From IMG/VR virus record IMGVR_UViG_3300042691_025398, positions 119,814 to 183,813 of that record: a stretch of DNA of 64,000 nt, one strand, 5' to 3'. Shown here in pieces: positions 1-64,000 of this stretch. Both the position numbers and the translations under genes were made by a program. How positions within the stretch are numbered: position 1 is the first letter of the stretch; the number at the start of each line of letters is the position of its first letter. Source of the DNA: a virus (Duplodnaviria > Heunggongvirae > Uroviricota > Caudoviricetes). The notes beneath the pieces are model-generated. The model had not been told where the DNA came from. It saw only the letters and a program-made list of their open reading frames with translations, and did no database searches.

Positions 1-573
1 GGTGCCATGTGAATCATATGGATTCATGTAAGCATGGTTCCATGTTCGTTGATCTGGCAACCCAAAAAAGTGATTGTTGCCATTGAAAAACACATGGCGT
101 ATCTTTTGGTCCATGAGCTCGTTATGAAATTGCCAAATTTCATCATGCCAGTGTGCTCGTTTTGCTGTCCAATCAATTTCAGTAACAAACTGTTTGTATT
201 GAGCCGCATGTGATTCGGGAACAGAATCCGTGCCTGATGCTCCCACTTGATAGTATTCTTGATCTATAAGCCATTCTTCTCGCTCCCATGTGCTCCATTG
301 AACGATCACAAGAGTGTCTTTATCTGGGTTGGTTCTGGCAATGTAATCGCGTGTGGTTCTTAGGATTCTGGCATTGCTGGCGCCTGACTGTGCGTCTAGA
401 TCAAGTATGGCATTCATGCGATTGGCTATCTCGCACCCAAAACTCACACGTTCGTTCTCTGGGTGAGCTCGTTTACCTAAACCATAGTAGAAAGGATCGT
501 CTTCGGCCCAACCATGAGGAACTGCTGCTTCAGCCGCGGCAGCATGGCTATCACCGTTGACGTAGATTACCAT
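1..573 (-). CDS. SGNH/GDSL-like hypothetical protein, 3'-partial (runs off the left edge; absent from the ORF track)
   Basis: Hand translation from ATG at 573: MVIYVNGDSHAAAAEAAVPHGWAEDD...GASNARILRTTRDY...LVIVQWSTWEREEW..., open to position 1. N-terminal GDS motif. Confidence 0.75.
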   Translation of the reverse strand, partial: MVIYVNGDSHAAAAEAAVPHGWAEDDPFYYGLGKRAHPENERVSFGCEIANRMNAILDLDAQSGASNARILRTTRDYIARTNPDKDTLVIVQWSTWEREEWLIDQEYYQVGASGTDSVPESHAAQYKQFVTEIDWTAKRAHWHDEIWQFHNELMDQKIRHVFFNGNNHFFGLPDQRTWNHAYMNPYDSHGT

Positions 574-757
574 ATTTCAATTGAAAAAAGCTAAACTTGG
601 AACTGTGTTCATTCACCCACATTTGAATTCTTTTTGAATTGCCGGCAAAATCCCAGTCTCTACCACGTTCGCCAAGATTGATTCTACACCATCTGATGTG
701 TTTTTCAATGTCAACATCATTGTTGGTAAATGTAAATTGTGGTGAGAATCTGGTCAT
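551..757 (-). CDS. hypothetical protein
   Basis: 68-aa ORF, ATGA-coupled to the upstream gene, same strand as neighbours. Confidence 0.6.
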   Translation of the reverse strand: MTRFSPQFTFTNNDVDIEKHIRWCRINLGERGRDWDFAGNSKRIQMWVNEHSSKFSFFQLKYGNLRQR

Positions 758-1227
758 TGTGATATGAGTCTTTCGGTTTCGGCGTGTATCACTCGTTTTC
801 GTAAACTGCTAGAACTAAAACTATGATCACGTGCATTATACACAATTTCAATTGAACGTGTAGCACATTCATGATCCCCGGTGAATGATTGAGTTGCATA
901 TTCAACGCCCAGTATCCTAACATCCAACGGAAGTATTAACAATAGATCCACAAGATCTTGCTCGGTTTGATACACAACCACTTCATCAACATATCGACAG
1001 GCTGCAAGTTGTATTTGCCTTTCCACAATGCTTTGTACTGGTCGGTTCTTGGTGTCAGGACGATCAATTGTGGGGTCTGTTTGCAGTCCGGCTATGAGAT
1101 AGTCGCAGTGATTTTTAGCTTCGGCCAGCATGGCCACATGACCAGCATGCAAGAGATCAAATGTGCTAAACGTGATGCCTATGCGTTTGCCTTGCTCTTT
1201 AAGCGTTTTAATATGATTGAAAATCAA
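754..1227 (-). CDS. cytidylyltransferase (HxGH nucleotidyltransferase, TagD/RfaE-like)
   Basis: FSTFDLLHAGH motif and C-terminal HSFSSSSLR. Start reassigned to TTG at 1227, with a GGAGGAG SD upstream and overlap with the upstream TGA. Confidence 0.85.
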   Translation of the reverse strand: MIFNHIKTLKEQGKRIGITFSTFDLLHAGHVAMLAEAKNHCDYLIAGLQTDPTIDRPDTKNRPVQSIVERQIQLAACRYVDEVVVYQTEQDLVDLLLILPLDVRILGVEYATQSFTGDHECATRSIEIVYNARDHSFSSSSLRKRVIHAETERLISQ

Positions 1228-1415
1228 TAGTAGTCTCCTCCGGGGTTGGTAGCACGTAGCACATAGTCTATGACCGACTGTGGATCTTGTGTCCAAACAT
1301 GATCCGGTTTATTGTGATTGAATGCTGCATTTGGACTGTGCCACCATTGGTCAACTAATTCTTTATTGCCAAAAGAGGCAAGCAATAGCCAGTTGCATCT
1401 TTCTCTAGAGATCAT
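1224..1415 (-). CDS. hypothetical protein (weak resemblance to DUF2384/MbcA C-terminal domain)
   Basis: 63-aa coupled ORF. WWHSPNAAFNHNKP loosely resembles the W-L-x-x-P-N-x-A-L pattern. Confidence 0.55.
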   Translation of the reverse strand: MISRERCNWLLLASFGNKELVDQWWHSPNAAFNHNKPDHVWTQDPQSVIDYVLRATNPGGDYY

Positions 1416-1810
1416 GAAACCTCTCTACGTCCATTGCCTAGGTTACGACTTTCTACATAACGACTGGGATTCATGGCCTGTTCTTGTTCATAGGTTTCCA
1501 TGACCACGTTCCTACAAATGTTTTGAAACCAACGATCCACAATCACATCTTCTGGTTCGTTTGGTTTCATTTGATATCCGGCTCGAACCAAATTGGCGAT
1601 AAATTTATCATTCCAGTCAAGTTCAAAACTGCCTGCATTGATGTCTTCTGGATGAATATCAAAACTCAAAATACCAATGTAAGGCTCGCCCCGTTCATTT
1701 GCTATATCTTTGGCGGATTTCTTTTTTGATCCTGCTGGTTTGATTTCTTGTGTGCGCGGCACTGTGTTTGCAACAGGCGGCTTTTTAAAAAAACGATCAA
1801 GTATCCCCAT
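1412..1810 (-). CDS. hypothetical protein
   Basis: 132-aa ORF in operon, overlapping both neighbours. Confidence 0.75.
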   Translation of the reverse strand: MGILDRFFKKPPVANTVPRTQEIKPAGSKKKSAKDIANERGEPYIGILSFDIHPEDINAGSFELDWNDKFIANLVRAGYQMKPNEPEDVIVDRWFQNICRNVVMETYEQEQAMNPSRYVESRNLGNGRREVS

Positions 1811-2015
1811 CTACTCTACCCCATTTTATTTTTAACCAGATGCGTTCGTGAATGTAATAATCAATACTGAGCAGGATGTGCAAGGCTGTGGCAAAGGTAG
1901 TAGCGGATGCCACGTCATCAGTAAACAGCCACGTCCAAAATATTGTGAATAACCATGCTGTGATTCTATAGGTTATCATACGTGCTACAGTTCTTTTTCT
2001 TGTTTCTAATACCAT
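1797..2015 (-). CDS. DUF2061-like small membrane protein
   Basis: ETRKRTVARMITYRI, two hydrophobic helices and YYIHERIW..I.WG match the family pattern. Confidence 0.75.
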   Translation of the reverse strand: MVLETRKRTVARMITYRITAWLFTIFWTWLFTDDVASATTFATALHILLSIDYYIHERIWLKIKWGRVDGDT

Positions 2016-2016
2016 G

Positions 2017-2904
2017 TTAGGTTCCCCATGCGTTGCGCCAAATGTCCACTTGTAATCTTGGACTATATCTCCAGCCTCGCTCCATGGCCATTGTGGCCAC
2101 TTGCTGTGTGTTTAGATTGTACACTTGTGGAACTCCGCCCACGGGCATGAGATACACTGGTCCACCAAACCCAGCCATGCGATACTCAAAAACTGCACGT
2201 TCTGCATCTTCCACGTCTTCTTGAGTGGCTACCACAAACTTCAAATAGGCATAGCCAATCATTTCATAGCTTTTCACAATCTCAGGACGAATAGCTGATT
2301 CCCATGCTTCACCTGAGCAGGGCAGCTTGGGACTCACACTAAATGTCAGTCGATCATAATCTCTACCATGTCTAGTGAACTCTTCAAAAAGATAATCTTG
2401 TACTTCAGGATAAAGTTCCTGACTGCCATTGGTTTCAAATGTGACATTCTGTAAACCACGTTTGCGGCAGGATTCAATCATTTCTGGATACAAACGCTGA
2501 TAGCCTAACAGCGGCTCGCCGCCTGTGATCACTAGATGCACATCATCGCTGGGACGAGTGCCCGTGGCCCAACTGCGATTTGGAATTAACTCGTGCATCT
2601 TGTGCACAATGGTTTCCACATCATCCTGTTCGTTGAATTTTTTAAATTCAGGGTAGATACTGGCATAGGTATCACAACCTGAAGTCACCAAAGGCAAGTC
2701 TTCAAACTTTTGATATTGATCAATGTTGCGAATGATTTCCACCACTTCGGGGTTGTGGCCATCAATCACTTCATCTCTAGGTCTTCCAAACTTTCTGCAA
2801 CGGAAGTTACATCCATAGGTGCGAAAGAAAACGCTGGGTACACCTGCCCAGCGACCTTCACCTTGTAAACTGTAGAATATTTCTGTGTAGGTTATTTTTT
2901 CCAT
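2017..2904 (-). CDS. queE: 7-carboxy-7-deazaguanine synthase (radical SAM)
   Basis: EIFYSLQGEG, VFFRTYGCNFRC...GCD, VITGGEPLL, FETNGS, SVSPKL, YLMPVGG and RYSPRLQV are all QueE motifs. Confidence 0.9.
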   Translation of the reverse strand: MEKITYTEIFYSLQGEGRWAGVPSVFFRTYGCNFRCRKFGRPRDEVIDGHNPEVVEIIRNIDQYQKFEDLPLVTSGCDTYASIYPEFKKFNEQDDVETIVHKMHELIPNRSWATGTRPSDDVHLVITGGEPLLGYQRLYPEMIESCRKRGLQNVTFETNGSQELYPEVQDYLFEEFTRHGRDYDRLTFSVSPKLPCSGEAWESAIRPEIVKSYEMIGYAYLKFVVATQEDVEDAERAVFEYRMAGFGGPVYLMPVGGVPQVYNLNTQQVATMAMERGWRYSPRLQVDIWRNAWGT

Positions 2905-2910
2905 AACATG

Positions 2911-2939
2911 ATTTTATGTGAATCTTGCCTGTTTGTCAA
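2911..2939 (-). promoter_or_regulatory. sigma70-type promoter for queE (probably leaderless)
   Basis: Minus strand TTGACA-N17-TAAAAT; the -10 box ends 6 nt before the ATG at 2904. Confidence 0.7.
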
Positions 2940-2944
2940 ATTTA

Positions 2945-3499
2945 TTATGCCCGCCACCACTGTTCCCAAGGGAATACCATCCAGGTGTCCTGCTCTGCTT
3001 TGTTTATGTCCATGGCTGAATAATCCATGGTCATTTGTGCTTCACTGCTGCTGTTGTCAACTAGCACAGCAAATCTTACATTGTTGTTCCAGACCTTGTC
3101 CCAAACATAGGTTTCATTAGGCAAACAACTGCTCTGCCAATCTGTTTGTAGCCAATTCATTGTGGCACCGGTGTCATTGATGTCATCTACTATCAATATG
3201 TTCTTTTTGAATGCAGGATCCCAACGACTGTTTATGGTCTCTTGTTGTTCTTGAGGAACATATCCAAATGCATCTTCTGCCATCCATAGATTGCTTTCGC
3301 TTTCGTTGCCATCTCTTAGACTGATATGCAGAGCGTTCATGGGTATATTTAGATACTGACTCAACATGTTTGCAGGAACTAGCCCACCTCGGACCAGTCC
3401 CACGATGTAGTCAGGTCGCCAGTTGTCATGATGTAACTGTCTAGCAATGTCTAACACCATGCCCTTTAGCTGCTGATCATCTATATAGATCTTTTTCAT
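2945..3499 (-). CDS. type I purine phosphoribosyltransferase (Gpt/Hpt-like)
   Basis: IVGLVRGGLVPA, PRPP loop ILIVDDINDTGAT and C-terminal W.VFPWE. Start moved to MKKIYID at 3499 (ATGA overlap). Confidence 0.85.
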   Translation of the reverse strand: MKKIYIDDQQLKGMVLDIARQLHHDNWRPDYIVGLVRGGLVPANMLSQYLNIPMNALHISLRDGNESESNLWMAEDAFGYVPQEQQETINSRWDPAFKKNILIVDDINDTGATMNWLQTDWQSSCLPNETYVWDKVWNNNVRFAVLVDNSSSEAQMTMDYSAMDINKAEQDTWMVFPWEQWWRA

Positions 3500-4281
3500 T
3501 TTAGTGTGGCCTTTACCAGTAGATGCCAACCAAGATACTCACGCACTGCTTCACGCATGGTATCACTCATGGCTGCAAACCAAGGTTCTAATTCAAATAC
3601 ACCTTGTTTGTATGCAGGTACATTATACATGAAACAATGATCTTGTCTAATACGTTCGATCACAAAGTTGTCTTTTAATAACAGCTCCACTTCTTCACGA
3701 GTGAACGCATCTGCATATGGACAGCCTGCTTGAGCTTCAAACTGGTCAAGACCTTTTTGAATCATGGCATACTTCCAAGAGTTTTTGGCATAAACCATGA
3801 ACCTCAATTCGCCATCTGGATTTAACAAGTTGCTGATTTCTTTCACATGATGTGCAATGTTTGGACTATGATGCAACACACCATAGCTGTAAACAAGATC
3901 AAACTTGCCTAGCGCGGAATAATCATCTGTTAGTAGGTTAATTTTGTAGAATTTACCTGCTAGATCAAAAGTTTTAAATCTCTGCATGCAGATGCCAAGA
4001 CTGTCACTGCTGATGTCAATGCCCACATATTCGGCGCCATGTCTAGCAAATTGTTCTGCGTCTGTGCCAATACCACAACCAATTTCCAAAACACGTTTGC
4101 CACGCCAGAGATGAAATCCAGCAAAGTCTAGTATGTGCGGTTCAGCGCGATAACGTTTGGCTGATACTTCTTCAAAATACCGTTCAGTACCCACAGGTTC
4201 TTTGCTGTGCAACACATTACAGGGTTGATTGTTCCAGTACTGTTGGATTTTTTCTAGTATCGGGTCATTTTGATTTGTCAT
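3496..4281 (-). CDS. class I SAM-dependent methyltransferase
   Basis: VLEIGCGIG, GIDIS, FDLVYSYGVLHH and LLNPDG motifs. Confidence 0.85.
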   Translation of the reverse strand: MTNQNDPILEKIQQYWNNQPCNVLHSKEPVGTERYFEEVSAKRYRAEPHILDFAGFHLWRGKRVLEIGCGIGTDAEQFARHGAEYVGIDISSDSLGICMQRFKTFDLAGKFYKINLLTDDYSALGKFDLVYSYGVLHHSPNIAHHVKEISNLLNPDGELRFMVYAKNSWKYAMIQKGLDQFEAQAGCPYADAFTREEVELLLKDNFVIERIRQDHCFMYNVPAYKQGVFELEPWFAAMSDTMREAVREYLGWHLLVKATLK

Positions 4282-5107
4282 AAATTTTCGCAGTTTGAGT
4301 CATTTGTTTGTTGATATCGTTTGCTGACAGCTTCACCCAGGGATCCTGTTCCCCTGATTTACAGCGTGTCCACCAAGTTTGGTCAATGCCGCGCGATTCC
4401 AGCAGTTTGGATAGTCTTTCTGCATCATTCACTCGACGAGCATGCCATTTTTCACTGTGAAAATCGTCTGGATTGTTTGGTTGATTTTCCAGCTGTGGCC
4501 TGTTGTTATAGGTAGCATCATTGTTGTTACCGGTTAAATCATATCTGTCGTGTGTGACCCAAACAGGTATGCGTTCAAAAATGTCCAACATGTAAGCCAC
4601 CTGACTGATCCATGCATCGCTCAATTGGTGAGGACTCATGTAGCCAAAGAGGTCAATCCAATCATGTGGCACGATTGGGAAGATACTGTAGGGATGCTCA
4701 CGATGTGTATGCACTGCCAAGATTTTAAACTGTCCTTCATACTTCATGATTTCTTCGTCCCAGTTTTGGCTTTCCATAATAGCATCGTCATTCCAAAACA
4801 TGATCCATCTACTGTTGCTGTGTTTGGCCATCTCTGTTACATATTCATTTAGGCGAATATAACCCAAAGGCTCAAAAAGCATGGCAGTGAAGTTGGCATT
4901 GCGTTTAACCAAAAGAGGTTCTACTTCTTTTTGCCAATAGTCTATGCCAACAGGATCATCTTCATCTAGACCAATGAAAAATTGAATTCGATCTAGATTA
5001 CGAGTTCTAGTGACTAGACTCATGATACTGCGCAACAGAGCAGTGGTACGACCTCTAGTGGGTAAAATCACTGCAATGTCAAACTTTTTATCTTGTGCAT
5101 TATCCAT
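4265..5107 (-). CDS. GT-A fold glycosyltransferase (GT2-like)
   Basis: IAVILPTRGR, GLDEDD and FWNDD motifs. Start moved to MDNAQ at 5107 (AAGGA SD). Confidence 0.7.
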   Translation of the reverse strand: MDNAQDKKFDIAVILPTRGRTTALLRSIMSLVTRTRNLDRIQFFIGLDEDDPVGIDYWQKEVEPLLVKRNANFTAMLFEPLGYIRLNEYVTEMAKHSNSRWIMFWNDDAIMESQNWDEEIMKYEGQFKILAVHTHREHPYSIFPIVPHDWIDLFGYMSPHQLSDAWISQVAYMLDIFERIPVWVTHDRYDLTGNNNDATYNNRPQLENQPNNPDDFHSEKWHARRVNDAERLSKLLESRGIDQTWWTRCKSGEQDPWVKLSANDINKQMTQTAKIYDKSK

Positions 5108-5120
5108 TCTATTTCCTTGA

Positions 5121-5405
5121 TTAAACATAACGATCAATAAAAACACCTCTTACTGTGTGTCTTGACAGCAAGCGTTGTTCTTTTATTGATTCGTAAAATT
5201 CATAGTTTCTTATCCATTCGGTATCTTTTTGATAGTTGTAATTGCGCATGAGCCTGTGTGCTTCTTGCAAAGCATGCAAGCGTTCTTGTTCTTGATAGTT
5301 AGTGTTTCTATTGTGATCCGCAATAGATTTATTCACTGCCTGTTCACGTAGACTCCACTGGCCTACTTCTTGTAACAGAGTATTTGTTATTCTGGCTATG
5401 GGCAT
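5121..5405 (-). CDS. hypothetical protein
   Basis: ORF from MPIARIT (5405) fills the gap between neighbours. Confidence 0.55.
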   Translation of the reverse strand: MPIARITNTLLQEVGQWSLREQAVNKSIADHNRNTNYQEQERLHALQEAHRLMRNYNYQKDTEWIRNYEFYESIKEQRLLSRHTVRGVFIDRYV

Positions 5406-5412
5406 AATTGCA

Positions 5413-6528
5413 TCAATCCAAGGTTCCACCTTCGCTGCCCGGATCTTCGATGCGGGTCGACGGTTTTGGTCTATATTGGTCTGTAAAAATCCAGCGGTCG
5501 TAATAATCATGAAAATGTTTTAGCCCTATCTCCATGGGATTCTGTATGGGCCCTGAATCAATGTATCCACGATTGTATAGATGTTTTCTACCACGATCCA
5601 TGTGTTCGGCAATTTCATCATCTTCATAACAGGTTTCCATGTAGGCAGCTTGATGTGCTTGAACAAACTCTGCTTCAAAATGGCAGATTTCTTCGGGGTA
5701 GTAAAAATCCACTATGTTCATGGTCTTCTGTGGTGATTCTGGCCACACTGTGCTGATCACCAACACTTCAGGATACCACTCTACCATGATATTTGGATAG
5801 ATCAACAACCAAATAGCGCCATAGTCCGGCAAACTATTATGATGTCTATCTAGCACTGCTTTGTGCCAGTTTTTGTAAACTGGTGTGCCAGGCAGTTGAA
5901 GTCGTTGTTTGATACCCACGCTCTGTACACTGAAAAGATCGTCAAACTGCCAGTTTAATTTTTTACAGTCCACAAAGTTGCCTAGGCCTTGATGGAATGG
6001 ATCCACGTGATAATCTTCTAGATAGACCTCAACAAAGGTTTTCCAGTTGTAGTTACATTCATGAATTTGTCTTGAGTGAAAAGCATAATTGTTGAATGAG
6101 AAATATTTAGACAGTGGCATTTGATCTAAAGCCATGCAAACTTCTGCATGTGACTTTTCAAATATCATGCCTTGCCAGGAGTGTGTGGAAAAAGTCTGTA
6201 GATGTCTTTCTGGACAAGGATCAAAATGTGGAGCACCAATTAATTGTCCATGATTATCGTAGCTCCATCCGTGTAATGGACACACAATCTGGGCATGATG
6301 CCCAGATCCTGACAGTATGGTAGCTTGTCTATGCCTACACACATTGCTCATGAGTTGCACACCCATGGAATTATGGATCAACATACGACCATGATCGTCT
6401 TGTGGAATCACCGAATAATTTCCTGGATTGGGAACCAGGAGTTCATGTCCCACATATCTAGCCTGCTGAAACAGCAGTTGTTCTTTGGCTAGAATGTTTG
6501 CGTCAAAATAAAAATGGCTAGGTTTCAT
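5413..6528 (-). CDS. Rieske non-heme iron oxygenase alpha subunit
   Basis: Rieske ligands NVCRHR and CPLHGWSY; mononuclear Fe motif EDYHVDPFH and distal ED. Start taken at MKPSHF (6528). Confidence 0.9.
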   Translation of the reverse strand: MKPSHFYFDANILAKEQLLFQQARYVGHELLVPNPGNYSVIPQDDHGRMLIHNSMGVQLMSNVCRHRQATILSGSGHHAQIVCPLHGWSYDNHGQLIGAPHFDPCPERHLQTFSTHSWQGMIFEKSHAEVCMALDQMPLSKYFSFNNYAFHSRQIHECNYNWKTFVEVYLEDYHVDPFHQGLGNFVDCKKLNWQFDDLFSVQSVGIKQRLQLPGTPVYKNWHKAVLDRHHNSLPDYGAIWLLIYPNIMVEWYPEVLVISTVWPESPQKTMNIVDFYYPEEICHFEAEFVQAHQAAYMETCYEDDEIAEHMDRGRKHLYNRGYIDSGPIQNPMEIGLKHFHDYYDRWIFTDQYRPKPSTRIEDPGSEGGTLD

Positions 6529-6841
6529 CTGGTATGTTATAGCTCCTGCGATATTGCGATTCAATACTGCCGCTGGGATCTTCGGCTGGATATTTAACAT
6601 TGCTTTCTACTGACAGTCCAAAACGCTTCCGTATGTTTTTCTTGTCCGCTTGTGATCCACAACAGGCCGCACATTCTTCAACAATGTACTCGGCGAATCT
6701 ACGAGCAGTACCTCGCCAGATGTCTGAGTGATAGATGTTAAAGTTTGCCTGTGCAGCAAAATGTTCAAAAAGATCAGTAGGGTCTTTTACCAATATAGAC
6801 TTATAGCTTTTATCAAACTCAGGAAAGTCAGATTTTGTCAT
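6518..6841 (-). CDS. hypothetical protein
   Basis: 107-aa ORF in operon. Confidence 0.6.
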   Translation of the reverse strand: MTKSDFPEFDKSYKSILVKDPTDLFEHFAAQANFNIYHSDIWRGTARRFAEYIVEECAACCGSQADKKNIRKRFGLSVESNVKYPAEDPSGSIESQYRRSYNIPDET

Positions 6842-6850
6842 GGTATCTTT

Positions 6851-7084
6851 CTATTTAGAGTAACGTAATAGGAACATGGTGCGAGCTGATTCTGAATAGA
6901 AGTCTAAGTGTATCATGTCGTGATAACGTTGCTTTTCAACATCGTAATGATGATATTCTCGCACGGTAAAACCAAGCACTTCACGACACCTAGATCTGAT
7001 CAAGTACACACTGGGCGGATTGGCCTGTTTGATCTTTTGCCAAATTGGGTACCAGTCGTGTTTGGTGTACACCAGGGGTTTCAT
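6851..7084 (-). CDS. hypothetical protein
   Basis: 77-aa coupled ORF. Confidence 0.6.
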   Translation of the reverse strand: MKPLVYTKHDWYPIWQKIKQANPPSVYLIRSRCREVLGFTVREYHHYDVEKQRYHDMIHLDFYSESARTMFLLRYSK

Positions 7085-7374
7085 GGATCATTTCCAAAGT
7101 AGGTTGACCTCTGTCTAAGTGTAGAGTCTATAGATTCCACTCCAAAATGTTCAAGTATGGCTATTGCATACTGCGTAGGAGTTTTTTCAATGTCAGGTGG
7201 TACTTTTCTTTCAATGGCGTTGTCATACATCACACTAACGCACTCGTGCACTATTAATTTTGCAAACTCTTGATTATAACACTCAATCCAGCGCTCAACC
7301 AATAACCCCGGGGGAACTTTGGTTTTGGCTATCTTAGCTAGAGCTTGTATACGTTCATTCATCCTTGACCTCAA
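7081..7374 (-). CDS. hypothetical protein
   Basis: 97-aa coupled ORF. Confidence 0.6.
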   Translation of the reverse strand: MRSRMNERIQALAKIAKTKVPPGLLVERWIECYNQEFAKLIVHECVSVMYDNAIERKVPPDIEKTPTQYAIAILEHFGVESIDSTLRQRSTYFGNDP

Positions 7375-7636
7375 TACTGGACCATATCTTGAGTTTTTGT
7401 CTTTTGGCTTTTACGTAGTGTTGGAGGCGCAGTGGTTTGATTATGCCTTGCTCTATGCATAGATCAATCATGCACTGGAGGTCGCCTAGTTCTTTATGGA
7501 GTGTTTCAAGGCTTGATTCGCCAGTGATTGGGTTGTGATTATCTATTCCAAATCGGTGTATCTTAGAAACAACTTGGCTTACCTCAGCGCATTCTTCTTG
7601 CAAGATTACCAGAGTTTCATTCATGTTAGATGTCAT
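7355..7636 (-). CDS. MazG-like NTP pyrophosphohydrolase
   Basis: LQEECAEV...KELGDL: EExxE / ExxD metal-binding helices. Confidence 0.75.
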   Translation of the reverse strand: MTSNMNETLVILQEECAEVSQVVSKIHRFGIDNHNPITGESSLETLHKELGDLQCMIDLCIEQGIIKPLRLQHYVKAKRQKLKIWSSIEVKDE

Positions 7637-7638
7637 GA

Positions 7639-8034
7639 TTATTTTGTGAGTTGTTTCAGCTGTTTATATCCACGTGATGTAGGATGTACTCGATCTGGAC
7701 CCACTTCTGGAATCAAGATAAAAGTATCATCATGTGCTCGAGCAATTCTTTTTACAATGTCTGCTTTTTCTGGTTTGTTAGCAGGCACGATCCAAATCAC
7801 ATCATATGATTCTACAAAAGATCGTAATGCAACCAACTCCACTTCGGTGTTTAGATTTTTGTAATCATTACTGCCTAAACTGATTATCACAGTGTTAGCA
7901 GGTTTGATATGTTTTGTATAAATGTTGTTGTAGTCACGACTGTTGATACCATTCTGTGCATAAGACACACACTCGGGTCTTATTTGACCAAGACCCTTGG
8001 CAATGCTGTCGCCCAAAATCAAACATTCAATCAT
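7639..8034 (-). CDS. SGNH/GDSL hydrolase
   Basis: Block I ILGDS, block III SLGSND, block V DRVHP. Confidence 0.8.
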   Translation of the reverse strand: MIECLILGDSIAKGLGQIRPECVSYAQNGINSRDYNNIYTKHIKPANTVIISLGSNDYKNLNTEVELVALRSFVESYDVIWIVPANKPEKADIVKRIARAHDDTFILIPEVGPDRVHPTSRGYKQLKQLTK

Positions 8035-8549
8035 GTGAACAGATCCTCATTCCATTCACGATGACCTTCTCTAAAAGCCATGTTTGCTTGTGTTTCACGA
8101 ACTTCTACTCTATAGCACCACAAGCGATCAGCTTCGCCTGGACCCCACATGTCAGGAATATACACGCCATTCACATATTTGTAAAGCATATCGGCCAGTC
8201 CTTCGCAGCCCAGTCTTGGCAATATGGTAAGTTTTGCTAACCGCTTTTCTTGTAACAGTTTGAACGTTTCCAGCTCTGGATCGTCTTGTGCAACTAGTAA
8301 AGTGTGATCAAATTGATCTTCTAGTATCTTCTTTAGTTCTTTTAGACCACCATAGTCAGCTGCCCAGTTACGCACATCTAATTGATCTGTGCCAAAGTAA
8401 AACTTCATACTGAAACTGTAACCATGAATTAGGTTACAATGGCTGTCCGCACGCCATTGTCGATAGGCACAGGGAAAAGCATCGTGATACTCTTTGGTGC
8501 TGGTGTATTTGTAAACTCTTGTTGGGTATGTTTCGTTAAGGTAAAGCAC
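8031..8549 (-). CDS. queD: 6-carboxy-tetrahydropterin synthase (QueD/PTPS family)
   Basis: SHCNLIHGYS (C-x3-H-G), DYGGLKELK, FDHTLL and VEVRET. GTG start 6 nt after AGGAG. Confidence 0.85.
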   Translation of the reverse strand: MLYLNETYPTRVYKYTSTKEYHDAFPCAYRQWRADSHCNLIHGYSFSMKFYFGTDQLDVRNWAADYGGLKELKKILEDQFDHTLLVAQDDPELETFKLLQEKRLAKLTILPRLGCEGLADMLYKYVNGVYIPDMWGPGEADRLWCYRVEVRETQANMAFREGHREWNEDLFT

Positions 8550-8630
8550 AGTTATCTCCTATATCTAAAGTGCAATATAGGCTTGCAGAATTTGTATAGC
8601 GGGATGAAAGACCCAAAGGCCGCTGTCTAG
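8550..8630 (-). promoter_or_regulatory. structured 5' leader of queD with SD-sequestering stem (riboswitch-like candidate)
   Basis: Stem AGCGG/CCGCT (8620-8624 with 8598-8602), an A-rich tail, then a 7-bp stem CCTATAT/ATATAGG (8575-8581 with 8558-8564) that covers AGG of the AGGAG SD. A TAAATA promoter lies at 8636-8641. Confidence 0.45.
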
Positions 8631-8641
8631 AGTGATATTTA

Positions 8642-8965
8642 TTAGCCGTGTGTTTCGCCGCCAAACTCACTGTTGAACTCTTCTTGACCATAGTAGGTTG
8701 CAAACTGTTCACGAAAATCTTTGTCGTTGTCCAACCAATGTTTTACCAAGGTTTGCTTGTCTTCGGGCAGATAATCCCAAGCGTCACGGAAGTATTCTGC
8801 CTGTTCAAGACTGGCCTGTTCACGTGTGTCTTCGGCACGTTCCCAGTTCTCTTCATCGTCAGAATCGGCTAACTCGTCAGCCAAAGTCCATGTGTCCCAT
8901 GCTTGATCGTGAGCATCACCATTAAGTGCTTCAATAATTTCCCATGCTTCTTCTAGAGTTTTCAT
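8642..8965 (-). CDS. acidic hypothetical protein
   Basis: 107-aa ORF, coupled to the upstream gene. Confidence 0.7.
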   Translation of the reverse strand: MKTLEEAWEIIEALNGDAHDQAWDTWTLADELADSDDEENWERAEDTREQASLEQAEYFRDAWDYLPEDKQTLVKHWLDNDKDFREQFATYYGQEEFNSEFGGETHG

Positions 8966-9582
8966 TAGATTTCCTTGTCGTCTTTACCGGTTGGGAATGG
9001 CCAAACAGGCATGGAATTAATTACATCTTCTTCTGTTTCTGGATTAATTTTAGCAAGTTCTTCAAAGGTAACTTCTTCATCTTCGTCATCTTCTTTATAG
9101 TCAACTACATTGCCTTCATTATCGGCACAAATTATGCGTACACGATTGCCTGCTTCATCTTCAATAAGGATAGGTCCCCATACCCATGCTTCACAATCAT
9201 TCTGACTCCAACCTTCTTGATTTTCCAGCACATCGTAGATGTCTCCTTCTTCTTCAATCAGTGCTTCCAGGCGTTCTTGTTCATCTTCTGGCATGTCTTC
9301 AGGATATTCTAGATCTTCCCAACAACCGTCGTGCATGCCGTCAAGTTCTGAATTAACAATATTGTTTACGCAGCAGTCATACATGTTAATACTGTCTTTA
9401 GAGCCGTCACCGCCGGGTACATAGGTAAACTCAAATTCTGGAGGATTGCTATCTGACGTTTCTACAATAAAACTTGACCATCTGAATCCGGTCTTGCGTG
9501 TGATAATCATACCATCTTTATAATATTTCTCATGTTCTTCACATGATTTTTTATAATATGTTGATACTGTCCAGTTAGCCAT
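8965..9582 (-). CDS. acidic hypothetical protein
   Basis: 205-aa ORF with SD-like AAGGA. Confidence 0.75.
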   Translation of the reverse strand: MANWTVSTYYKKSCEEHEKYYKDGMIITRKTGFRWSSFIVETSDSNPPEFEFTYVPGGDGSKDSINMYDCCVNNIVNSELDGMHDGCWEDLEYPEDMPEDEQERLEALIEEEGDIYDVLENQEGWSQNDCEAWVWGPILIEDEAGNRVRIICADNEGNVVDYKEDDEDEEVTFEELAKINPETEEDVINSMPVWPFPTGKDDKEI

Positions 9583-9600
9583 GTGCGTTCCTTTTTGGCG

Positions 9601-10506
9601 TTAGCCGCCTGTGATTGTAGTCCAAAAGCGATTGTACCATTTGTTGATTATTTTGTCAATGGTTTCGGATTCATAAACCGGAGCTGTCTCATTTTGGTCG
9701 TGATCAACCACCCGGTCCACTTCATGATCTACCAAATCATTGTAAATGGTGTGTTTTGCCAGTTTATATCTTTCCTGTTTGCTTGCGCTGTGCAAAATCA
9801 CAACCACGTATTCTTGACCCTGGCTTTCCACAAACATGCCCACACACCAACCAGCTGAGTTGGTAAAACCGGTCTTGCTTACCCTAATTTGGTCAAATTC
9901 TAACAACAAAGGTTTGTTGGTATTGTCAATACTGATGGTTCTGATTTTTCTTTTGCGATTAACTTCAAATAACACATGTTTGCGCACACTGGTTTCAACA
10001 ATGAAAGGATACAGTGATGAGATCTGTACCATGTTGCCAACTGACCCTGCAGTGCTCTCATTACTGGAACTTAGCCCTGTGGGATCTAAAAACCTGGTGT
10101 TAACCATTTCTATAGCCTGCGCCTTTTGATTCATTGCTCGGATGAACTCTTTACGGCCACCAGGATAATCTCTTGCGATGCTTTCAGCAGCCACGTTGTC
10201 GCTGCGAACCAACATGGCTGTCATGATATCCTTACGGGCATGTTCTCCTGCTGGCAATTTGCCACCAGGTAACATCTTGATCTTTCGATCAAGGTCACGA
10301 TCATAATCCAGTGACACCATGGCAGTCATGAGTTTGGTGATACTGGCAATAGGCATGGTATCATTATGATACTTGGCAATCGTAACTTGTTGTTTGGTAA
10401 GATTATAAACCCAGACTGCTGTGGGTTTTGGAGTGATTTTTTTATTCGCGGTTGATGCATTGGTAGAGAATAAGGCCAATGCCAACACTAGGATGGTTTT
10501 AATCAT
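9601..10506 (-). CDS. serine D-Ala-D-Ala carboxy/endopeptidase (peptidase S11, PbpG/DacA-like) with signal peptide
   Basis: SxxK (ASITKLMT), SxN (RSDN) and KTG (SKTGFT) triad; N-terminal signal MIKTILVLALALFSTNAS. Confidence 0.9.
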   Translation of the reverse strand: MIKTILVLALALFSTNASTANKKITPKPTAVWVYNLTKQQVTIAKYHNDTMPIASITKLMTAMVSLDYDRDLDRKIKMLPGGKLPAGEHARKDIMTAMLVRSDNVAAESIARDYPGGRKEFIRAMNQKAQAIEMVNTRFLDPTGLSSSNESTAGSVGNMVQISSLYPFIVETSVRKHVLFEVNRKRKIRTISIDNTNKPLLLEFDQIRVSKTGFTNSAGWCVGMFVESQGQEYVVVILHSASKQERYKLAKHTIYNDLVDHEVDRVVDHDQNETAPVYESETIDKIINKWYNRFWTTITGG

Positions 10507-10513
10507 GGTAGAC

Positions 10514-10519
10514 TATTTA
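10514..10519 (-). promoter_or_regulatory. T4 late-type promoter motif TAAATA (representative copy)
   Basis: The same hexamer precedes genes on the minus strand at 8636, 12203, 13672, 27855, 28274, 30137, 39510, 40516, 43761, 44387, 47767, 51034, 58598 and 60822, and on the plus strand at 60934. TAAGTA variants occur at 52677 and 61713. Resembles the T4 gp55 late promoter TATAAATA. Confidence 0.7.
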
Positions 10520-10529
10520 CTTGGCTTGG

Positions 10530-10772
10530 TTAAAGGTCTTCGCCCATGAGCCAACGATCAACCATGCGTTCAGCTTCTTGCTCGGTCAATGCAGTGACCT
10601 TAAACCAAGCTTGTTCTTGATTGGCTTTTATATCAAATGGCACTGCACCACGGAATTCCAATGGCGCATCAAGTTGTCTGGTTATGGTAAATGTCTTCAA
10701 AGCTCGCACTCGGTCAATCAGTGCCGCTGCTTGCTGTTTTAGATTGTCATCATTTGGAATTTCATCTTGCAT
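10530..10772 (-). CDS. hypothetical protein
   Basis: 80-aa ORF with GAGG SD. Confidence 0.65.
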   Translation of the reverse strand: MQDEIPNDDNLKQQAAALIDRVRALKTFTITRQLDAPLEFRGAVPFDIKANQEQAWFKVTALTEQEAERMVDRWLMGEDL

Positions 10773-10780
10773 TCACTACC

Positions 10781-11143
10781 TCAACGAACATATTTGGATA
10801 AATCAGGAGGAGTCCAACCTTCAGGCTTGAGCACCTTACCATCTTCACGTTTACGAACCTTGCCTGTTGCTTGATCTATTTTTGCCATGTTTGAATGTAA
10901 CACTTCATACCATGCTCCGTTAGCATCTACACCAAGACTGTGAATAGCGCCAATGGTGACCACCAGGATATCTATTAGAGCATCCAGGCATTCAATTTTG
11001 TCATCATTGGCCACAGCGTCTATAAGTTCCTTGTGTTCTTCTTCAATCAAGTTGCAGTACATCTTGAACTGTTCACCGTTTAATTTGCCCACGGTTTGAT
11101 CGCAGGCCAACATGAATGCTGCTTGATCTAAAAACACACTCAT
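10781..11143 (-). CDS. all-alpha NTP pyrophosphohydrolase (PRA-PH/MazG superfamily)
   Basis: LIEEEHKEL, ECLDALIDILVV, EVLHSNMAK and REDGKVLKPEGW motifs. Confidence 0.8.
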   Translation of the reverse strand: MSVFLDQAAFMLACDQTVGKLNGEQFKMYCNLIEEEHKELIDAVANDDKIECLDALIDILVVTIGAIHSLGVDANGAWYEVLHSNMAKIDQATGKVRKREDGKVLKPEGWTPPDLSKYVR

Positions 11144-11334
11144 ACCATCTCCTCAGCAATGCCTAGAAATTCTGCCAGTATCAAAAGGCCGCCAGCATGC
11201 ACCAACAGGCCATATGCCAGTAACACACCTGCAAAAATCCTTAGACCGCTTTTGATAAAACTAATGTATTTGTGTTTTACTGGGTCTGGAAATTTATGTT
11301 CGTGATACTCATGAATTTGAATGTCGTCTTTCAT
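11140..11334 (-). CDS. small membrane protein
   Basis: Hydrophobic C-terminal half; ATGA coupling. Confidence 0.65.
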   Translation of the reverse strand: MKDDIQIHEYHEHKFPDPVKHKYISFIKSGLRIFAGVLLAYGLLVHAGGLLILAEFLGIAEEMV

Positions 11335-12155
11335 CGTGGGGCAAACTCCTGTTGTAGTTTAATATTGTCCATGAACTCTTTCTTAACCGCAGGATCAAGT
11401 TTAAAATTGCCTTTCAGCACCGTGGTCTGAGTCAATGAACTGTGTGCCATGATGCCGCGGTTTTCACAGCAACCATGTGTGGCCTGTATGTAAACACCTA
11501 CATGAACGCTGCCTGTGGCCGCCATGATTTCTTTTGCAATATCCATGGCAAGTTCTTCTTGTAGAGTGCCGCGACGAGCACACCACTGTGCAATACGAGT
11601 GTACTTGCTCAAGCCAATCAAGCGATCTGCTGCAAGAATACCAATATAGGCAACACCGTTTACTGGTTGATGATGATGACTGCACATGCTGCGAAGTTCA
11701 CTACGCACAACCAACATACCATCATAGCCATCATCGGTATGGTTAGGGAAAGAAGTAGCGTCTGGCTTAGGCTCGTATCGTCCTGCCATGATTTCGTTAT
11801 AATACATCTTTGCCAGGCGTCTTGCTGTGCCTTGACTGTTAGGATCATTATCACGATCAATCAAGAGTACATCTAACACATGTTCAAACGCCTCAGTGGC
11901 CTCATTGATAAGTTTTGGAAGATCTTCTGATTTTACATAATCACTGATGTTGTCGCCTGCCCAAAAGCGTTTGTTATCTGCTCGCATACGAGCACGTATG
12001 GCATGTGCTATGCAATTTTCATCTGAGGTTGCATGTTCTTTACGAACATAAATGGGTGTGCGTAGTGGTACATATTTGTCTTCAAATGTTTCAGGAACAA
12101 ATTCTGTGCTTTGATCTACGTTCAATAATGGATCTTTAGTAAAGTTATCTGACAA
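11331..12155 (-). CDS. folE: GTP cyclohydrolase I
   Basis: TARRLAKMY, SMCSHHHQP, IGLSKYTRI, RRGTLQEEL and THGCCENRG. TTG start 6 nt after GGAG. Confidence 0.92.
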   Translation of the reverse strand: MSDNFTKDPLLNVDQSTEFVPETFEDKYVPLRTPIYVRKEHATSDENCIAHAIRARMRADNKRFWAGDNISDYVKSEDLPKLINEATEAFEHVLDVLLIDRDNDPNSQGTARRLAKMYYNEIMAGRYEPKPDATSFPNHTDDGYDGMLVVRSELRSMCSHHHQPVNGVAYIGILAADRLIGLSKYTRIAQWCARRGTLQEELAMDIAKEIMAATGSVHVGVYIQATHGCCENRGIMAHSSLTQTTVLKGNFKLDPAVKKEFMDNIKLQQEFAPR

Positions 12156-12191
12156 TTTTTTCTCCGAGTTAGAGTCGAGGATGACTACGTT

Positions 12192-12221
12192 AGTTTACAG
12201 GATATTTAGATCATAAGTCAA
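12192..12221 (-). promoter_or_regulatory. sigma70-type promoter upstream of folE
   Basis: TTGACT-N18-TAAACT with an embedded TAAATA. Confidence 0.5.
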
Positions 12222-12751
12222 GAGCTATGGTCATTTCTTATACCAGTGATTTGCAGCGTATAGCGATTGACCTGACCAAGATTTAATACTAAGTGTGGTG
12301 TACCACCTTGCCATGAAATCCAATCTCCTTGCGTCCAAGTAGGCACTGTTTCAAAGCCAACTTGAAGTCCATGCCCTGGTTGCCAATCCTCTACAAATAT
12401 AATAGTTCTTGTGATTTGATTTAAATCGGTGATGTTTCTATTTTCACAGTATTTTTTGTATCCATCAATGTGCCAAGGTAAAATTTTTCCTGGACTTATT
12501 CTGTGTGCTGCATACACCTTTTGTTCAAGATAGTTGAAACGATCTTCTAAAAAGTCTACAAGATCGGTTGGAATATTTCTTGCAATGGCTATTTCAGTTA
12601 TTGTTGAATATCTTTGTTTGTCTACTTCATAAAGCAACTCAAATCCAGACCATGGATTAGGGTGCACTTCAAAATCACAATCAAGATACCAGTTTCCAAA
12701 ACTCTTTAAATCAACATGTCCGGTTACTAAGTGATAATTTTCTTTTGCCAT
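12218..12751 (-). CDS. 2OG-Fe(II)/cupin-fold oxygenase-like protein
   Basis: LPWHID (HxD) and distal PH; paralogous pattern to 53810-54484. Confidence 0.6.
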   Translation of the reverse strand: MAKENYHLVTGHVDLKSFGNWYLDCDFEVHPNPWSGFELLYEVDKQRYSTITEIAIARNIPTDLVDFLEDRFNYLEQKVYAAHRISPGKILPWHIDGYKKYCENRNITDLNQITRTIIFVEDWQPGHGLQVGFETVPTWTQGDWISWQGGTPHLVLNLGQVNRYTLQITGIRNDHSS

Positions 12752-13647
12752 AAGGCTATGGTCCTGTCCAATCCAGTTTCTAGATCAACCACTGGTGTCC
12801 AGCCAAGATCGCGACTGATAGCCGCAGTACCAGAATTGAGCCAATAAATTTCACCAGGCCTCATGGGCTTGGTATTCCATTGTATTTCTCCTTGCCATCC
12901 AATCATGTTGGCAATCTTGTTTGCGTAATCTTTGATTTTGATCGGACTGTCAGGTCCAATGGTATAGATTTTACCTTGATTACACTGTTCAGGAGTTTCA
13001 ATCACTGTCAACCAGGCTTGCAGCAGATCTTGTATGTAGATGAAATTTCTATAAGGCTCTGCATAGCCCAGTTTGATACGTTCAGGATTCTTTAGCATCT
13101 GAGTGATAATCTGTTCTGTTACAAAGAAATCATTATCACTTCTACCATATGAGTTTGTTTGTCTAATAGCGGTAAATGGAAGATCTAGAGCTCTATGACT
13201 GTACTCAAGATATTTTTCCACTGCCAATTTGGCCACAGCATACGGAGCGTTGGGATTGGGTGCGGTATGTTCATCAAACGCAATGGCCTGTTTTGGTTGG
13301 CCAAACTGTTCAACTTCGTCACTGATAGGTTGCCAGCCATATACCTCCATGGTACTGGCAAACACAAAGTTTTTCAAATTTCGTAAGCGTGATGCAGCAT
13401 CAATTAGATTAACACTGCCTACATAATTGATCTCACTGAATGTGACCTGTTCATAAAAACTTTTTTCCACTTCGGTTCTGGCCGCAAGATGCACTATCAC
13501 ATCTGGATCAGCCTGTTCCAATTCTCTAGTGACATCTGAATGATCACGCAGATCACTCTTGAGTTCTACGACTTCGTGTTTTGCTTGTAGTAATGGCACG
13601 AGATGTTGGCCTATGAAGCCGCTAGTGCCGGTGATGAATATTTTCAT
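12727..13647 (-). CDS. NAD-dependent nucleotide-sugar epimerase/dehydratase (extended SDR)
   Basis: ITGTSGFIG, HLAA, FASTMEVYG, YAVAK (YxxxK) and RNFIYIQD. Confidence 0.9.
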   Translation of the reverse strand: MKIFITGTSGFIGQHLVPLLQAKHEVVELKSDLRDHSDVTRELEQADPDVIVHLAARTEVEKSFYEQVTFSEINYVGSVNLIDAASRLRNLKNFVFASTMEVYGWQPISDEVEQFGQPKQAIAFDEHTAPNPNAPYAVAKLAVEKYLEYSHRALDLPFTAIRQTNSYGRSDNDFFVTEQIITQMLKNPERIKLGYAEPYRNFIYIQDLLQAWLTVIETPEQCNQGKIYTIGPDSPIKIKDYANKIANMIGWQGEIQWNTKPMRPGEIYWLNSGTAAISRDLGWTPVVDLETGLDRTIALWQKKIIT

Positions 13648-13684
13648 TGGGGATTGTTATATTGAAACATATATTTAGCAAGGA

Positions 13685-14890
13685 TCATTCTTCAATTTTT
13701 CTTACATGATACTTGTCGCCGGGCAGATGATCACGATAACGATTGCCTGAACGATTCCATTGCTCGCCGTGTCCAAGAATAATGTCCACAATACGATCCA
13801 CTGTGCCATCAGTCCAATTGGATATCAAGCCCATGTTATGATGTGGCTTGTCTAATAGATTCTCCAGCTTGTGGAATGCGTCATCAATGCTCCAAGGTAC
13901 ATAAAGACGGTTTGGGTCGTTAGCAAAGGTTTCTGGGAAGCTTCTATAAGCAGGGTAAAGCACATTACATCCAAGTGTGTCAGCTTCAGACACAGTGTTT
14001 GATACCCAGTCTTGCAATGCGCAATTGAACAAAACCCTAGAACTGTTAAGAATGTTATAATAGTCATTCTTCTTGAGATTTTCAAAAATGGTTAGTTTGT
14101 GTCCGGCTTGTAGTTCAAGAGCACGTTCTATATACTTGGAATTGTTTGAACGCAGCGGACCACCTTGCAGTACTGCGAATTCAATGTCTTTGTGTCGTCC
14201 CTGTTCATGATACATTTCAATTAGATCCATAAAGAAGTCTGGCTGCTTCTCTTGATCAAATCTAGCTGCAAACACCACACGACGATCTCGTTGATCAAAC
14301 GGTTGAATTTTTTCTGCGCCGCCGATGCGTTCTAACACTTCCTCTTTACCAAATGCTAGGCCAGAAATATTATAGATAGGAGCACGCCATCCAGCAATAC
14401 GCATATGAGCAACCATTTCCTCGTTTGAGGCGAGAACTCCGGTAACAAACTCATTGACCATGCTTTCGTAATATCCCATCCACTTCGCCATGCCCCATAC
14501 ATGAACAAAGTCATCAGGATCAATGGACTGAGCAAGACACCTAACAAAAACACGGGGACGCTGAGCACGAGGCACTTGATCAAATATGTAAGGTAGGCTC
14601 TCGATACCGGGTTGAAACATGTCTTCAAAGTAGATAACGTCGTCATGTTGTATCTCTCCATTCTTGTGCATCTGTACAAGATTCATCATTTGACTCATAC
14701 CGAAGTATGAACGACCATGGGCATCTAGCACTTGACCAACGCTGATGGCATTGCTGTCATCAATAGTGGTACCAGGCACATATACCACATCAAGTTTGCG
14801 ACGATCAAACACTCTCCGATTCCATTCAGTGAGCTGCATGGTATAACGGGATTCATAACTTTCCAATCCCATGTAAAAAAGTTTTCTCAT
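13685..14890 (-). CDS. GT-B fold glycosyltransferase (GT4-like)
   Basis: VFAARFDQEKQP and C-terminal SNTVSEADTLGCNVLYP...FPE resemble GT4 motifs. Confidence 0.7.
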   Translation of the reverse strand: MRKLFYMGLESYESRYTMQLTEWNRRVFDRRKLDVVYVPGTTIDDSNAISVGQVLDAHGRSYFGMSQMMNLVQMHKNGEIQHDDVIYFEDMFQPGIESLPYIFDQVPRAQRPRVFVRCLAQSIDPDDFVHVWGMAKWMGYYESMVNEFVTGVLASNEEMVAHMRIAGWRAPIYNISGLAFGKEEVLERIGGAEKIQPFDQRDRRVVFAARFDQEKQPDFFMDLIEMYHEQGRHKDIEFAVLQGGPLRSNNSKYIERALELQAGHKLTIFENLKKNDYYNILNSSRVLFNCALQDWVSNTVSEADTLGCNVLYPAYRSFPETFANDPNRLYVPWSIDDAFHKLENLLDKPHHNMGLISNWTDGTVDRIVDIILGHGEQWNRSGNRYRDHLPGDKYHVRKIEE

Positions 14891-15318
14891 TTGGTAAGGA
14901 TTCCTTTGGACTTGACCTCTTGCAAGTGCATGGAAGACGCAATAGACTTGTAATATTCCTCTGCGCTTTGTGCTTGATTTAGATCAGGACCAGACTGTGC
15001 TTTCATTGTGGTAAAATCTCCTGCTCTATAATCACCGCTCCAGGCCCTTTGTTTTTGTAGATTTTGAATCTCCTGTCTCAGTGACTGCACTGTGTTGTGC
15101 AAATCACGAATGTCTTCTTGCATTCTACGCATTGGACCATGCCGTTTGTAAATTCTATCTTGATCCTCATGATCTCCACTGGTGAGAATAACCATCATCA
15201 TGAGTTGCCGCAAGGCATTTCTCACTCGAGGATCATTACTGGTCAACGCTTGATCCATTAAATCGGTCAAACGTTCTAGATCATAGTCAGATGAATCTTT
15301 TTCTCTGTATGCAGTCAT
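14887..15318 (-). CDS. hypothetical coiled-coil protein
   Basis: 143-aa ORF with AGAGG SD, coupled. Confidence 0.7.
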   Translation of the reverse strand: MTAYREKDSSDYDLERLTDLMDQALTSNDPRVRNALRQLMMMVILTSGDHEDQDRIYKRHGPMRRMQEDIRDLHNTVQSLRQEIQNLQKQRAWSGDYRAGDFTTMKAQSGPDLNQAQSAEEYYKSIASSMHLQEVKSKGILTK

Positions 15319-15319
15319 A

Positions 15320-15538
15320 TTATCCTCTTGCGGGTCTGCGCATGTCTTGCAGCCACATGTCCTTGGCAGACTTGCCTTGTGAGAACTTCATATACTGTTG
15401 ATAAGCATAGCTCTTCCAGTTATAGAGCTCTTCTTCGTTGTAACGATACCCATACTCGCGACAGAAGTCAAGATACTTCTCAAGATCGTCAAAAACTGCG
15501 TTCACACGAGGGTTGGGTTTGATTACAGGCTTGCCCAT
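15320..15538 (-). CDS. hypothetical protein
   Basis: 72-aa ORF with AAGGAG SD. Confidence 0.7.
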   Translation of the reverse strand: MGKPVIKPNPRVNAVFDDLEKYLDFCREYGYRYNEEELYNWKSYAYQQYMKFSQGKSAKDMWLQDMRRPARG

Positions 15539-15548
15539 TTATTTCTCC

Positions 15549-15740
15549 TTAGTTGTCCAATGGCATTGCATTATATTCACGTACAAGATCAAGCACTTCT
15601 TCTTCACTGTTGCAAATTAACTTGCAGTTGGCCCAATCATTGTCTTCATTGCGGCCACCAATTTCAACCATCCAACCGTTGTCATAGCGATTGATGGTCA
15701 TGGATTCATTTACTTTTGCTAGTTTTGATAATTTTGACAT
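15549..15740 (-). CDS. hypothetical protein
   Basis: Start moved to MSKLSK at 15740 (GGAG SD). Confidence 0.7.
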   Translation of the reverse strand: MSKLSKLAKVNESMTINRYDNGWMVEIGGRNEDNDWANCKLICNSEEEVLDLVREYNAMPLDN

Positions 15741-15750
15741 AAAGGTCTCC

Positions 15751-16218
15751 TTAGATTTTTGTTGACATTGAAGGCAGAGTGGTATTGTAGGTGATACTAC
15801 AACCATTCTCACCGTCTTCACTTACTTCAATGATTACTGTCCGATCAGGATAGCGACCGGCAATGTGTTTATATAGATCGTCTGCGATCATCTCGCAGCT
15901 TTTGTAGTCTAGAACGAGTAACGAATTATTATACAGCCCTTCAAGCCAGCGTTTGAACTGGATGAATTCGATGTCCCGGTCATTGTGGAACACATCGATC
16001 CACACCCGGAAATGGAAAATATGACGGTGCTCATTAGCAAGAAAACTAACATCCGCAAGATTGGGATCCTCCGCTGCTGCTGGATATTTATGGATGCCTT
16101 CTTTTTGAAAAGTGACCCAGATCATGCGCAGTGCTCGATTCATGATACGCTGCATTGTTTCCTGTTGAGCATGAGATTGTGCTTGTGTGGCCACATCAAT
16201 TTCGTTACTGATAGTCAT
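15751..16218 (-). CDS. QueD-like T-fold protein, DpdL-like (candidate CDG decarboxylase)
   Basis: LANEHRHIF fits L-x3-H-R-H-x-F, recalled as the DpdL signature. DIEFIQFKRWL and KSCEMIADDL parallel QueD motifs. Confidence 0.65.
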   Translation of the reverse strand: MTISNEIDVATQAQSHAQQETMQRIMNRALRMIWVTFQKEGIHKYPAAAEDPNLADVSFLANEHRHIFHFRVWIDVFHNDRDIEFIQFKRWLEGLYNNSLLVLDYKSCEMIADDLYKHIAGRYPDRTVIIEVSEDGENGCSITYNTTLPSMSTKI

Positions 16219-16667
16219 GTTTTGATTTGTCCTTTATATGACACATTTGATTTTGTTACAATTGTTAAATTAGCAGCATCCACTTGATCAATTTGAAAAG
16301 GCGCATTGATCCACAGTTTGGTTTCAATATGCTGCCAACTGGCTTGCATTTCTATTATACGATCAACACCACCCTTGAGTAAATCTTTTTGAATACGATG
16401 CTGCGACTTTTCATTCCAATGATCACCATTCCACGTAAAATGATTAGCTGAGTTTGATTCAACTAGATAACCTAGGCTCACATCACATTCAACAAATCGA
16501 GCCACTGTTGATAAATCAATGTCACCGGCAATGAATCCTTGACCCCAGGTATACCATCTATCAATAACGACTGTTTGGTCACGGCTGGGTCTACGTAGAT
16601 GATGCTGCACCCGCACGGATCTATGATCAAGGCTGGTCACGCGATAAAAGTGTGTGGCTACTGTCAT
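16215..16667 (-). CDS. hypothetical protein
   Basis: 150-aa coupled ORF. Confidence 0.6.
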   Translation of the reverse strand: MTVATHFYRVTSLDHRSVRVQHHLRRPSRDQTVVIDRWYTWGQGFIAGDIDLSTVARFVECDVSLGYLVESNSANHFTWNGDHWNEKSQHRIQKDLLKGGVDRIIEMQASWQHIETKLWINAPFQIDQVDAANLTIVTKSNVSYKGQIKT

Positions 16668-16988
16668 TTAGATCTGCCGCATGCTTTCCATTGTGATAAT
16701 CTTACCAAGTTCTGTGTTAAAGTCTTGATCACCAGTGATTATGTAAGTGCGGTCTGTATTTTCATCTCGTTTTCTATCATAGGTTCTAAATGTCACAAGT
16801 GATCCACCAATGACTTTTTTAATGTTGATTCTCAGTCCATCATTGAGACTATGCGGGTCATCTGATATTGCAACTCCACTTGACTTACTGATTAGGTCAC
16901 TTGTGGCATACTCACTCTCATACGCTAGGTGTTTGTTCTCCCAAGCCCATTTGCATTTTCGAACAAACCATTTATCAAACCATTTCAT
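16668..16988 (-). CDS. hypothetical protein
   Basis: 106-aa ORF with GGAG SD. Confidence 0.7.
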   Translation of the reverse strand: MKWFDKWFVRKCKWAWENKHLAYESEYATSDLISKSSGVAISDDPHSLNDGLRINIKKVIGGSLVTFRTYDRKRDENTDRTYIITGDQDFNTELGKIITMESMRQI

Positions 16989-16997
16989 GTTGTGCTC

Positions 16998-17534
16998 CTA
17001 GATTAATTGATCATCTTGATATTTGCCCCAATCGGTAAAACAGGACCTGTCCATGAGACTGTGCAGACTGTGCACCCAAACACCGGGATTGGTGTCTGCA
17101 AAATCACGATCGTCTATCTTGACATGGGTATTGTAGTTCCACAGTTTCACATATGGAATGGGCACTTTGATTATGGGAACGAAACGTGTGCGTTCACACA
17201 GTCCGCCATCGTTGAATTGTTCTACAAATTTAAATGGGATATCAAGACTACACCAGTACCCACGATCCAAAAAAGTTAGTATGAGATTTTCCCATCCAGT
17301 AATATCAGCTGTGGTCAAGGGATGATAGCTGTCATTTGCTCCAAAAAATATGTGCTTGATGTGCTTGCTTGAGTCCACATAGGCATTTTCTTCATCCAGT
17401 GCTGCTTGCACCGCTTCTGTGCTTTGATAACCAATCACAAACAGAGTACGCATGCCATGCATGGCAGTGTGTTCTACTTCGTTGCCAATGAAAAAGTTGG
17501 CATTAGTGTGTCCAAGTCTATTCATAATCGTCAA
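16998..17534 (-). CDS. hypothetical protein in the dpd operon
   Basis: 178-aa ORF with enzyme-like segments EVEHT and HIFFGANDS. Confidence 0.75.
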   Translation of the reverse strand: MTIMNRLGHTNANFFIGNEVEHTAMHGMRTLFVIGYQSTEAVQAALDEENAYVDSSKHIKHIFFGANDSYHPLTTADITGWENLILTFLDRGYWCSLDIPFKFVEQFNDGGLCERTRFVPIIKVPIPYVKLWNYNTHVKIDDRDFADTNPGVWVHSLHSLMDRSCFTDWGKYQDDQLI

Positions 17535-17727
17535 AATTCACTCGTTCATGATCATGTTCAAATTGTTTACGACGTAGATCTCGCAATTGATCACGCACCA
17601 ACAATCTACGTTTTTTCATTTCCTGCAATCGCATGTCTTCGTATATGCCGGTTTTCTCCGCTGTATCAATTTTTTTATCAAGATCTGTGTGTTCCTGCTC
17701 TAACTGTTTGATTTGAGTTTGATACAT
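17518..17727 (-). CDS. DUF465/YdcH-like protein
   Basis: LEQEHTDLDKKI...EMKKRRLLVRDQL. Start moved to MYQTQ at 17727. Confidence 0.75.
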   Translation of the reverse strand: MYQTQIKQLEQEHTDLDKKIDTAEKTGIYEDMRLQEMKKRRLLVRDQLRDLRRKQFEHDHERVNFDDYE

Positions 17728-17756
17728 ACACCTTCCTATAGAAATGATCACTTGCT

Positions 17757-17785
17757 AGTGTACTACCTGTTGGTTATGATGTCAA
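17757..17785 (-). promoter_or_regulatory. sigma70-type promoter
   Basis: TTGACA-N17-TACACT on the minus strand. Confidence 0.7.
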
Positions 17786-17792
17786 TAACAAC

Positions 17793-19319
17793 TTACTCGG
17801 CTTCTAGTGCATCCAACCGAGACTGATCAAGCTCATCTTGGATTTCAGTTTCTTCAGCAACTTCAAAAAGAGCACTAAACATCGAGCTGGCATTTACAGC
17901 ACGTTTGCCTGTGAATCCTCTTGTGCCAATCACCCGTTCCCAGACTCTAGCATGATCGTCAATGATCTGTAGACTCTTTTGCCTATCTTGCGCAGCAAAC
18001 ACACGATCAATTACCTTGACCACATCAAAATCTGGATCCATTGGATGGACCAGCATGTCTGGGGCTGTGCCAGAATCAAACACACGATTGGCACGTTGTA
18101 CTGCTTCAATGTGCATCCACACATTGTGTCCCATCAGCAGTGCATAACTGAAACTGTCCCAACTGGTTTTGCCTTCTTTGCCTATTTTATTTAGGTCGCC
18201 AGGTTTGTAATAGCAAACATCTGATATTTTCAATCTAGCAGAGATTGGAGAATCCTCAAACTGTGGATGAATGCCATCTTGTATCACAGCATCACGGAAC
18301 AGCCTCGAGTCAGTGGCATACTTTTTGTTATCAGCAGTGGGGCTCATGCGATATGACCACTTGTCTCGATTTTCAGTGGCAATGGTATGATACAGTTGTC
18401 CATTTGCAGTGGCCAGGAATGGACTGGCACAGTCAAATGAAATAGTAAAGTTACTGTTGTGATACTGGCGTATGGATCTTTGAATAGCTGTGAGCAACAC
18501 TGCCCATTCCAGTTTGGAGGTGCCCAAGAAGTGCATCCAATCATGTACACCTTTTTCTAATAGTCCATCATGTATGAGTGTAACCAATCGTTTGAGAATC
18601 AAGTGCACATCGCACATGTTCTGTCCACCCATGCCCCAACCATTAAAATGATTTTTATGCTTGTGTGGATCCGAATAGGATTTGAATGTGTCGTACCAGT
18701 AGTCTGCTTCTGCATGATTTGACCCTTGCAACACATTTAGAATCTTGGTATCACCAAAGCGATTGGCCAGCCAGTAGTCATTGTTGTAGCTTGTGGCCAG
18801 CACAGCATCTTCATAACTGGCAATACCTGCTTTGGCTGCCCACTCGGGATTGAGATAGGTCCATGTGGGTATGTCCATGGTCATGCCATAGTCTGCAATG
18901 GTACACTGCCATTCTAGCACAGCCGCACGTTTCTTTTCAGCTGCTTTGTCTGTGGCGTCAGCCCAACGTCCAGGCCACACTCCTTTGGCAATTTGGAATC
19001 CACCGGAGTCTGCTAGAACTGTAGTGTGTTTGCCCCTGCCACGAATCATGTCTTCCTTGGGATTGAATTTCTTTACATCTAGATCAGCATGTCCTGCTGA
19101 ATACAAACACCATTTGTATGGAAACAGACCCATCTGATCATTGAGAAAGTTCATCATTTCCATGTCAGGAATGCCAGCAGGCATGCGTGTGGCGTCAATG
19201 TAGTTTTCATGACGTTGACGTCCAATATAGGTGCTGTAAAAACTGGATACCGCAGGTAAAAACAAAGCGTAGTCGTTTTGTGCTGCGCTTAGGTCATGCT
19301 GAGCTGGTAGTTGATCCAT
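17793..19319 (-). CDS. dpdA: TGT-fold base-exchange transglycosylase, DpdA-like (7-deazaguanine insertion into DNA)
   Basis: TGT motifs in order: DSGGFQ, MTMDIP, NVLQG, GWGMGG, HFLGT, SFDCASP and late GHN. Lies with folE/queD/queE and next to replication genes. DNA versus tRNA substrate is inferred from context. Confidence 0.7.
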   Translation of the reverse strand: MDQLPAQHDLSAAQNDYALFLPAVSSFYSTYIGRQRHENYIDATRMPAGIPDMEMMNFLNDQMGLFPYKWCLYSAGHADLDVKKFNPKEDMIRGRGKHTTVLADSGGFQIAKGVWPGRWADATDKAAEKKRAAVLEWQCTIADYGMTMDIPTWTYLNPEWAAKAGIASYEDAVLATSYNNDYWLANRFGDTKILNVLQGSNHAEADYWYDTFKSYSDPHKHKNHFNGWGMGGQNMCDVHLILKRLVTLIHDGLLEKGVHDWMHFLGTSKLEWAVLLTAIQRSIRQYHNSNFTISFDCASPFLATANGQLYHTIATENRDKWSYRMSPTADNKKYATDSRLFRDAVIQDGIHPQFEDSPISARLKISDVCYYKPGDLNKIGKEGKTSWDSFSYALLMGHNVWMHIEAVQRANRVFDSGTAPDMLVHPMDPDFDVVKVIDRVFAAQDRQKSLQIIDDHARVWERVIGTRGFTGKRAVNASSMFSALFEVAEETEIQDELDQSRLDALEAE

Positions 19320-19683
19320 TACGTTCTTTTTCTAAAAGTATTTGTACCATGCGCACTTGTTCTTGTTTTTCATTTAATTGGTTAACAAGATCTTTCACAG
19401 TTGTATTGACCTGGGCCAATTCTTCCAGCTGTTTCTCTTGTGCACGTTTGGATCTAGCCCACTCCAACGTTTCAATTATTTCAGCGCTTAATGATATATT
19501 AACATCATTAATAGGCAACATCAACCATGACGCACCATCGTACACTTCCATTCTTTGATTCGCAACGTTGTATCTAACGTTGCCTACACCTTGCGCATTT
19601 GGACTACTATTCATGTACATGGGGCCGGGATAGCCACCATGAACAGTAATGTGTGGCGAAGTTGATGTAATTGACTTGATCAT
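19294..19683 (-). CDS. hypothetical protein
   Basis: 129-aa coupled ORF with a coiled-coil C-terminus. Confidence 0.7.
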   Translation of the reverse strand: MIKSITSTSPHITVHGGYPGPMYMNSSPNAQGVGNVRYNVANQRMEVYDGASWLMLPINDVNISLSAEIIETLEWARSKRAQEKQLEELAQVNTTVKDLVNQLNEKQEQVRMVQILLEKERNGSTTSSA

Positions 19684-20402
19684 TTTTGATGTGCAGGCAT
19701 GATGTAACTGTACACAGCTAGACCACTGTCTACTACAATTTCCGCAGCGCCACCATCTGAAAACTTCACACGCTTGTCACCACTAAGGCTCATGATTGAT
19801 TGAAATATAGCAGCTGGATAAGCCCAGGCTCGTTTTAGATTGCCAGTAACATCAGGATGAAACACAAAGTTGCCTGCATGTGTGCTGTGATCTCCAAACA
19901 GGAATTTTAGATTCTGTTTGTCAACCTTAACTTCAAACAGTGGTTCTTCTGAGTTGGCATTCATTTGCATGCGCAGTCTTTGAATGTTTGCCACTGTGGG
20001 TTCAAACTCTACATCCCAGTTCACACCCTTGAACTTTACGTCTTTAACCTGCTGACTCACAATTTCTGCGCTCATGAATCTATAGGTATTGTAAAAGTCA
20101 CCAGTGAGATTTTCAAAGCTCACGCCATCGGGGTCACCATTGGCCTTCTTGGTAATAGACAACTTGGCATTTTCTCTGTATTCAGGAAGATTAAGCAAGA
20201 TTTTTAACTTGCTTAGATTGGGCATGCCAAAGTGACCAATGAACTCTGACACTGGTTTGTGAAACTTGCCTTCAAGCACAACGTTTTTATTTTCTGCATA
20301 TCCAAATATCACGGTTTCCTTGTCAGTGCCGTCAATCTTCACAAGGTCAATGCAACCGAGGTCATGGGTGTGTTCAACTAAATCCAGTAAATGGTCTCTC
20401 AT
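19680..20402 (-). CDS. probable DNA polymerase sliding clamp (T4 gp45-like)
   Basis: 240 aa, two-lobed beta-rich pattern, FGMPNLSKL (cf. gp45 F.I.DL..FL) and C-terminal YSYIMP; position next to polB. Confidence 0.55.
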   Translation of the reverse strand: MRDHLLDLVEHTHDLGCIDLVKIDGTDKETVIFGYAENKNVVLEGKFHKPVSEFIGHFGMPNLSKLKILLNLPEYRENAKLSITKKANGDPDGVSFENLTGDFYNTYRFMSAEIVSQQVKDVKFKGVNWDVEFEPTVANIQRLRMQMNANSEEPLFEVKVDKQNLKFLFGDHSTHAGNFVFHPDVTGNLKRAWAYPAAIFQSIMSLSGDKRVKFSDGGAAEIVVDSGLAVYSYIMPAHQK

Positions 20403-20419
20403 AAAATCTCCTTTGATAT

Positions 20420-20448
20420 ATTGTAACTACTTTATTTAGATTTTTCAA
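20420..20448 (-). promoter_or_regulatory. sigma70-type promoter
   Basis: TTGAAA-N17-TACAAT, followed by an AAGGAG SD. Confidence 0.6.
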
Positions 20449-21385
20449 GTTCTTTGGGCAGTATTTTTGCAAGATTCTGTCCTGCCCGTAAAGTAGTCAA
20501 GGTGCCGGGTTTTCTAATGTGCATCCAGTGTAAACCGTTTGGTGTGTTCACGGTCTCCACATGAATGAAGCCTAGACTTTCAACCAGTCTTTCCAACAGT
20601 GAGCCTGGTGTGTAACAGCAAAAAACATTTTCAGTAAGTCTTACTCCACCTTCTAGATCACAGTTGTTAAAGGTAAAGATCATTGAACCGCCTGGTCTCA
20701 ACTTGTGCAAAAGTTCGGTAAGATATTTTTTAATAACTTCAAACGGTCTAAAGTTAAAAAAATAATAGGAATAGATCACTCCCAGTTGTTCATTGGGCAA
20801 CCAGTCAAACAGTTGTTCATGATCTTCCTTGATCACATAGGATCTTAGATGCCTTTGAAACTTGCTATTAAACCGATCAAGCGCAGGCATGAGTAATCTT
20901 TGATCGGTGTCTGTAATGTACAGCGGATGACTTGGTACCAACCATTGGATATGATCTTCATTGCCAGGTCTTATGCACATCAAGGGAAAGCGCCAATCAG
21001 TGAGATTTTTCACACGTGACTTCAAGGGTTCAAAATCTTCTTCTGGCACTTGCAGTTGCCGACCAAGAATATACTCCACAGTTTCATATTTTGATTCATT
21101 CTGATACCATGTGTAACTTCTTGCAAAATACTCTGGTTCAATTTCAGCAATGCGTTGGTTAGTGGCCTTGAGTATGTCAGATACACAGCGTTCAAATTCA
21201 CCTAGTGCCAGTGCTACCTGGCTCATAGACTGTTCTAAAGGCTGTTCATAGTCCTGCCGCATGACCACTGTTTGTCTTAGATTGCGTATTTGTAGATCAA
21301 AATAGTTTTGCAATGGCCAGCGATACTCCTGACTGAGATTTTGCATTAGCACATTTCTATAATGAACCAGATCGCTTAGTTTCAT
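20432..21385 (-). CDS. coiled-coil plus class I methyltransferase-like protein
   Basis: C-terminal GVIYSYYFFNF...LHKLRPGGSMIF; motif I is degenerate. Confidence 0.55.
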   Translation of the reverse strand: MKLSDLVHYRNVLMQNLSQEYRWPLQNYFDLQIRNLRQTVVMRQDYEQPLEQSMSQVALALGEFERCVSDILKATNQRIAEIEPEYFARSYTWYQNESKYETVEYILGRQLQVPEEDFEPLKSRVKNLTDWRFPLMCIRPGNEDHIQWLVPSHPLYITDTDQRLLMPALDRFNSKFQRHLRSYVIKEDHEQLFDWLPNEQLGVIYSYYFFNFRPFEVIKKYLTELLHKLRPGGSMIFTFNNCDLEGGVRLTENVFCCYTPGSLLERLVESLGFIHVETVNTPNGLHWMHIRKPGTLTTLRAGQNLAKILPKELEKSK

Positions 21386-24048
21386 GAAAAATCAAATAAA
21401 CTTTGGAATGTGTTAGTTGTGTTGGTTGAGCTGAGCAAATCCCAATCCAGTACACCCAGCAGGTTGTCCACTTTGCCATCAATCACAGTTGATTCCATGG
21501 CATTGTCATCAAAAGGCAATTCTTTAAACCACTGTGGCAAATGCAGTTCATCAGTGGGATAGGCAATTGATGTCCAATCCAAAGGATTGTTTTTCAGTTT
21601 GCACACAATCACCTTTTGTCCGTCCATGATCTGCATGGAATAGTTATCGCTCATCATCTTGCGCATGGTATTCCAGTTCATGGCTGCTCGCACATGTCCA
21701 GGCATGTTGGCTCTGCCTTCTCGCTGCTCGGCTTTGACAAATTTAGTAAGATTGTTCACACGTTTGGGAGAACCTTTTTCCCAACCTGGCCGCTCGGCAA
21801 ATTCAAATTTGAACGTGCGAATCTTTTCAATGATGTCATCTTTATCAGCTCCTTGCAGCACATCATTAAGAATGTTGCTGAGAAAGTCTTGAATTACCTT
21901 GGGAGTGTCTGATCTCTTGAGATCCAAGCCCATGGCCTTGACCTTGCCTGGCCTGCCGTTAACATCAACTCGCTTGTTTTCTTTGTCTATGTACAATACC
22001 GCATAGCGTTTTTTTGTAATAAACAGACCCTTGGTAGCCACAAGCTCACGACCACCTCGAATCACCGCGCCCATTTCTCTTGGCACATGAAACGCCTGTT
22101 CCATGAATCCCGGAAAGCTTTCATTCACTTGATCTGCAATGCCATTGTACAGTTGAATACACACATCGCTGGACCATTCCATGCGACCTTGTTCTATTTC
22201 TTTTTTCAACACAGGCCACGCTGTGAAATAGCAGGAGTCTGTGTCACCATAGATTATGGCTTCTCCGACGTGGTCGTATCGTCCTGTGAGGCATTCGTTG
22301 ACGTATGCATCCATGTGCTTCGCGATCGCTCGTCCAGTAAGAGTAGTAGACTGACCAATGCGCTTATCAAAAAACCTACAACCGGGGTTAAGAATAGCGC
22401 CATACAAACTATTAAGATTAATCTTCTTGACGAGCTGCCTTTTGTCCCAGTATTCAAATTGTCCATTATCTGTTCCTTCATATTCTCTAGCCTTGGCCTG
22501 CATCTCCTTACGTTCAGCATACCAACGCTTGAGCAGGCCAGGTACCACACCTTCTTTTTCATAAGTGAAGATAGTGCCATTGGCACTCAGCATCCAAGGA
22601 CGTCTGCTATCAAAGATCATGCGCCATACTTCAGCAGCCGAGTGTGTGGACTCTTCGCCAGATTGCCAATCAATAATGATTTCAGTACCTCGTTGCTGTT
22701 CCATAACAGCAGTGTATTCAAGTGTGCCAAACAGGCCTTCCCAGGAGGCTGCAAAGCTCATGTTGGCAGCCTGGCGCTCTTGAATGTAACGATTGGTCAT
22801 GTGGGGTCTGAGCTGACCAATAATGGTTTCGGGCGCCATGTTAAGAGCGCGGATTGCTGACGGATAGAGACTGTTGATGTCAATTGAACCGATCCATTCG
22901 TGAAGTCCCTTTTTGGGCGTAGCAACATAGGCACCTGCCGCTTGTGTGTCGTCATCACTGTGTCTCTCCTGTCGGTTTGGAACTACCATGCCACGTTCGT
23001 GGGCTTCATTGATGATTGCCTGTTCAGTCACAGCCACAGCACCCATTGTGGTAGGTAACAACACTGTGTTTTCATGTGCCAGTGTATTGGCTAGATCCAA
23101 GAACTTGAGCTTTTTGTCGAGCAAGGCCAGTCCATTAACATCTTGTCGGTTATACTCGATGAATGTTTTGAAGTCTTGATTGTAGAGTTGGTCCAAAGTA
23201 CCTTCGTATTTGGTTTTGCCTTCGAGTTCTTCATATTCAAGTATGGCATCAAGACTGTAGCTGTGTCTTTCTTCATAAGTGTATTTCCTATAAAGTTGCA
23301 TGTAATCCATGTGCACTCGGCCCACTAGATCAAAAGTTATAGCTTCTGCACCAAAACGTTCAAAGGTTCTTTGTTTAGGCAACTGCCCCCAAAGACAAAA
23401 CTTCCTAGTGTCGTCTTTGCTCAATACTCGAGTGATTCGCTGCACAGTGTATGGGATATCATAGCCTTCTGAATTCCAGCCACTTAGCACATCTGCATCA
23501 TCAATTAGATCCAAAAACATGCCCAGCATTTCTGCTTCAGTGGCAAATAGAAAAGTGTTTGGAAAATCAGCAACTAGTTCTTGAGCAGTGCTCATGCTGA
23601 TACTTCGGGGAGGCACGGCCATGGTAACCAGTTGGTCAAGCCAACTTAGATACACAGTGATTGAAGTGATGGCGTTGAATGGATCATCAGGTCGACTATA
23701 ACCACGCTCTGGGTCAAAGTCCACCTCGATGTCAAAAAACGCTGCATGTATTTTTGGAGCGTCTTGGCCTTTGTAGTTGTCTTCTAGACAACGAAATACC
23801 GGATTGATGTCCGATTCATAACATTGTTTTCCGCTTTGAATACGCAGTTCCTTGCGAAACTCCTTGTTGCTCCGTGTAGAGAACCTAGAAACCGGAGTGC
23901 CATATATGCTCTGAAACTTACCACGAGGATCATCATAGTAAAAAACATAGTTGGCTGGATACTCTTGATATCGACGTTCTCCATTGCGTCGCTCTACAAC
24001 ATGAATGCGATCGTGATCACGATCAAATAGTGCGTCAATGTAGCTCAT
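21382..24048 (-). CDS. family B DNA polymerase (T4 gp43-like)
   Basis: Exo DIEV, GWNSEGYD, YNRQD; Pol DINSLYPS, KINLNSLYG, YGDTDS, KKRY. Confidence 0.95.
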   Translation of the reverse strand: MSYIDALFDRDHDRIHVVERRNGERRYQEYPANYVFYYDDPRGKFQSIYGTPVSRFSTRSNKEFRKELRIQSGKQCYESDINPVFRCLEDNYKGQDAPKIHAAFFDIEVDFDPERGYSRPDDPFNAITSITVYLSWLDQLVTMAVPPRSISMSTAQELVADFPNTFLFATEAEMLGMFLDLIDDADVLSGWNSEGYDIPYTVQRITRVLSKDDTRKFCLWGQLPKQRTFERFGAEAITFDLVGRVHMDYMQLYRKYTYEERHSYSLDAILEYEELEGKTKYEGTLDQLYNQDFKTFIEYNRQDVNGLALLDKKLKFLDLANTLAHENTVLLPTTMGAVAVTEQAIINEAHERGMVVPNRQERHSDDDTQAAGAYVATPKKGLHEWIGSIDINSLYPSAIRALNMAPETIIGQLRPHMTNRYIQERQAANMSFAASWEGLFGTLEYTAVMEQQRGTEIIIDWQSGEESTHSAAEVWRMIFDSRRPWMLSANGTIFTYEKEGVVPGLLKRWYAERKEMQAKAREYEGTDNGQFEYWDKRQLVKKINLNSLYGAILNPGCRFFDKRIGQSTTLTGRAIAKHMDAYVNECLTGRYDHVGEAIIYGDTDSCYFTAWPVLKKEIEQGRMEWSSDVCIQLYNGIADQVNESFPGFMEQAFHVPREMGAVIRGGRELVATKGLFITKKRYAVLYIDKENKRVDVNGRPGKVKAMGLDLKRSDTPKVIQDFLSNILNDVLQGADKDDIIEKIRTFKFEFAERPGWEKGSPKRVNNLTKFVKAEQREGRANMPGHVRAAMNWNTMRKMMSDNYSMQIMDGQKVIVCKLKNNPLDWTSIAYPTDELHLPQWFKELPFDDNAMESTVIDGKVDNLLGVLDWDLLSSTNTTNTFQSLFDFS

Positions 24049-24054
24049 TGGTCA

Positions 24055-24083
24055 ATTATAACGAAAAAGATTGTTGCTGTCAA
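24055..24083 (-). promoter_or_regulatory. consensus sigma70 promoter for polB (probably leaderless)
   Basis: Perfect TTGACA-N17-TATAAT, with 6 nt to the ATG at 24048 and no SD. Confidence 0.8.
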
Positions 24084-24094
24084 ATCACATGCAC

Positions 24095-25159
24095 TCATAA
24101 ACCGCCAGATACAAACACTTTTGGCAATTGTCTAATATTCACAAGAGACGCTGATGCCTGTGCATGGTCAACATGGTTTTTATCAAACACATCCACTGAA
24201 CCAAACTGTTGTGCAGTAAACGTGCCCCAGTTACTGATGCGACTGTACTCCACTTGATCAGCATTATATAGCATGGCCATATCATAGAATTCTTGCATCT
24301 GTGACCAGTTGTCATTTTGTACTACCATGCGTAGATGCAGAAGAATTTGGTTTTGGTCACAGTGGTCTCTCGCCCAAGCCAGACTTTGTATCATGGCGGA
24401 CCAACTGCCACCGCGACGCAGCTTTTCATAGGTATCGGCTTTGGCTGCATCTACTGTGATTGTGATTTTATCCACCTGCGAGCACATGTCGCCCAAACGA
24501 CTCCAACGAGCAGGCATCAATAGACCATTGGTTTGAATGTGTAATCTTAGATTGGGAAATGCTGCGGTTGATATTGAACTCACAAAGGCCAACAACCGAG
24601 CACTGGCAAATATTTCGCCACTGGTGCTCACATGCAAGCGAATTGACTGTGTAGTTGGATGTGAAAACAAATTCAATCTCAACAATTCACCCAGTTGGTT
24701 CTGTCGCTCTATGTCTTGATCGCTACTGGCAATCACATGAGTGCGGCAACTGGGACAGCTGAGATTACAGGTTAAATCACCAGCTATGAATATTTCATGT
24801 GGCAGTTGCCAACGACTGGCATCTTGTGTTTGCCATTCAACTGCTGGGGGAAGATTGTCTTGTGAATTCAGTGCATTGTTGGCTATGATGCCACACTTGG
24901 TTTCATCGCAAAACACATAGCTTCCATCAATAATACTGTGACGAATTTCTTGTGCCAATGGCGACGCCAATAATTCCTGTATAGACTGTTCAAAAACATT
25001 GCCAATCGTGGTGGGCATCCATGGTTGGCATCCACATAGTCTTACATGACCATTGACATCGACTTCGATACTAACGAATGGACTTAGACAAATCTGTCCT
25101 TGAAAATGCTTGTGCTCAAAACGTTTGATTGTTTGGCTAAACACCAAGGGTGTTATCAC
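24095..25159 (-). CDS. radical SAM protein with N-terminal SPASM/twitch-like Cys domain
   Basis: TCNLSCPSC (CxxxCxxC), SGEIF, IQTNG and TVDAA; N-terminal CLSPF...NGHVRLCGC. Confidence 0.85.
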   Translation of the reverse strand: MITPLVFSQTIKRFEHKHFQGQICLSPFVSIEVDVNGHVRLCGCQPWMPTTIGNVFEQSIQELLASPLAQEIRHSIIDGSYVFCDETKCGIIANNALNSQDNLPPAVEWQTQDASRWQLPHEIFIAGDLTCNLSCPSCRTHVIASSDQDIERQNQLGELLRLNLFSHPTTQSIRLHVSTSGEIFASARLLAFVSSISTAAFPNLRLHIQTNGLLMPARWSRLGDMCSQVDKITITVDAAKADTYEKLRRGGSWSAMIQSLAWARDHCDQNQILLHLRMVVQNDNWSQMQEFYDMAMLYNADQVEYSRISNWGTFTAQQFGSVDVFDKNHVDHAQASASLVNIRQLPKVFVSGGL

Positions 25160-25413
25160 AAAGTCTTGCCCACTGAAGTCAAGATTTCTTCAAGCAAAGC
25201 ATGATCCTGTTGAGCCTTGCCAAACTCGGCTTTGTGTGCCACTTTAATGGCTTTCTTAAGCACTGCTGGCTTGAGTTCGAGTTCTTCGGCAATGGCTTTA
25301 ATGGTATCGTTGAGTCCGCCGTTGAGTGTTTCAACTTCAAACATCACCTGCATGCCTTCGTTGATAAGTTGAGTGAGTTTGGCTTTTTGTTCTGCGCTGA
25401 ATGATCGATTCAT
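25156..25413 (-). CDS. small dsDNA-binding protein (T4 DsbA/GapR-like)
   Basis: Helical pattern DTIKAIAEELELKPAVLKKAIK; AGGAGG SD. Confidence 0.55.
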   Translation of the reverse strand: MNRSFSAEQKAKLTQLINEGMQVMFEVETLNGGLNDTIKAIAEELELKPAVLKKAIKVAHKAEFGKAQQDHALLEEILTSVGKTL

Positions 25414-25431
25414 AATTCCTCCTAGATAAGT

Positions 25432-25460
25432 ATTTTAGCTTCAACACACAGTTTCGTCAA
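25432..25460 (-). promoter_or_regulatory. sigma70-type promoter
   Basis: TTGACG-N17-TAAAAT. Confidence 0.65.
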
Positions 25461-25465
25461 CAATT

Positions 25466-26188
25466 TTGGTAATGATCACACTGGATTTACCGCAAGGTAC
25501 ATTTTCTCTTGAATTCCCCCTAGATGATATTAGCCAACAGCTGATGCGAATTCAGACTGGTAATTTTATGCAACCAGAATCAGCATGCAATACCTTTGAA
25601 AATGATTTCAAGCTATATTGGCAATGGCATTGGAGCACACTGAATTCAGTGGGCACATTTGATATACCAGAGCAGGCAAATATCCTAGATCTTGGTTGCG
25701 GTGCTGCTATTATAGACATGGTGCTGGCACAGGTCAAACCAAAAGCACAGTTTTGGTTGGTTGATCGTGATGTTAATACACATCGCGCCGACAGCATAGA
25801 AAAACACGGTTACAATCATCCCTTCTACAACTCCTGGCACATGGTAGAAAAAAGCATTAAAAACACAGGGTTAGATCGCACAAGATTTCAAACTCAAACT
25901 CCCGAAGTTGAATGGCCCACTGACCTAGATTTGATTATCAGTTCATGGTGCTGGTGCTGGCATGTGCCGTTTGACAGCTATGCTGAAAGAATTTTTAATT
26001 CACTTGTGTTGGGAGGACGACTGTTTGTTGATATTAGGTTGGATCACTTTGAATCTATCACGGATAAGATCAATAGTGTCATGGGATCAAAACCTCGCAC
26101 AAGACCATACAGAGGATTTTTAAATGACGTTGATGTCACACAGCCTATTAGAGGTTACAGATGTTGTTGGACACGTCAACGTTTATGA
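25466..26188 (+). CDS. class I SAM-dependent methyltransferase
   Basis: ILDLGCGAA, LVDRD, DLIISSWCWCWH and LVLGGRL; isolated plus-strand gene. Confidence 0.8.
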   Translation: MVMITLDLPQGTFSLEFPLDDISQQLMRIQTGNFMQPESACNTFENDFKLYWQWHWSTLNSVGTFDIPEQANILDLGCGAAIIDMVLAQVKPKAQFWLVDRDVNTHRADSIEKHGYNHPFYNSWHMVEKSIKNTGLDRTRFQTQTPEVEWPTDLDLIISSWCWCWHVPFDSYAERIFNSLVLGGRLFVDIRLDHFESITDKINSVMGSKPRTRPYRGFLNDVDVTQPIRGYRCCWTRQRL

Positions 26189-26376
26189 CGTAGCAGTGGT
26201 CGCTTTTTATCACGTCTATCGCCACCTATGGCTAGGAACTGTCCTCGAGGTATGCCTCGACTGACATGATTTACAAAGTAGGCTATTTGTCTACTGCGAG
26301 TGTGTATCAAACAGTCTCCATGATCGTTGACCACATGATACCAGTATTCATTATCAAGCCAGCTTGTATAAATCAT
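26176..26376 (-). CDS. hypothetical protein
   Basis: 66-aa ORF converging on the methyltransferase. Confidence 0.5.
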   Translation of the reverse strand: MIYTSWLDNEYWYHVVNDHGDCLIHTRSRQIAYFVNHVSRGIPRGQFLAIGGDRRDKKRPLLRHKR

Positions 26377-26394
26377 TATTATTGTTATTATAAA

Positions 26395-26480
26395 AGCTCA
26401 CTTTGGAACCTAGAGGTAGCGGTTCTAGTTCACAGGCAGCAGCCGCCCGCGACCACAGCTTACGGTCCTAAGGTGGTCAT
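26395..26480 (-). ncRNA. unassigned three-hairpin structured element
   Basis: GACCAC-CTTA-GGACCG-TAAG-CT-GTGGTC, then GCGGGCGG-CTG-CTGCCTGT, then GAACTAGA-ACCGCTACC-TCTAGGTTC, followed by AAAGTGAGC-TTTT. GC-rich island in an AT-rich gap. Confidence 0.45.
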
Positions 26481-27373
26481 ATAAACTTGTTGATTCCGGA
26501 TTCTTCATCCATGTAGTCTGGATTGGCTTGTTCTTGTTGACCACGACGTCGTGAACAATACATTTCACAAGCCAGTGATGCCTCTTCTAAACTTTCAAAA
26601 GCAGTTGGCAAAACTTTTTCACTTACACTGACTCTAAATCCATCATCTTCGTTGCCGTGTATTCTAATTTCTTTGCCATCTGGGGTGTTTATGGTTTTCA
26701 ATGGCAAAAATTTTTCTATGTCTGGTTTTTGTAATTCTTGCTTGGCTTTTCTAATTAATGAACGATCGCGGCCAACCAGTTCGTCTTCAACACTGCGGAG
26801 ATAATCATGTAGTCCTCGACGGATCTTGCCCAGTACGTCTTCAGCTGCAATCATTTGCTGCACACTGTCTGTTTCTTTTACAGCATCTGTTTTTTTGGGA
26901 TATCCATGTTTGATATCTAGACTGTATCCACTAAGGCCTTTTTTATCCAGCACATCGCTGATAAACTGTTCTGCCTCTTTGGCATTGGTAAAACGATCAC
27001 CTAGATCATATTTGCGTGTTTCGCCATCAATGGTTACATAGGCAATGGTTATGGGCTTGACCACAGGTTCTGCTGCATATGAAGGGCTGCCTAAAGCTGT
27101 GGCGGCTGCTAGAGTAGCAGCACCAAGTGCTGACTTGATGCCTTCTTCAATGTCTGGATCTGCACTTTCACTTGCACCCACCGCATATCCTCGCATGGGG
27201 TGATCAGGATCGGTCTTGGCACCTAGCACTGATATTTTTGCAGGCTTGAACAGTGCAGGCAATTGAGGCACAGACTTCTGTTGTTTGTTTAGATCTTTTG
27301 ATAACTCAGCTGAGGTCACACTGCCTTCTGCAATGGTATCAAGTCGGGCTAGTATTTGATAAAAGTCGTTCAT
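26477..27373 (-). CDS. modular hypothetical protein (probable virion cargo)
   Basis: 298 aa; hydrophobic-x-E junctions (IAE, IEE, VKE); internal signal-like helix. Confidence 0.75.
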   Translation of the reverse strand: MNDFYQILARLDTIAEGSVTSAELSKDLNKQQKSVPQLPALFKPAKISVLGAKTDPDHPMRGYAVGASESADPDIEEGIKSALGAATLAAATALGSPSYAAEPVVKPITIAYVTIDGETRKYDLGDRFTNAKEAEQFISDVLDKKGLSGYSLDIKHGYPKKTDAVKETDSVQQMIAAEDVLGKIRRGLHDYLRSVEDELVGRDRSLIRKAKQELQKPDIEKFLPLKTINTPDGKEIRIHGNEDDGFRVSVSEKVLPTAFESLEEASLACEMYCSRRRGQQEQANPDYMDEESGINKFI

Positions 27374-27813
27374 GCTCGCGCCTCTTTTAAAAATGAGCGC
27401 AGCATCCAGCGATGTTTGCCCATGGCGTCAATTCTACCAGCAAGGAAATCCATGATACCCTGTTGATTTTCAGCTTCAGCATCTTGAAACGCCATGTTTA
27501 GAATCTCAAGCATTTTATCAGAATCTTGATATAATTCTTCAATCATGAGTCTAGCTCTTGGCACCTTGATCTGACCTTGGATTAGGGAAAGTTCTTGAAA
27601 TCGCTCAAAACTACCTGGTGCGTAGTCATCAAGGACTCTAATGAATTCTGCTGTGCGGTCTATGCTATTTCCATATACTTCTTCGTAGATTTCTCCAAAG
27701 AATTCATGCAACTGGGCAAAATCAGGCCCTTCTACATTCCAATGAAAAAACTGTGCTTTGATCACAAAAGCATAACTTGAGGCAAGAACTTTCTTTAAAG
27801 ATTCAGCTAGCAT
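27370..27813 (-). CDS. dps: Dps-family ferritin-like DNA protection protein
   Basis: FFHWNVEGPDFAQLHEFFGEIY, DRTAE and KHRWML. Start moved to MLAES at 27813. Confidence 0.85.
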   Translation of the reverse strand: MLAESLKKVLASSYAFVIKAQFFHWNVEGPDFAQLHEFFGEIYEEVYGNSIDRTAEFIRVLDDYAPGSFERFQELSLIQGQIKVPRARLMIEELYQDSDKMLEILNMAFQDAEAENQQGIMDFLAGRIDAMGKHRWMLRSFLKEARA

Positions 27814-27982
27814 TTTTATTCCGTTTAATTTGTTTAGGTTTTGGCCTATTTGCATATTTATAAGACGCAGGCGGCCTGCTCATTCTTGATACCATGGGCA
27901 TGTGCCCAAGTCCTGTGCTCACAGTTGCAATGTTGGCACTGCTGGTAGACATGTCTTCTTTGATAAATTCCCAAGCTCTCAT
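27803..27982 (-). CDS. 59-aa MRAxEF-motif protein (below ORF-track cutoff)
   Basis: Hand translation MRAWEFIKEDMSTSSANIATVSTGLGHMPMVSRMSRPPASYKYANRPKPKQIKRNKNAS*. Confidence 0.65.
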   Translation of the reverse strand: MRAWEFIKEDMSTSSANIATVSTGLGHMPMVSRMSRPPASYKYANRPKPKQIKRNKNAS

Positions 27983-27984
27983 GA

Positions 27985-28269
27985 TTAGCCTATCAAGATT
28001 ATTCCGTTGCTTTTGACTCTAACTGGTCCATATAAAGCCTGAATAGATATCACATCCAATGAAGCCAAACAAGGTTGTACCAGTTCAAATTTAATTTGGT
28101 ACTTGCCCGGTACAGCTTGTATTTGGAAAATTTCTTCTATTAGATTGTCAGTCCAAATCCAGGTTCTTTCAGTAAACAGCTCGTTGTTTACCCACGCACG
28201 ATAGGCAGGATACAGTCCCTCCCAGTGGCAGTTCAGCTTACAGGCAATTTTAACGATGTCATTGGACAT
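27985..28269 (-). CDS. hypothetical protein
   Basis: 94-aa ORF with TAAATA 4 nt upstream. Confidence 0.65.
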   Translation of the reverse strand: MSNDIVKIACKLNCHWEGLYPAYRAWVNNELFTERTWIWTDNLIEEIFQIQAVPGKYQIKFELVQPCLASLDVISIQALYGPVRVKSNGIILIG

Positions 28270-30131
28270 GCTATATTTAGCTCAAAATCGGCTGACATAT
28301 CCAAGGGTGTAAGAGCAATTGTGGCCTTGCCAAATCCTTCTTTTCTACGCAGAACCACAAAACTCACAAACTCTTCGATGTCCGCCCAAGATTCTGTTTG
28401 TCCTGATGAAAACTCGCATGAAACTGGAGCCTGTGTTATCACGGGTTCTTGATCTATGATCCAATCAATCAAATTGCTGGCCAGTGTGACTGTGGTCACT
28501 GGTGGCCCATATGGATCAATTACCCAGTATCGCTGTAGCTCAATCACTTCTTGTTGATTTTGATCCTCACAAATGCTGCTAAACCATGTGGCCAGCTTGT
28601 CAAGGTATAGATCGCGATGCCTATACATGTCTTTCACTGTGTCCCATAAAGCATAATATTCAATACTGCGACCATGTTGATAAAAATCATTCACTGTGTT
28701 TCTAAAAGCTTCTAGCTTTGGCTTAAAGAAATTGTCTGAGTTCAACCACTGTTCAAAGTGTTCATAGATGTGTTTGTAAGTGAATCCGCGCTTGCGCAGA
28801 TAACGAGCATATAACTCTGTCCATCCGTGATGATGAAACGTGATAATCAGCCAAGAAAACACCATGGCATCTACCATGTCTGTGGCTGTCATGGTACTGG
28901 TTTCTGTGGCCACATGCTGTTGTTCATTAATGCCACTACGAGCGCAGGTCCAATAATCTGATATCACAGTGCTTTTGATTTTATACTGTTCAACCTGTTT
29001 GGTCATTTCAGCGTTGCGCAGCAGTTCAATCGGAGCCACAAACACACATCCATGTTGACCCATTTCTATTAGATCCAGATGTCCTTGTCGCCAACTGTCC
29101 AGTGTTTCTTCTGGCATGCCTAGTATGAGTTCAGTATAGAAAGGAATGTGTTTGCGATTGCATGCATGAAACAATGAACTTTGATCGTTCAGTTTCATGT
29201 TCTTGCGTTTGATGGCTTCAAGCGTGGGTTCATGCATGCTTTGCACACTGAGAGTTAGCCCACGATTGAGACCATGACGAGTGAGTTCTTCTGCAATGTC
29301 TAGTATCACTTCATTGGAGTTTTTGTACCATGTGCAACTGATCTGTTGAGGGTATCCGTATTTTTGTTTGGTTTGAATAAAACATTCTGCAATGGCTCGA
29401 TCTCTATCTGGAAACACACCAAAGTTAGCATCGGCCAAGGATATGAATTCAATTTTGTTTTTACCAGCCCACTCTATTTCAGCAAAAACTTTTTCCAAGG
29501 GAAACTTCTTTATCTTGGCATAGGTAAGACTACCCCAGTCACAAAAGGTGCAGGGAAAAGGACAGCCTCTATTGGTTTCAATAGTCATGGCATAGGCGAA
29601 ACCAGGATCTGCAACCAAATGATCAAACATGCCCATTAGATAGGGACTGGGTACATCAAGGTCTTCTACTCTATGTGCAGCATAGTCTCTTCGCACACGC
29701 TGATCCAGTATGTCATTTAGCACTGTACGAAATGCAATTTCACCTTCATAGCGAATTGACACATCAATCCAGGGATTGTCCTTGCGCCATTGTCTTAGGG
29801 GTTCTTCTTCATTGGGAACATTAGGACCGCCGAAAATAATCACGCAGTTAGGGAATCGATCTTTAACAGCTTGACTCAGCGCAAGATTATAATTTTCATT
29901 CCAAATGTAATTGCTGAATCCACAAACAGCAGGATTTTCAAGACTGTTGACCACTTGGTCCACTGGATCACGCAAGATGCCAAGACCAGCCAAATGGAAA
30001 TTTTCCGCAAGTCTTGGATCAGTCATGGCGTAACTCCAAATGCAGCCCACTGTGTAGGGTAGCCATACCGAAGTGACATTGCCATGCCCCATTTCAAAAT
30101 TTGGGGCGTAGAGATACACGTTTTGTTTCAT
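28233..30131 (-). CDS. cobalamin-binding radical SAM protein
   Basis: N-terminal B12-binding Rossmann pattern (VCGFSNYIWN, IIFGGPNV), ETNRGCPFPCTFC, LADANF and ELILGMPEET. Confidence 0.85.
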   Translation of the reverse strand: MKQNVYLYAPNFEMGHGNVTSVWLPYTVGCIWSYAMTDPRLAENFHLAGLGILRDPVDQVVNSLENPAVCGFSNYIWNENYNLALSQAVKDRFPNCVIIFGGPNVPNEEEPLRQWRKDNPWIDVSIRYEGEIAFRTVLNDILDQRVRRDYAAHRVEDLDVPSPYLMGMFDHLVADPGFAYAMTIETNRGCPFPCTFCDWGSLTYAKIKKFPLEKVFAEIEWAGKNKIEFISLADANFGVFPDRDRAIAECFIQTKQKYGYPQQISCTWYKNSNEVILDIAEELTRHGLNRGLTLSVQSMHEPTLEAIKRKNMKLNDQSSLFHACNRKHIPFYTELILGMPEETLDSWRQGHLDLIEMGQHGCVFVAPIELLRNAEMTKQVEQYKIKSTVISDYWTCARSGINEQQHVATETSTMTATDMVDAMVFSWLIITFHHHGWTELYARYLRKRGFTYKHIYEHFEQWLNSDNFFKPKLEAFRNTVNDFYQHGRSIEYYALWDTVKDMYRHRDLYLDKLATWFSSICEDQNQQEVIELQRYWVIDPYGPPVTTVTLASNLIDWIIDQEPVITQAPVSCEFSSGQTESWADIEEFVSFVVLRRKEGFGKATIALTPLDMSADFELNIACPMTSLKLPVS

Positions 30132-30139
30132 CCGGTTAT

Positions 30140-30370
30140 TTAATAGGGACGTTTTTCAGCTTCACTTTTACAGCCTTCCCACCAGCTGTTACTATTACCA
30201 GGAGGACACATGGCAGGATTTGTAATGCCACGTGCTTGTGCCCATGTATCCCCAGCTTGATGGCCAGAGCAGTCTTTGGTACATGGATATGTACGCCAGG
30301 TAAGACCTGTGTCTACTTCGCGTATGCCTTTGCGTTTTGCACGTTTGCGAATGAATTCACGAGCTCGCAT
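30140..30370 (-). CDS. small Cys-containing MRAxEF-motif protein
   Basis: True start MRAREFI at 30370; YPCTKDCSGHQAG module. Confidence 0.7.
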   Translation of the reverse strand: MRAREFIRKRAKRKGIREVDTGLTWRTYPCTKDCSGHQAGDTWAQARGITNPAMCPPGNSNSWWEGCKSEAEKRPY

Positions 30371-30588
30371 TATATCAGTTTCTTTCCTGGCGGCAGGCGT
30401 TTTACTGCGCCAATATCGTGGGTTTTGATATTGTACTGTGCTTTGATTAGAGCGCGAGCTGCGGCTGCGCTGGGTGCGCTCACTGTGACATTGATTCTGC
30501 CAAGATAACCTGGTTGACTGATCTTGATCGTGGCCTGCCACAGATCATAATTTTGAATGGTATTTTCAAAAATATCAGTCAGTAACAT
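30370..30588 (-). CDS. small hypothetical protein
   Basis: True start MLLTDIFE at 30588, coupled to both neighbours. Confidence 0.65.
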   Translation of the reverse strand: MLLTDIFENTIQNYDLWQATIKISQPGYLGRINVTVSAPSAAAARALIKAQYNIKTHDIGAVKRLPPGKKLI

Positions 30589-30986
30589 TATTTCAATTGT
30601 CCTGTTTTCATAACAGCCGCGGCGTTTTTCATATTGGATGCTGGTGGTACCGCACCACCAGCTGCTGGATTGCCAGCACCGCGTGAGATACTGATGGGTC
30701 CAATCTTGGTTGTTGGTGGCTGTGTACGACCGGTCCAACTGCCGTCTGGTTTGGTTGAAGTTACATTAACATTTGAGGGTATGGAAGCGGAAGCAGCTCG
30801 TTGAGTTTTTATCTCTTGATCCATTGCATCAAGATTTTTAGTAAGGCTATTAGAGTAATCTTGAATATCCTGTGCAATGTTTTTGGCCATGCTGCCTGTG
30901 CTCATGGCTCCGGCTTTCACAGCATCTTGGTAGGGCATTTCAGATTCTGTTTTGGTTTTGGATTTTATAAATTCTTTTGCCTTCAT
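30588..30986 (-). CDS. MKAxEF-motif hypothetical protein
   Basis: True start MKAKEFIK at 30986 (ATGA overlap). Confidence 0.7.
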   Translation of the reverse strand: MKAKEFIKSKTKTESEMPYQDAVKAGAMSTGSMAKNIAQDIQDYSNSLTKNLDAMDQEIKTQRAASASIPSNVNVTSTKPDGSWTGRTQPPTTKIGPISISRGAGNPAAGGAVPPASNMKNAAAVMKTGQLK

Positions 30987-32314
30987 TTTTTTCGTCCTGA
31001 TTTCATGTTTGCACACCAGTGTGCCATGCGCTGGCGTTCACCCGAGCTGTTGCTGGCTATGCTTCTCAATTTACTTATTGACTGTTTGCAATTAACTCCA
31101 ACACGCTTGGCTAATCCCTTGCGTCCGGGCTTTTTACCATCGGCAAAGTTTTCTGTTACCCCATCATCGGGCTTTTTGAATTGCATTTTACGACCACTAC
31201 GCCATTGGTCGTACATCACTGCTGGATCTCGTTCCCACACAGTTTCGCCAGTGCCATCTTTAATTGTAAAGATTTGATTGTCTGCACTATCTGGATCTGT
31301 GTCTATTATAATCTCAACTTCTTGAATAGCCGGGCCCAAGGAGGGAAATTCTCCAATTAGATGTGAGCGATATGGATCGCCCACGTATAATTTAAATGGA
31401 CCAAATCCGTCTTCACCAGGATCAAATTCATAAAGTCTAACCACTGAAGTTACTCCGTGAGCATGGGGCTCACCGGGAATCACAGTGTTGAGCATGAGCG
31501 CACCACTGTCCAGCATCAACATGCCAAGTGATATATCAGTCTTTGGATCAAACACCCAGACTTTTTGGCCTGTTTCAACTTTTTTCAGTTTCTTTGACAC
31601 CTTAGACAAACGACGCAGTGTTTTTTCAACTGCGCTAATCTCAATGTTGCGACTTGCGGCTTGATCATAAAGATGTTTATGAATAGGTATTACTAGACTA
31701 CCAACAGTAGCAGTGCCAAGAATTTTTGGACTATACAACGTGCCAACAGTGGCTTCATCAACAGTGTCGCTGTTGATGTTGTAGATCTTTTTCAACTGTT
31801 CTATAGCTGAAGACGCATTGTTCCAACGGTACAGCACAGCTATACCGCCGTCGGCCTGCCAGGCATTTACATATTTTTTAAAATCATCAACCAACACATT
31901 TGCTTTGCCATTGGCAGTGGCATAGCGTTGTTTTTCATTAGTAAAAATAGCAGAGTCTGCGGTGCCTGGATGATGACGATTCAACCATGTGAGTTTGCCA
32001 CGTATGCTGGCGTCTTCATTGCCGCGTAATGGAGCACTTAGAATTGTGTACTGAATATTGTTGTCGCGTAGAAAAGCGATCAGTTGTTGTGCTCCTGGTA
32101 AAACTGGCAAGGTGGCAAAAAACTTTTCCACAAATTCTGGACCACGACTATTGAGGTCAGCGATACTGGCTTCACGAGCAGCACGATCACCAATTTCTTT
32201 ATACTGCTCTTTGCCAAACAGTCTAGCCCAGGCTGTGAAAAAATCAGCTTGTACTCCATCCATGTCTAGATATAGATGCGGACGATGGCCTTGCGTGAAT
32301 TCTGATGCTCTCAT
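30983..32314 (-). CDS. HAD 5'(3')-nucleotidase (NT5C-like) fused to C-terminal modules
   Basis: LYLDMDGVQADF (DxD), ILSAP, GKLTWL and VLVDD; MRASEF start; modules after VDE, LYE and VTE. Confidence 0.85.
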   Translation of the reverse strand: MRASEFTQGHRPHLYLDMDGVQADFFTAWARLFGKEQYKEIGDRAAREASIADLNSRGPEFVEKFFATLPVLPGAQQLIAFLRDNNIQYTILSAPLRGNEDASIRGKLTWLNRHHPGTADSAIFTNEKQRYATANGKANVLVDDFKKYVNAWQADGGIAVLYRWNNASSAIEQLKKIYNINSDTVDEATVGTLYSPKILGTATVGSLVIPIHKHLYDQAASRNIEISAVEKTLRRLSKVSKKLKKVETGQKVWVFDPKTDISLGMLMLDSGALMLNTVIPGEPHAHGVTSVVRLYEFDPGEDGFGPFKLYVGDPYRSHLIGEFPSLGPAIQEVEIIIDTDPDSADNQIFTIKDGTGETVWERDPAVMYDQWRSGRKMQFKKPDDGVTENFADGKKPGRKGLAKRVGVNCKQSISKLRSIASNSSGERQRMAHWCANMKSGRKK

Positions 32315-32931
32315 TATCTTGTCCTTGTAGCAGAGAACACCTTCATGTAATCCTTGAAGTTTTCGTGTCTATCTGCCAATCCATTTAACTTGGGGTTGAT
32401 TCGCTGTGTTACCGCACGAGTGTCGTTGAAATTGCTCACCGCAGGCCTCACACGACTGGCCCAGTACCACACAGCTATTTTTGCTGCTATGTCAGGTCTA
32501 CTGGCCAGTTCGGGTCGGTCTTCCAGTGGTAGTCCTAGGGCTTGTCCGGCACGGCGATAATTATCTCTACCAGTTATTTGTATAAAGCCACGGCCTTTGT
32601 ATCGCACACCATCACCTTTATAAACATTGCCTAGATCTCTGCGTCCTTCGTATTCTTTGCCACTAGCATATTCGTGCATGCGTTTGAATCCAGCTGATTC
32701 GTGAAAACACTGTGCGAGAAACTGTGCCAACTCAACTCCACGGATACCGGCTTGTTTTGCAGTGCGATGTAACAGCATTTCAGCATCAAAGTTTGCACTC
32801 AGAGCAGGCGGACTAACTTCAGGCGTGCGGGCTTGTGCACTGGGAACCCCGGCAGCAGACATAGCACCAGCACCCAAAGCTCCTAGGAATCCTCTACGAT
32901 CAATTTCCGTGATGAATTCAAGGGCTCTCAT
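32314..32931 (-). CDS. GH19 glycoside hydrolase (lysozyme/chitinase) with MRAxEF leader and Tat-like signal
   Basis: FLAQCFHESAGF and YKGRGFIQITG..NY; N-terminus MRALEFITE-IDRRGFLGALGAGAMSAAGVPSAQA. Confidence 0.88.
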   Translation of the reverse strand: MRALEFITEIDRRGFLGALGAGAMSAAGVPSAQARTPEVSPPALSANFDAEMLLHRTAKQAGIRGVELAQFLAQCFHESAGFKRMHEYASGKEYEGRRDLGNVYKGDGVRYKGRGFIQITGRDNYRRAGQALGLPLEDRPELASRPDIAAKIAVWYWASRVRPAVSNFNDTRAVTQRINPKLNGLADRHENFKDYMKVFSATRTR

Positions 32932-34052
32932 TTTAACTCCGTGTCACTTTTAGTAAAAGTATCAACAATCTTATAATGTCGAGGTCCTACCAATTCAAAA
33001 TCATACTTGTCATCGTCGTCAATTTTGAAAGGGCGAAGAAAATGTCTTGTCTTACGCTTAATTGCTAACGCACCGTTAGGAGTAAATCCTGTTTGCTCGA
33101 GGTCTGCACGATAAACTCTGCCCATTGCACCAATTACTGCTAGGTCTACTTGATAACCTTGCTTTAATAATCTATCAGTAATAGTAACAATCTGGCTGAT
33201 CCCTTCACCATCATCACCATCACGGTCGTCTAGGAATTCGTTTAATTGTGCATTGAAAATTAACTCTGCAAGTTTAAGTGCATTGTCTCTAGTTTTTGGG
33301 ATCGCTACACCGGCTTTACGACCTCTGCCAAATCCTTGTTCATAATCAAGCAAATGAATATTAACAGTAGGGTATTCACCTCGCTTACCTACTAGACTAT
33401 AAAGTATTGCACCGTTTCGAGTTTTGTCTTTTGGTTCAAACTTTACGCTAACTTGCTCTGGTCGTTCGCCGTCTTTTCTAGTATATCCACGACCTAAATA
33501 TTGCTCTATAATATCAGCAAATTCAGTTAGTGGGAAAGACTCAGGATCTTCTTTACCGCCATCACCAAAGTCGGGAGTTGGTGCAAATTCATTTAAGGAA
33601 TCTTCCGCTACACCCGGATTCGTGCTGGTCAGTTCATAACTTACGCCATGTCCTGATTCCCAACGATCAACACGATATCCTAACGCACTGGCATAACGCT
33701 GTACTAATCTATCATATAATTTTGCACGACTGTCTGACTGTTGCGATTCGTCTTTTTTGGCTGCTTCAAATGATAACGACCTTGGATGATACTTTTTAAT
33801 AAATTCAGCTATTGCTGCTAACACAGTGGCAAATATTCTTTGTGCGTCACCTTCGCCAGTGACTGATTGACTGTGTCCACGCCAAAACTCTACAGAATAC
33901 TCATCTTCCCCTTCCTCATTGAACATAATAGAAAGATATGCCCCATCAGGAAGTAAAACTAGTGCATCGTGGTCATTGCCGTGATCACCTTTTTCCCAAC
34001 GTAGGTTATAGGGTTGATCAAACGCTTCAATTATAAATTCTTTAGCTCTCAA
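32928..34052 (-). CDS. modular MRAxEF-motif protein
   Basis: TTG start overlapping the upstream TGA gives (M)RAKEFIIE; internal module headers LNEFAP and LNEFLD. Confidence 0.75.
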   Translation of the reverse strand: MRAKEFIIEAFDQPYNLRWEKGDHGNDHDALVLLPDGAYLSIMFNEEGEDEYSVEFWRGHSQSVTGEGDAQRIFATVLAAIAEFIKKYHPRSLSFEAAKKDESQQSDSRAKLYDRLVQRYASALGYRVDRWESGHGVSYELTSTNPGVAEDSLNEFAPTPDFGDGGKEDPESFPLTEFADIIEQYLGRGYTRKDGERPEQVSVKFEPKDKTRNGAILYSLVGKRGEYPTVNIHLLDYEQGFGRGRKAGVAIPKTRDNALKLAELIFNAQLNEFLDDRDGDDGEGISQIVTITDRLLKQGYQVDLAVIGAMGRVYRADLEQTGFTPNGALAIKRKTRHFLRPFKIDDDDKYDFELVGPRHYKIVDTFTKSDTELK

Positions 34053-34717
34053 TCTAGCAACCCTCCTAACCATAACACAAAAGGATCATTTACAACGATA
34101 GTACCGTCGGCTCGTCGCATGTAATTTCCTTTATGTAAATCAATTGAGTATCCTTGCTTACGTCCAAAACGTTTGACATCATACACTGTGTTTAGTAAAT
34201 TCGCTGCTGCTCGCTTACCACCTAAATGCTTTACAGCGTCTTTTAACTCATACCACGTACCACCGCCTTCATCGTTGAACGTATGCATAGCATACTGAGC
34301 TATTGTTTGAAGTTCTTTTTTGTAATCTGTTTTACGTTTCTTTATAACTTCATCAACATGAGCAACTAGATATCCTATTTCGTCAGGTAACTCTTGCAGT
34401 GGTTCCATCCTTGCTTGAATATAATTTTGACCTTGAAATCTAAAACTTTCAAATCCTGAAAATCTTGGCAGGTGCGGATTTTTTTTATTTTTATTGCAAT
34501 AGTTGATCCAGTTAATAAACATACGTTGATCAGGGCTGAAATCTTTTTGACCTTTACGATAACCAAACACAATCAACACCTGTCCTGTGCCTGGCTCCAG
34601 GTAGGCTTGTTTGTCAATACCACCACCTAGATATTTGTATCCTTTTTGTGACAAGGCTTGGCTTATGCCAACATTAATGACACCGGCCATTTCTGTGGTG
34701 AATTCGGAGGCTCTCAT
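34049..34717 (-). CDS. protein-kinase-like (PKL fold) protein with MRAxEF leader
   Basis: Gly loop YLGGGIDKQAY, MEPL, catalytic DLHKGNYM and VVNDPF. Confidence 0.7.
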   Translation of the reverse strand: MRASEFTTEMAGVINVGISQALSQKGYKYLGGGIDKQAYLEPGTGQVLIVFGYRKGQKDFSPDQRMFINWINYCNKNKKNPHLPRFSGFESFRFQGQNYIQARMEPLQELPDEIGYLVAHVDEVIKKRKTDYKKELQTIAQYAMHTFNDEGGGTWYELKDAVKHLGGKRAAANLLNTVYDVKRFGRKQGYSIDLHKGNYMRRADGTIVVNDPFVLWLGGLLD

Positions 34718-37700
34718 CTCGCTGGTACTACCATAAATTCACCGCTGCCCAGTAGGCCTTGTTGTCTTAACCAATTGGCGGCGTATACATTTGCCTCACC
34801 TTGGTTACTACGATGTACAAAACTGTACACTTCACGATCATTCGGGTCTAATATCAACCAACGAGTATTACCTGGTGGTAGGCTTTCTGTACCACGTGCT
34901 TGATCTTGTTGTCCAGCTAATCTTTGATTTATGCGATCCTGTGTAGATCCTGGAATCGGCGTTCCGTCAGTGGGCCTGCCTTCTATAGGGCGAACGGCAT
35001 ATCTCGTGCGCCAACTGCTGTCACCAGGTTGATATTCTCCTGTTCCCTGTACCCAATCGCTAAGTTTTGCTATTGCTTCTTGGGCGGTGTTGGCGATAAA
35101 TCTAAACACCACTCGGTCCGATCCACCGCTACGATCTATGATCTCATAGTTGGCACCGCTAGTTGGTTCGCCTCCTGCCCGACCTACTGGATTGGCTTCT
35201 ATAGATCTAACACCTAATCCTCTTTCTGCCAATCCAGCACGCACACGATCCATGGCAGCATTGGCATTAGGAGCTCTAGTGTTAATATCATGTGGATGTC
35301 CGTAGTCATCTGTCCATTGAACATTATAAAGTTGTTCTGTTTGTGCTGCTGGTGCAGATGTATTAGCAGGCGAACCATCTATTTTATAGGCAGTGTTGGT
35401 ATTAAGATCAATGATTCTAATATCTTCAGGGGTAAGGTTATATCTGGGAGTACCAATGTATATGTTGGTCATTTCAACCGTGTATGCAAAAGTTCGTGTT
35501 GCGCCGCCTAATATTACTTGTCCATCTCTATTATCAATCACTTGATATATGCTGGTATGCGGTGCTCGGGCAAATCCACCACCACCTGTGGATCTTGGCC
35601 GCATCTGTGGACGTACATATATAGGATCATCAAATCCTGTTTGCTCCTGCCATCTTTGGGCGTATCTTTCTGCATCCTGAATAGCATTACCTATGCCACT
35701 TATGGTGTGTACAACTTCGTCAGTGGATCTACTTACAACTTCCCATGTACCAGTAAACTCTTGGTCACGGCTCGAAGTTTGTGATTGTGTACCGGTATTG
35801 TATCTAGCAGGCCTTCCGTCAATGTCATAGACCTGACCATTGTCGGTGTTTATGATACGGATATCTGCACGACGTATATTGTTGCTCAGAGCTATCTCTG
35901 CTGCTGCTTGGGAGGCATAAATGAATGTTCCACCAAGACCTTGTAACATATTGCGAGTAGCTTGATTCATGATGGCCCACGAACCCGGTGTATTACTTGT
36001 CGCTGCTGGATAATCTAGAGGAGTAGCTGTAGAGTCTGAATCAGACGGACCTTGGTCAGGCGAAAGTTTCTTCAATTTACGCTGTTGTTGTGCTTGCTTA
36101 ACGAAACTCTTTAATGCTGACTGTGGTAGTTCTCCAGCTGCATAACGTGCAAAGAATTGAATAGTGTCATCACTTTCGCCTAGAGATAGAGTCTTGTACA
36201 ACTTCTTCATGTACTCTTGACGATATAATTCGGGTTTCATGGCAATGTCTAGTGCCACTGTAAAACGCAGTAGAGTGTTTTTAATCTTATCTGGATCAGC
36301 TGCATATTCCCCTAGCCAATCACCCCCAGGGCTACGAAACTCAATGTATCCATCTTTGGTGTTGATACTGGTGTATTTGTTTGTGGTGCCGGTGTGTACA
36401 ATCTTTGATGCCATGGCACTGAGATTGCCTTGCATCTGTTGCAGCATGGTCTTGACTTTGTCAGGATTGGTGCGGGCGATCTTTTTAATGTTTTCCATGG
36501 CACTGGAACAGTAGCTATTACCAGCACGACCAAATTGATCTAACACATACTCATCGCCCAAGAATATGGCCAACTTAACATAGTCAAGTTTGCTGAGTTC
36601 AAAACCAGGAACACTCACATTCATGTGCAAACCAGTGGTGCTGTTGGTGTAACAGTCGTTACGAGCAGCCCATTTCACCACCTTGTCTAGATCAGATAAC
36701 ATCTCATCTAAGGGCAGTGGCGGGCTAATAAATTCCAATCCGCCGTCTTCGGGATTGTCAGGATCACTAAGACTGCTGTCTGTTTCTACACGATAGTTAT
36801 CGGTTTGACTACCAGCACCACTGTGGTAACCACCTGATTTAACTCTGCGACCAATGGCTGATTGGAAATCACTGGCAACGTCGTTGATGTCTATACTACC
36901 ACCGCCGCTGTCAGAATATAACACATAGGGCCAATCAAGACTAAATTGATTGCCGAAGTCCAACATGGTATCGATGTCGTTATCGCTTAAGAAATCTTCC
37001 CATTGATCTTCGCTTTGATATTCTTCTTGGAACTGTTCCATGGCACGGTCATGTTCTGGACCGCCAGTTTCGTTCGCCACAGTAAGAATACGCTCCTGGT
37101 AGTCTTCGTCACTTTCACCGTCGTCCTGTGGAAGTTCGTTTTTGAGATAATCCAAGAACACGCTATAATTATCGTCTGACCACTCCTGGAAGTTTTCGTC
37201 TTTCCATGCCCAGTAATCTTCATCTAGTCTGTCAAGGGCACGTTGAATTGTGCTGGTAGTGTTACCGTAATCGCCGCCTCTAAAGAAGTCCATGACTTCT
37301 CTCTGCCAGCCACGACCAGTTGGAAAACTTTCGTCCATGTCATAGTCTGGCTCAACCTCTCCATAGTCTTCGTCGGCTTCGGCAGCATTGGGCACATACA
37401 TTTCGAATTCCATGCCGGCTATGGCACCAGTTTTAGCGGCCATCTGTCGGAGATTACTGGGACTCATGTTTACTTCGTTTAGTTCTTCTTCGTCTTTAAT
37501 TGATTCTAGCAAACGATTGAGTTTTTTCATGAGCAGCTGAGGATGTCCTTGACTGTCCACGTCTAGATTTAATTTGTTTGCTTCTTGACCTATTTGTCCT
37601 GGTTTGATATCCACAGTGAGAGCCATTTTGAATCTTGGATCTTTGGCCTGCCGTTTGGTTGGGATATATCCTGAGCTTTCTCTTACATTAGGCTCGCCTC

Positions 37701-39501
37701 TTAATCGGTCTCTCAATCTATTGATTAATTCTTCCTTGGCGCCACCTAGGCCCATGTCTTTAACTGACTGTGCTGTGCGTCCTACGGTCTGTACTCCACG
37801 TAGCACATCAGTGGTAGGAGAATCAGTAGTGGCACAACCTGGTGTGCCTGCTATGCAAGCCGCAGCAGCCGCGGTGCCCAGTGCTGACTTCCAATCTTCA
37901 TCTACATTGTAAGTGGGATCAACCTTTTGGCGAGGAATGTTTTTAGGTTGTTTAGGATCAACAGGATCAATGTCAGTGGTTGATAGGCCAGTTTTTTCTA
38001 AATCCTTGATGTATTCATGTTCGGTGTCTTCGTCGCCAAAACTGATAATGGCACTGGGTGGGCCTTTGCCAAAATCATGTTTGCCAAGGCCTTTCATGTT
38101 GCTAATGTGCTGTCCCAGTTTGTACCAGTCGTACACATCACTCACGTCCACTTTAACAGTGCCTGCTGGCATTGTGGGTTTGGATTCAGGTCCTGGTGGA
38201 GTTGCATTGGGATCATAGTCTTCGCCCAGATCCGGATCAAACATGTGAGGATTCTGTTTGTTCCAATGCCGCATGATTTCACCAGCCTTGGCATTGGCTT
38301 CGTTTTCCCATTTGCTTCCGGTTTTGCCTGCATCAGGAGGCAACGGACTGGTCTGATCTTGAGCAGCATGCACTAGTTCATGTGCAAGTGTTCGCAGGAT
38401 ATCAATGATATGTCGATCCACCACACTGATGTGCAGAGTCTTGGTCGTGTGATCATATTGCCCAAAGCTGTTGGAATTCTTGCTCCAGCTGGAATCGGAA
38501 TGTGTGCGTATTTTTGGCAAGCGTTTCATGCCCAACTGTCGAGCACAGAACTTGGCGAAATCAGCTATGGTACTGCGAATGTCCGTTTTGTTGTCTTCAC
38601 TAGTGAACATTCTAGTGGTTGGACTTACGCCATCCCAACTGCTGCCCACGTCTTCGCGAACACTTTCACCGCCACCGCCATCTCCACCACCGCTGTCGCT
38701 GCCAGACTCTCCACTGCCGCCGTAATATCCAAAACCAGGATACCAATAACCGCCATAGGCATAACGGCGACGTGATTTTTTACGCTTGCGTTCTACCAAG
38801 CTGAGTTCATCATCCTTGGCCTGCTGTCGGGCTGTTTGTAATTTTTCTATTACGCCGTTAACTCTCAGCAGTTTGAACACAAGATTTTCTGTGCTGAATT
38901 CACCCTTCTGCTCCAGGCCTGCTTTGCGCATGTCTTTGATTTTTTGCCAAAGACGATCCATGGTCTCGCGTTCTCGAGAAGCAATGGCCTGCTCAATTCT
39001 GGCTTCTAGATCTTCGGCTTTGTGCTGTACAGATTGGTCGTCAATGTCAGCACGTTTGCGACGCGGCACTGACAGCCATTTATTTTGTAGAATACTGTAG
39101 ATGCCTTGACTCACATGTGTATCTCCAGCGGGCTGCACATACAGCTCTACATCTGAGCCTCGCACACGAAGATCATGCTGGTCGTTGTATTGGTACTTTT
39201 TGGCGTTGAACAGTTCACGATACACTTCATCTGACAGTTCAGGAATGTCCACCACAAGGTGTAGATCTATGTCGCTGTTGGGAGTGTAATTGAAAGCAGC
39301 ATTGCTGCCTGATATAGTGATGTCTTTGACTTCTAGATTTTTAACACCCAGAAATTCTCTAAAGTCATCAGCAATGCGCAACAGAGCGTCGCGCACTTCG
39401 GGGCGCAGATTTTCATCTTTGCCCCAAAGTCCAGGATTAAGCCGATCGTGAAATCTAACAGCGTCGGCTAAATTATAGTTTTCCAGTTCATCGATATGCA
39501 T
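34714..39501 (-). CDS. 1595-aa multidomain protein: Pol-beta-like nucleotidyltransferase, zincin HExxH module, putative amidoligase (COOH-NH2 ligase type 2), C-terminal repeats
   Basis: GSNA...SDIDLHL; LAHELVHAAQ; GMEFEM...VETDSSL...LEFISPP...GLHMNVS...YIEFRSPG. Confidence 0.8.
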   Translation of the reverse strand: MHIDELENYNLADAVRFHDRLNPGLWGKDENLRPEVRDALLRIADDFREFLGVKNLEVKDITISGSNAAFNYTPNSDIDLHLVVDIPELSDEVYRELFNAKKYQYNDQHDLRVRGSDVELYVQPAGDTHVSQGIYSILQNKWLSVPRRKRADIDDQSVQHKAEDLEARIEQAIASRERETMDRLWQKIKDMRKAGLEQKGEFSTENLVFKLLRVNGVIEKLQTARQQAKDDELSLVERKRKKSRRRYAYGGYWYPGFGYYGGSGESGSDSGGGDGGGGESVREDVGSSWDGVSPTTRMFTSEDNKTDIRSTIADFAKFCARQLGMKRLPKIRTHSDSSWSKNSNSFGQYDHTTKTLHISVVDRHIIDILRTLAHELVHAAQDQTSPLPPDAGKTGSKWENEANAKAGEIMRHWNKQNPHMFDPDLGEDYDPNATPPGPESKPTMPAGTVKVDVSDVYDWYKLGQHISNMKGLGKHDFGKGPPSAIISFGDEDTEHEYIKDLEKTGLSTTDIDPVDPKQPKNIPRQKVDPTYNVDEDWKSALGTAAAAACIAGTPGCATTDSPTTDVLRGVQTVGRTAQSVKDMGLGGAKEELINRLRDRLRGEPNVRESSGYIPTKRQAKDPRFKMALTVDIKPGQIGQEANKLNLDVDSQGHPQLLMKKLNRLLESIKDEEELNEVNMSPSNLRQMAAKTGAIAGMEFEMYVPNAAEADEDYGEVEPDYDMDESFPTGRGWQREVMDFFRGGDYGNTTSTIQRALDRLDEDYWAWKDENFQEWSDDNYSVFLDYLKNELPQDDGESDEDYQERILTVANETGGPEHDRAMEQFQEEYQSEDQWEDFLSDNDIDTMLDFGNQFSLDWPYVLYSDSGGGSIDINDVASDFQSAIGRRVKSGGYHSGAGSQTDNYRVETDSSLSDPDNPEDGGLEFISPPLPLDEMLSDLDKVVKWAARNDCYTNSTTGLHMNVSVPGFELSKLDYVKLAIFLGDEYVLDQFGRAGNSYCSSAMENIKKIARTNPDKVKTMLQQMQGNLSAMASKIVHTGTTNKYTSINTKDGYIEFRSPGGDWLGEYAADPDKIKNTLLRFTVALDIAMKPELYRQEYMKKLYKTLSLGESDDTIQFFARYAAGELPQSALKSFVKQAQQQRKLKKLSPDQGPSDSDSTATPLDYPAATSNTPGSWAIMNQATRNMLQGLGGTFIYASQAAAEIALSNNIRRADIRIINTDNGQVYDIDGRPARYNTGTQSQTSSRDQEFTGTWEVVSRSTDEVVHTISGIGNAIQDAERYAQRWQEQTGFDDPIYVRPQMRPRSTGGGGFARAPHTSIYQVIDNRDGQVILGGATRTFAYTVEMTNIYIGTPRYNLTPEDIRIIDLNTNTAYKIDGSPANTSAPAAQTEQLYNVQWTDDYGHPHDINTRAPNANAAMDRVRAGLAERGLGVRSIEANPVGRAGGEPTSGANYEIIDRSGGSDRVVFRFIANTAQEAIAKLSDWVQGTGEYQPGDSSWRTRYAVRPIEGRPTDGTPIPGSTQDRINQRLAGQQDQARGTESLPPGNTRWLILDPNDREVYSFVHRSNQGEANVYAANWLRQQGLLGSGEFMVVPAR

Positions 39502-39519
39502 ATGAACTGTATTTATTGC

Positions 39520-40488
39520 TTAGGCAGCAGGCGCGGCTTCTAGTTGATTTTCACTGCTGCTTAATACTCTAGCCTTGACTGGTGCAGGCTCTGGGCCACT
39601 AACCACTGTTACTGGTGCAGGCTGAGAGAGATCGCTGTCGGGTGCAAGAGCTTTTCCATTGGCCTGTGCTACCTTGTGCAGTTCACGATACATGTTTTCC
39701 TGTGTGCCAAAATCAAAGGTGTGTGTGCCCACGTGACGCAGTAAAATGCGCTTGTCTACAAACACTTGACCACCTAGATCACGCCAGTTTTCACAGAAAG
39801 TCCAATCCTCGCTGTAGTAACGATTTTCACGCACAGCAGTATCAAAATAGGTTTTCATGTCCTTGTCAAGACTAGAGTCAAGACCAATGTCATTTGCAAA
39901 AGATTTCACAGCTGGATGTGCCTTGAGTTTTTCAAATACCTCACGCTTGATCAACATGAAGCCGGTGCCGGTCTTGGTGACTTCTAACAAACCGTTTGGA
40001 TCATTGTCCGGCGCTCCAGGAATGCCGTTAACGCACCATTTTACAGGAATAGTCTTCATGGGATACAGACCTCCCACCACGTCCTTGTCATGATTTAACA
40101 GTGCCAGCAGGTGCCAAGGTTCCCAACCAATGTCAGCATCAATAAACATCAAATGAGTGCTTTCAGGGTTGCTGAGGAATTTGGCCACTAGAGTGTTGCG
40201 AGCACGGCTGATCAAGCTTTCGTTGGTCATGGTTTCCACGGTCCAGTCAATGCCCAATTGACGGCAAGCGTTGCCCCATTTTACAAAACTCATGAAAGTT
40301 TGTTCAGTCAGCATGCCACCATAGCAGGGCATGCAGATGTGTACTCTTGTGGTGCGTAGATAATCTACGTTGACTTGTATTTGTTGTGTGTTGTTATCTG
40401 CTGCAGGAGCTTCTGCAGGAACAGGAGCAGGAGTAGTAACTTCGGCTTCAACCACATCATTACTCTCATACATTTTTTCGTAAACCAT
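39520..40488 (-). CDS. GT-A fold glycosyltransferase
   Basis: ICMPCYGG, SLISRARN, MFIDADIGW (DxD) and YSEDWTFC; Pro/Ala-rich tails. Confidence 0.8.
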   Translation of the reverse strand: MVYEKMYESNDVVEAEVTTPAPVPAEAPAADNNTQQIQVNVDYLRTTRVHICMPCYGGMLTEQTFMSFVKWGNACRQLGIDWTVETMTNESLISRARNTLVAKFLSNPESTHLMFIDADIGWEPWHLLALLNHDKDVVGGLYPMKTIPVKWCVNGIPGAPDNDPNGLLEVTKTGTGFMLIKREVFEKLKAHPAVKSFANDIGLDSSLDKDMKTYFDTAVRENRYYSEDWTFCENWRDLGGQVFVDKRILLRHVGTHTFDFGTQENMYRELHKVAQANGKALAPDSDLSQPAPVTVVSGPEPAPVKARVLSSSENQLEAAPAA

Positions 40489-40544
40489 AAATTCCTCTCA
40501 GGTAAAAAGTTAAGATATTTAACCGTGTACTAGAGGACTGTAAA

Positions 40545-42125
40545 TTATTTGCTCAGGTATTTGGCTCGCAGCTTTTGAGCAACTTCTGCCAGTTTACGAT
40601 CATACTGTCGCATGGCTCTGGATGTACGGTCTTGACGTTCTCTTGAGTCAGCATAAGGATCATTAGTCGTACCACCAAATCCGGATCCTTGAATACCACC
40701 TTGTTGCACCACTCGAGTTACTGTTTTGCCTTTTTTCGCGTAATGGGATCTAAAATCAAATTCATCACTTCTTACATTGATGGTATCAGTGCTACCATCA
40801 TCAAAGGTCACCTGGTATGTGTAATATTCTCCTGGCATCAACCCTTCTTGCGTTTTGACTTTGTGCTTGTTTGGTCCTTGATCGGATGCATGCTTGGCAA
40901 TCAAGGAATTGATCATGGCTGTTTTATGTTCAGGTGCAGCAGTGCTTTGTGCAATTTTCTTGATTAAGTCTAAAACATTAGGAGGCAGCCCACCAGCTTC
41001 ATCTAGTTCTCTACGATAATTTGCATCATAATCATCAATGCCCCGGGGAGTGGCTCGAGGTATGCTATGAGGTCTACTAAAATCTCTATTAGATGGAGTA
41101 GCTGACCCAGAACCGCCTATAGGACCACGGCCACGACCGCGTTTTCGTTCCGGAGTGCCATATACGCCTTGTTTGACACCAGCACCGCCTCTTGGCTTTG
41201 GTGCGTTTTTAGACTTGATATAAGCATCTAACTCATCAAAGCCTTCCGCTACACTAGACTCTGGTAATTGACCTTCGGGGCCTGTCTTACGATATGGACT
41301 AGATGCTTTCATAGCATCCATGCGACTCTTATTCAAGGTGCCTTTCCGTCCTGTACGATCAGTTTTATATAGATCATCTGGCCCTGCAACAGTTCTCCCA
41401 CCAAGTTTATCAAAATTTTGTGCTTTGCCGGTGTTTGGTCTAATCTGCACTGTGATATTCTTCAACACTTTCATAGCATCACCAATGGAATTGAAAGTGT
41501 CGTTTATATCACCACCGTGATACCCGTCTCGGTCTTCAAACTTTATTTTCACACGACCAGTCGTTACATCGTAATAGACTGTTCCTTGAGCATAGTAACC
41601 GCCTTCACGGTCATCAAACTCCCAAACTCTTATGTTGGGATTACCTGATTCTTCTTCGTACCAGCCGTGTAGATTTTCAATGGCTTGTGCAAAATCACCT
41701 TTGCCTTCCGCCACACCTTGCGTACCAAACCAACCTTGATTGGTTCGTAAATTAAATTCACCAATGACATCACCGTCCCAGCTTTGTGCCACCAAACGAA
41801 CTCTATCCTTCTGTGGGTGTACAGTTCCGCCTTGAGCAGAAACTTGATCACGCCACTGATCATAATCACTAAATCTATTGTTGCCTAGTTGCTGTTCATC
41901 AAAGTACTCACGAGGCTGATTTAATTGCATGCGCATTTTTAATTTGCCGTTTACATAGACCTCACCAATCTTGCCTTTTTGATAACTAACCAGTTTAGAT
42001 GCCTTGTTTCTAGCATGATCAATGTCGTTATAAGGACCAGGAACCACTTGTCCATCCAGCCTTACTTCAATGTTTTCATCACTTTCTTTTAACAGTGATC
42101 TTGTGTTAAAATCTTGGTATCTCAT
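40545..42125 (-). CDS. modular polyprotein-like hypothetical protein
   Basis: 526 aa of short unrelated segments separated by LKE, FDE, VAE, LPE, LDE and LAE. Confidence 0.8.
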   Translation of the reverse strand: MRYQDFNTRSLLKESDENIEVRLDGQVVPGPYNDIDHARNKASKLVSYQKGKIGEVYVNGKLKMRMQLNQPREYFDEQQLGNNRFSDYDQWRDQVSAQGGTVHPQKDRVRLVAQSWDGDVIGEFNLRTNQGWFGTQGVAEGKGDFAQAIENLHGWYEEESGNPNIRVWEFDDREGGYYAQGTVYYDVTTGRVKIKFEDRDGYHGGDINDTFNSIGDAMKVLKNITVQIRPNTGKAQNFDKLGGRTVAGPDDLYKTDRTGRKGTLNKSRMDAMKASSPYRKTGPEGQLPESSVAEGFDELDAYIKSKNAPKPRGGAGVKQGVYGTPERKRGRGRGPIGGSGSATPSNRDFSRPHSIPRATPRGIDDYDANYRRELDEAGGLPPNVLDLIKKIAQSTAAPEHKTAMINSLIAKHASDQGPNKHKVKTQEGLMPGEYYTYQVTFDDGSTDTINVRSDEFDFRSHYAKKGKTVTRVVQQGGIQGSGFGGTTNDPYADSRERQDRTSRAMRQYDRKLAEVAQKLRAKYLSK

Positions 42126-42127
42126 GG

Positions 42128-43753
42128 TTAGACTTTCTTGTTTTTGACTTCTGCCAGTAACTGTTTTAGTTTGTGCAGAGATTCTTGTACGCTTTCGTTC
42201 TTTTTACGGCCTTGGCAGTGTGCACGTTGACTAAAGCCTTTGGGATTGGCACAGTTAATAGAGCGCTTGTATTGCTCGCTCCATTTTTCATCCAGTTGAT
42301 CTGAATCCACGCTTTCTTTTTTGTTACCCCAATTCTTGGCACCTTTTTTGCGACACTGTACCAATGCGCCCGATGCATAGGCAGATGGCCAAACCTTGTA
42401 ACGACTTTTTACCTTGTAGTAGCAAGCATCTTGCTTTTCATTCATGAGACTGATTTCATACAGGGCACCACCGCATTCTGGACATTGTTGGTGTGTTTCT
42501 TCAACGCTTTCCTTGGGCACACAGTTAGGCACCATGCGGTCGCCTTTTTTCTTCATGCCCACCTGTTTGTGAGTGTCCCAGCAGCGTTCATCCAGCTGAG
42601 CTTCGTCTGTTTTCTTTTTGGTGTTAACGTTGATGGCTTTACCACTGCGTTCAGGATTGGGATCTTCTCTGCGCTTTCTAGCTGCTGCACTTGCACGACC
42701 TTTTTTGCCCAATGCCTGCGCCTTGCTCTGTGGCAGGCATTTTGGTTTGCCTTCTGAATCGTCGCCTCTAGCACAGTCGCCGCGGATTTTACCATCAGGA
42801 CCAAATCGCACCCATTTTTCTTTGAACCATTTGCGTAGATCTTCTTCTAGGTCGCGTTCTTCAAGATAGTCAGCTGTGATATCCATTTCTTTGCCACGTG
42901 CCACAGGTCTACGTCCTTGACGTTCACGGAATTTTTCCAAGTCTGCCATGGCCTGAATCATGGACTTTAAAACGCCACGATCGTATATCACTTGATACAG
43001 CGCACGATACTGATTGGTCTCAACCAAACGACTCAGGTCTGCAATTTTTCTTGCGATTTCTTGATGCAGACTCTGCACAGAATATGTGCCCATGCCTCCT
43101 GCGGGACGCAACTGAATTCCTGACTCAGGATCATTTATCAGCACAGTTTCATTCATGATCTCGTTTTCATCAACTTTGTTCAATCTCAAATCAAAAATCT
43201 TGCGCAGGTTGCCGTCTGGCTGTCCATAAAGGTCTGCTAGTATTTGATCACGGCCTGCGTCATTGCTCTTGCTGTATAGGTCACGTATTTGACTGGCGCT
43301 GTCCGCATTCACGCCCTGCACCTTGAAGTCCACACGCGGAGTCAACAGTGCATAACCATGCTGTTTCATGGGACGCAGACCTTTACCTCCCTCGGGGAAG
43401 GGCTGCAGATAACTGGGTGAACCATCACGCTTGGGTTTGAAACTGATACGCTCTGCATCTTTGTCACTGAGCGCAAACACCAGCACAGTGTTTTCAGGAT
43501 CAAAGTCTTTGGTGATTTCCTGCGCTTGATAGGGATTGCGAACCTGTACCACATGACTAGCTGGTATTCCCAGTTGAGTCATCATCAGCTGTTTGTCACC
43601 AAAACTGAACGGGCTGGTTCCGGGCTCTTGTTTGTCTGACGTGGCTACAAACACATTGTCTTCACCAAATCGCTTGGTTAACCATTGATAACTGGCAAGG
43701 TGCCCACGGTGGAACGGATGAAATCGGCCTGGATAGATCACTAGTGTTTGCAT
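42128..43753 (-). CDS. HxGH nucleotidyltransferase fused to basic Cys-containing modules
   Basis: IYPGRFHPFHRGH and SASQIR; then KWFKEKWV, CWDTHK...VPNCVP, DACYYKVK...WPSAYASG and KWS..YKRSINC modules. ATG at 43753. Confidence 0.8.
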   Translation of the reverse strand: MQTLVIYPGRFHPFHRGHLASYQWLTKRFGEDNVFVATSDKQEPGTSPFSFGDKQLMMTQLGIPASHVVQVRNPYQAQEITKDFDPENTVLVFALSDKDAERISFKPKRDGSPSYLQPFPEGGKGLRPMKQHGYALLTPRVDFKVQGVNADSASQIRDLYSKSNDAGRDQILADLYGQPDGNLRKIFDLRLNKVDENEIMNETVLINDPESGIQLRPAGGMGTYSVQSLHQEIARKIADLSRLVETNQYRALYQVIYDRGVLKSMIQAMADLEKFRERQGRRPVARGKEMDITADYLEERDLEEDLRKWFKEKWVRFGPDGKIRGDCARGDDSEGKPKCLPQSKAQALGKKGRASAAARKRREDPNPERSGKAINVNTKKKTDEAQLDERCWDTHKQVGMKKKGDRMVPNCVPKESVEETHQQCPECGGALYEISLMNEKQDACYYKVKSRYKVWPSAYASGALVQCRKKGAKNWGNKKESVDSDQLDEKWSEQYKRSINCANPKGFSQRAHCQGRKKNESVQESLHKLKQLLAEVKNKKV

Positions 43754-43768
43754 GATCAAATATTTATG

Positions 43769-44206
43769 CTAAAGGTTTTCTAGCATCCAGATGTAGATTG
43801 GGGTAGTGAATTCAAAACGCACACGGCCATTGCAGCCCATGATGCCACAAAAGGTGTCTTCCACGGCATCAGCAGTACCGTTAAAATCATGACTGTACAC
43901 AGCAGCACTGTCAAACGCATAATCAACGTCTATGCATTCAAACTGTTTGTTTTTGATGCTGACCAGGTGATCTTCCGTGATATTGCCCTCTTCATCCACC
44001 TGGGTGTGATCGTGAGTTTTACCACTGAGCACAAACTGTATGCTGTGAGATTCAGGCTGAACTGAGTCTGGAAATTCATACGTGAAATCATGAATGCTCA
44101 CTGGATCATACACAGCAGCAGTGGTGCCGTCGCACAGGATTTCCAAACGCATGGGTGCAGCGGCAGCAGGGCCATGAATATCACAGCTGAATGTGATTTT
44201 TGACAT
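43769..44206 (-). CDS. hypothetical beta-rich protein
   Basis: 145-aa ORF. Confidence 0.7.
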   Translation of the reverse strand: MSKITFSCDIHGPAAAAPMRLEILCDGTTAAVYDPVSIHDFTYEFPDSVQPESHSIQFVLSGKTHDHTQVDEEGNITEDHLVSIKNKQFECIDVDYAFDSAAVYSHDFNGTADAVEDTFCGIMGCNGRVRFEFTTPIYIWMLENL

Positions 44207-44214
44207 CTAAAAGA

Positions 44215-44379
44215 TCAGGCTTTTTCAACTTCAACGATCACTGAATCACCCAGCAGCTCTTGTGCCACTGCTTCAAGAGCTTGTACAGTGTCTTCGGTGA
44301 CCAGTGTATCGCTGGAGTTGTTTGATTTGACCAGTTTAGACACTTTGATTACGATGTTTTCTTCAAGTATGGTTGCCAT
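44215..44379 (-). CDS. 54-aa hypothetical protein (below ORF-track cutoff)
   Basis: MATILEENIVIKVSKLVKS...VIVEVEKA*; TAAATA 7 nt upstream. Confidence 0.65.
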   Translation of the reverse strand: MATILEENIVIKVSKLVKSNNSSDTLVTEDTVQALEAVAQELLGDSVIVEVEKA

Positions 44380-44389
44380 AGTTGAATAT

Positions 44390-46657
44390 TTAGTTGGCTA
44401 AACCACCATCTAGCACAATTAAACCATCAGGCTCCACCCTATGAGTCTGTAGTGGCTGCACATCAAAAGTGATTTCTTGATCATAATCAATATTGATCTG
44501 GCAGTCTTTCAACTGTTCAAACAGTATGCGTCGGCTCAGTGGCACCCGCACCAGTTCGTCAATCTTGCGGCTCAAGGGTCGTGCACCCATCTTGCTGTCA
44601 TAGCCCTTGGCTGCTAGATGTTCCACAGCTGGTTCACTCAGTGTGATTCTAATGTTGTGTTTCACTAGACTGCTGCGCAGCTCGTCTACGAATTTCACCA
44701 CGATCTTCTTGATAGCCAGGGTATCCAGCTTGTTGAACTTGCAGATTTGATCAATACGATTGCGCAGCTCTGGACGGAAGAATTCACGCAGTGCACGATC
44801 TTCTTCGCCTGTGCGTTCAAGATCAACGCCAAAACCTATGTTGTTGTTTTCATTGTCACGCGAGCCTAGATTACTGGTCATGATCACAATGGTGTTCTTG
44901 CAGTCCACGGTTTTACCATTGCTGGAAGTGATGCGTCCTTCGTCTAGCAATTGTAGCATGATATTGATCACGTCTGGATGAGCTTTTTCAATTTCGTCAA
45001 ACAACAGTATGGCAAATGGATTCTTGTTTAGATCACTGATCAGCTTGCCGCCGCCCACGTTGCCATCTTCAAAGCCCACATAACCAGGGGGTGCGCCAAT
45101 CAAACTGCTCACTGTATGACGCTCTTGATATTCACTCATGTCATAGCGCAGCAGTTTCATGTCAAGATTTTGGCTCAACAGTTTGGCCAGTTCGGTTTTG
45201 CCTGTTCCAGTTGGACCAAGGAACAAGAAGCTGGCAATGGGACGGCCTGCCTTGGCAATGCCTGCAAAATTGATATAGATTCGTTCCAGCACAGAATCCA
45301 CAGCAGAGTCCTGACCATACAATGCGCTCTTGACATTGCTTTCCAGTGTCACGATGTTTTGACTGGATTCTGATTTCAGCTTGTCCACAGGCACACCACT
45401 GACCTTGCTCAACTGTGCTTGAATCATGTCTGCTGTGATTTCCACTGTGCCAGCATCACGCACACGCTCACGAGCACACGCAGCGTCTATGAGATCAATG
45501 CTTTTGTCTGGATTCTTTTTGTCATGGATATAACGGTCTGCCAGTTCAACCGCAGTGGTTATGGCCGCAGTGGAAATTTCCACATTGTGGAATTTTTCCA
45601 ATCTTGGGCTAAGACCTATGAGAATCTGTTCGGTTACTTCAGTGGTGGGCTCGTCCACGGCCAGTCTATAGAAACGACGCATGAGCGCACGATCTTTTTC
45701 AAAGCTTTCGTAAAACTCTTCCCAGGTAGTGGAAGCCACAACCTTGAGATTGCCCTTGGTAATAGCTGGCTTGAGCATGTTGGCCATGTCCAGTGTGCTG
45801 CTTCCGGAACTGCCCGCACCACGCATGGTGTGAGCTTCATCAATGAACAACACGCATTTCTTTTTGGTTTCCAATGCGGCCATGACCAGCTTGAACTTTT
45901 CTTCAAACTCACCGCGATACTTTGATCCTGCCAACAAACTGCCAACTTCCAAACTGAACAGCTCGTGATCCTTGAGAAACTCTGGCACACGATTGGCTGC
46001 CATTTCCTGTGCAAGTCCTTCTACAATTGCAGTTTTGCCCACGCCCGGGTCACCAACCATGAGCACGTTGCTCTTGAATCGTTTGGCCAGCACTGTGATC
46101 ATTTCGTCAAGCTCACGATCTCTTCCGATCATGGGCTCCAGTTGATTGCGATTGGCCATTTCAGTTAGATTCATGCAATACTCATTCAACACTTCGGCTG
46201 CTTGCTCAGAAGTGAGTTTGCTTTCGTCTCTAACCTGTGTTTTGTTATAGTGTTCAATGAATTCCTGTTTGCTCACGCCGTGTTTGAGCAAGAAATATTG
46301 AGCATGTGAATTGGTTTCCATCATGATGGAAAGATATATGTCAATCACGTTGGTTTGACGTCTACCTGTGAGCATTACAGAAGTAAGAGCTCGATTGAAC
46401 AAGCGTTCCAGTGCGTGAGTTTTCTTGGGTTGATCCGTGGAATTTCTGGCCACATTTTTTTGTGCATCAATATAAGCCTCCAGATCACTTTGCAGGCTCA
46501 CCACATCAGTGCCAAAGCGTTCCAGGATCTTGCGAAAATTGGGATACATCACCATGGCCAATAGCACATGTTCCACAGTGATATAAGCGTTCTTGCGTTT
46601 CTTGGCCATCTGGATCGCATGGTCAACGATTTTTTCAATATCAGGATTGGGAGTCAT
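44390..46657 (-). CDS. clpA: ClpA-type Hsp100 AAA+ unfoldase
   Basis: Clp N-domain, Walker A GDPGVGKT and GPTGTGKT, Walker B FIDE and LFDE, IGF ClpP-docking loop, no ClpB M-domain (755 aa). Confidence 0.88.
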   Translation of the reverse strand: MTPNPDIEKIVDHAIQMAKKRKNAYITVEHVLLAMVMYPNFRKILERFGTDVVSLQSDLEAYIDAQKNVARNSTDQPKKTHALERLFNRALTSVMLTGRRQTNVIDIYLSIMMETNSHAQYFLLKHGVSKQEFIEHYNKTQVRDESKLTSEQAAEVLNEYCMNLTEMANRNQLEPMIGRDRELDEMITVLAKRFKSNVLMVGDPGVGKTAIVEGLAQEMAANRVPEFLKDHELFSLEVGSLLAGSKYRGEFEEKFKLVMAALETKKKCVLFIDEAHTMRGAGSSGSSTLDMANMLKPAITKGNLKVVASTTWEEFYESFEKDRALMRRFYRLAVDEPTTEVTEQILIGLSPRLEKFHNVEISTAAITTAVELADRYIHDKKNPDKSIDLIDAACARERVRDAGTVEITADMIQAQLSKVSGVPVDKLKSESSQNIVTLESNVKSALYGQDSAVDSVLERIYINFAGIAKAGRPIASFLFLGPTGTGKTELAKLLSQNLDMKLLRYDMSEYQERHTVSSLIGAPPGYVGFEDGNVGGGKLISDLNKNPFAILLFDEIEKAHPDVINIMLQLLDEGRITSSNGKTVDCKNTIVIMTSNLGSRDNENNNIGFGVDLERTGEEDRALREFFRPELRNRIDQICKFNKLDTLAIKKIVVKFVDELRSSLVKHNIRITLSEPAVEHLAAKGYDSKMGARPLSRKIDELVRVPLSRRILFEQLKDCQINIDYDQEITFDVQPLQTHRVEPDGLIVLDGGLAN

Positions 46658-46680
46658 TGGGTTCCTTGGTAGTTTCTTGT

Positions 46681-46709
46681 ATTATATACAAATTGAGTTT
46701 AGTGATCAA
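46681..46709 (-). promoter_or_regulatory. sigma70-type promoter for clpA
   Basis: TTGATC-N17-TATAAT, followed by an AAGGA SD. Confidence 0.65.
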
Positions 46710-46729
46710 TGGTTTTGGTGTAAAAATAC

Positions 46730-47521
46730 TTAGCCACCAACTTCTTGTTGAATAGCAGCCATTAATTCTGGTGATACTGATTCGGGTAACTGAGCCTGTG
46801 CTCGCACCATTAGGTCTCCAGCACGACCCTGTGAGTCACGTAAGCCAAAGCCGCGTACTCGCAGCATGGTACCGGGTCGGGTGTGCGCAGGCACACGCAC
46901 TGTGAGTCGTTGATCGGTCAAGGTCACAATTGTAATTTCACCGCCTAATAACAGTGTCCAAATGCTCACCGGATGATCCAGTAGCAGTGTGGCACCTTGT
47001 CTTTGCCAGGTGGAATCTGGTTTCACACGAAACTGTACCAAAAGATCCGCACCGTTGGGAGCCATGCCTGTGTACTGCACAGTCTGCCCATCATCAATCA
47101 TGTTGGGAATTTCAATCTCCACTAGACTGCTGCCCGCTGACGTGGAAACGTTGAGAGTGCGCTTGCCGCCTTGAACCACATCACGCAGCGTTATCCATAA
47201 ACTCATGCGCACCTGTGGTCGGCTGTTGCGTCTGCCCATGTCAGCACCAAACATGCTGAATATTTGATCAAAGTCAAAACCACCTGGACCTGCGGCAAAA
47301 CCCGGACCAGCTTGAAATCTAAAGCCATTGGGTCTTGGGTTGTCATATTCTGCACGTCGTGCAGGGTCTCCTAGCACATCATAGGCCGCTTGAATTTCTT
47401 TAAAGCGTGTTTCATCACCGCCACGATCCGGGTGATGCTGCATGGCCAATTTGCGAAAAGCTCGTTTGATATCTTCTGGGCTGGCGTCCTTGTTGACGCC
47501 TAGTGTTTGGTAATGAGTCAT
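46730..47521 (-). CDS. class II J-domain protein (DnaJ/CbpA-like)
   Basis: J domain with HPD, G/F-rich linker, DnaJ C-terminal domains, no Zn finger. Confidence 0.9.
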
Positions 47522-47522
47522 T

Positions 47523-47543
47523 AAAAAAGGCCCTGGGGGCCTT
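47523..47543 (-). terminator. Rho-independent terminator
   Basis: AAGGCCC-CCA-GGGCCTT stem running into a T-tract on the minus strand, directly before the dnaJ ATG. Confidence 0.6.
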
Positions 47544-47557
47544 GAATTTTTCCTAGA

Positions 47558-47749
47558 TTATTTCTTGCTAGGAATTTCTGTGCCCTCGAGTTTTTTATGT
47601 ATCTTCACGTCGCGGCACTTTTCAATTTCTTTCTTGGTTTTGGCATCTGTGGTTTTCACACAGACTTTTTTGGTTTCGGGTGCTGCATCACCTGCCAAGG
47701 CCACAGTGCTCAAGCACACAGCAGCAACAAAAGTTATGATTGATTTCAT
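47558..47749 (-). CDS. small secreted Cys-pair protein
   Basis: MKSIITFVAAVCLSTVALA signal peptide; GGAG SD. Confidence 0.7.
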   Translation of the reverse strand: MKSIITFVAAVCLSTVALAGDAAPETKKVCVKTTDAKTKKEIEKCRDVKIHKKLEGTEIPSKK

Positions 47750-47769
47750 GTTGGTCTCCTTTGAAATAT

Positions 47770-48063
47770 TTATTGAAACTGATACCAGTACGCGGCCCAA
47801 CACACAAGACCCACACAGAGTATCACAAACTCTATATAGCCTCTAGGATCCTCGGAAAATTCAGGCCACACAGCTGGTTCTATGACTTTGATTTTTTGTT
47901 CCGGAAACTTGCGATCAAACCAGGCCTGTGCTGTTTCTTCCTGGATGTGAGAGTGTGTTTCCACCTGGTCAGTGGCCTCAGCTGAAAATTCCAGTGTCTG
48001 TGCTGGTTGTGCTTTAGTTTGTGCCCAGCGTAGTGTTCGCCGGGGCATGTCCGGAAATATCAT
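47770..48063 (-). CDS. hypothetical protein with C-terminal TM helix
   Basis: YIEFVILCVGLVCWAAYW. Confidence 0.55.
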   Translation of the reverse strand: MIFPDMPRRTLRWAQTKAQPAQTLEFSAEATDQVETHSHIQEETAQAWFDRKFPEQKIKVIEPAVWPEFSEDPRGYIEFVILCVGLVCWAAYWYQFQ

Positions 48064-48301
48064 CTATCTGCTCCCAAGAGGGATAGTCATGCGGCCAAAG
48101 CAGATTAAACATGGTCAAATCCCTTGGTTGTGCAAAACTAACTTTAATAAAATCAATCCCACGCTCAACATCAAAGTCCAACGTGGGATGCCATCTTTGT
48201 ATACTGCGAAGCCGGTTTAGAATTTTGGTTTTACGTAGTCTATTTCTAGCCTGTTTAGTAAATCCAAAGTACACATCAGTTCTAAACAGGATCGCAGTCA
48301 T
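48014..48301 (-). CDS. hypothetical protein
   Basis: 95-aa ORF in operon. Confidence 0.55.
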   Translation of the reverse strand: MTAILFRTDVYFGFTKQARNRLRKTKILNRLRSIQRWHPTLDFDVERGIDFIKVSFAQPRDLTMFNLLWPHDYPSWEQIDDISGHAPANTTLGTN

Positions 48302-48304
48302 ACA

Positions 48305-49249
48305 TTATTTACGCTTGCCTACAATAGTATCGGCCACACGACGCTGGTTAGCATCAATGCTTTCACGTAGAGTAATCACTTCTTCGCGCAGTTCATTACC
48401 ATTTTCCTGCAGTTCTTGCAAGCTGTCGCCTAGACCCTGTGCAAATTCAGCCACTTCTTTAATACGCACACGATTGGCCTGAGCATCCTTGGCCAACAGT
48501 TGGCTCACTTCCATGGTCTGTTGAATACGCTGATCATTTGTAATGTTGGATGCCTCACGCATCATGTCACGCAGTTCGCCGTCCAACCACTGTGCATTTT
48601 CATCAGCCACGTCAGAAATAAACGCTGCCATTTCTTCGTTAGCATGATAGAATTTTTCCGAAGCTGCACCAATGTTTTTAATAGCAGTGGCCATTTCTTG
48701 TGCGATCTCGATCATGCGACGATTCATTGTGTTACGGTGTTGTAGGTATTCCAATTTGGTCTTGTTGATCATGCTTTCTTGGAAAGCTGCTTGTTCTGGT
48801 GTGTCTGGACGCAGCATGTTCAACTGCATCAAACGATTGCGATACACATCGTCTGTGGTACGCATGATCATTTCTCTGTTGCCGCCAGCATTGATAGCCC
48901 AGGATTGCATGGCGTCAGTGACGTTTTCTTCTACAATACTACGTGCTACCTGTGTTTGAGCCACGTTGAATTGCACATAGGCTTCTACGTCAAACGCACG
49001 CTTGGTTTGTTCAGCGATCATAACTGCTTGTGCTTCTGGGTCCATGGCTGCATGCATGCTCATGAATGAGCTTACCGGTTTGAATTCAAGTTCTTGCTCT
49101 TGCACAGCTTCTACCACACGGGTTTTTGCTTTCACTTTTGGTACAGGTTTCTTTGCCACAGTGCTTTTTGCAGTGGGCTTTTTCACTGCGGGTTTTTTTG
49201 CAGCGGCCTTTGCGGGTTTAGCTGGGGCAGCGGTTTTACGAGTTGCCAT
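48305..49249 (-). CDS. Lys/Ala/Pro-rich N-tail plus long coiled-coil protein
   Basis: MATRKTAAPAKPAKAAAKKPAVKKP...; AGGAG SD. Confidence 0.8.
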   Translation of the reverse strand: MATRKTAAPAKPAKAAAKKPAVKKPTAKSTVAKKPVPKVKAKTRVVEAVQEQELEFKPVSSFMSMHAAMDPEAQAVMIAEQTKRAFDVEAYVQFNVAQTQVARSIVEENVTDAMQSWAINAGGNREMIMRTTDDVYRNRLMQLNMLRPDTPEQAAFQESMINKTKLEYLQHRNTMNRRMIEIAQEMATAIKNIGAASEKFYHANEEMAAFISDVADENAQWLDGELRDMMREASNITNDQRIQQTMEVSQLLAKDAQANRVRIKEVAEFAQGLGDSLQELQENGNELREEVITLRESIDANQRRVADTIVGKRK

Positions 49250-49304
49250 ACGATCTCCTATAGGTTAACGGCATTGCCGGTCTGGTACTTATAGTATAGT
49301 TTTT

Positions 49305-49541
49305 TTATTCTGTATTTTTTTCCGAGCGAGTGAATCGGAATTTTTCAGCTGCGGTAAAACCCAGACCACCCAGCACAATATAGGTAATGGACTCTAGTGT
49401 GGCTGCACTCACTGTGAGTCCTAGAAATAGTTCGGAAATCACAATGGTGGCCAGCAGCAAAAAGGCCAAGAGCGTGATCACTCGTTTGCTGCTGGGGTTC
49501 TTTTCCTCTTCAGCCGTGAGCATGGCTATGAGAAATCGCAT
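49305..49541 (-). CDS. two-TM holin-like protein
   Basis: Two hydrophobic helices and a charged C-terminus, inside the lysis cassette. Confidence 0.5.
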   Translation of the reverse strand: MRFLIAMLTAEEEKNPSSKRVITLLAFLLLATIVISELFLGLTVSAATLESITYIVLGGLGFTAAEKFRFTRSEKNTE

Positions 49542-50006
49542 TTATCGCTCCGGATGCGGTGGCTCAGTAGGAGCCGGTTTACCACCAAATCCTGCTGTGA
49601 CCTGTGGTACAAAGTCACTTAAAGAAGGCATGGCTGGCGCAGTGAATGCAGCTGGTGCTGTGGCACGAGGTGCAGGTTCAGGTGCAGGGGCTGGAGGTGG
49701 CACATAGGGTTTGTTTGCAGATTCCAAGGCCTTGGCACGCAGATCTTTGTCTTCTCCTGCCAACATGATGCCTGACAGTGTGCCGGTCAAAAATGTTGCA
49801 ATGGGAATAATTAATTCAAAGAATTTACTGTCAACTGGTGAAATTTTATTTGTAGGCTGTGTGACAAATATCAAACTGTACAGTACCACAAACACAATAC
49901 CAAACAAGGTAAGTCCAAGAATAATACCAATAAAGAATTTCAACCTAGCATTTAATTCGTCTGTGGTGTATCTAGGTCCTTCCCACATGTCTTTAATCAT
50001 TTGCAA
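49542..50006 (-). CDS. two-TM membrane protein with Pro/Ala tail (holin/antiholin candidate)
   Basis: FFIGIILGLTLFGIVFVVLYSLIF and LIIPIATFLTGTLSGIML. Confidence 0.55.
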   Translation of the reverse strand: MQMIKDMWEGPRYTTDELNARLKFFIGIILGLTLFGIVFVVLYSLIFVTQPTNKISPVDSKFFELIIPIATFLTGTLSGIMLAGEDKDLRAKALESANKPYVPPPAPAPEPAPRATAPAAFTAPAMPSLSDFVPQVTAGFGGKPAPTEPPHPER

Positions 50007-50242
50007 TCTCCTTTAGGTGCAACCTCTGCGGGTGCTGCCGGGGCCGACGGTGCCGGCGTTGCTGACGAATTCTGTCCGTCAACATTGTATTTTAATAGAT
50101 CTTCTGGGCAGGTGCCATTGGCCACACAATAGGGCTTTTTGCACTGTTTTAATTCCCAGTTGTCTGGATCTTGGCAAGGATAACGATAGCGTTCTTCACA
50201 GGCCATTAATAACGGCAAGATCAAAAGTGCTAGATATTTCAT
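49997..50242 (-). CDS. small lipoprotein
   Basis: MKYLALLILPLLMAC lipobox; Cys-rich mature part. Start moved to 50242. Confidence 0.7.
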   Translation of the reverse strand: MKYLALLILPLLMACEERYRYPCQDPDNWELKQCKKPYCVANGTCPEDLLKYNVDGQNSSATPAPSAPAAPAEVAPKGDCK

Positions 50243-50243
50243 A

Positions 50244-50390
50244 CTAGCGTCCTTGTCCACGGTTCTTTTTATAACTGCGACGCTGAGCCTTGTTCATGCT
50301 GGAAGTCTTGATCTTGCGTCCACCTTGGCTGGTACGCTTGTGAGTGGATTCATGTGCGAGTTGTGTTGCGCTTTGTTTGATTTTGGCCAT
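50244..50390 (-). CDS. 48-aa highly basic peptide (below ORF-track cutoff)
   Basis: MAKIKQSATQLAHESTHKRTSQGGRKIKTSSMNKAQRRSYKKNRGQGR*; AGGAG SD. Confidence 0.75.
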   Translation of the reverse strand: MAKIKQSATQLAHESTHKRTSQGGRKIKTSSMNKAQRRSYKKNRGQGR

Positions 50391-50391
50391 G

Positions 50392-51006
50392 TTATGCTCC
50401 TAGTACATGCAAGGCATGATTGTAGTGTTTGATTCTATCATCAAGGCCAATAAATCCGCCGTTGATCTTGCGAGTCATGGTCTTGATATCATTTGCGTCG
50501 GCTTCTTTGTTTAGATTGTTGGTTTCCCAGAACCAACAGGCACTTTGAGCAGCGCCTTCAAAAGTGGCCATGTATTCAGCAGCTTCTTCTGGTGAGATTT
50601 CCAATGACGCAGCAAACCAGGAATAGTTTTCTTTGCCTGTGAGTTGTATCAGTCCGCGGCCACGATATCTAAAGCCATCACCCGAAGCTTCATCGCCGTT
50701 GCCCATGCGACTGGCATAGATTCTATTGGCAATCTTTTCTGGCTTTTTAGCATAGGCATCTGCGAGTTCACGTGTGTGAAAATACTTGGGGAAAGTCTTC
50801 ATGAGACTTTCTGCTTTGTAGTTTAGATTTTCTGTGACAAATCTAAATCCACCCGACTCGTGTGCACACTGTGCAACAAATGCTGCTATACGCTTGGGGG
50901 TATTGATTCCATAGTCTGGCAGCAGTTGCTTGAGTGCGCTGTGCCAGTTGTCGGCATAGGGTATGCCGTGTACCATTTCTTTGAGTTGATTGAGTGTCAG
51001 CTCCAT
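50392..51006 (-). CDS. GH19 endolysin
   Basis: FVAQCAHESGGF, ENLNY, YRGRGLIQLTG..NY and TRKINGG. Start moved to MELTL at 51006. Confidence 0.9.
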   Translation of the reverse strand: MELTLNQLKEMVHGIPYADNWHSALKQLLPDYGINTPKRIAAFVAQCAHESGGFRFVTENLNYKAESLMKTFPKYFHTRELADAYAKKPEKIANRIYASRMGNGDEASGDGFRYRGRGLIQLTGKENYSWFAASLEISPEEAAEYMATFEGAAQSACWFWETNNLNKEADANDIKTMTRKINGGFIGLDDRIKHYNHALHVLGA

Positions 51007-51066
51007 GCTAGCTCCCTTGTTATTGTTTGCCAATATTTAGCAAATCTTGGGAGAGAATGGGCTCAG

Positions 51067-51927
51067 CTATAATGTTAGTAGATTACAGATATCTTGTGTG
51101 AGTTTGGCTGCTGTGAGTAGATCATAATGATGATGATCACGTGCCCAGTCCAGGCGTTGAATTTCTGGTATCCATTTGCGATTGGCCGGCCAATTTTGTA
51201 CGGTACGTGCAATTTCTGGATCCGCGCTGAAGTCAGGAATGAATGAATGCACAATATCACAGTGACCTTGGACAGCCCACACCTGTTGCACACACTGTGT
51301 GAAATTCACAGTGTTTAATGTGGGATCTAACACTGCCTCACGTTCGGGAATGTCAATGCGTCGTTCTTCGTCGCCAATTGCGGTTATTTGCAAAAAATAA
51401 GGATCCTTAACAATTTCTCGCAAAATTCCAGCGGGCAACTGCTGCCTGTCTTGCCAGCTTACCTGCGCAGGCCAAGACCTATCACGCACATCACGATAAA
51501 AAGCCTGCCAACGCTGTTCAATCACATGATCAAGATCCTGGCTTTCTCTACGATGTGTGTAGCTCCATTGTATGACCATGCTCTGTGCCAGTCCACTGGC
51601 AAGTATTTCACAGGCTCTACGGCTGATCCAGGTGTTGCTGGCTCCGTCCATGCTGACGTTGATAGTGCGTAGACCAGTGCGCTGTTGCAGTAGATAGCAC
51701 CAGGTGTGTGCCAAGGGAGATCCAATGCCCACAGTGAAACTGTCGCCCACACACCAGATCACATGATCAAATGTGTCAGGCCACTCCTGATCACGAAATC
51801 CGCGACTGTTATAACGATATTCTATGGGATAGGGATAGGCTTGAAAATGCTGTGCATCATTGCAGTTTTCAAGTGTGTCCATGCCGGAAGTGGTCCAAAC
51901 TTCAGAGGCCCTGCTGGGCAACCGCAT
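51067..51927 (-). CDS. SGNH-like hypothetical protein
   Basis: WCVGDSFTVG, GASNTWISR, IQWSY and DWARDHHH; start uncertain (track gives 52032). Confidence 0.65.
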   Translation of the reverse strand: MRLPSRASEVWTTSGMDTLENCNDAQHFQAYPYPIEYRYNSRGFRDQEWPDTFDHVIWCVGDSFTVGIGSPLAHTWCYLLQQRTGLRTINVSMDGASNTWISRRACEILASGLAQSMVIQWSYTHRRESQDLDHVIEQRWQAFYRDVRDRSWPAQVSWQDRQQLPAGILREIVKDPYFLQITAIGDEERRIDIPEREAVLDPTLNTVNFTQCVQQVWAVQGHCDIVHSFIPDFSADPEIARTVQNWPANRKWIPEIQRLDWARDHHHYDLLTAAKLTQDICNLLTL

Positions 51928-51943
51928 GGTGGGAAACAGCGCA

Positions 51944-52210
51944 TCAGTAGGCAGACTCAAAGTTTTTCTTTTGTTCTGTGTACCACTGCTGCCATAGTTC
52001 ATAGCGTCGCACCAGTTCATGATAGCGGCCATAATTTTCAGCTGTGTTGTTGATCAACTGATCCAGCTCGGCCGTGCCAGCAGGCAATGGAACCAATTTG
52101 GGAGCAGGTTCCAGCATCACAGGTGCTGCTTCGGGAAATCGTTGTTTCACAGGCACCGGGGTTTCGCAGCCTGCTAGCATAATCATAAAAGGAATCAATA
52201 GATATTTCAT
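51944..52210 (-). CDS. o-spanin-like lipoprotein (Rz1-like)
   Basis: Lipobox MLAGC followed by a Pro-rich segment; coupled to the i-spanin-like gene. Confidence 0.7.
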   Translation of the reverse strand: MKYLLIPFMIMLAGCETPVPVKQRFPEAAPVMLEPAPKLVPLPAGTAELDQLINNTAENYGRYHELVRRYELWQQWYTEQKKNFESAY

Positions 52211-52659
52211 TTTGAGGCCTCCGGTGCTGTGATACTTTTGTTATACACATCAATTGCAGTGGGATTTAATTTACAGCCTTCATTGATGATTTCACGCTTG
52301 ACTTCAATTTCTTTTTTAACCACGTTCACACGCTGCTTGACCACCTTGACTCTATCCACATATTCAGTGACCACACGTTCGGTGATTTCTGGGGCTCGAG
52401 CTTCTGCTGCTCGCACTTTTTCTTCTGCCACTCGCACTCGTTCGCGCCAGACTATTTCGGTTTCATAAACACCGGTTAAATACACACCCGACAGCAACAG
52501 TATCACGCCTGTGATCTGTATGGGCAATCTATACATGTTGATAAATGGCACTATTTTCAACACACTGGCCACCACGGTGATCACAGCACCCGTGATCAAC
52601 AGTCCCAAGGCCAGAGCATACAACAGGCCATCAGGAAGAAATTGAATAATCCAAAACAT
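52207..52659 (-). CDS. i-spanin-like protein (Rz-like)
   Basis: N-terminal TM helices, periplasmic coiled coil and C-terminal Cys. Confidence 0.65.
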   Translation of the reverse strand: MFWIIQFLPDGLLYALALGLLITGAVITVVASVLKIVPFINMYRLPIQITGVILLLSGVYLTGVYETEIVWRERVRVAEEKVRAAEARAPEITERVVTEYVDRVKVVKQRVNVVKKEIEVKREIINEGCKLNPTAIDVYNKSITAPEASK

Positions 52660-52688
52660 TCCAGCACACCTCCCACTAAGTAATCACA

Positions 52689-53852
52689 ATGAACGTACTC
52701 ATACTTACTCCAGACCGTGTGGGCAGCACACTTTTGCAGCGTCTTATTACCATTTACATGCAGTTTCATGAATTTGATCAGCCCGTGATCAATCTACATG
52801 AATTAACCAATGGCATAATCAAATATTACAGTCCCCTATTCAATGCTGAAGTGTTGGGCAAGAGTCTGGATCGCGGAAAATGGGGATACTATCAAAGTCT
52901 GCCTGAAATAAGGGATTTACTAGACAGCGTGCCTCATTATAAAACCTCACGCTTGGCTCTGTATCATATTCGCAATCGTGAAGACAGCACAGCAGATCAA
53001 ATGCCATTTTATGAATATTTGAATGATAATTTTTTCATTATCAGTGCTCGTAGGCAGAATTTATTTGAACATGCACTCAGCTGGTGTATCTATGTGCGCA
53101 CCCGACAATTAAATGTGTACTCAGCAGAGGAGAAATTCCGCTATTTTGAAGATGTTTATCGTCATGGTATCCAGGTAGAGCGTGAGAATTTATGGAAATA
53201 TCTAGACAGCTATAGTGATTATTTGTCCTGGTGCGATCGCCATTTTCATGTGAACAGTTATTTTGAATACGAACGCGACATGGTGAACATTGAAAAATAC
53301 ATTGTGAATCTAGATATTTTCAAAAATCAACCTGCCAGACTCACCTGGAAAAGCATGTTTGATATAGAATTCACAGACTGGAATCGCTGTCATTATTTGA
53401 CGAGTGACATGAGCGGAGTGGGCTTACGTTTGGAACAGACCAAAACGCTGGCACTGCCTGCACCAGATGCAGATCTACCCGCGCCCTTGACCACAGTGCG
53501 TGATGTAGTGGCCAATCTCAGCACCAGAGATCAAGTGTTCTTGCGTGATCATGCCTTGACCTATAAAAAGAGTCAGCGGGCCATTGAAGAACTAGTGGAA
53601 AATAAAATATTAACCAGTAATGTGCCAATCAAACTACAGACCATGCTGGAAAAACGCATGCTCACACGCAACTTTGATCAAGCAGTGGAATGGTACAATC
53701 AGTGGGTTGACAGCCGTGGACTAGGCGAGCATTATACAGACACCGACATTGTGAACAGCAGTGAGCAAGAAATTCGTCGCTATCACGACGTGCCCTTGCT
53801 TGGTCATGATCAAACCAAAACCGGATCTAGCCAAATCCCTGACACTCTCTGA
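52689..53852 (+). CDS. P-loop sulfotransferase-like protein
   Basis: ILTPDRVGSTLL (5'-PSB-like loop) and IISARRQNLFE (3'-PB-like). Confidence 0.6.
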   Translation: MNVLILTPDRVGSTLLQRLITIYMQFHEFDQPVINLHELTNGIIKYYSPLFNAEVLGKSLDRGKWGYYQSLPEIRDLLDSVPHYKTSRLALYHIRNREDSTADQMPFYEYLNDNFFIISARRQNLFEHALSWCIYVRTRQLNVYSAEEKFRYFEDVYRHGIQVERENLWKYLDSYSDYLSWCDRHFHVNSYFEYERDMVNIEKYIVNLDIFKNQPARLTWKSMFDIEFTDWNRCHYLTSDMSGVGLRLEQTKTLALPAPDADLPAPLTTVRDVVANLSTRDQVFLRDHALTYKKSQRAIEELVENKILTSNVPIKLQTMLEKRMLTRNFDQAVEWYNQWVDSRGLGEHYTDTDIVNSSEQEIRRYHDVPLLGHDQTKTGSSQIPDTL

Positions 53853-54484
53853 CGAGTGATATCACTTGCGCGACCTGTTGCTTGCAGCGTCGCACGTGGC
53901 TGTAGACTGGCATTGGCAGTGGCATGCGGTACATCTTGCCAGTCAAACCAGTGAAAATCCCCGGCCTGCCAGTGTGTGTATTGATAGGTTCCATAGCAGT
54001 AAAACTGTCCAGGTTGCCAATCCTCCAGCATGATCACAAATCTATACACATCAGCAGGGTCATCTGCATACTCATACAGCTTGTCTATGTGCCAGTTAAA
54101 CATCTGCCCGGTGCGCTGCACATGAATTTGACTGCGCACCGGATCTAGACCAAACCAATTGACCATGCGCTGCAAAGTGGGAAACTGTGCAACATCATCC
54201 ACACGGTCCGTGAGCACTAGATCCGGATCCGCACCAGCGCGATCTAGGTCCAGCAGTTCTTGAGCCAGCATGGGACTTTGTCGCTGTTCACCAAGATAGT
54301 TTTTGCGATTACTCCAGGTCACTGAATGTGTTTGTGAAATAGCAGCGGCTACTTCTGCTTGCCAGTCGCCCTCAAATCTGCCCATGTGATGAACATAGTC
54401 ACTGGCCCGATCGCGACGACGCAGGTCCCAGTGATATCTGCTGCGCTCGCGGCACCATTCAAAACTACTTTGCATCCGGTGCAC
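53810..54484 (-). CDS. 2OG-Fe(II)/cupin-fold oxygenase-like protein
   Basis: FNWHID and PHATAN; paralog of 12218-12751. Confidence 0.6.
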   Translation of the reverse strand: MHRMQSSFEWCRERSRYHWDLRRRDRASDYVHHMGRFEGDWQAEVAAAISQTHSVTWSNRKNYLGEQRQSPMLAQELLDLDRAGADPDLVLTDRVDDVAQFPTLQRMVNWFGLDPVRSQIHVQRTGQMFNWHIDKLYEYADDPADVYRFVIMLEDWQPGQFYCYGTYQYTHWQAGDFHWFDWQDVPHATANASLQPRATLQATGRASDITRQRVSGIWLDPVLV

Positions 54485-55106
54485 CTAACACTTTCACAGA
54501 CACATCATGATATTCATAGATCTGTTTATAACTGGTGTCAGTTGGACAAGCAATGCCCAGCAGGTCACACAGTTCATGACTGTTTGCAGGCTCCATGCCT
54601 GGAAGATTGCGCCAGGCCATGCTGATGTCCCCGTTTTGTCGATCGATACGTTCGGCCATCACACGCAGGTTTTTGTAATAGGCTGAGTAATCTGGATAGG
54701 TGATGTCAAAATGTCCGCAGCGCACCCACCAACCCAGGCAAGCATCATCCGCACGATGCACCAGGATAATTGGGCAGTCGGGCCAATTTCTGCGTAAAAA
54801 ATCTATATGATGCGCAAACACATGGCTTCTAATAATACGTATGCCCCGGCCCGAAAATGGTCTATCAAATTCCTGCTCACATTCCTCTTGAGAATATTCA
54901 TTTATGCAATTGAACCAATCGCCAAATTCCATGCCCGGATCAAAATAACTGCCTAAATGCATGAGATCCAAATGACCACTGGCATCATGATAATAGGTGC
55001 GAGCATGTGTGAAATCTGACCGATCAATGTCTGCACTGTAGTAGATGTTTTTGATCACCGAGCTCCATTTTGAACCCGGTGCACCTGCGACAAAAATATA
55101 TTTCAT
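54465..55106 (-). CDS. sulfotransferase-like P-loop protein
   Basis: FVAGAPGSKWSSV, IIRSH and IILVHR. Confidence 0.5.
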   Translation of the reverse strand: MKYIFVAGAPGSKWSSVIKNIYYSADIDRSDFTHARTYYHDASGHLDLMHLGSYFDPGMEFGDWFNCINEYSQEECEQEFDRPFSGRGIRIIRSHVFAHHIDFLRRNWPDCPIILVHRADDACLGWWVRCGHFDITYPDYSAYYKNLRVMAERIDRQNGDISMAWRNLPGMEPANSHELCDLLGIACPTDTSYKQIYEYHDVSVKVLGAPDAK

Positions 55107-55957
55107 TTCAAGCCCATTTTAGCTCTAATATCAGTGGCACTGATACTGGTCACGGATTCATCAAACTGTTCCTCACCTGCGCTGTACCCCACACCACGGC
55201 CCCAGCCTATGTGCACAATGTTAGGTACCAATTGAATTTCGTACTGTCCTTGATAAACAGGATCTAGATCTCTACGAATCAATTCACTCACTTGCTCAAA
55301 GGAAAATGGATTTGATCCCTGCCAGCCTTGCGCATCACGTATTTGAATCATTACCTGACCTGTGCGAGCGATCAAGCGTTCGAACAGTGCACGATGTCCC
55401 TCATGCCAAGGCTGCCAACGTCCCAGCATCTGCACAGTTTCTTTACGCCAGTCAAATCGGGGTCTGCGACGATTGTCTAGAACGTGCTGCCCAACAAATT
55501 CCACCCAGCGTTCGGCATTTTTTTCTGTGATTCTAAAATCATACATGTTGGGTGCAACAAACACTTGATTGGTATCCTCATAGCGTCCTGCATCTATGGT
55601 GTCAATCCATATGGTCCAGTCTGCCTTGTAGTTTGCTCGCATCTCAGGCAAGGGCGCCACAAAGTCGCAGATCACATAATCGCCAGAGCTCTTTAGAGCA
55701 AATTCAAACATGCGTAGACTCTGTCGAATACGCCCGTCACGACTGAAATCCCAGTCATTGAATCTGCGACGTATTTCGTCTGCATTAAACCAGTCCACTT
55801 CCACTGCAGGATCACCGGGCCAATTTTCCATGGCCATGATGCGACTGGCATCAATATTCTGTATGGTACCGTGAGTTTCTAAATAGTTTTTTAAACGTTC
55901 AGCAAAATAGGTTTTGCCTGCACCGGGCAAGCCCATGATCAATATTCTTTGTGCCAT
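55103..55957 (-). CDS. adenylylsulfate kinase (CysC-like) fused to an HxGH nucleotidyltransferase
   Basis: GLPGAGKT, NADEIR...DFSRDGRIRQ and CDFVAP; C-domain LGRWQPWHEGH and ISATDIR. Confidence 0.75.
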   Translation of the reverse strand: MAQRILIMGLPGAGKTYFAERLKNYLETHGTIQNIDASRIMAMENWPGDPAVEVDWFNADEIRRRFNDWDFSRDGRIRQSLRMFEFALKSSGDYVICDFVAPLPEMRANYKADWTIWIDTIDAGRYEDTNQVFVAPNMYDFRITEKNAERWVEFVGQHVLDNRRRPRFDWRKETVQMLGRWQPWHEGHRALFERLIARTGQVMIQIRDAQGWQGSNPFSFEQVSELIRRDLDPVYQGQYEIQLVPNIVHIGWGRGVGYSAGEEQFDESVTSISATDIRAKMGLK

Positions 55958-55958
55958 T

Positions 55959-56651
55959 TTATTTTTCCTTTAATCTTTCAATGATTCTTTCAGCAAAAGG
56001 CCTGCGGCCCGCGCGAATGGTATCATCAAGCCAATGATGATCCACAGCCTGTACATATTTTAAATTGGGAGATTGATTCAATTGGTGATTCCAGTTTTGC
56101 AAGTCCACTGGAAAATCCAAGGTGCGTGCCAGATATTCCACATAATTCTGCTGCCACATGAACAGGCTTTCATGTGAAACAAAATGCACAGGTATGCTGT
56201 TTGCTTTCATTACACTGATTAAAGCACGATAATGAGTCATGGCGTCTACTATAGTGGCTTCTCCGCCCACTCGTTTTTGCTGTTCAAAATTAATTCCATA
56301 ATCACGACACACAATGGCCACTGTTACAGCTATTCCTGCTGCCTGTGATTTTAACGCCACGTCCGCAATTCGGGGAAATTGTCTCACGCCATCATAGAAA
56401 AATGGCGCACTCACATTGGCTAGAAAATATTCACCTTGGGCCATGACCGTGACGGGATCAAATCGTTCAGGATAAACCCAATATTCAGCAAAGGGCTCTT
56501 GATCACTGGGCACCCAATAGCGTTCTTTCAATGCCTCCCATCCATTTACCAAGGGATGCATGCTGAATATTCGTGAAAACAAATGATTTCCCGAGCCCTG
56601 TGGCCCAGTGAGTATCAAGAGTCGTTTATCGTGCGTAGCGTTGTTGGCCAA
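55959..56651 (-). CDS. sulfotransferase-like P-loop protein
   Basis: ILTGPQGSGNHLF, IVCRD and FVSHESL. Confidence 0.55.
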   Translation of the reverse strand: MANNATHDKRLLILTGPQGSGNHLFSRIFSMHPLVNGWEALKERYWVPSDQEPFAEYWVYPERFDPVTVMAQGEYFLANVSAPFFYDGVRQFPRIADVALKSQAAGIAVTVAIVCRDYGINFEQQKRVGGEATIVDAMTHYRALISVMKANSIPVHFVSHESLFMWQQNYVEYLARTLDFPVDLQNWNHQLNQSPNLKYVQAVDHHWLDDTIRAGRRPFAERIIERLKEK

Positions 56652-57288
56652 TGTAGGTCCTGATTTTTAAAGGATTCACTTCGTCTGTGGGACCGGTGCC
56701 AGAGTCTGGAGCAAACACAAACAGCACAACATCTTGATCGTAAGGGCAACGGAAATTGTGCAGTACATTGCGCTGCATGAAAAATACACTGCCTTGATTA
56801 AGTTCAAATTCACTGGTATCTAGTTCAACCAGTCCACGCCCTTTTAGCACCATGCCCACACGATGGCTAGGATGTGTATGCAGTGTTTGGCTCATGCCTG
56901 CAGGAAAATGCACGTAATTGATCACAGGGTCACCTAGGCGGCCTGGATTTATAGCAGTGGTATTTGTACCACCATCTATATAACTGAGATTGCCCATGTC
57001 CAAGACGTCCTGTACATAATATCTACTTTCAAGCAAATGCAAACCACGATACCAAATTACCGCAGCGGTACCATAACCTGTTTTGATAGTAAAATGATTG
57101 TTAACCGCAAATGCTGCATTTACATTTTCAAACTTGACATTGTCTGCATAATATGACGAATTCTCAAGCATGATATAGTATGTGCCGTCGGTGGCATCAA
57201 ACGCACGACTTTCTCCGGGCTCTAGTTTGGTTATTTTCAAGGGCCAACGGTCCTGGGTGGCAAATGTGCCTTTTACATCGATCATCAT
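56626..57288 (-). CDS. cupin-domain protein
   Basis: QTLHTHPSHRVG.V..G.G and VLHNF metal-binding cupin motifs. Confidence 0.75.
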   Translation of the reverse strand: MMIDVKGTFATQDRWPLKITKLEPGESRAFDATDGTYYIMLENSSYYADNVKFENVNAAFAVNNHFTIKTGYGTAAVIWYRGLHLLESRYYVQDVLDMGNLSYIDGGTNTTAINPGRLGDPVINYVHFPAGMSQTLHTHPSHRVGMVLKGRGLVELDTSEFELNQGSVFFMQRNVLHNFRCPYDQDVVLFVFAPDSGTGPTDEVNPLKIRTYIGQQRYAR

Positions 57289-57833
57289 AATTTCATCACC
57301 TGTTGTATTTCTGCTGGAATAAATGGATTTTTCATACGCTCAGGATGCCATATGATCCCGGCTAACAAACCATCAATCCAGGCTTCGCAATTGCCATCAT
57401 CATCTGTTGCTAGAACCTGTGCAGCATGATGTGTTCGCTGAATGGTTTGATCATGATGGCTGTTCACCGGAATGCGTCTACCTGCGTAGTTCACTTCGTG
57501 CACAGTGTCACTGTGACCATCAGTGCCTACTATCATGCCTCCCAGCACATCTGTGAGCAACATGGCTCCATGGCAGATGCCCAGAATTGGCTTGTGACTT
57601 TGCATCATGATAGTGGCAACTCTTAGTTCGGTCCGTCTGCGTAGAGCACTGTCGTCTCCGCCTGTGATTATAAGACAGTCCAGGGCATCGCACAAGTCTT
57701 CAGGACTTTGTGTTATAGTGTTTGGAATAAAAACAAGCTTATGACCATCTAGAAACTCATACCATGCATGTTCTAGTGCGTCATAAGCTCGACCTTTGTG
57801 ATAAAGGACTCGTTGTGTAAGTCCTATTCGCAA
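57285..57833 (-). CDS. class I glutamine amidotransferase-like hydrolase (peptidase C26, PuuD-like)
   Basis: LIITGGDD, ILGICHG (nucleophile Cys), VNSHHDQ and WHPE. TTG start at 57833, 1 nt after the upstream stop. Confidence 0.8.
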   Translation of the reverse strand: MRIGLTQRVLYHKGRAYDALEHAWYEFLDGHKLVFIPNTITQSPEDLCDALDCLIITGGDDSALRRRTELRVATIMMQSHKPILGICHGAMLLTDVLGGMIVGTDGHSDTVHEVNYAGRRIPVNSHHDQTIQRTHHAAQVLATDDDGNCEAWIDGLLAGIIWHPERMKNPFIPAEIQQVMKL

Positions 57834-57834
57834 T

Positions 57835-58533
57835 TTACCAACCGTAGGCTTCGGCCACCAACTCACGCCCAGATTCAGCAGCAGTGGTGTTGCGGCATGA
57901 AATTTCATAAAGATCACGACGCATCGCAGCAACCAATTGCTCAATACGTGCTTGCTCTTCTGGGGTTTCAACCAATTGTGCTAGTTTACGTGCGCCGATC
58001 TTGCTGTGAAATCCTTCATCACGTGCGATCTTGGCATAGCGGCTGGCAATGTATTGATCTTGAATGCAGTCGGCCATTTCGTTCCATACAGCTTCTGCAC
58101 GACCTTCAGCCACCAGCTGATATGCTGCAAGAGCGGCTGCATCATCTTGTGCGCCATACTTTTCCAACAGGCCAGCACCTTTTGCAGTGGGCCGGGCTGT
58201 TTCTTGAGCAATAGCAGCGTCAACATCAATTTCATGACCTTGAATGTGCTCGATAACTTCTTTTACCATGCGGAAGTGCAGGGCCTCGTCCAGCGCCTGT
58301 TGAGCCAACAGTTGCAGTTCAACTGGGTCAGTGTCTGCGGGCATGTTTGCAATGGCCTGGCTGATTTCAACCATGTTCATGCGCTCGTTCACCATGCGGC
58401 CAATAAAGTGTTCTACCAGTTCTTCTTGACTGGGGCTGCTCTCAAAATACGCACGTACATTGTGACGGCTGGCCTCAAATAGAGCTGAATTTTCGGCGCG
58501 AAGCTTTTCTACGAATTGTTTTCCTGTTAACAT
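57835..58533 (-). CDS. ferritin-like di-iron protein
   Basis: Two E...DExxH motifs (NER..., DEALH; AEG..., DEGFH). ATG at 58533 with AGGAG SD. Confidence 0.8.
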   Translation of the reverse strand: MLTGKQFVEKLRAENSALFEASRHNVRAYFESSPSQEELVEHFIGRMVNERMNMVEISQAIANMPADTDPVELQLLAQQALDEALHFRMVKEVIEHIQGHEIDVDAAIAQETARPTAKGAGLLEKYGAQDDAAALAAYQLVAEGRAEAVWNEMADCIQDQYIASRYAKIARDEGFHSKIGARKLAQLVETPEEQARIEQLVAAMRRDLYEISCRNTTAAESGRELVAEAYGW

Positions 58534-58624
58534 GATTTCTCCTAGGATATATATGTGGAAACACAAGAGGGACAAAAAATATTGCTTTGTGTGAAAATAT
58601 TTAGTCCAGGAAAGAAAAAAATCC

Positions 58625-59365
58625 ATGAATAGTAAAATTTTTCGTTTGATCGTACAAAATCTCACGCACAGTTTTGGTCTGGCTAGATATCAGGGTCTGG
58701 TACAAAACCTTGGTGAAAGAACTCTGGTGCATGAACTGCCCTGGACTCCGGCTAGATATAAAAAATTCAAGATCGCAGTGGAAACAGAATTGCAGTTGAA
58801 TCATGACTTTGTGGGCACCATCAGTGACATCGTGCATGATCTTGACACCAGATACAGTGCAAGATTTTTTGGCGAAATTTGGAAACCGCGCACAGATGAA
58901 TACAGCTACACCGGCTGGGCCTTGGCTGACGAAATCAACAAACGCGATCCTCGATCCGTGTTGGACGTGGGCTGTGGTTATCATCCGTTCAAAGGACGTA
59001 TTCCCAATTTAATTGGAATTGACCCTTATAATAATTGTGCTGATTATCAAGTGGACATACTGGAATATCGAGTTCCGGCCAACAGCCATGATCATATAAT
59101 TGCACTGGGATCAATTAATTTCAACAGTCGTGAGGATATTGCTGCTAGAATTTCACACTGTGTGAATTTGTTAGAACCAGGTGGACACATGTACATGCGA
59201 GTTAATCCAGGAATCGCTCATGCAGCAGGTCCTTATGTGGATATTTTTCCCTGGGATTTTGAAACGGTGAAACAGTTTGAAACTGAATTTAATTTAAGAT
59301 TAGAAACCTTTAAAAAAGACGCCAATCAGCGTCTTTATTTTGAATACACCAAATTATCTACGTAG
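58625..59365 (+). CDS. class I methyltransferase with N-terminal helical domain
   Basis: VLDVGCGY, GIDPY and LLEPGG. Confidence 0.8.
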   Translation: MNSKIFRLIVQNLTHSFGLARYQGLVQNLGERTLVHELPWTPARYKKFKIAVETELQLNHDFVGTISDIVHDLDTRYSARFFGEIWKPRTDEYSYTGWALADEINKRDPRSVLDVGCGYHPFKGRIPNLIGIDPYNNCADYQVDILEYRVPANSHDHIIALGSINFNSREDIAARISHCVNLLEPGGHMYMRVNPGIAHAAGPYVDIFPWDFETVKQFETEFNLRLETFKKDANQRLYFEYTKLST

Positions 59366-59683
59366 CATGCCAGCAAGTTCTTGCATGCGTTGCATCACTC
59401 GTTCTTCAAGTTCTGCCTGTTGATTTTGCAGTTGAGTCGTGTTGCTGGCTGGCTGTGCATTGGTCTGCCCAAGCTGAGCGTTGGCCTGTTGAGCCTGTGC
59501 TTGTGCGGGACCAGTTGGCTGTGGCTTGCCAGTCATGGCACTGGGTTTGGGTTCGGCTACCACGGCCTTGGCAGCATCACCTGACGTGTCCACTTGAGCT
59601 GGCAATCCCACTCCGCCTGCACCAGGCAATTTTCCTGGTGGCTGTGTGGTAGTCTGTTCGGTTATGAGATCAAATAATAGCAT
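59354..59683 (-). CDS. low-complexity Gln/Pro/Ala-rich protein
   Basis: MLLFDLITE leader; C-terminal LEERVMQRMQELAG. Confidence 0.7.
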   Translation of the reverse strand: MLLFDLITEQTTTQPPGKLPGAGGVGLPAQVDTSGDAAKAVVAEPKPSAMTGKPQPTGPAQAQAQQANAQLGQTNAQPASNTTQLQNQQAELEERVMQRMQELAGMLRR

Positions 59684-59684
59684 T

Positions 59685-60227
59685 TTATATTCCAGCTGCG
59701 TTTTGTAACTGCTTCATTAACCTATCACGTTCAAAAATAGGTTTGGCATCAAGACCTGCACGTTGACGCCATTCATTTAGATCATTTTCTTTTTGGCTTC
59801 TATAAGCAGCAGGTGTCAAGGGCACCTGACTGTCAAATTCATCGCGACTGAACGGAGTTTCTTTGCCTTCATAGTGCATGGTCCAATCACGGGTTTTGAA
59901 TTCGGTTAGAGTCTCAAGATCGCGCAGAATTTCTTCTATGTGTGCGCCTGCGTTGCTTCTACGCATCATTTCAATGTACACAAGATATCTATTGGGTTTG
60001 ATTTCACCCGGACTGCGATCTGCATCTATGATATAATCATAGCCTTTTTCAAACCAGTTCATGAGATCTTTTGCTGCCTGTTGATCGCGCACATAAAAAC
60101 TGATCACAATCACGTCATCATCGTCGCCCATTTTACTGGCAAATTCATCAATGTGAATACTGGGCTTGAGCAAGCCCACGAGATCTTTGTATTCCAAGCT
60201 TTCAAAAATTGGTTGTATATTAGACAC
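59685..60227 (-). CDS. hypothetical protein
   Basis: 180-aa coupled ORF. Confidence 0.8.
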   Translation of the reverse strand: MSNIQPIFESLEYKDLVGLLKPSIHIDEFASKMGDDDDVIVISFYVRDQQAAKDLMNWFEKGYDYIIDADRSPGEIKPNRYLVYIEMMRRSNAGAHIEEILRDLETLTEFKTRDWTMHYEGKETPFSRDEFDSQVPLTPAAYRSQKENDLNEWRQRAGLDAKPIFERDRLMKQLQNAAGI

Positions 60228-60816
60228 CTAGTGCTCCCATGCCGCCTGCTTGTGGCTGCATCTGTGCTGCCATTTGATTGGCAGGTGCAGCGGCTTTGTC
60301 TTGATACTGCTCTTGATCTAGATCATCTTCATAGGCTTGATCAAGATCTGCTAGATCAATGTCTTCATCTTCAAATTCCACAGAACCGGTGCGTATGTCA
60401 CTGATCAAGGCCTTGGGCATGGTGATCTCTACCAGCCACACTGGTTTTTCAATTATGCGGGCTTTTTTGGTGCCGGGTATGTAATCCGCAGGCTCTTCAA
60501 TTTTGATTGGAATCTTGATGCGAGTTTTTTTGTATTCCACTGTGCAGTCAAAAGGCAACAGTCTACGTGCGCCTCTTGGGTCAGGCATGAGCTTTTCGGG
60601 CCACATGAATATGCAGCTCACAGAATACTTTGAAACTTCGGGACCTTGTACCAGTTCACCCAGTTTCCAATTGCGAAAAGCATAGATATCCATTTCATCC
60701 AGCACACGCTCAAAATCCAACAGTGTTAGCAGACTGTTCTGACTAACATAGATATTTTTAATGTTCTGAGCTACATTCCAATAGTCAGTGTGATCTTTAA
60801 AAAGGTCTTTGTCCAT
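60220..60816 (-). CDS. hypothetical protein
   Basis: 198-aa ORF with TAAATA 5 nt upstream. Confidence 0.8.
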   Translation of the reverse strand: MDKDLFKDHTDYWNVAQNIKNIYVSQNSLLTLLDFERVLDEMDIYAFRNWKLGELVQGPEVSKYSVSCIFMWPEKLMPDPRGARRLLPFDCTVEYKKTRIKIPIKIEEPADYIPGTKKARIIEKPVWLVEITMPKALISDIRTGSVEFEDEDIDLADLDQAYEDDLDQEQYQDKAAAPANQMAAQMQPQAGGMGALGV

Positions 60817-60977
60817 ATATCTATTTATTGCGTCTGTGAGGTAGTGGGGTTTTTGAAAAATGCAGAGATAAGCTGTTTACTTATGCTAGAGATTGGATGA
60901 ATTCATCAGTATAGATTCCGCTGTTAGACTATCTAAATACTCATGGAGGTAGCGACATGTTCAAAGGAGGATTTGAT

Positions 60978-61715
60978 TTGTCTAGAGCACGTGGAGCGAA
61001 AGCTCAAAAACGCATGGAAGTGGTGGTGCAAAATGAAACAAATGTTAGTTATTTTCCCAATCAACGCAGTCAAAATCGCACAGTAGAACTGCGTCCCAAA
61101 ACACTCAATCAAGAACGTCTGGTTGTGAGCTTGCTAGATGAACAAACGCCCATAGTGGTCACTGTGGGACCAGCAGGCACAGGCAAAACCTATCTAACCA
61201 TGTTAGCAGCCATAAGAGCACTGCGCACACAACAGGTGGAACGCTTGGTACTCACAAGACCTGCTGTGGGTGTTGAAGATGAAAAACATGGATTTTTGCC
61301 TGGTAATCTCACAGCCAAAATGGAGCCTTGGACCAAGCCCTTGTTTGATGTACTACACGAATACTATCATCCAAGAGACATTCAGCGCATGGTTGATGAT
61401 CAAGTGATTGAAATCGCCCCTCTTGCCTACATGCGTGGTCGCACGTTCAAGCGCAGTTGGATCATTGCAGATGAAATGCAAAATGCCACCCCAGCACAGT
61501 TTAAAATGCTACTCACACGCATAGGAGAAGATTCAAAAATCACAGTCACGGGTGACGCGGAACAAGCAGACCGAAATATCCATAGCAACGGCCTATTGGA
61601 TCTTTGCACTAGATTGCAAACGCAAGGAGTTCAAGGTCTATCATTGATAGAAATGGGTACCCGCGATATTCGACGTCACCCAATCATTGGCGACATACTG
61701 GAGTTGTACTCATAA
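60978..61715 (+). CDS. phoH: PhoH-family ATPase
   Basis: GPAGTGKT, LTRP, GFLPG, RGRTF, DEMQN and GD..Q. TTG start 7 nt after AGGAGG. Confidence 0.92.
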   Translation: MSRARGAKAQKRMEVVVQNETNVSYFPNQRSQNRTVELRPKTLNQERLVVSLLDEQTPIVVTVGPAGTGKTYLTMLAAIRALRTQQVERLVLTRPAVGVEDEKHGFLPGNLTAKMEPWTKPLFDVLHEYYHPRDIQRMVDDQVIEIAPLAYMRGRTFKRSWIIADEMQNATPAQFKMLLTRIGEDSKITVTGDAEQADRNIHSNGLLDLCTRLQTQGVQGLSLIEMGTRDIRRHPIIGDILELYS

Positions 61716-61722
61716 GTAACTG

Positions 61723-62349
61723 ATGTTCAATTCCAGTGTAGTAGTACTAACACCGGGCCGCACTGGTTCGGTGTTATTAGCAGGTCATCTAGCAAGAAAA
61801 AAATTTGGAAGCTTTATAGTGCATCTCCAAACTTTTGAAGACATAGATAAAATTCAATGGCTACGTAATGTTCCCAGTGTGTTTCACAGTCACAACAATT
61901 TCAGTGTGCAAGAATTGGATTATGTCACGCCCATATTCAGTGTGCGTAAAAATCTTGTGGAGGCCTTGATTTCGCATGCATTGTCCAATCATCTAGATCA
62001 ATGGCATCTATCTCGAAATGATCAAAGACCAAACTTTGATCCTGTTACACTGTCATTTGCCGAAGTGAATGCGGTATTTCAGAGTCAGCAGTCTTGGTTT
62101 GATTTTAATATCAAACAGCTGACCCCTCACAGCCTTGTTGCAGTGTATGAAGTATTGATTGATATTTTGCCTGCTGACCAAGCTCAATACTCAAGGATCT
62201 ATCCTGACAAGCAGCAACTGATCATGAACTATCAACAGATACTGGAATATGTTCAGTCTATGATTCCACAACAGATGTGGGATCAGCATGGGGAGTTTTG
62301 TGACTATCCGGCTCGGGTAGGTGCTCCTCGGCTTTATCAGTATCTATGA
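61723..62349 (+). CDS. sulfotransferase-like P-loop protein
   Basis: VLTPGRTGSVLL, FHSH, SVRKNLVE and AVYE. Confidence 0.55.
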   Translation: MFNSSVVVLTPGRTGSVLLAGHLARKKFGSFIVHLQTFEDIDKIQWLRNVPSVFHSHNNFSVQELDYVTPIFSVRKNLVEALISHALSNHLDQWHLSRNDQRPNFDPVTLSFAEVNAVFQSQQSWFDFNIKQLTPHSLVAVYEVLIDILPADQAQYSRIYPDKQQLIMNYQQILEYVQSMIPQQMWDQHGEFCDYPARVGAPRLYQYL

Positions 62350-62623
62350 TCATTTCACGACCGTTCTCCTGGTGCAGTCGCTCAAACACATGTTTATAGT
62401 GCTGTAGATAGTAGTCGTGCACGGTATTCCATTCGCGAGAACCAATCTCTCCACTGATAGTGCACTTAACCACTTGCATTTCTTTGAAGTCTAGAATCAC
62501 ACTAGCACACTGAATGTCTTTTGTGCGCAGTCTGCGACTGACTTCTACGTTTTCGTCATAGCCACCTTGGGGACGGCTGCGAGTGATGGGTTTTTGATAG
62601 TATGTAACAACAAAGTATCTCAT
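62258..62623 (-). CDS. hypothetical protein
   Basis: 121-aa ORF coupled to the clamp loader gene. Confidence 0.7.
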   Translation of the reverse strand: MRYFVVTYYQKPITRSRPQGGYDENVEVSRRLRTKDIQCASVILDFKEMQVVKCTISGEIGSREWNTVHDYYLQHYKHVFERLHQENGREMIIDTDKAEEHLPEPDSHKTPHADPTSVVES

Positions 62624-63537
62624 AGGCTGGTCAATTCAATAAGAGTTGCGGATAAATTAATTTCTTGGTCGGCTACCAAGGGAATGTTGGCAATGCCATT
62701 GCGTATGTACACAATGGCTTGATCTTGTTTGTCCTGTTCTTTACTCCAAAGATCAAGATTATCATACATCCATCTAAACACTTCTTCTGCTTCTTCCGGA
62801 CGTATACTTCCACAGATCAACTTGCGTGCCTCGGTCACACGATTGGCCTTCAGCAGTGACACAGCGTCAACTTTCCAATCTGTACCATGAGTTTCGTCGC
62901 CGCGAGGCGCAACCAAGGTGCCTGTGGTTGCGTTCTGCTGGCAAAGATTCAAACACTTGCGAAGATCAGGGTATGTGGCCTTGACGTAGGTGTCCAGTGT
63001 GTCAAGTTCAAACTCAATGTTTTCGGTTACCAGCACAGTGGCCACTCTAGCAGTGAACTCAGTGATGTCTGTGCGTTCTATGTGGAAGCCTTGACATCTG
63101 CTGTGCAGTGCGGGAATGATTCGATTGGGATAGTTGCAGGTTAGAATAAATCTTGCTGTGGCATGATAGGTTTCCATCACTCCACGCAGCGCGGCCTGTC
63201 CATTGGGCGTGATATAATCTGCCTCGTCCAGCAATACCACTTTGAAGTTACCAAAGGGCATGGTCTGCACAAAGCCTGTGATCTTGGCTCTCACTGTGTC
63301 CACGTTGTTTTCTCGACTGGCATTGATCTCTAGCACATCATATTCATCAATGTCCAGTTCATTGATCAATACTCTTGCCAGTGTGGTTTTGCCCACACCT
63401 GGTGAACCAGAAAACAACAAGTGCGGAATAGCACCACTGTCTATCCAGCTTTGTACCTGCTGTCGCTGGGCGTCATCACGAAACACATAGTCTGTGAGCT
63501 TGCGAGGACGATAAGTCTCACTCCAAAGATTTTTCAT
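62620..63537 (-). CDS. clamp loader AAA+ subunit (RFC small / T4 gp44-like)
   Basis: W.E.YRP, GSPGVGKTT, EINAS, LLDEAD and SRC motif. Confidence 0.92.
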   Translation of the reverse strand: MKNLWSETYRPRKLTDYVFRDDAQRQQVQSWIDSGAIPHLLFSGSPGVGKTTLARVLINELDIDEYDVLEINASRENNVDTVRAKITGFVQTMPFGNFKVVLLDEADYITPNGQAALRGVMETYHATARFILTCNYPNRIIPALHSRCQGFHIERTDITEFTARVATVLVTENIEFELDTLDTYVKATYPDLRKCLNLCQQNATTGTLVAPRGDETHGTDWKVDAVSLLKANRVTEARKLICGSIRPEEAEEVFRWMYDNLDLWSKEQDKQDQAIVYIRNGIANIPLVADQEINLSATLIELTSL

Positions 63538-63561
63538 ACGAATCCTATCTGAATAAACGCT

Positions 63562-63590
63562 AGTGTACAGGAATTGTGAACAAAAGTCAA
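63562..63590 (-). promoter_or_regulatory. sigma70-type promoter
   Basis: TTGACT-N17-TACACT. Confidence 0.65.
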
Positions 63591-63591
63591 A

Positions 63592-63999
63592 TCAGTTTGG
63601 TAACTGACCAGTGTCAAGATATCTATGAAAGCTGAGTCGATTGGTAATGGTACCGCGATTGTACTGACTCCATGCTTGATCACCTAGGCCAAATATCACA
63701 CACTGACTGGGCACAACACCCAGAGTTTCACAAAACTCCAATTGTTGATCACGATACTGTGTGAAAACCCAGTCTGGACTCACACGATTCATGAGTTCAA
63801 TACCCAAGCCACAGGCCACGCGATTCACATAGCCGCTTTTGTGATTGACAAAACCTGGATCATCGTCGTCTTTGCGTGTGAGTCGCATGCCTATGCGAGC
63901 ATGTGCCACGGGAAAGCTTTTGCTAAGACTGAAACTCACTGCTTGTATGCACTCATAATCAAGATTGAAATCCAGGCCTGAACAGATGCCAAAATAGGC
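63592..63999 (-). CDS. fold-type-I PLP-dependent enzyme, 5'-partial
   Basis: Frame is open to the right edge: AYFGICSG...VSFSLSKSF...RIG, with the PLP Lys in SLSK. Confidence 0.65.
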   Translation of the reverse strand, partial: AYFGICSGLDFNLDYECIQAVSFSLSKSFPVAHARIGMRLTRKDDDDPGFVNHKSGYVNRVACGLGIELMNRVSPDWVFTQYRDQQLEFCETLGVVPSQCVIFGLGDQAWSQYNRGTITNRLSFHRYLDTGQLPN

Positions 64000-64000
64000 C

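Follow-up and report, generated by a model that had tools for sequence, protein, structure and literature searches.

A GT4-like glycosyltransferase gene linked to DpdL in phage 7-deazaguanine clusters: a candidate source of sugar-bearing deazaguanine in DNA

Analysis of a 64,000-nucleotide stretch of DNA from an uncultured giant tailed phage (the window) showed that a gene for a 401-aa protein, which looks like an active GT4-like glycosyltransferase (GT), lies among 7-deazaguanine genes and close to a DpdL homologue (Table 1). The reading that we favour, and to which as a whole we give about an even chance, is that this GT is active, is an optional accessory of DpdL-type (QueC-less) 7-deazaguanine DNA-modification modules and puts a sugar on the deazaguanine of the module. 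If this is true, phage DNA may carry a sugar-bearing purine; our literature search found no report of a sugar-bearing 7-deazaguanine in DNA.

Table 1. Features of the window that bear on the GT and the deazaguanine pathway
Feature	Coordinates	Strand	Evidence or occurrence
HldE-domain-II-like sugar-phosphate nucleotidyltransferase	754..1296	-	TIGR02199, E 1e-22, below cut-off
QueE, 7-carboxy-7-deazaguanine synthase	2017..2904	-	NCBIfam QueE models, E 4e-13 and weaker
Purine phosphoribosyltransferase (PRTase) adjoining queE	2945..3529	-	Pfam Pribosyltran, E 6e-13
QueD (PTPS family)	8031..8549	-	PF01242, 57.7 bits, above cut-off
FolE, GTP cyclohydrolase I	11331..12155	-	Pfam E 1.9e-38; phrog_2197
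Cupin-like 177-aa protein, HxD...H	12218..12751	-	Atlas neighbours are phage clusters, about 20% with PF05118
Extended SDR, NDP-sugar epimerase/dehydratase family, non-GalE	12727..13647	-	Pfam Epimerase, E 5e-43
GT4-like GT-B glycosyltransferase, 401 aa	13685..14890	-	Pfam Glycos_transf_1, 32.4 bits vs cut-off 26.4
Basic 72-aa protein, clade-specific	15320..15538	-	80/80 related loci; pI 9.0
DpdL homologue, T-fold QueD paralogue, predicted CDG decarboxylase, 155 aa	15751..16218	-	LANEHRHIF motif
178-aa protein of no known family	16998..17534	-	76/80 related loci; also L094, L105-L110
DUF465 small protein	17518..17751	-	Pfam PF04325, E 1.9e-10
Sigma-70-like promoter candidate	17757..17785	-	TTGACA-N17-TACACT; 10/12 consensus matches
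DpdA-like DNA or tRNA guanine transglycosylase-fold protein, 508 aa	17793..19319	-	DSGGFQ at residues 104-109

Genes of the window

The GT looks enzyme-like by its Pfam score, its confident AF2 model (pLDDT 94) and its kept motifs: across 120 homologues R210-x4-K215 and D294-x7-E302 hardly vary (D/E-x7-E across the family), and we take R-x4-K and D/E-x7-E to be the donor-binding motifs of GT4 enzymes. Structurally it comes closest to sucrose-phosphate synthase, BshA, PglA and PimA (Z 24-27, best 26.9). The initial annotation had likened it to the T4 alpha- and beta-glucosyltransferases, which act on 5-hydroxymethylcytosine in DNA. The analogy extends to presumed function only (a phage GT-B enzyme, a UDP-sugar, an optional layer on a modified base): T4 AGT aligns clearly with the model over 323 residues (Z 20.9) but ranks below the GT4 enzymes. 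Moreover, the two share no sequence family, no hydroxymethylase was found in the window's 192-kb record, and the acceptor, presumably a purine analogue, would offer no hydroxyl.

The DSGGFQ motif of the 508-aa protein is invariant across 51 homologues. This protein gave no Pfam, PHROG or PDB sequence match; the best 50 Foldseek matches of its AF2 model (pLDDT 87) were all Z. mobilis TGT (E about 1e-7), and it is 37% identical to EST35_0316 of PA5oct. The DpdL homologue matches phrog_17812 (E 1e-36) and, by tblastn, the DpdLs of phiST and ACP17, and its LANEHRHIF conforms to the published DpdL motif LxxxHRHxF (PMC10516641). QueD is under the TIGR03367 cut-off (34.7 bits vs 89.25, E 1.7e-8), and QueE is 42% identical to that of BUCT-ZZ01. 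The PRTase has weak matches to xanthine PRTase and HGPRTase, and homologous PRTases adjoin QueE in BUCT-ZZ01 and PA5oct as well.

Among the closest known systems is the DpdL-type (QueC-less) dDG system of Cellulophaga phage phiST, made up of FolE, QueD, QueE, DpdL and DpdA3 (Cui, Hutinet et al., NAR 2023, PMC10516641). The window likewise has FolE, QueD and QueE but no QueC, a DpdL with LxxxHRHxF, a TGT-superfamily protein, a nearby MazG-like gene and a cluster adjoining a DNA polymerase gene. It differs in having the 508-aa DSGGFQ transglycosylase, the GT, a sugar-nucleotide enzyme and the PRTase, whereas phiST has neither GT nor SDR and has a small DpdA3 without the DSGG motif.

The promoter candidate (17785-17757) falls within the 41 nt that separate the 508-aa gene, whose stop is at 17793, from the DUF465 gene. 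Downstream of it come the genes for DUF465, proteins of 178, 106 and 150 aa, the DpdL homologue, proteins of 90, 72 and 143 aa, and the GT; successive genes lie end to end or share a few bases, and the SDR gene starts 37 nt past the GT stop. This 37-nt gap forms no stable hairpin (MFE -1.6 kcal/mol, z 0.61), and a terminator scan of 12727-17785 gave a single weak minus-strand match, within a coding region. The site, the gene order, the gap and the absence of a terminator between GT and SDR were all as first annotated. Promoter-like sites numbered 39 in 7000-20000 and 32 +/- 6.5 in shuffles, and because there is no excess the match by itself is little proof. With differing spacers, TTGACA-N17-TAnAAT sites also occur directly upstream of DUF465 in two other loci (L015 and L027) and within the end of the 508-aa gene in four (L081, L090, L067 and L031). 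Further promoter-like matches lie inside the run; of the claim that one promoter heads it, the site and the contiguous genes therefore stand, while a single transcript for the whole run is plausible and no firmer. The run extends beyond 12727 with the cupin-like gene, folE and more genes.

The true start of DUF465 is likely the ATG at 17727, and this gene, present in 17 of 80 related loci, is therefore no core member. The 178-aa gene, in the window's clade, always lies between the DpdA-like gene and DpdL; its product gave no match in Pfam or other family searches, and its Atlas score was below 0.8. Family searches also gave no match for the 72-aa protein, whose gene is directly upstream of the GT region.

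Linkage of the GT to DpdL across phages

The survey took in 35 further GT loci with DNA from beyond the clade of the window: cluster representatives, additional IMG/VR loci, contigs binned into MAGs and five lineages of cultured phages. In all but one of them a DpdL homologue was found within about 3 kb of the GT, and the exception abuts QueE. The linkage held in 80/80 loci of the window's clade, in 7/7 50%-cluster representatives with DNA (31-51% identity), in 15/16 further IMG/VR loci (the remaining one with QueE) and in all seven GT matches from 185,579 species genomes, each on a phage-like contig binned into a MAG; most loci belong to a few large clades, and the independent contexts are nearer two dozen than hundreds. 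An eighth cluster representative is consistent with the linkage (an abutting 120-aa gene and a PTPS gene); this representative, Phosso and BCSR5 were assessed through gene tables and match coordinates only. DpdL-linked GTs are present in the cultured phages ACP17, X1/BUDD, BCSR5, the PA5oct group, Phosso and BUCT-ZZ01, and in the last of these one base separates the end of the DpdL gene from the GT start.

In every sampled context the GT family had DpdL or Que genes beside it. An occurrence of the GT independent of dpd genes, which would have counted against the initial annotation, was therefore not seen, and sequence comparison supports a functional association of the GT with the dpd genes. 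Among 50,697 phage records, no GT family member lacked deazaguanine genes save the weak PhiXhv group (E 1e-11). The distant GT of the PhiXhv-15 phage group has GlmS and a BshB-like deacetylase as neighbours instead.

On the DpdL tree, six lineages without GT, phiST included, are interspersed among the GT-bearing lineages, and GT absence amounts to at least 4 changes. The DNA of phiST, which has no GT, is fully dDG (PMC10516641). The scatter of the GT-less lineages therefore points to the GT as an optional add-on outside dDG synthesis. The suggestion that DpdL might do something other than decarboxylation was not borne out: its invariant metal and acid residues (H43, H64, H66, E84, S107, E109, E134 and D135) are identical with and without GT, and the two kinds of lineage are interleaved on the tree.

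Sugar donor and proposed pathway

A sugar-nucleotide tailoring gene lies directly 3' of the GT in most loci, which supports true sugar transfer with a phage-tailored donor and backs the earlier idea of an epimerase-type gene supplying it. In 70 of 86 loci this slot holds a true GalE, which in relatives scores above the NCBIfam cut-off. In the window's subclade (seven loci), another SDR and a cupin take its place; the cupin-like gene occurs in 10 of 80 loci, these seven among them. The annotation of the window's SDR as an NDP-sugar epimerase was right as to an extended SDR of the epimerase/dehydratase family, with GxxGxxG, STMEVYG and YAVAK all found, and its best PDB relatives, about equal, are GDP-6-deoxy-mannose reductase, UDP-glucose epimerase and dTDP-glucose dehydratases. 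GalE was rejected for it (98.7 bits vs cut-off 262.3), and every NCBIfam equivalog was under its own cut-off. A homologue of the nucleotidyltransferase lies within the GT cluster in two loci (L107 and L108).

In the pathway that we propose, FolE, QueD and QueE would make 7-carboxy-7-deazaguanine, by chemistry established for these families, and DpdL would decarboxylate it to 7-deazaguanine, as a published prediction has it. The 508-aa protein, judging by fold, motif and context, would swap guanine in phage DNA for 7-deazaguanine, and the GT would draw on a nucleotide sugar that the gene behind it provides and attach the sugar to the deazaguanine, before the base is inserted or afterwards in the DNA. 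This donor would probably be UDP-galactose in most relatives, where GalE is present, and a different tailored sugar in the window, with its non-GalE SDR and cupin. The product would be virion DNA with sugar-bearing deazaguanine and added protection against host nucleases. The DNA of PA5oct is resistant to enzymes with G in their recognition sites (PMC12191111), and this counts for the proposal, as does the failure of ACP17 DpdA and DpdL, in the absence of the GT, to yield dDG in E. coli.

Deazaguanine in DNA is a candidate sugar acceptor on this reading of the genes. The initial annotation placed the sugar on a C7 handle, which we do not retain: dDG has no C7 substituent, and the window's candidate hydroxylases, a Rieske oxygenase and the cupin, occur in few of the 80 related loci (5 and 10, respectively). 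HuiG, from the huimycin pathway of Kutzneria albida, offers a precedent for attachment to a ring or exocyclic nitrogen: it transfers a sugar from a UDP-sugar to a nitrogen of a free 7-deazapurine made by the FolE-QueD-QueE route (bioRxiv 10.64898/2026.04.15.718813). Huimycin-family GTs carry a GT4-type Pfam domain, as does the window GT, and the likeness drawn here is one of function; the substrate of HuiG is a preQ0-derived base, and its gene lies in an actinomycete secondary-metabolite cluster without DpdA.

The eukaryotic queuosine glycosyltransferases QTMAN/GTDC1 and QTGAL, of which GTDC1 is a GT4-type GT-B enzyme, add a sugar to a 7-deazaguanine derivative already in nucleic acid, their target being the cyclopentenediol hydroxyl of queuosine in tRNA. 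This side chain cannot form in the window, since QueC, QueF, QueA and QueG are lacking.

Other acceptors and roles

Several points stand against the proposal: retaining GT4 enzymes mostly act on hydroxyls, of which dDG offers none; with a pI of 5.6 (5.8 is the family median) the GT is an acidic protein; and it is tightly paired with DpdL and less so with the transglycosylase. This pairing with DpdL, a small-molecule T-fold enzyme, suits a small-molecule step no less than one on DNA. The GT may act on a free intermediate that never enters DNA, giving either a huimycin-like deazapurine glycoside, as HuiG-type GTs do, or a pterin glycoside from the FolE product, with DpdL as a PTPS-like enzyme. 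A pathway to pterin glycosides is assembled from just these parts: FolE, a T-fold enzyme, an SDR and a GT. The Synechococcus tetrahydrobiopterin glucosyltransferase is a close structural neighbour (Z 23.3), and fold does not discriminate between DNA and pterin acceptors (T4 AGT Z 20.9, BGluT Z 23.3). However, a PDB search with the GT-family profile returned no pteridine GT up to E 0.01, QueE in every cluster and the TGT-fold protein in the larger ones both serve DNA modification, GT-less DpdL lineages put dDG in DNA (phiST, PMC10516641), and a pterin or nucleoside-antibiotic-like metabolite is of no evident use to a lytic phage; we consider a free acceptor unlikely.

Less probable still is an acceptor outside the deazaguanine pathway (another DNA base such as a hydroxymethyl pyrimidine, a protein of phage or host, or sugars of the host envelope), with the dpd adjacency merely reflecting the clustering of early DNA-metabolism genes. 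The wide acceptor variety of GT4 enzymes, the GalE and heptose-type nucleotidyltransferases typical of envelope polysaccharide pathways and the neighbours of the distant PhiXhv-15 GT would suit it. The pairing with DpdL, however, is kept across very different phage sizes and lineages while other neighbours change, the phage records hold no GT without deazaguanine genes beyond the weak PhiXhv group, and the 192-kb record (about 55% complete) has no thymidylate-synthase-like hydroxymethylase.

Finally, it is very improbable that the GT-B protein is no sugar transferase but a base-exchange helper of large DSGG-type transglycosylases, comparable to DpdB for bacterial DpdA, with a sugar-nucleotide site for binding or regulation only: GT-bearing clusters do have large (416-540 aa) DSGG-motif transglycosylases, the six GT-less lineages have no HMM match to this type near DpdL, phiST using the small DpdA3, and in E. 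coli ACP17 DpdA and DpdL on their own were inactive, with no dDG formed, the authors suggesting that another enzyme may be needed (PMC10516641), but several smaller phages have GT and DpdL with no large transglycosylase detectable nearby, the donor-binding motifs are nearly invariant, and the tailoring gene is kept directly after the GT and has been exchanged for one of a different kind, which would be pointless unless a sugar is used.

Gene run and deazaguanine genes of the window

The window (bases 119814-183813) is part of a 192-kb IMG/VR virus record that is ~55% complete by CheckV. Since relatives of this phage reach up to 320-350 kb, the window phage is an uncultured jumbo phage; a megablast of window 12000-20000 against phage records gave no match. 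Every gene of the finding is carried by the minus strand, and coordinates are collected in the table.

The initial annotation had placed a TTGACA-N17-TACACT promoter at the head of the run, and this site was present inside the 41-nt gap that follows the 508-aa gene. Since promoter-like sites showed no excess over shuffled sequence in the region (39 versus 32 +/- 6.5), the match carries little weight by itself. A TTGACA-N17-TAnAAT site was found directly upstream of DUF465 in comparison loci L015 and L027 and within the 3' end of the p508 gene (encoding the counterpart of the 508-aa protein) in L081, L090, L067 and L031, with differing spacers; because of the divergent p508 C-terminus, this recurrence could be read at the true gene end in some loci only.

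The gene order was as annotated, that is, DUF465, ORFs of 178, 106 and 150 aa, the 155-aa DpdL-like gene, ORFs of 90, 72 and 143 aa and the 401-aa glycosyltransferase (GT), with neighbours touching or overlapping. The SDR gene does start 37 nt past the GT stop, the run was without a credible minus-strand terminator, and no folding was predicted for the 37-nt gap (MFE -1.6 kcal/mol, z 0.61). Beyond the SDR, the run goes on with genes for a cupin-like protein, FolE, a MazG-like protein, QueD, a PRTase and QueE. The 178-, 106-, 150-, 90-, 72- and 143-aa ORFs matched nothing in Pfam, PHROGs, NCBIfam and PDB sequence searches, and an Atlas search with the 178-aa protein gave scores below 0.8.

FolE, QueD and QueE were all present in the module, while QueC was represented by no PF06508 match in the 192-kb record, only about 55% complete. 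The 508-aa protein, labelled dpdA in the initial annotation, had no family match in Pfam (TGT included), PHROGs, NCBIfam and PDB sequence searches. Its residues 104-109 form an invariant DSGGFQ, the catalytic-loop motif of tRNA-guanine transglycosylases (TGTs), and the top 50 Foldseek matches of its model (pLDDT 87) were all TGT structures, with E values of about 1e-7. Identification as a divergent transglycosylase of the TGT superfamily, made by motif and predicted fold alone, is sound, and the dpdA label is to this extent backed.

The 155-aa protein matched the DpdL genes of phiST and ACP17 and carried LANEHRHIF, in agreement with the published LxxxHRHxF, where the QueD motif is CxxxHGH; the QueD of the window itself reads C-N-L-I-H-G-Y, with a tyrosine in place of the last histidine. 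The paper that named DpdL gave it as a predicted CDG decarboxylase only, and E. coli expressing DpdL and DpdA of phiST or ACP17 contained no dDG (PMC10516641).

The purine PRTase gene lies beside queE, and homologous PRTases adjoin QueE in BUCT-ZZ01 and PA5oct. This enzyme could recycle the guanine released by base exchange into GMP or could make a deazaguanine nucleotide, a reaction with a parallel in tubercidin biosynthesis. Between the PRTase and Rieske genes lies a SAM methyltransferase gene (Pfam E 2e-17) that was found in 24/80 related loci, and a 293-aa protein without assignment was kept in 44/80. Outside the window, the phage record also has six radical SAM genes in tandem within ~8 kb.

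Coordinates of the features discussed, in the window unless another record is named
Feature	Location	Remark
DpdA-like 508-aa protein	17793-19319 (-)
TTGACA-N17-TACACT	17785-17757
DpdL	15751-16218 (-)
GT	13685-14890 (-)
SDR	12727-13647 (-)
Cupin-like gene	12218-12751
SDR and cupin cassette	12218-13647
QueD	8031-8549
Rieske ring-hydroxylating oxygenase alpha subunit, complete	5413-6600	Pfam E 9e-36; inside deazaguanine region
293-aa protein and SAM methyltransferase	4265-5146 / 3496-4281
Purine PRTase	2945-3529
PRTases of BUCT-ZZ01 and PA5oct	L001:7093-7554; L093:10172-10606
HldE-domain-II-like nucleotidyltransferase	754-1296; L107:10351-10779; L108 about 3659
Six radical SAM genes	G000:C1:65930-73888	phage record of the window
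Distant GT-DpdL-QueE set	L102:1-7866
Longer protein with C-terminal DpdL, Bakedbeans	L131:9293-10444
Longer protein with C-terminal DpdL, MA9V-3	L134:9431-10312

The glycosyltransferase and the adjacent sugar-nucleotide genes

The GT scored above the gathering cut-off of Pfam PF00534 (Glycos_transf_1; 32.4 bits versus 26.4, E 8e-8), and its AF2 model (pLDDT 94, pTM 0.92) had a GT-B fold with two Rossmann-like domains and a cleft. Among 120 homologues (30-59% identity), conservation of residues R210, K215, D294 and E302 was 90% or higher; R-x4-K and E/D-x7-E are donor-binding motifs of the GT4 C-terminal domain. In the N-terminal (acceptor) domain, the same 120 homologues showed a dense polar and aromatic set of nearly invariant residues (E10, R15, Y16, D56, R60, D90, Y101, Q121, D124, D127, W137 and E142). 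These residues suggest that the GT is active and has a single specific acceptor. Clustered at 90%, the family counts 7,979 proteins; at 50%, there are 217 clusters with E < 1e-30.

The closest folds were those of retaining GT-B enzymes of GT4 type, namely sucrose-phosphate synthase, BshA, PglA and PimA, with Z of 24-27 over about 320-345 residues. DNA-bound T4 AGT (Z 20.9) came beneath about 24 GT4-type chains of Z 21-27, and the tetrahydrobiopterin glucosyltransferase BGluT of Synechococcus ranked 10th (Z 23.3); the GT family profile retrieved no BGluT/PGT-type chain from the PDB at E up to 0.01. In BFVD and PDB fold searches, T4 AGT, the pteridine GT and many small-molecule GTs all fell in one neighbourhood, and the fold of the GT, as modelled, names no acceptor. 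The predicted complex of GT and DpdL had a score of 0.00, which speaks neither way, and the 508-aa protein is as acidic as the GT, so charge is uninformative.

The SDR had been annotated as an NDP-sugar epimerase. It is indeed an extended SDR of the sugar-nucleotide family, with ~24% identity to GalE and a T-x-E and YxxxK signature; the protein scored under all equivalog cut-offs and is not GalE (98.7 bits versus the NCBIfam TIGR01179 cut-off of 262.3). GalE occupied the gene slot after the GT in comparison loci L036, L107 and L094 (293, 308 and 396 bits, respectively) and was present in 70/86 loci. The window and six loci related to it (L013-L016, L019, L027 and L066 listed) have the window-type SDR in place of GalE, together with a cupin-like 177-aa gene (HxD...H), and this cassette suggests another sugar in the window subclade. 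A swappable sugar-nucleotide cassette beside a conserved GT is as expected for true transfer of a phage-variable sugar. The HldE-domain-II-like sugar-phosphate nucleotidyltransferase, found inside the GT cluster in loci L107 and L108, may have a role in donor-sugar activation. A role for the SDR as the reductase that would form a hydroxymethyl handle was rejected, its sugar-nucleotide family scores being far above its thioester-reductase score.

Linkage of the glycosyltransferase to DpdL

All 80 related IMG/VR loci keep the order PolB, p317, p240, p508, p178, DpdL, p72, GT, SDR, FolE, QueD. These loci form a single clade, and more distant members were therefore sampled. Among eight cluster representatives taken at 31-51% identity, the seven with DNA all had DpdL within 1-2 kb of the GT, and the eighth had an abutting 120-aa gene and a PTPS gene. 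Sixteen further IMG/VR loci were obtained with two distant GT members as queries; DpdL was at 3 kb or less in 15 of them and the sixteenth had QueE. When 185,579 species genomes were scanned with a 12-sequence GT alignment, seven matches were obtained; each lay on a phage-like contig that had been binned into a MAG, and each had DpdL just upstream.

Among 50,697 phage records, the GT family was found in ACP17, X1/BUDD, BCSR5, the PA5oct group, Phosso and BUCT-ZZ01, with DpdL adjacent or within 3 kb in each of these lineages. The remaining matches in phage records belonged to the PhiXhv group only and were weak (E 1e-11), in a BshA-like context. The association of the GT with dpd genes proposed from the window was thus borne out in these samples, in which, the weak PhiXhv matches aside, the GT did not occur apart from dpd or que genes.

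The distant GT-DpdL-QueE set of locus L102 has a TGT-like gene on the opposite strand and adjoins a RES-domain gene, a resolvase gene and a Rep-like gene; its carrier may be a plasmid or other mobile element instead of a phage. Near relatives of the window phage occurred in Haliscomenobacter and Chitinophagales MAGs (L105, L106 and L107), and this binning may either point to a Bacteroidota host or be an artefact.

Proposed acceptor and DNA modification

Six DpdL lineages (phiST, RHph_I1_18, Bakedbeans, Ahp1, D479 and MA9V-3) were without the GT family, both near DpdL by HMM and genome-wide by tblastn with three queries. The DNA of phiST is fully dDG (PMC10516641). On the DpdL tree, the six lineages were dispersed among GT-bearing rows, Ahp1 being the sister of PA5oct (support 99/95), and well-supported branches forced at least four changes of GT presence or absence. 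Since the invariant residues of DpdL were retained with and without the GT and the GT-less lineages are scattered, the chemistry of DpdL is most likely the same everywhere, to judge by sequence, with the GT adding a further, optional step. The suggestion that DpdL does something other than decarboxylation is opposed by the same two observations. The transglycosylases differ, being of a large DSGG type in GT-bearing clusters and a small DpdA3 in phiST.

Gene identities, folds, motifs, linkage and cassette exchange were established here; we infer that the acceptor would be a deazaguanine, with the sugar transferred either in DNA or prior to insertion. That the GT pairs so closely with DpdL agrees with a free-base step at least as well as with a step on DNA. 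HuiG of the huimycin pathway transfers a sugar from UDP-GlcNAc onto a nitrogen of a free 7-deazapurine, and huimycin-family GTs have a GT4-type domain (bioRxiv 10.64898/2026.04.15.718813). By this analogy, a nitrogen as acceptor atom has a precedent. For the T-even enzymes AGT and BGT the acceptor comes from a hydroxymethyl-pyrimidine pathway, and the window record was without a thymidylate-synthase-like gene, a result weakened by the incompleteness of the record. The C7 handle of the initial annotation found no support, since dDG has neither a hydroxyl nor a C7 substituent and the possible hydroxylases are not conserved: the Rieske gene was within 10 kb of the GT in only 5/80 related loci and the cupin gene was found in 10/80, and both were rejected as core handle-makers.

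A sugar-bearing deazaguanine in DNA is, in our judgement, a real possibility that approaches an even chance. More tentatively, and with somewhat less confidence, we propose that a dedicated GT4-like enzyme produces glycosylated 7-deazaguanine in the DNA of a large and widespread group of phages (PA5oct, ACP17, X1, BCSR5, Phosso and BUCT-ZZ01 included), which would be the first genomic purine analogue to bear a sugar, and that the sugar is varied by exchange of the adjacent genes, being galactose in most and another in the window. No description of glycosylated deazaguanine in DNA was found in the literature searched, and published work on ACP17 and BUCT-ZZ01 was silent on DNA modification.

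To our knowledge, all sugar-decorated DNA bases of phages are pyrimidines, and none of the eight 7-deazaguanine derivatives that we know to be described in DNA bears a sugar. A sugar on deazaguanine would, if true, add a new class to the DNA bases, with a bearing on how phages evade restriction, CRISPR and type IV defence and on how DNA of this kind is sequenced and cloned. PA5oct DNA is resistant to several enzymes with G in their site and has an uncharacterised G modification (PMC12191111), and no dDG was made in E. coli with ACP17 DpdA and DpdL (PMC10516641). A sugar on deazaguanine might account for both. The prediction is directly testable because six GT-bearing lineages are in culture and phiST DNA is a natural dDG substrate.

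In two of the GT-less lineages, an N-terminal domain without identification precedes DpdL, which is the C-terminal part of a 383-aa protein in Vibrio phage Bakedbeans and of a 293-aa protein in Chryseobacterium phage MA9V-3.

Follow-up and report, generated by a model that had tools for sequence, protein, structure and literature searches.

The window, a stretch of 64,000 nucleotides from a 192-kb IMG/VR record, contains a region that likely represents part of a cargo locus, in which leader-targeted precursors are cut by a gp21-type protease at joints of the form hydrophobic-x-Glu (φ-x-E) into multiple head products, and modules are exchanged joint by joint. The record derives from an uncultured jumbo T4-related myovirus with a T4-type head module. 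A leader family, the head genes, the register and conservation of the joints, swaps of modules, and one joint class fixed as DNA were observed. Judging from the sequences, one gene probably supplies several separate head-carried proteins, and the joints resemble the cut sites of head-maturation proteases.

The targeting, cleavage, release and delivery of the modules would proceed in steps. The M-R-A-x-E-F-φ-x-E leader would send the precursors to the prohead scaffolding core, and the gp21-type prohead protease would cleave after the Glu of φ-x-E, both at the leader end and at the joints. With cuts at the joints, each precursor would give several independent products of 50–300 residues. They would include enzymes, small basic peptides containing Cys and uncharacterized proteins, would be retained in the head and would be delivered into the host alongside the DNA. 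The last step, which is partly shown, is the insertion, deletion and transfer of modules among genes precisely at the joints.

Table 1. Coordinates of the leaders, ORFs and joints (window positions, except for the protease gene).
Feature	Position	Strand	Remarks
Leader-bearing ORF starts	27982, 30370, 30986, 32314, 32931, 34052, 34717	(-)	M-[RK]-A-x-E-F
ORF 26477, 298 aa	26477..27373	(-)	conserved 16-aa N-terminus ending IAE16
26477 inserted cassette 78-167	IEE77 (27143-27145) to VKE167 (26873-26875)	(-)
ORF 30983, 443 aa	30983..32314	(-)	Pfam NT5C, phrog_2643
30983 joints	E187 (VDE), E296 (LYE, 31427-31429), E388 (VTE, 31151-31153)	(-)
ORF 32928	32928..34052	(-)	modules 17-157, 163-279, 280-381; numbering from ATG 34073
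ORF 34714, 1595 aa	34714..39501	(-)	Pfam Amidoligase_2, NTP_transf_2; phrog_36119
34714 conserved joints	E237 (38791-38793), E283, E427, E535, E608, E676 (37474-37476)	(-)
ORF 40545, 526 aa	40545..42125	(-)	N-terminus MRYQDF...LKE(14)
40545 joints	E77 (FDE), E140 (GVAE, 41706-41708), E289/E294 (LPE/VAE, 41244-41246), E376 (LDE, 40998-41000)	(-)
ORF 42128, 543 aa	42128..43759	(-)	Pfam CTP_transf_like, phrog_727
42128 joints	E301/E306 (42842-42844), E391 (42587-42589), E441 (42437-42439), E491 (42287-42289)	(-)
gp21-type prohead protease gene	G000:C1:16248-16886		same genome, outside window

Leader sequences and the head module

Seven ORFs of the window start with the leader, of the form M-R-A-x-E-F-φ-x-E, and are candidate capsid-targeted proteins. 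One of them is a GH19 muramidase, and another resembles a kinase. In 55 related loci, the leader is present on 245 of 1233 same-strand ORFs versus 0 of 335 opposite-strand ORFs, and the family consensus MRAQEFIxE closely resembles the T4 capsid targeting sequence, MKTYQEFIAE. Of 180 distinct leaders, 88 combine I, L or V at position 7 with E at position 9, and a further 27 have their E at position 8.

The earlier note described six ORFs, all of which exist on the minus strand where it had placed them. Of these, only 30983 (MRASEF) and 32928 (MRAKEFIIE) bear a canonical leader; five ORFs outside the six also carry it. The N-termini of 40545 (MRYQDF) and 26477 are only leader-like, and 34714 (MHIDELENY) and 42128 (MIMQTLVIYPGRFHPF) have no canonical leader. 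Module families are found both behind leaders of their own and behind internal sites, as the suggestion that one signal loads many modules predicts. The leader of 32928 ends in IIE (hydrophobic P3, Glu as P1), and that of 30983 may remain attached because its terminal Glu is missing.

A profile search of the genome revealed a Peptidase_S77 domain (PF03420; 95.8 bits) at G000:C1:16386-16832; the protease gene, rightly said to lie outside the window, is present elsewhere in the same genome. It is adjoined by a coiled-coil scaffold-like ORF that contains 22 φ-x-E triplets versus 10.9 expected. The genome encodes both a gp21-type protease and a scaffolding core, as expected for T4-type internal proteins with a capsid targeting sequence, and also Gp23 (E = 3e-100). 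The nearest relatives of the capsid protein, with ~65% identity, are those of PA5oct, CBB and Vibrio 2.275.O. The leader pattern gave 0–2 matches each in the cultured phages with the closest capsid protein (PA5oct, CBB, Vibrio 2.275.O and Phosso) and in Ralstonia phage RsoM2USA, and therefore none of these phages serves as a cultured model. A scan for the T4 late promoter TATAAATA returned one match, at chance level, and scans for sigma-70 promoters and terminators remained at background.

Module borders in the individual ORFs

Module borders were derived independently of the sites from the 55 related IMG/VR loci, and they match φ-x-E sites. The same modules are found directly after a leader or within a polyprotein in these contigs and stand alone in relatives, which bears out the description of the ORFs as strings of modules. 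An alignment of orthologues, the check suggested in the earlier note, located module gain and loss in close relatives exactly at the φ-x-E sites.

The N-terminal part of 34714 comprises a nucleotidyltransferase (residues 1–237), a basic, Gly-rich segment (238–283) and a zincin-like module with HELVH (284–427). Segments 428–535, 536–608 and 609–676 follow, and then an amidoligase with about six repeats of ~55 aa (677–1595). Among 55 homologues the module order is rearranged; HSP borders lie at 235–242, about 300, 421/427, 533–536, 601–609 and 657–673, and the joint sites are kept in 33/33 (E237), 21/28, 7/9, 15/20 and 23/26 (E676) cases. No φ-x-E was found at the borders of the C-terminal modules (~1131–1595), and the C-terminal 920 residues as a whole consist of shuffled modules that lack such border sites. 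The claim that borders fall at hydrophobic-x-Glu sites, upheld by the register and the bimodal conservation described below, fails for these modules. The sequence HELVHAAQ lies at about residue 375, no Pfam peptidase match was obtained at E < 0.01, and HELTH modules homologous to the HELVH module occur in the related loci L071 and L073. A megablast search with the 1595-aa gene gave no match among cultured phages.

In 42128, a leaderless cytidylyltransferase-like domain (residues 1–301), whose catalytic motif begins at residue 8, precedes four small basic Cys-containing modules. The strings quoted in the earlier note were all recovered at joints: LEE-DLRKWFKEKW (E306), LDE-RCWDTH (E391), MNE-KQDACY (E441) and LDE-KWSEQY (E491). 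Relatives carry these modules directly behind leaders (MRASEFISE↓DLRKW, MRYREILE↓ACW and MRAQEFISE↓KWS; arrows mark joints), and E441 and E491 are retained in 7/7 and 13/13 homologues. The orthologue in L002 lacks residues 303–483, the gap running exactly from YLEE↓ to KWS. MAFFT alignment of shuffled 42128 fragments (A1, A2) misplaces the KWS modules and was left out of folding. In L066–L070, the relatives of 40545 differ in the complete cassettes that separate GPEGQLPE↓ from the modules downstream; every cassette is flanked by GVAE↓, GVTE↓, DVAE↓ or VDE↓.

The actual start of 32928 is probably the TTG at 34052, which has an AGGAGG 9 nt upstream and would place the leader at the very N-terminus. 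The order is an AFDQPY-family module (17–157), GVAE157↓DSLNE162↓, module 163–279, LNE279↓ and module 280–381. The first module terminates in V-x-E in all homologues, MRASDFLTE↓FLDT... of L071/L073 corresponds to residues 163 onward, and TQVNE↓FLDDRD of L073 to residues 280 onward. An AlphaFold model, informative for the first module only because the others have too few homologues, is confident for residues 18–153, with pLDDT below 50 for 1–17 and 154–180. In the predicted fold, the confident domain is bounded by E16 on one side and E157/E162 on the other.

LNEFAP and LNEFLD, located in 32928, and LYEFDP, located in 30983, had been taken for internal headers that echo the N-terminal EF motif. 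Alignment rejects this reading as misaligned: in LNE↓FAP, LNE↓FLD and LYE↓FDP, the Glu is P1 of the joint, and the following module begins with the Phe, as in the relatives' MRASDFLTE↓FLDT. Phe is absent from the eight commonest post-joint residues.

In 30983, MRASEF is fused straight to an NT5C nucleotidase (1–187), and position 9 is not Glu. The last module, NFADG (389–443), forms 66-aa genes of the type MRAxEFxxE↓NFADG in seven relatives and is preceded by φ-x-E↓ in twenty-odd further contexts; it had no match among cultured phages. E388 is kept in 8/9 homologues, and the L002 orthologue lacks residues 303–385. In 26477, which bears DYMDE290 at its C-terminus, E16 is kept in 17/18 homologues. 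The inserted cassette is missing from most members of the family, and the homologue of 40545 in L068/L069 contains it at 74% identity.

Joint sequences and alternative explanations

Of 144 distinct junction contexts, 89 have the triplet [LIVMF]-x-E in exact register with the terminal Glu of stand-alone leader genes (background 1.8%), compared with 1–12 at neighboring offsets; these contexts are phylogenetically non-independent, and the significance of the peak is therefore only indicative. P3 is occupied by V (35), L (26) or I (21), and by V, L, I or M in 87 of 93 joints. T4 gp21 sites have L or I at P3, whereas Val predominates here. P2 and P4–P7 are unconstrained, and Phe does not occupy P4. 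In the T4 capsid targeting sequence, residues 8 and 10 control processing and residues 4 and 7 control targeting (PMC9026906). At the level of sequence, the internal joints keep only the processing determinants and not the targeting ones, and the proposed fit to T4 gp21 specificity holds for V/L/I at P3 and E at P1. Joint sites, such as E237, E676 and E491, are conserved while their middle residue varies freely, whereas φ-x-E sites within domains are not conserved (E219, 1/42; E1109, 0/22). At the whole-protein level, the cargo proteins display no internal depletion of φ-x-E, which would be a sign of selection against internal cutting.

In hundreds of contexts, the joints reading Q-G-V-A-E-G are invariant down to their DNA, CAAGGTGTGGCGGAAGG, which includes a rare Ala codon. 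GCG constitutes 7% of Ala codons overall versus ~72% within GVAE, and the 12-mer occurs 56 times versus 0.12 expected. The joint word is found in 32928 at 33602–33613, and GTGTRGCGGAAG in 40545 at 41243 and 41705. This DNA probably provides a short stretch of homology through which modules recombine in frame. We put forward only tentatively that the joints are dual-purpose, serving as the protease cut peptide and, in the form of CAAGGTGTGGCGGAAGG and its variants, as an in-frame recombination handle, for an integron-like reshuffling of a combinatorial payload of injected mini-proteins in a large uncultured jumbo phage clade. In such an arrangement one leader may be enough to load the whole string, and a D-Y-φ-x-E tag at the C-terminus could possibly do the same.

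The fixation of this subset as DNA, seen in the GCG bias and the 12-mer excess, goes beyond the needs of a peptide. It favors an explanation that we nevertheless consider unlikely: the products would be intact multidomain 'polyvalent' proteins, and φ-x-E at the borders a linker habit or a recombination scar, including leader relics, with no proteolysis. The alignment of AEDSLNE in 32928 with the L071 leader ASDFLTE suggests a fusion scar, and the siteless shuffling in 34714 points the same way. Most joints, however, are not GVAE, and they preserve P3 and P1 although their codons are free; DY-φ-x-E is one example and the spread at P2 another. Joints also retain exactly the two processing residues of T4 while dropping the targeting residues, and the leaders terminate in the same motif.

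Cleavage of the joints by a different protease, either an embedded HExxH zincin-like module or a host enzyme, is improbable. The HELVH of 34714 and the HELTH modules in leader-bearing polyproteins of L071/L073 would suit it, and autoprocessing of polyvalent proteins by embedded zincin domains has been proposed (Iyer, Burroughs, Anand, de Souza, Aravind 2017, PMC5512222). By contrast, 42128, 40545, 30983, 32928 and 26477 have joints but no HExxH module, and post-Glu cutting that needs little else in the sequence is the hallmark of enzymes of the gp21 type (T4, phiKZ, SPN3US). The leaders, too, close with the joint motif. The cluster contains 78 [LIV]-x-E triplets versus 65.5 expected, about chance, and the 1595-aa ORF 15 versus 17.2; the raw count by itself proves nothing because the total is at chance, and the positions are the non-random part. 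A chance match between borders and so frequent a triplet is refuted, with next to no probability left to it, by the offset-0 peak, the bimodal conservation and the exact indel end points.

Comparison with known systems

The proposed cargo precursors resemble T4 IPI, IPII, IPIII and Alt in the short QEFIxE-like N-terminal leader that closes with φ-x-E. They also resemble the T4 internal proteins in the diversity of proteins behind the leader, the gp21/gp22/gp23-type head module and the hypervariable locus. T4 internal proteins receive a single cut beside the leader (PMC8442874), whereas up to six or more joints per precursor would here free several products unrelated to one another. The leader has one residue fewer than in T4, and the virus is a jumbo phage of the PA5oct/CBB capsid lineage and not of the Straboviridae. 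At least two unrelated effector-type domains are combined in each of the polypeptides 34714 (NTP_transf_2, Amidoligase_2 and the HELVH module), 30983 (NT5C with three other modules) and 42128 (cytidylyltransferase with four modules).

The polyvalent proteins of phages and conjugative elements (PMC5512222) are alike in their unrelated effector domains, predicted head packaging, HExxH modules and mosaicism. That paper describes neither prohead-protease sites at domain borders nor DNA-conserved joints, and its text contains 'prohead' once and 'amidoligase' never. In phiKZ, 201phi2-1 and SPN3US, inner-body and ejection proteins are likewise cut after Glu by a gp21-related protease (gp175/gp245), and many head proteins of these phages are processed, some at several sites, with redundant cleavage sites. 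Their motif, S/A/G-x-E or A-x-E, mostly serves to remove propeptides (PMC5694885). Here, P3 is V/L/I, the pieces are distinct modules and the capsid lineage is another; neither the S/A/G-x-E motif nor a phiKZ-like virion gene set is seen.

Short conserved marks of module exchange include the His-boxes of T-even tail-fibre genes and the VENN motif at the boundary of CdiA toxin tips. The PeSL cassettes of T-even phages are a further example and are intergenic (PMC2839356); the joint described here, a putative recombination site of 17–18 nt, differs in lying within the reading frame and in doubling as a candidate protease site. We found no published description of such cargo polyproteins with cut-site joints, and no virion evidence in the literature on cyanophage T4-GC119.

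If the joints are cut, dsDNA phages would load and release a variable arsenal of proteins, delivered along with the genome, by a polyprotein strategy of a kind otherwise characteristic of RNA viruses, and a single long 'hypothetical protein' annotation would mean many products. A simple rule, leader plus φ-x-E joints, would then serve to predict which proteins metagenomic jumbo phages inject; many of these are likely counter-defence or takeover factors. The locus would also provide a natural case of in-frame cassette exchange and widen the T4 capsid-targeting tool for protein delivery. In the outgroup Vibrio phage VH7D, a homologous module comes after MIIFEHGETLIE↓, and cyanophage homologues read FKE↓KCW and IDE↓KCW at the joint.

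Module borders and hydrophobic-x-Glu sites

The earlier note described six minus-strand ORFs (26477, 30983, 32928, 34714, 40545 and 42128, named by window coordinate) as strings of modules joined at hydrophobic-x-Glu (φ-x-E) sites. The six ORFs and all quoted strings are present at their places. The triplet count is that of chance (cluster: 78 found, 65.5 expected; 1595-residue product of 34714: 15 found, 17.2 expected), so that listing triplets at supposed borders is no evidence by itself. The question was whether borders defined independently of the sites fall on them. Using the 34714 protein as query, 55 related IMG/VR loci were collected, each ORF bearing the leader (N-terminal M-R-A-x-E-F-φ-x-E) was aligned to all other ORFs, and the leader-terminal Glu was projected into the longer proteins. 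The projection yielded 144 different junction contexts inside longer proteins; in 89 of them [LIVMF]-x-E stood in exact register (background 1.8%), and every other offset from -6 to +6 gave 1-12 matches. A binomial test gives P of about 1e-115, a value that is indicative only, because the contexts share ancestry and are not phylogenetically independent. Conservation among homologues is bimodal: joints (sites at module borders) are retained with the middle residue free (E237 33/33, E283 21/28, E608 15/20, E676 23/26, E491 13/13, E388 8/9), and in-domain sites are not conserved (E219 1/42, E1109 0/22, E247 of 42128 0/15).

Only part of the modules match Pfam or PHROGs (see the table). In 34714, modules of the first 680 residues are permuted, dropped or duplicated among homologues, with alignment borders at 235-242, ~300, 421/427, 533-536, 601-609 and 657-673 that match 7 of the 16 [LIVM]-x-E of the entire protein (E237, E283, E427, E535, E608, E666, E676). 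Three of the four sites named in 42128 line up with the final leader Glu of stand-alone genes in relatives, and the fourth, MNE/KQDACY (the slash marks the candidate cut point), keeps φ-x-E in 7/7 homologues. An orthologue of 42128 in the related locus L002 (76% identical) lacks residues 303-483 and joins YLEE/ directly to KWS; the same locus has an orthologue of 30983 without the module between LYE296 and E388, where VTE388/NFADG is the counterpart of 66-residue genes (MRAxEFxxE/NFADG) of seven relatives. The first module of 32928 ends at GVAE157 in all homologues; LNE162/FAP corresponds to MRASDFLTE/FLDT, and LNE279/FLDDRD to TQVNE/FLDDRD, in relatives. For 40545, the stretch from GPEGQLPE/ to the modules further downstream is filled by a different cassette set in each of five close relatives, every cassette being bordered by GVAE/, GVTE/, DVAE/ or VDE/. 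Residues 78-167 of 26477, flanked by IEE77 and VKE167, are missing in most family members, and the cassette recurs inside the 40545 homologue of loci L068/L069 (74% identity). The AlphaFold model of 32928, confident for residues 18-153 only, puts E16 and E157/E162 at the predicted fold edges, the pLDDT being under 50 for residues 1-17 and 154-180.

Module gain and loss in relatives thus confirms the bounding of modules by φ-x-E in all six ORFs. Borders unrelated to the sites, named beforehand as the outcome that speaks against the claim, were found only in the last 920 residues of 34714, which comprise the amidoligase and some six repeats of ~55 residues. The shuffled borders there, at ~1131-1157, 1242-1248, 1301-1304, 1474 and 1532, showed no φ-x-E; this part would remain uncut, in one piece. 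The repeats are tandem ([YW]-x-φ-φ-D ... V-R-P, residues ~1157-1595), Glu sites are absent between them, and 40545 and 26477 contain small domains that resemble them.

D-Y-φ-x-E (φ being [ILVM]) is conserved in two leaderless families of the 55 loci, those of the cytidylyltransferase and of 26477. It lies at the very C-terminus, at most 3 residues from the stop, in 25 of 53 contexts and otherwise before a KWS module, and could be either a tag on the C-terminus or a joint that is open-ended. Pairs of φ-x-E five residues apart (GVAE/DSLNE/, QLPE/SSVAE/, YLEE/RDLEE/) number 106 against 52 in shuffles across the 55 loci and the window ORFs, and spacings of 7 and 13 are likewise raised, relatedness being ignored in these counts. 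Hydrophobic stretches resembling signal peptides or lipoboxes directly follow joints in 26477 (residues 78-101, IEE/GIKSALGAATLAAATALGSPSYA), in 34714 (residues 536-558, VDE/DWKSALGTAAAAACIAGTPGC) and in L068/L069 (VDE/GLKSKIAGAALAAANLLGSPAAA).

Location of the features discussed
Feature	Location	Remarks
DYMDE290, C-terminus of 26477	window 26477-27373 (ORF)	D-Y-φ-x-E
DYLEE of 42128	window 42857-42871	D-Y-φ-x-E
Conserved DNA joints	window 33602-33613, 41243-41254, 41705-41716	minus strand
Hydrophobic stretch, 26477	window 27070-27142	behind IEE
Hydrophobic stretch, 34714	window 37830-37896	behind VDE
Repeats of 34714	window 34714-36030
30983		NT5C nucleotidase (Pfam/PHROGs)
34714		nucleotidyltransferase, amidoligase (Pfam/PHROGs)
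42128		cytidylyltransferase-like domain, phrog_727-type small modules (Pfam/PHROGs)
32928		DUF6934-like module (Pfam/PHROGs)
42128 LEE/DLRKW		relatives: MRASEFISE/DLRKW
42128 LDE/RCW		relatives: MRYREILE/ACW
42128 LDE/KWS		relatives: MRAQEFISE/KWS
Major capsid protein	outside window	PF07068, E = 3e-100
gp21-type prohead protease, 212 aa	G000:C1:16248-16886 (whole record)	PF03420, 95.8 bits
Scaffold-like coiled-coil ORF	G000:C1:15146-16234, outside window	adjoins protease
Acidic protein, then larger ORFs	head module, outside window	expected place of T4-type portal
Vibrio phage VH7D gp279 and adjacent ORF	L194 3980-4861 and 4894-6522	cultured, T4-like
P-SSM2 PSSM2_123	L058 1435-2250	string of 42128-type modules, beside gp15/gp16
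S-SRM01 gp206	L059 1495-3324	string of 42128-type modules, beside gp15/gp16

Leaders, joints and the prohead protease

M-[RK]-A-x-E-F opens seven ORFs whose starts lie between window positions 27982 and 34717. In ORF 32928, TTG 34052 is most likely the start, not ATG 34073, given an AGGAGG 9 bases upstream; this yields the canonical leader MRAKEFIIE (34050-34073). Across the 55 loci, the leader (consensus M-R-A-Q-E-F-I-x-E) is found on 245 of 1233 same-strand ORFs and on 0 of 335 opposite-strand ORFs. It is one residue shorter than the T4 capsid targeting sequence, MKTYQEFIAE (PMC8442874), with an identical QEFIxE core. Residues 4 and 7 of the T4 leader serve targeting, and residues 8 and 10 processing by the prohead protease gp21 (PMC9026906). 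At the joints, P3 is V35/L26/I21/M5 and P1 is Glu, P2 and P4-P7 are variable and P4 is not Phe; the joints thus retain the two T4 processing determinants and drop the targeting ones.

The proposal that these sites serve gp21-type maturation is supported in part. Canonical leaders are lacking in 34714 (MHIDELENY; MNIHELDSY or MRLNEFESL in relatives) and in 42128, whose catalytic HxGH motif begins at residue 8, and the C-terminus of 34714 lacks sites. In the leader of 30983, position 9 is not Glu, and this leader may remain attached. The internal headers taken to echo the leader's EF prove to be a misalignment, as LNE/F and LYE/F have their Glu at P1, with the Phe opening the module. AEDSLNE of 32928, however, can be aligned with ASDFLTE, the leader in the relative L071, and is possibly what remains of a leader. 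In L002-L070, other proteins of the locus begin with another leader type, M-x-x-x-x-L-[FIL]-E (MNFRQLFE/, MILNDLFE/, MRIKNLIE/, MRYREILE/).

The protease gene was correctly said to be missing from the window; it is found elsewhere in the genome, in a T4-type head module. The window spans bases 119814-183813 of the source record, which is linear, 192 kb long and 55% complete by CheckV estimate; related contigs reach 355 kb. The capsid protein shares ~65% identity with its counterparts in the jumbo phages PA5oct, CBB, Vibrio 2.275.O and Sinorhizobium Phosso. In the scaffold-like protein, [LIV]-x-E occurs 22 times where 10.9 are expected (z = 4), which fits a core that the protease degrades. We consider it fairly probable that the prohead protease cuts the precursors at the joints.

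A joint conserved in DNA

Three window joints, E157 of 32928 and E140 and E294 of 40545, share GTGTRGCGGAAG. In the 55 loci (1.13 Mb), the coding strand has 56 copies of GGTGTRGCGGAA and the other strand none, against 0.12 expected; no other 12-mer has contexts as diverse. The Ala codon of G-V-A-E motifs is GCG in ~72%, against 7% overall. The 17-mer CAAGGTGTGGCGGAAGG has matches in at least 120 further IMG/VR stretches; among the matches listed, 161 of 162 lie in open frames of at least 100 residues reading Q-G-V-A-E-G, 157 flanks differ, and copies within one ORF lie 150 to 870 nt apart, always by a multiple of three. This conservation goes beyond what peptide selection explains, and suggests that Q-G-V-A-E-G joints may also be sites of DNA exchange by recombination. 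Other joints, such as D-Y-φ-x-E, have free codons, so the peptide rule is more general than the DNA rule.

Known related systems

The nearest parallel is T4, whose internal proteins and Alt combine a capsid targeting sequence with gp21 and a locus that is hypervariable; the internal proteins receive a single cut, whereas several joints occur per precursor here. Polyvalent proteins (PMC5512222) likewise join several effectors in one chain and are predicted to be packaged, but embedded zincins are invoked there and prohead-protease joints are not described. Proteins of the phiKZ and SPN3US type are cut repeatedly after Glu, yet at S/A/G-x-E and mostly inside propeptides. Literature searches returned no account of cargo polyproteins bounded by prohead-protease sites or of a DNA-conserved joint.

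The small basic Cys-containing modules of 42128 also occur in the cyanomyoviruses P-SSM2 and S-SRM01, preceded by Glu (FKE/KCW, IDE/KCW, VEE/GKKDACY); the S-SRM01 protein begins directly with MGWSEKYKK. The first module of 32928 (AFDQPY) has homologues in KVP40-like Vibrio phages, among them VH7D gp279, which begins MIIFEHGETLIE/AFDRP; this cultured phage offers a test case for the joint rule. An unannotated 542-residue ORF beside gp279 begins MIGFQQLNE/N.

Follow-up and report, generated by a model that had tools for sequence, protein, structure and literature searches.

Operon organization and transcription signals

The window, which designates here the whole 64,000-nucleotide stretch of viral DNA analysed, belongs to an uncultured giant T4-like freshwater phage and carries on its minus strand a group of seven, probably eight, adjacent genes that open with a common nine-residue tag. 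They belong to a predicted gap-free operon headed by the late-promoter-like element AATAAATA (39510..39517, minus strand as all features below), found 8 nt 5' of the ATG of the first gene. The latter (34714..39501) codes for a 1595-aa multi-module protein with Pfam and PHROG matches that starts MHIDE, without the MRAxEF tag, and comprises a nucleotidyltransferase (residues 1-235), a basic RKRKK/Gly-Tyr module, an HExxH region, an Amidoligase_2 module and a long carboxyl terminal part. It is followed by gene G (34049..34717; 222 aa, tag MRASEFTTE followed by MAG), whose product has a protein-kinase-like fold, and by gene F (32928..34052; 374 aa), which starts with TTG and codes for the tag (M)RAKEFIIE followed by AFDQPY in a protein with a weak DUF6934 match. 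Gene E (32314..32931; 205 aa) codes for MRALEFITE, a twin-arginine (Tat) signal (residues 10-30) and a GH19 domain, and gene D (30983..32314; 443 aa) for MRASEFTQG, lacking Glu9, an NT5C-type 5'-nucleotidase domain (residues 14-165) and a carboxyl terminal part. The small proteins of genes C (30588..30986; 132 aa, basic, MKAKEFIKS, no Glu9), C2 (30370..30588; 72 aa, degenerate tag MLLTDIFE) and B (30140..30370; 76 aa, basic, Cys-rich (CTKDCSGH), MRAREFIRK, no Glu9) precede an untagged B12-binding radical-SAM methyltransferase-like gene (28233..30131), which is embedded in the operon and lies outside the tag system. Its product matches the NCBIfam KedN5-like model (E 1.2e-66) below that model's cut-off. 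The last gene, A (27803..27982), codes for a very basic (pI 10.7), T4-internal-protein-like product of 59 aa that opens MRAWEFIKE followed by D.

The heptamer ATAAATA is present in 20 copies in the contig, 14 of which immediately precede a genuine ORF start. Of 20 permuted 7-mers used as control, 19 show a proportion of 8-30%. In this genome ATAAATA acts like an element marking gene starts. The strict TATAAATA has just 5 sites in the contig and is uninformative. Among tagged genes with ATAAATA within 100 nt upstream (n=15), 11 have the motif 4-8 nt before the ATG.

The amino-terminal tag

The motif M-[RK]-A-x-E-F is found at seven ORF starts of the window, all on the minus strand within 27803-34717. 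They are those named in a preliminary description of this DNA, whose positions and peptides are all correct: 27982 (gene A), 30370 (B), 30986 (C), 32314 (D), 32931 (E), 34052 (F, TTG) and 34717 (G). That description also suggested a motif check across the phage's own genome, and a six-frame scan of the 192,332-bp contig returned these seven matches only. Two chance controls were used, window shuffles and the reversed pattern in five genomes. The DNA pattern DTGMRNGCNNNNGARTTY matches seven times in the window, whereas 100 dinucleotide shuffles average 0.13 matches and never exceed 2. The tagged ORFs are genuine and their majority overlap the preceding stop codon (ATGA, TTGA or TAATG). The use of TTG as a start at 34052 is borne out by homologues that open with MRAQEFIVEAFDQPY. 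As had been claimed, the sequences downstream of the tag are unrelated, the seven proteins having no mutual similarity past residue 10 (all BLASTP E > 0.2).

Three looser versions of the tag had also been proposed. MLLTDIFE (30588) can be recognized as a degenerate tag whose cargo, the gene C2 product, is homologous (E 3e-7) to a protein of the complete relative G005 that opens MKAQEFITR. MLLFDLITE (59683) is the sole further start in the contig matching a relaxed pattern, and MRYQDFN is present at 42125 as given. Glu9 is missing from three of the seven window tags (FIRK, FIKS and FTQG), so that their carriers may be targeted yet uncut, or cut further downstream. The cargo is basic: six of the seven proteins have a pI > 9, a range into which 12.6% of the remaining ORFs of the contig fall (p = 2.5e-5).

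Properties of the tagged proteins

The nucleotidase and GH19 annotations first given to two of the tagged proteins hold, both being above Pfam thresholds (gene D: NT5C, 32.3 bits, and PHROG 2643, E 1.7e-21; gene E: GH19, 44.8 bits). The kinase-like annotation of gene G is backed by a structure model and a fold search: the AF2 model has a pLDDT of 83, and protein kinases and enzymes with a kinase fold account for nearly all of the top 50 PDB matches listed. Its product matches PHROG 15752 (E 3.7e-6), and the tag is present in 97 of 120 homologues among the matches listed. Note that gene G homologues carry PF27024 as a precomputed family annotation.

The Tat signal of the gene E product, IDRRGFLGALGAGAMSAAGVPSAQA (residues 10-30), scores 18.1 bits with TIGR01409 TAT_signal_seq (cut-off 16.7) and has the layout of a predicted Tat signal, S/T-R-R-x-F-L-K, a hydrophobic stretch and A-x-A. 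The arrangement of tag, Tat signal and GH19 domain recurs in two relatives (L002 and L125), and in the LysM-SLT cargo of a relative the tag is likewise immediately followed by a Tat export signal. Such a position predicts export in the producing cell, which is at odds with simple capsid loading.

Homologues of the gene F product in KVP40-like Vibrio phages have other short leaders, also ended by Glu just before AF(D/S)RP; a literature search for the KVP40 virion proteome (KVP40.0058 family) found no usable source. The gene C product features a conserved ...E-S/A-E before MP, after the tag, at residue 16, and its homologues open with MRAKEFVKKSATEAEM and MRAREFVKKKSYQEAEM; tblastn with this 132-aa protein yielded zero matches in cultured phages. 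A gene B homologue in relative L092 opens MRANEFINE, and gene A codes for a conserved small family in which tag columns M1, R2, A3, E5, F6, I7 and E9 are invariant. When the 59-aa gene A protein (7-row alignment) was paired with the prohead protease (10-row alignment) in a complex prediction, the score was 0.00, which counts neither for nor against an interaction.

Distribution of the tag in related phages

A pattern scan of IMG/VR for the tag returned at least 120 stretches. The matches listed come from uncultured relatives and comprise at least 229 tagged proteins of unique sequence, which fall into about 89 unrelated cargo clusters and share the consensus MRAxEF[IVL]xE. The tag Phe was fixed by the search pattern and its conservation is not independent of the search; among tags outside this selection (n=75), 88% have I, V or L at position 7 and 72% have Glu at position 9. 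Relatives L002-L008 have 2-7 tagged genes apiece with differing cargos. The five complete relatives (340-525 kb) have 4-7 each, while the reversed-pattern control gave 0. Domains found among the relatives' tagged cargo and fusions are Kinase-PolyVal, ParB_N, GH19, GNAT and Amidoligase_2.

All known tag-bearing relatives are uncultured. Megablast of positions 27000-35000 against cultured phages gave zero matches. The tag and EFIxE-type starts are absent from Phosso, SCTP-2, PA5oct and 121Q, the cultured relatives whose protease is closest in sequence, where the tag search returned a single chance match internal to a PA5oct gene. Since PA5oct is devoid of the tag, its virion proteins annotated by mass spectrometry are uninformative in this respect.

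Cleavage-type joints in fused proteins

The gene G homologues among the matches listed include 90 forms in which the kinase-like cargo is fused to one of many unrelated upstream modules. The joint preceding MAGEIHGG consists of [LIV] in 89 of the 90, then [E/D/N], then Glu in 90 of 90. In stand-alone kinase-like forms, Glu9 of the tag occupies the position of this joint Glu. These joints, which read as the gp21 cleavage motif [LIV]-x-E, provide the strongest new evidence for the T4-like reading of the tag. As a separate point, a conserved Glu before a module might in principle be part of the module's own fold.

The 1595-aa protein is a candidate cargo polyprotein. Separate tagged homologues align to it at LVE237/RKRKK, LGE427/DYD, LLE666 and LNE676, and its module 1 is a stand-alone protein in cyanophages. 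It unites NTP_transf_2, HExxH and Amidoligase_2 and thereby has the composition that defines polyvalent proteins. The latter are described as injected proteins, with Kinase-PolyVal and ParB_N among their domains (Iyer et al. 2017, PMC5512222). Both systems feature strings of unrelated enzymatic domains with predicted delivery alongside the DNA, and both share domain types (Kinase-PolyVal, ParB_N, metallopeptidase-like HExxH, peptidoglycan hydrolases); amidoligases find no mention in PMC5512222. The modules studied here differ in that they exist also as single tagged genes and in that their joints have the T4-type prohead-protease motif, whereas polyvalent proteins rely on their own peptidase domain.

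Inside the cargo, [LI]xE has an observed/expected ratio of 0.78 compared to 1.19 in controls. Taking a single representative of each cluster gives 0.75 (z = -2.3) and, for [LI]xxE, a similar 0.76, so this depletion may be taken as a weak and non-specific hint of exposure to the protease.

Relationship to the T4 capsid targeting sequence

The T4 record has MKTYQEFIAE on ipII and ipIII. Within this capsid targeting sequence (CTS), residues 4 (Tyr) and 7 (Phe) serve targeting, while 8 (Ile) and 10 (Glu) serve processing (PMC9026906) by gp21, which cleaves at I/L-x-E (PMC9026906, PMC12991175, PMC8442874). Its Phe, Ile(/Val/Leu) and Glu align with the tag, and the Tyr4 position is Ala or variable. 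The contig codes for a Peptidase_S77 (G000:C1:16248-16886, 95.8 bits) with 37% identity to T4 gp21 that retains the "HP" and "GVSSRG" motifs, and YLKE/NATGG of its capsid protein aligns to the T4 gp23 maturation site FLTE/AEIGG. S77 is present in 9 of 9 tag-bearing records of at least 166 kb, including all 5 complete genomes.

The likeness to the CTS of T4 IPII and IPIII, found also on IPI, Alt and the products of the T-even polymorphic IP loci, covers several features: a short amino-terminal peptide on unrelated, mostly basic proteins, an identical E-F-I-x-E core ending in the I/L-x-E site of a phage-encoded gp21-type protease, and a small number of tagged genes in each genome, with cargo that varies among related phages. 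The tag differs in being one residue shorter, with M-R-A for M-K-T-Y and loss of Tyr4. T4 cargo consists of small inhibitors, while the predicted cargo described here includes large enzymes and multi-module fusions. Unlike in the T4 system, Glu is missing from some tags, and in part of the cargo a Tat signal follows the tag.

Two other systems are relevant. In phiKZ-like giants (201phi2-1, phiKZ gp175, SPN3US gp245) many head proteins are likewise cut after Glu by a gp21-related protease, and their ejection or inner-body proteins have several cleavage sites per protein. Their propeptides belong to another lineage and have another motif, with no single short common amino-terminal tag described (PMC9026906). 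In the T4-like cyanophage S-CREM2, ORF156, a homologue of module 1 (nucleotidyltransferase) of the 1595-aa protein, was detected in purified virions by mass spectrometry (PMC10665884). The S-CREM2 virion-associated set also includes a SAM hydrolase, a kinase, a cytidylyltransferase and endolysins, with possible contamination flagged by the authors (PMC10665884). The virion cytidylyltransferase ORF154, which adjoins ORF156, opens with the CTS-like MKNFSSFLTE; this start differs in sequence from MRAxEF, and its likeness to a tag is our reading and not that of the S-CREM2 authors.

Proposed function and alternative explanations

The tag being a close variant of the T4 head-loading peptide, the phage probably packs the tagged enzymes into its capsid and delivers them with the DNA. 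It is likely that MRAxEF[IVL]xE is this lineage's version of the T4 CTS, directing head loading, cleavage after Glu and delivery with the DNA. An ATAAATA-type late promoter would drive late transcription of the operon (39501 to 27803), and the products would each be brought by their tag into the prohead scaffolding core. There the T4-type (S77) prohead protease would cut after Glu of [IVL]-x-E, removing the tag, and the same cut at equivalent internal joints would separate the modules of fused or polyprotein forms. The freed proteins, a mostly basic set comprising the nucleotidase, the GH19 protein, the kinase-like protein and small basic proteins, would be retained beside the DNA inside the capsid and accompany it into the next host. 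The preliminary description had already proposed a T4-like CTS that the prohead protease cleaves off behind Glu. The CTS residues, S77, the [LIV]xE joints, the late-promoter-like motif, the basic cargo and the virion-detected S-CREM2 homologue argue for this proposal, against which stand the three of seven tags without Glu9 and the Tat signal on the GH19 protein. We infer targeting, cleavage, packaging, ejection and a role of the cargo in the host; the portrayal of the cargo as an anti-defence or takeover kit is speculation.

The joints display conserved cleavage-type sites and do not speak of packaging. Tag and [LIV]xE joints could accordingly be processing signals only, for instance of an inhibitory propeptide, with a Glu-specific protease maturing the proteins in the cytoplasm without capsid loading or injection. 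Candidates for this enzyme are the prohead protease, if it also acts away from the head, and the HExxH module carried by the 1595-aa protein; autoproteolytic metallopeptidase domains and proteolytic module release have been proposed for polyvalent proteins (Iyer et al., PMC5512222). This explanation is improbable: M-R-A-x-E-F, which an [IVL]xE site could do without, varies least of all parts of the tag and matches the targeting half of the T4 sequence (Phe7 is a targeting residue), while the cargo is basic and a homologous module was detected in S-CREM2 virions.

The B12 radical-SAM gene within the cluster (28233-30131) and a ClpA-like gene 10 kb upstream bring to mind a recognition peptide, either a RiPP-like leader for the radical-SAM enzyme or a signal for a ClpA-type unfoldase or N-degron pathway, leading to modification or timed degradation. 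This is very unlikely, as a radical-SAM homologue is found in 0 of the 120 tag-bearing loci listed (1.05 Mb), the nearest one in the complete genome G005 lies > 47 kb from any tagged gene, and the residue after Glu9 is without the bias that an N-degron would require. The radical-SAM leader was rejected on the grounds that tagged genes are not linked to the enzyme.

It is scarcely credible that the conserved start is a nucleic-acid feature encoding a functionless peptide (translation re-initiation or coupling, or a linker that lets cassettes shuffle by recombination): the ATGA, TTGA or TAATG overlaps at most tagged starts partly favour a second codon starting with A and cargo modules are clearly shuffled between phages, but synonymous codons vary at every conserved tag residue, conservation reaches Phe6, [IVL]7 and Glu9, 15-27 nt into the gene, and tags are kept on uncoupled genes (the 11 of 15 with ATAAATA 4-8 nt before the ATG). 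Arg2 is encoded by AGA, CGA, AGG or CGT and Ala3 by all four GCN codons, those for Glu, Phe and position 7 are synonymous or similar, and the DNA upstream of the seven window genes is not conserved. Synonymous codons vary freely, and the tag is a portable peptide rather than a DNA element.

Implications

The T4-CTS reading can be extended, tentatively and with some doubt, to the whole uncultured clade of 190-525-kb T4-like phages, whose injected proteome might be readable from sequence (MRAxEF[IVL]xE marking cargo and [LIV]-x-E the cuts), with some cargo doubly addressed. In the same tentative extension, Tat peptidoglycan enzymes might be unmasked by clipping of the tag, injected, and exported to the new host's periplasm by the host Tat system.

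The E-F-I-x-E core is conserved across very distant T4 relatives. The candidate cargo includes enzyme types not known among T4 internal proteins, namely nucleotidase, kinase-like protein, amidoligase and GH19 protein with an export signal. Injected proteins act first in infection and likely counter host defences. Provided that the tag has its T4 function, metagenomic sequence would suffice to list the protein sets injected by phages, even by those that cannot be cultivated. The finding points to a modular evolution of such enzyme cargo.

The tag and its operon

The preliminary description listed seven genes (A–G) of the window that share an amino-terminal tag of the MRAxEF[IVL]xE type. All seven starts were found exactly, on the minus strand only, and the proteins are mutually unrelated past residue 10, as had been claimed. 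A degenerate DNA pattern for [M/L/V]-[R/K]-A-x-E-F has 7 matches in the window versus 0.13 ± 0.39 (maximum 2) in shuffled sequences, and a search of all six frames of the 192,332-bp contig, in which the window spans 119814–183813, found no tag pattern outside the seven starts. Every tag is a genuine ORF start that usually overlaps the upstream stop codon (ATGA, TTGA or TAATG); the TTG start at 34052 is correct since homologues begin MRAQEFIVEAFDQPY. The shared tag is confirmed as an observation.

The genes from 39501 to 27803 (-) are contiguous, without intergenic space. In operon order they code for an untagged multi-module protein of 1595 aa (a candidate cargo polyprotein, cargo being the protein part behind a tag), G (222 aa, kinase-like), F (374 aa), E (205 aa, GH19), D (443 aa, NT5C nucleotidase), C (132 aa), C2 (72 aa), B (76 aa), an untagged B12 radical-SAM protein (28233–30131, -), a 94-aa ORF and A (59 aa), which closes the operon at 27803. 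C2, whose start MLLTDIFE had been noted as a looser version of the tag, can be added as an eighth member with a degenerate tag; in one complete relative, a protein with homologous cargo starts MKAQEFITR. The radical-SAM protein is a KedN5-like B12 methyltransferase whose gene is coupled to the cargo genes; a Dps-like ferritin-fold protein (27370–27855, -), co-oriented with the cargo, is likewise without tag. Just upstream of the cargo region (44390–47521, -) are genes for a DnaJ-like protein and for a 755-aa double-AAA+ protein of the ClpA/ClpB type, full-length and with a Clp_N domain.

The source is an uncultured T4-like jumbo phage, its contig being 55% complete (CheckV); the tag-bearing contigs come from freshwater samples (e.g. 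IMG 3300028025 and 3300042924). Judged by protease sequence, its closest relatives in culture are Phosso, SCTP-2, PA5oct and the 121Q/Rak2 group (51–57% identity); the tag was not found in the cultured relatives searched.

Likeness to the T4 capsid targeting sequence

The best-supported explanation of the tag, which we consider probable, is that it acts like the capsid targeting sequence (CTS) of phage T4 internal proteins. The CTS MKTYQEFIAE begins ipII and ipIII in the T4 record. It directs proteins to the core of the prohead and is cleaved a single time, after Glu10 (PMC8442874). Suppressor mutagenesis ascribed mainly targeting to residues 4 and 7 and processing to residues 8 and 10, while Asp10 blocks cutting and leaves targeting intact (PMC9026906). 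The T4 prohead protease gp21 prefers I/L-x-E sites (PMC12991175). When CTS and tag are aligned from the Glu, E-F-I-x-E is kept, corresponding to T4 Phe7, Ile8 and Glu10, whereas Tyr4 is not retained. Note that a CTS-like start, MKTFKEFIKE, is also found outside the annotated internal-protein genes of T4, in the 54-aa hypothetical protein gp61.1 encoded next to the primase gene (NC_000866, 18966–19130, -); EFIKE is common to it and to the window tag MRAWEFIKE.

The contig codes for a prohead protease of the gp21-type family Peptidase_S77 (G000:C1:16248–16886, -), adjoining portal, scaffold and capsid genes. Its identity to gp21 is 37% in 159 aligned columns, and it retains the His- and Ser-containing motifs. 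The capsid protein sequence Y-L-K-E↓NATGG aligns with the T4 gp23 maturation site F-L-T-E↓AEIGG. An S77 protease is present in 9/9 tag-bearing records of at least 166 kb, including 5/5 complete genomes, a count for which shorter fragments (17–35% complete) are uninformative.

Joints between tags, modules and cargo

At E <= 1e-5 gene G matches 204 homologues; among the matches listed, 97 of 120 start with the tag. In stand-alone forms the tag directly abuts the module (...EFTTE↓MAGEIHGG), and in at least 90 fused forms the tag is separated from the kinase-like module by other modules (HicA-like, DUF6934-like, CTKDCSGH, DNPDYDED and others). Of the three residues that precede MAG in 90 fused forms, the first is L/V/I (89/90), the second E/D/N (89/90) and the third Glu (90/90). 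Glu9 of the tag therefore corresponds in position to a conserved internal joint of the [LIV]-x-E type. These fusions are the strongest new evidence for the CTS reading.

The 1595-aa protein shows the same joint behaviour when separate tagged genes of relatives are aligned to it. The relatives' mraxefITE↓RKKRK..., mrareftle↓dNPDYDED and mraQEF...QLDE↓IAMNPRSL correspond to ...LVE237↓RKRKK, ...DLGE427↓DYDPN and ...LLE666/LNE676↓VNMSPSNL, respectively, and a fourth joint is at T-S-E303; module 1 ends at residue 235 by tblastn. Three of the four joints coincide with [ILV]xE sites, of which there are just 15 in 1595 residues (chance roughly estimated at ~0.004). Depletion of [LI]xE inside cargo is weak and not specific. 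Gene F homologues in KVP40-like Vibrio phages, which adjoin the alt gene (L012:7974–8855, KVP40.0058; L013:6010–6870), have different leaders, likewise short (MIIFEDINPLCE, MIIFE), whose final Glu immediately precedes AF(D/S)RP.

A possible alternative is that the tag is a processing signal without packaging. It would leave unexplained why the invariant half, M-R-A-x-E-F, resembles the targeting half of the T4 peptide. A link of the tag to the ClpA-like unfoldase of the phage would be a further, unlikely alternative.

Conservation among relatives

Two relatives identified via gene G and five of eight identified via the radical-SAM gene have 2–7 tagged genes each, with partly different cargos and the consensus MRAxEF[IVL]xE; no tag was found in the three most distant radical-SAM relatives (L009–L011). 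An exact-pattern scan of IMG/VR gave at least 120 stretches, many with several matches, and the pooled loci hold at least 229 unique tagged proteins in at least ~89 cargo clusters. Five complete or nearly complete genomes (340–525 kb) have 4–7 matches each (0 for the reversed pattern). In the whole genome G005 (352,754 bp) tagged genes lie at four places, all true ORF starts. In a set of 75 tags that the search pattern had not selected, Ile/Val/Leu occupies position 7 in 88% and Glu position 9 in 72%; in 51 of the 75, residue 9 is the end of the first [ILV]xE.

Synonymous codons differ at every conserved tag residue and the DNA upstream is not conserved, so selection acts on the peptide. The codon variation contradicts a DNA-level module serving coupling or recombination. 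A reading of the tag as radical-SAM leader fails: a homologue of the embedded radical-SAM gene occurs in 0 of 120 tag loci listed, and the nearest G005 homologue is >47 kb from tagged genes.

Nature of the cargo

The annotations proposed earlier held for D and E, supported by Pfam as NT5C and GH19, and for G, whose model (pLDDT 83) has protein kinases or kinase-fold enzymes as nearly all its best PDB matches, at probability ~1 but TM-scores of just 0.3–0.4. G also has conserved D-x-H-x-x-N and N-D motifs. The pI exceeds 9 in six of the seven tagged window proteins, versus 12.6% of the remaining ORFs of the contig (p = 2.5e-5); in the wider tagged set the share is 38%. T4 internal proteins are likewise basic (PMC8442874). 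Tagged proteins of relatives also contain GNAT, Kinase-PolyVal, ParB_N, Amidoligase_2, LysM-SLT, DUF6934 and DUF6321. Kinase-PolyVal and ParB_N are among the domain types of the ‘polyvalent proteins’, for which Iyer et al. predicted injection along with phage or plasmid DNA (PMC5512222).

The one experimental anchor for the CTS reading is virion detection in cyanophage S-CREM2. T4-like cyanophages encode module 1 of the 1595-aa protein as a separate gene. Its S-CREM2 homologue, ORF156, was detected in purified virions with 6 unique peptides, and ORF155 and the cytidylyltransferase ORF154 were detected there too; the authors warn of possible contamination (PMC10665884). ORF154 starts with the T4-CTS-like MKNFSSFLTE.

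The commonest cargo of the clade is a 117–141-aa protein without Pfam match (at least 108 members in at least 66 loci, e.g. L035:5639–6064 and G005:C1:263121–263878), often in tandem pairs ~370–400 bp apart. This protein, which may correspond to abundant internal proteins, is absent from the present contig, which is 55% complete. The motif ENFADGK(x)P, near the carboxyl terminus or mid-part of several unrelated tagged proteins (nucleotidase D, 30983–32314, C-terminal part; L058; L003:11211–11549; L021), may be a further shared module.

Tags without Glu9 and the Tat signal of gene E

Three of the seven window tags (B, C, D) are without Glu9. A homologue of B has MRANEFINE, E-[AS]-E↓MP is conserved at residue 16 throughout the gene C family, and the D tag leads straight into the HAD DxD motif. 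By analogy with the T4 Asp10 variant these proteins may be targeted without cutting, or they may be cut elsewhere.

Gene E (32314–32931, -) has a Tat signal at residues 10–30, above the TIGR01409 cut-off and directly behind the predicted cut. This layout is also found on GH19 and LysM-SLT cargo of relatives (L002:8733–9353, L125:11404–12042, L120:413–1297); such peptidoglycan-active cargo carries two address signals in series, the Tat signal starting right behind the tag Glu. Such a signal predicts that the producing cell itself exports the protein. It is possible, but speculative, that the route has two steps, from capsid to the next host's cytoplasm and then Tat export. A second, untagged GH19-like gene (50392–51033, -; 213 aa, 23.9 bits, just below the Pfam cut-off) and the three ORFs for small membrane proteins that follow it are likely a lysis cassette (49305–51033, -), and the untagged GH19 is more likely than gene E to be the lysis enzyme.

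Possible late expression and significance

The 7-mer ATAAATA is the core of the T4 late promoter TATAAATA. Of its 20 copies in the whole contig, 14 stand directly before genuine ORF starts, several at tail- or head-type genes; such placement is 8–30% for 19/20 permuted 7-mers. The gap-free operon is headed by the 1595-aa gene, and the sequence AATAAATA (39510–39517, -) ends 8 nt upstream of its ATG, which fits late expression, as far as sequence can indicate. ATAAATA lies 4–8 nt before the start codon in 6 of 16 gene-proximal contig copies (among them window 39502–39517 and contig positions 18094, 107657 and 180641, -) and in 11 of 15 tagged genes of relatives having the motif within 100 nt upstream. 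T4 late transcription starts a few bases after the promoter motif. If it does so here, ATAAATA-driven late messages would have little or no leader.

The proposed mechanism belongs to a known kind, that of the T4 CTS and its processing by gp21, and differs from it in sequence. Its new features are the enzyme and polyprotein cargo and the clear joint rule. The cargo might serve as the takeover or anti-defence kit that had been proposed.
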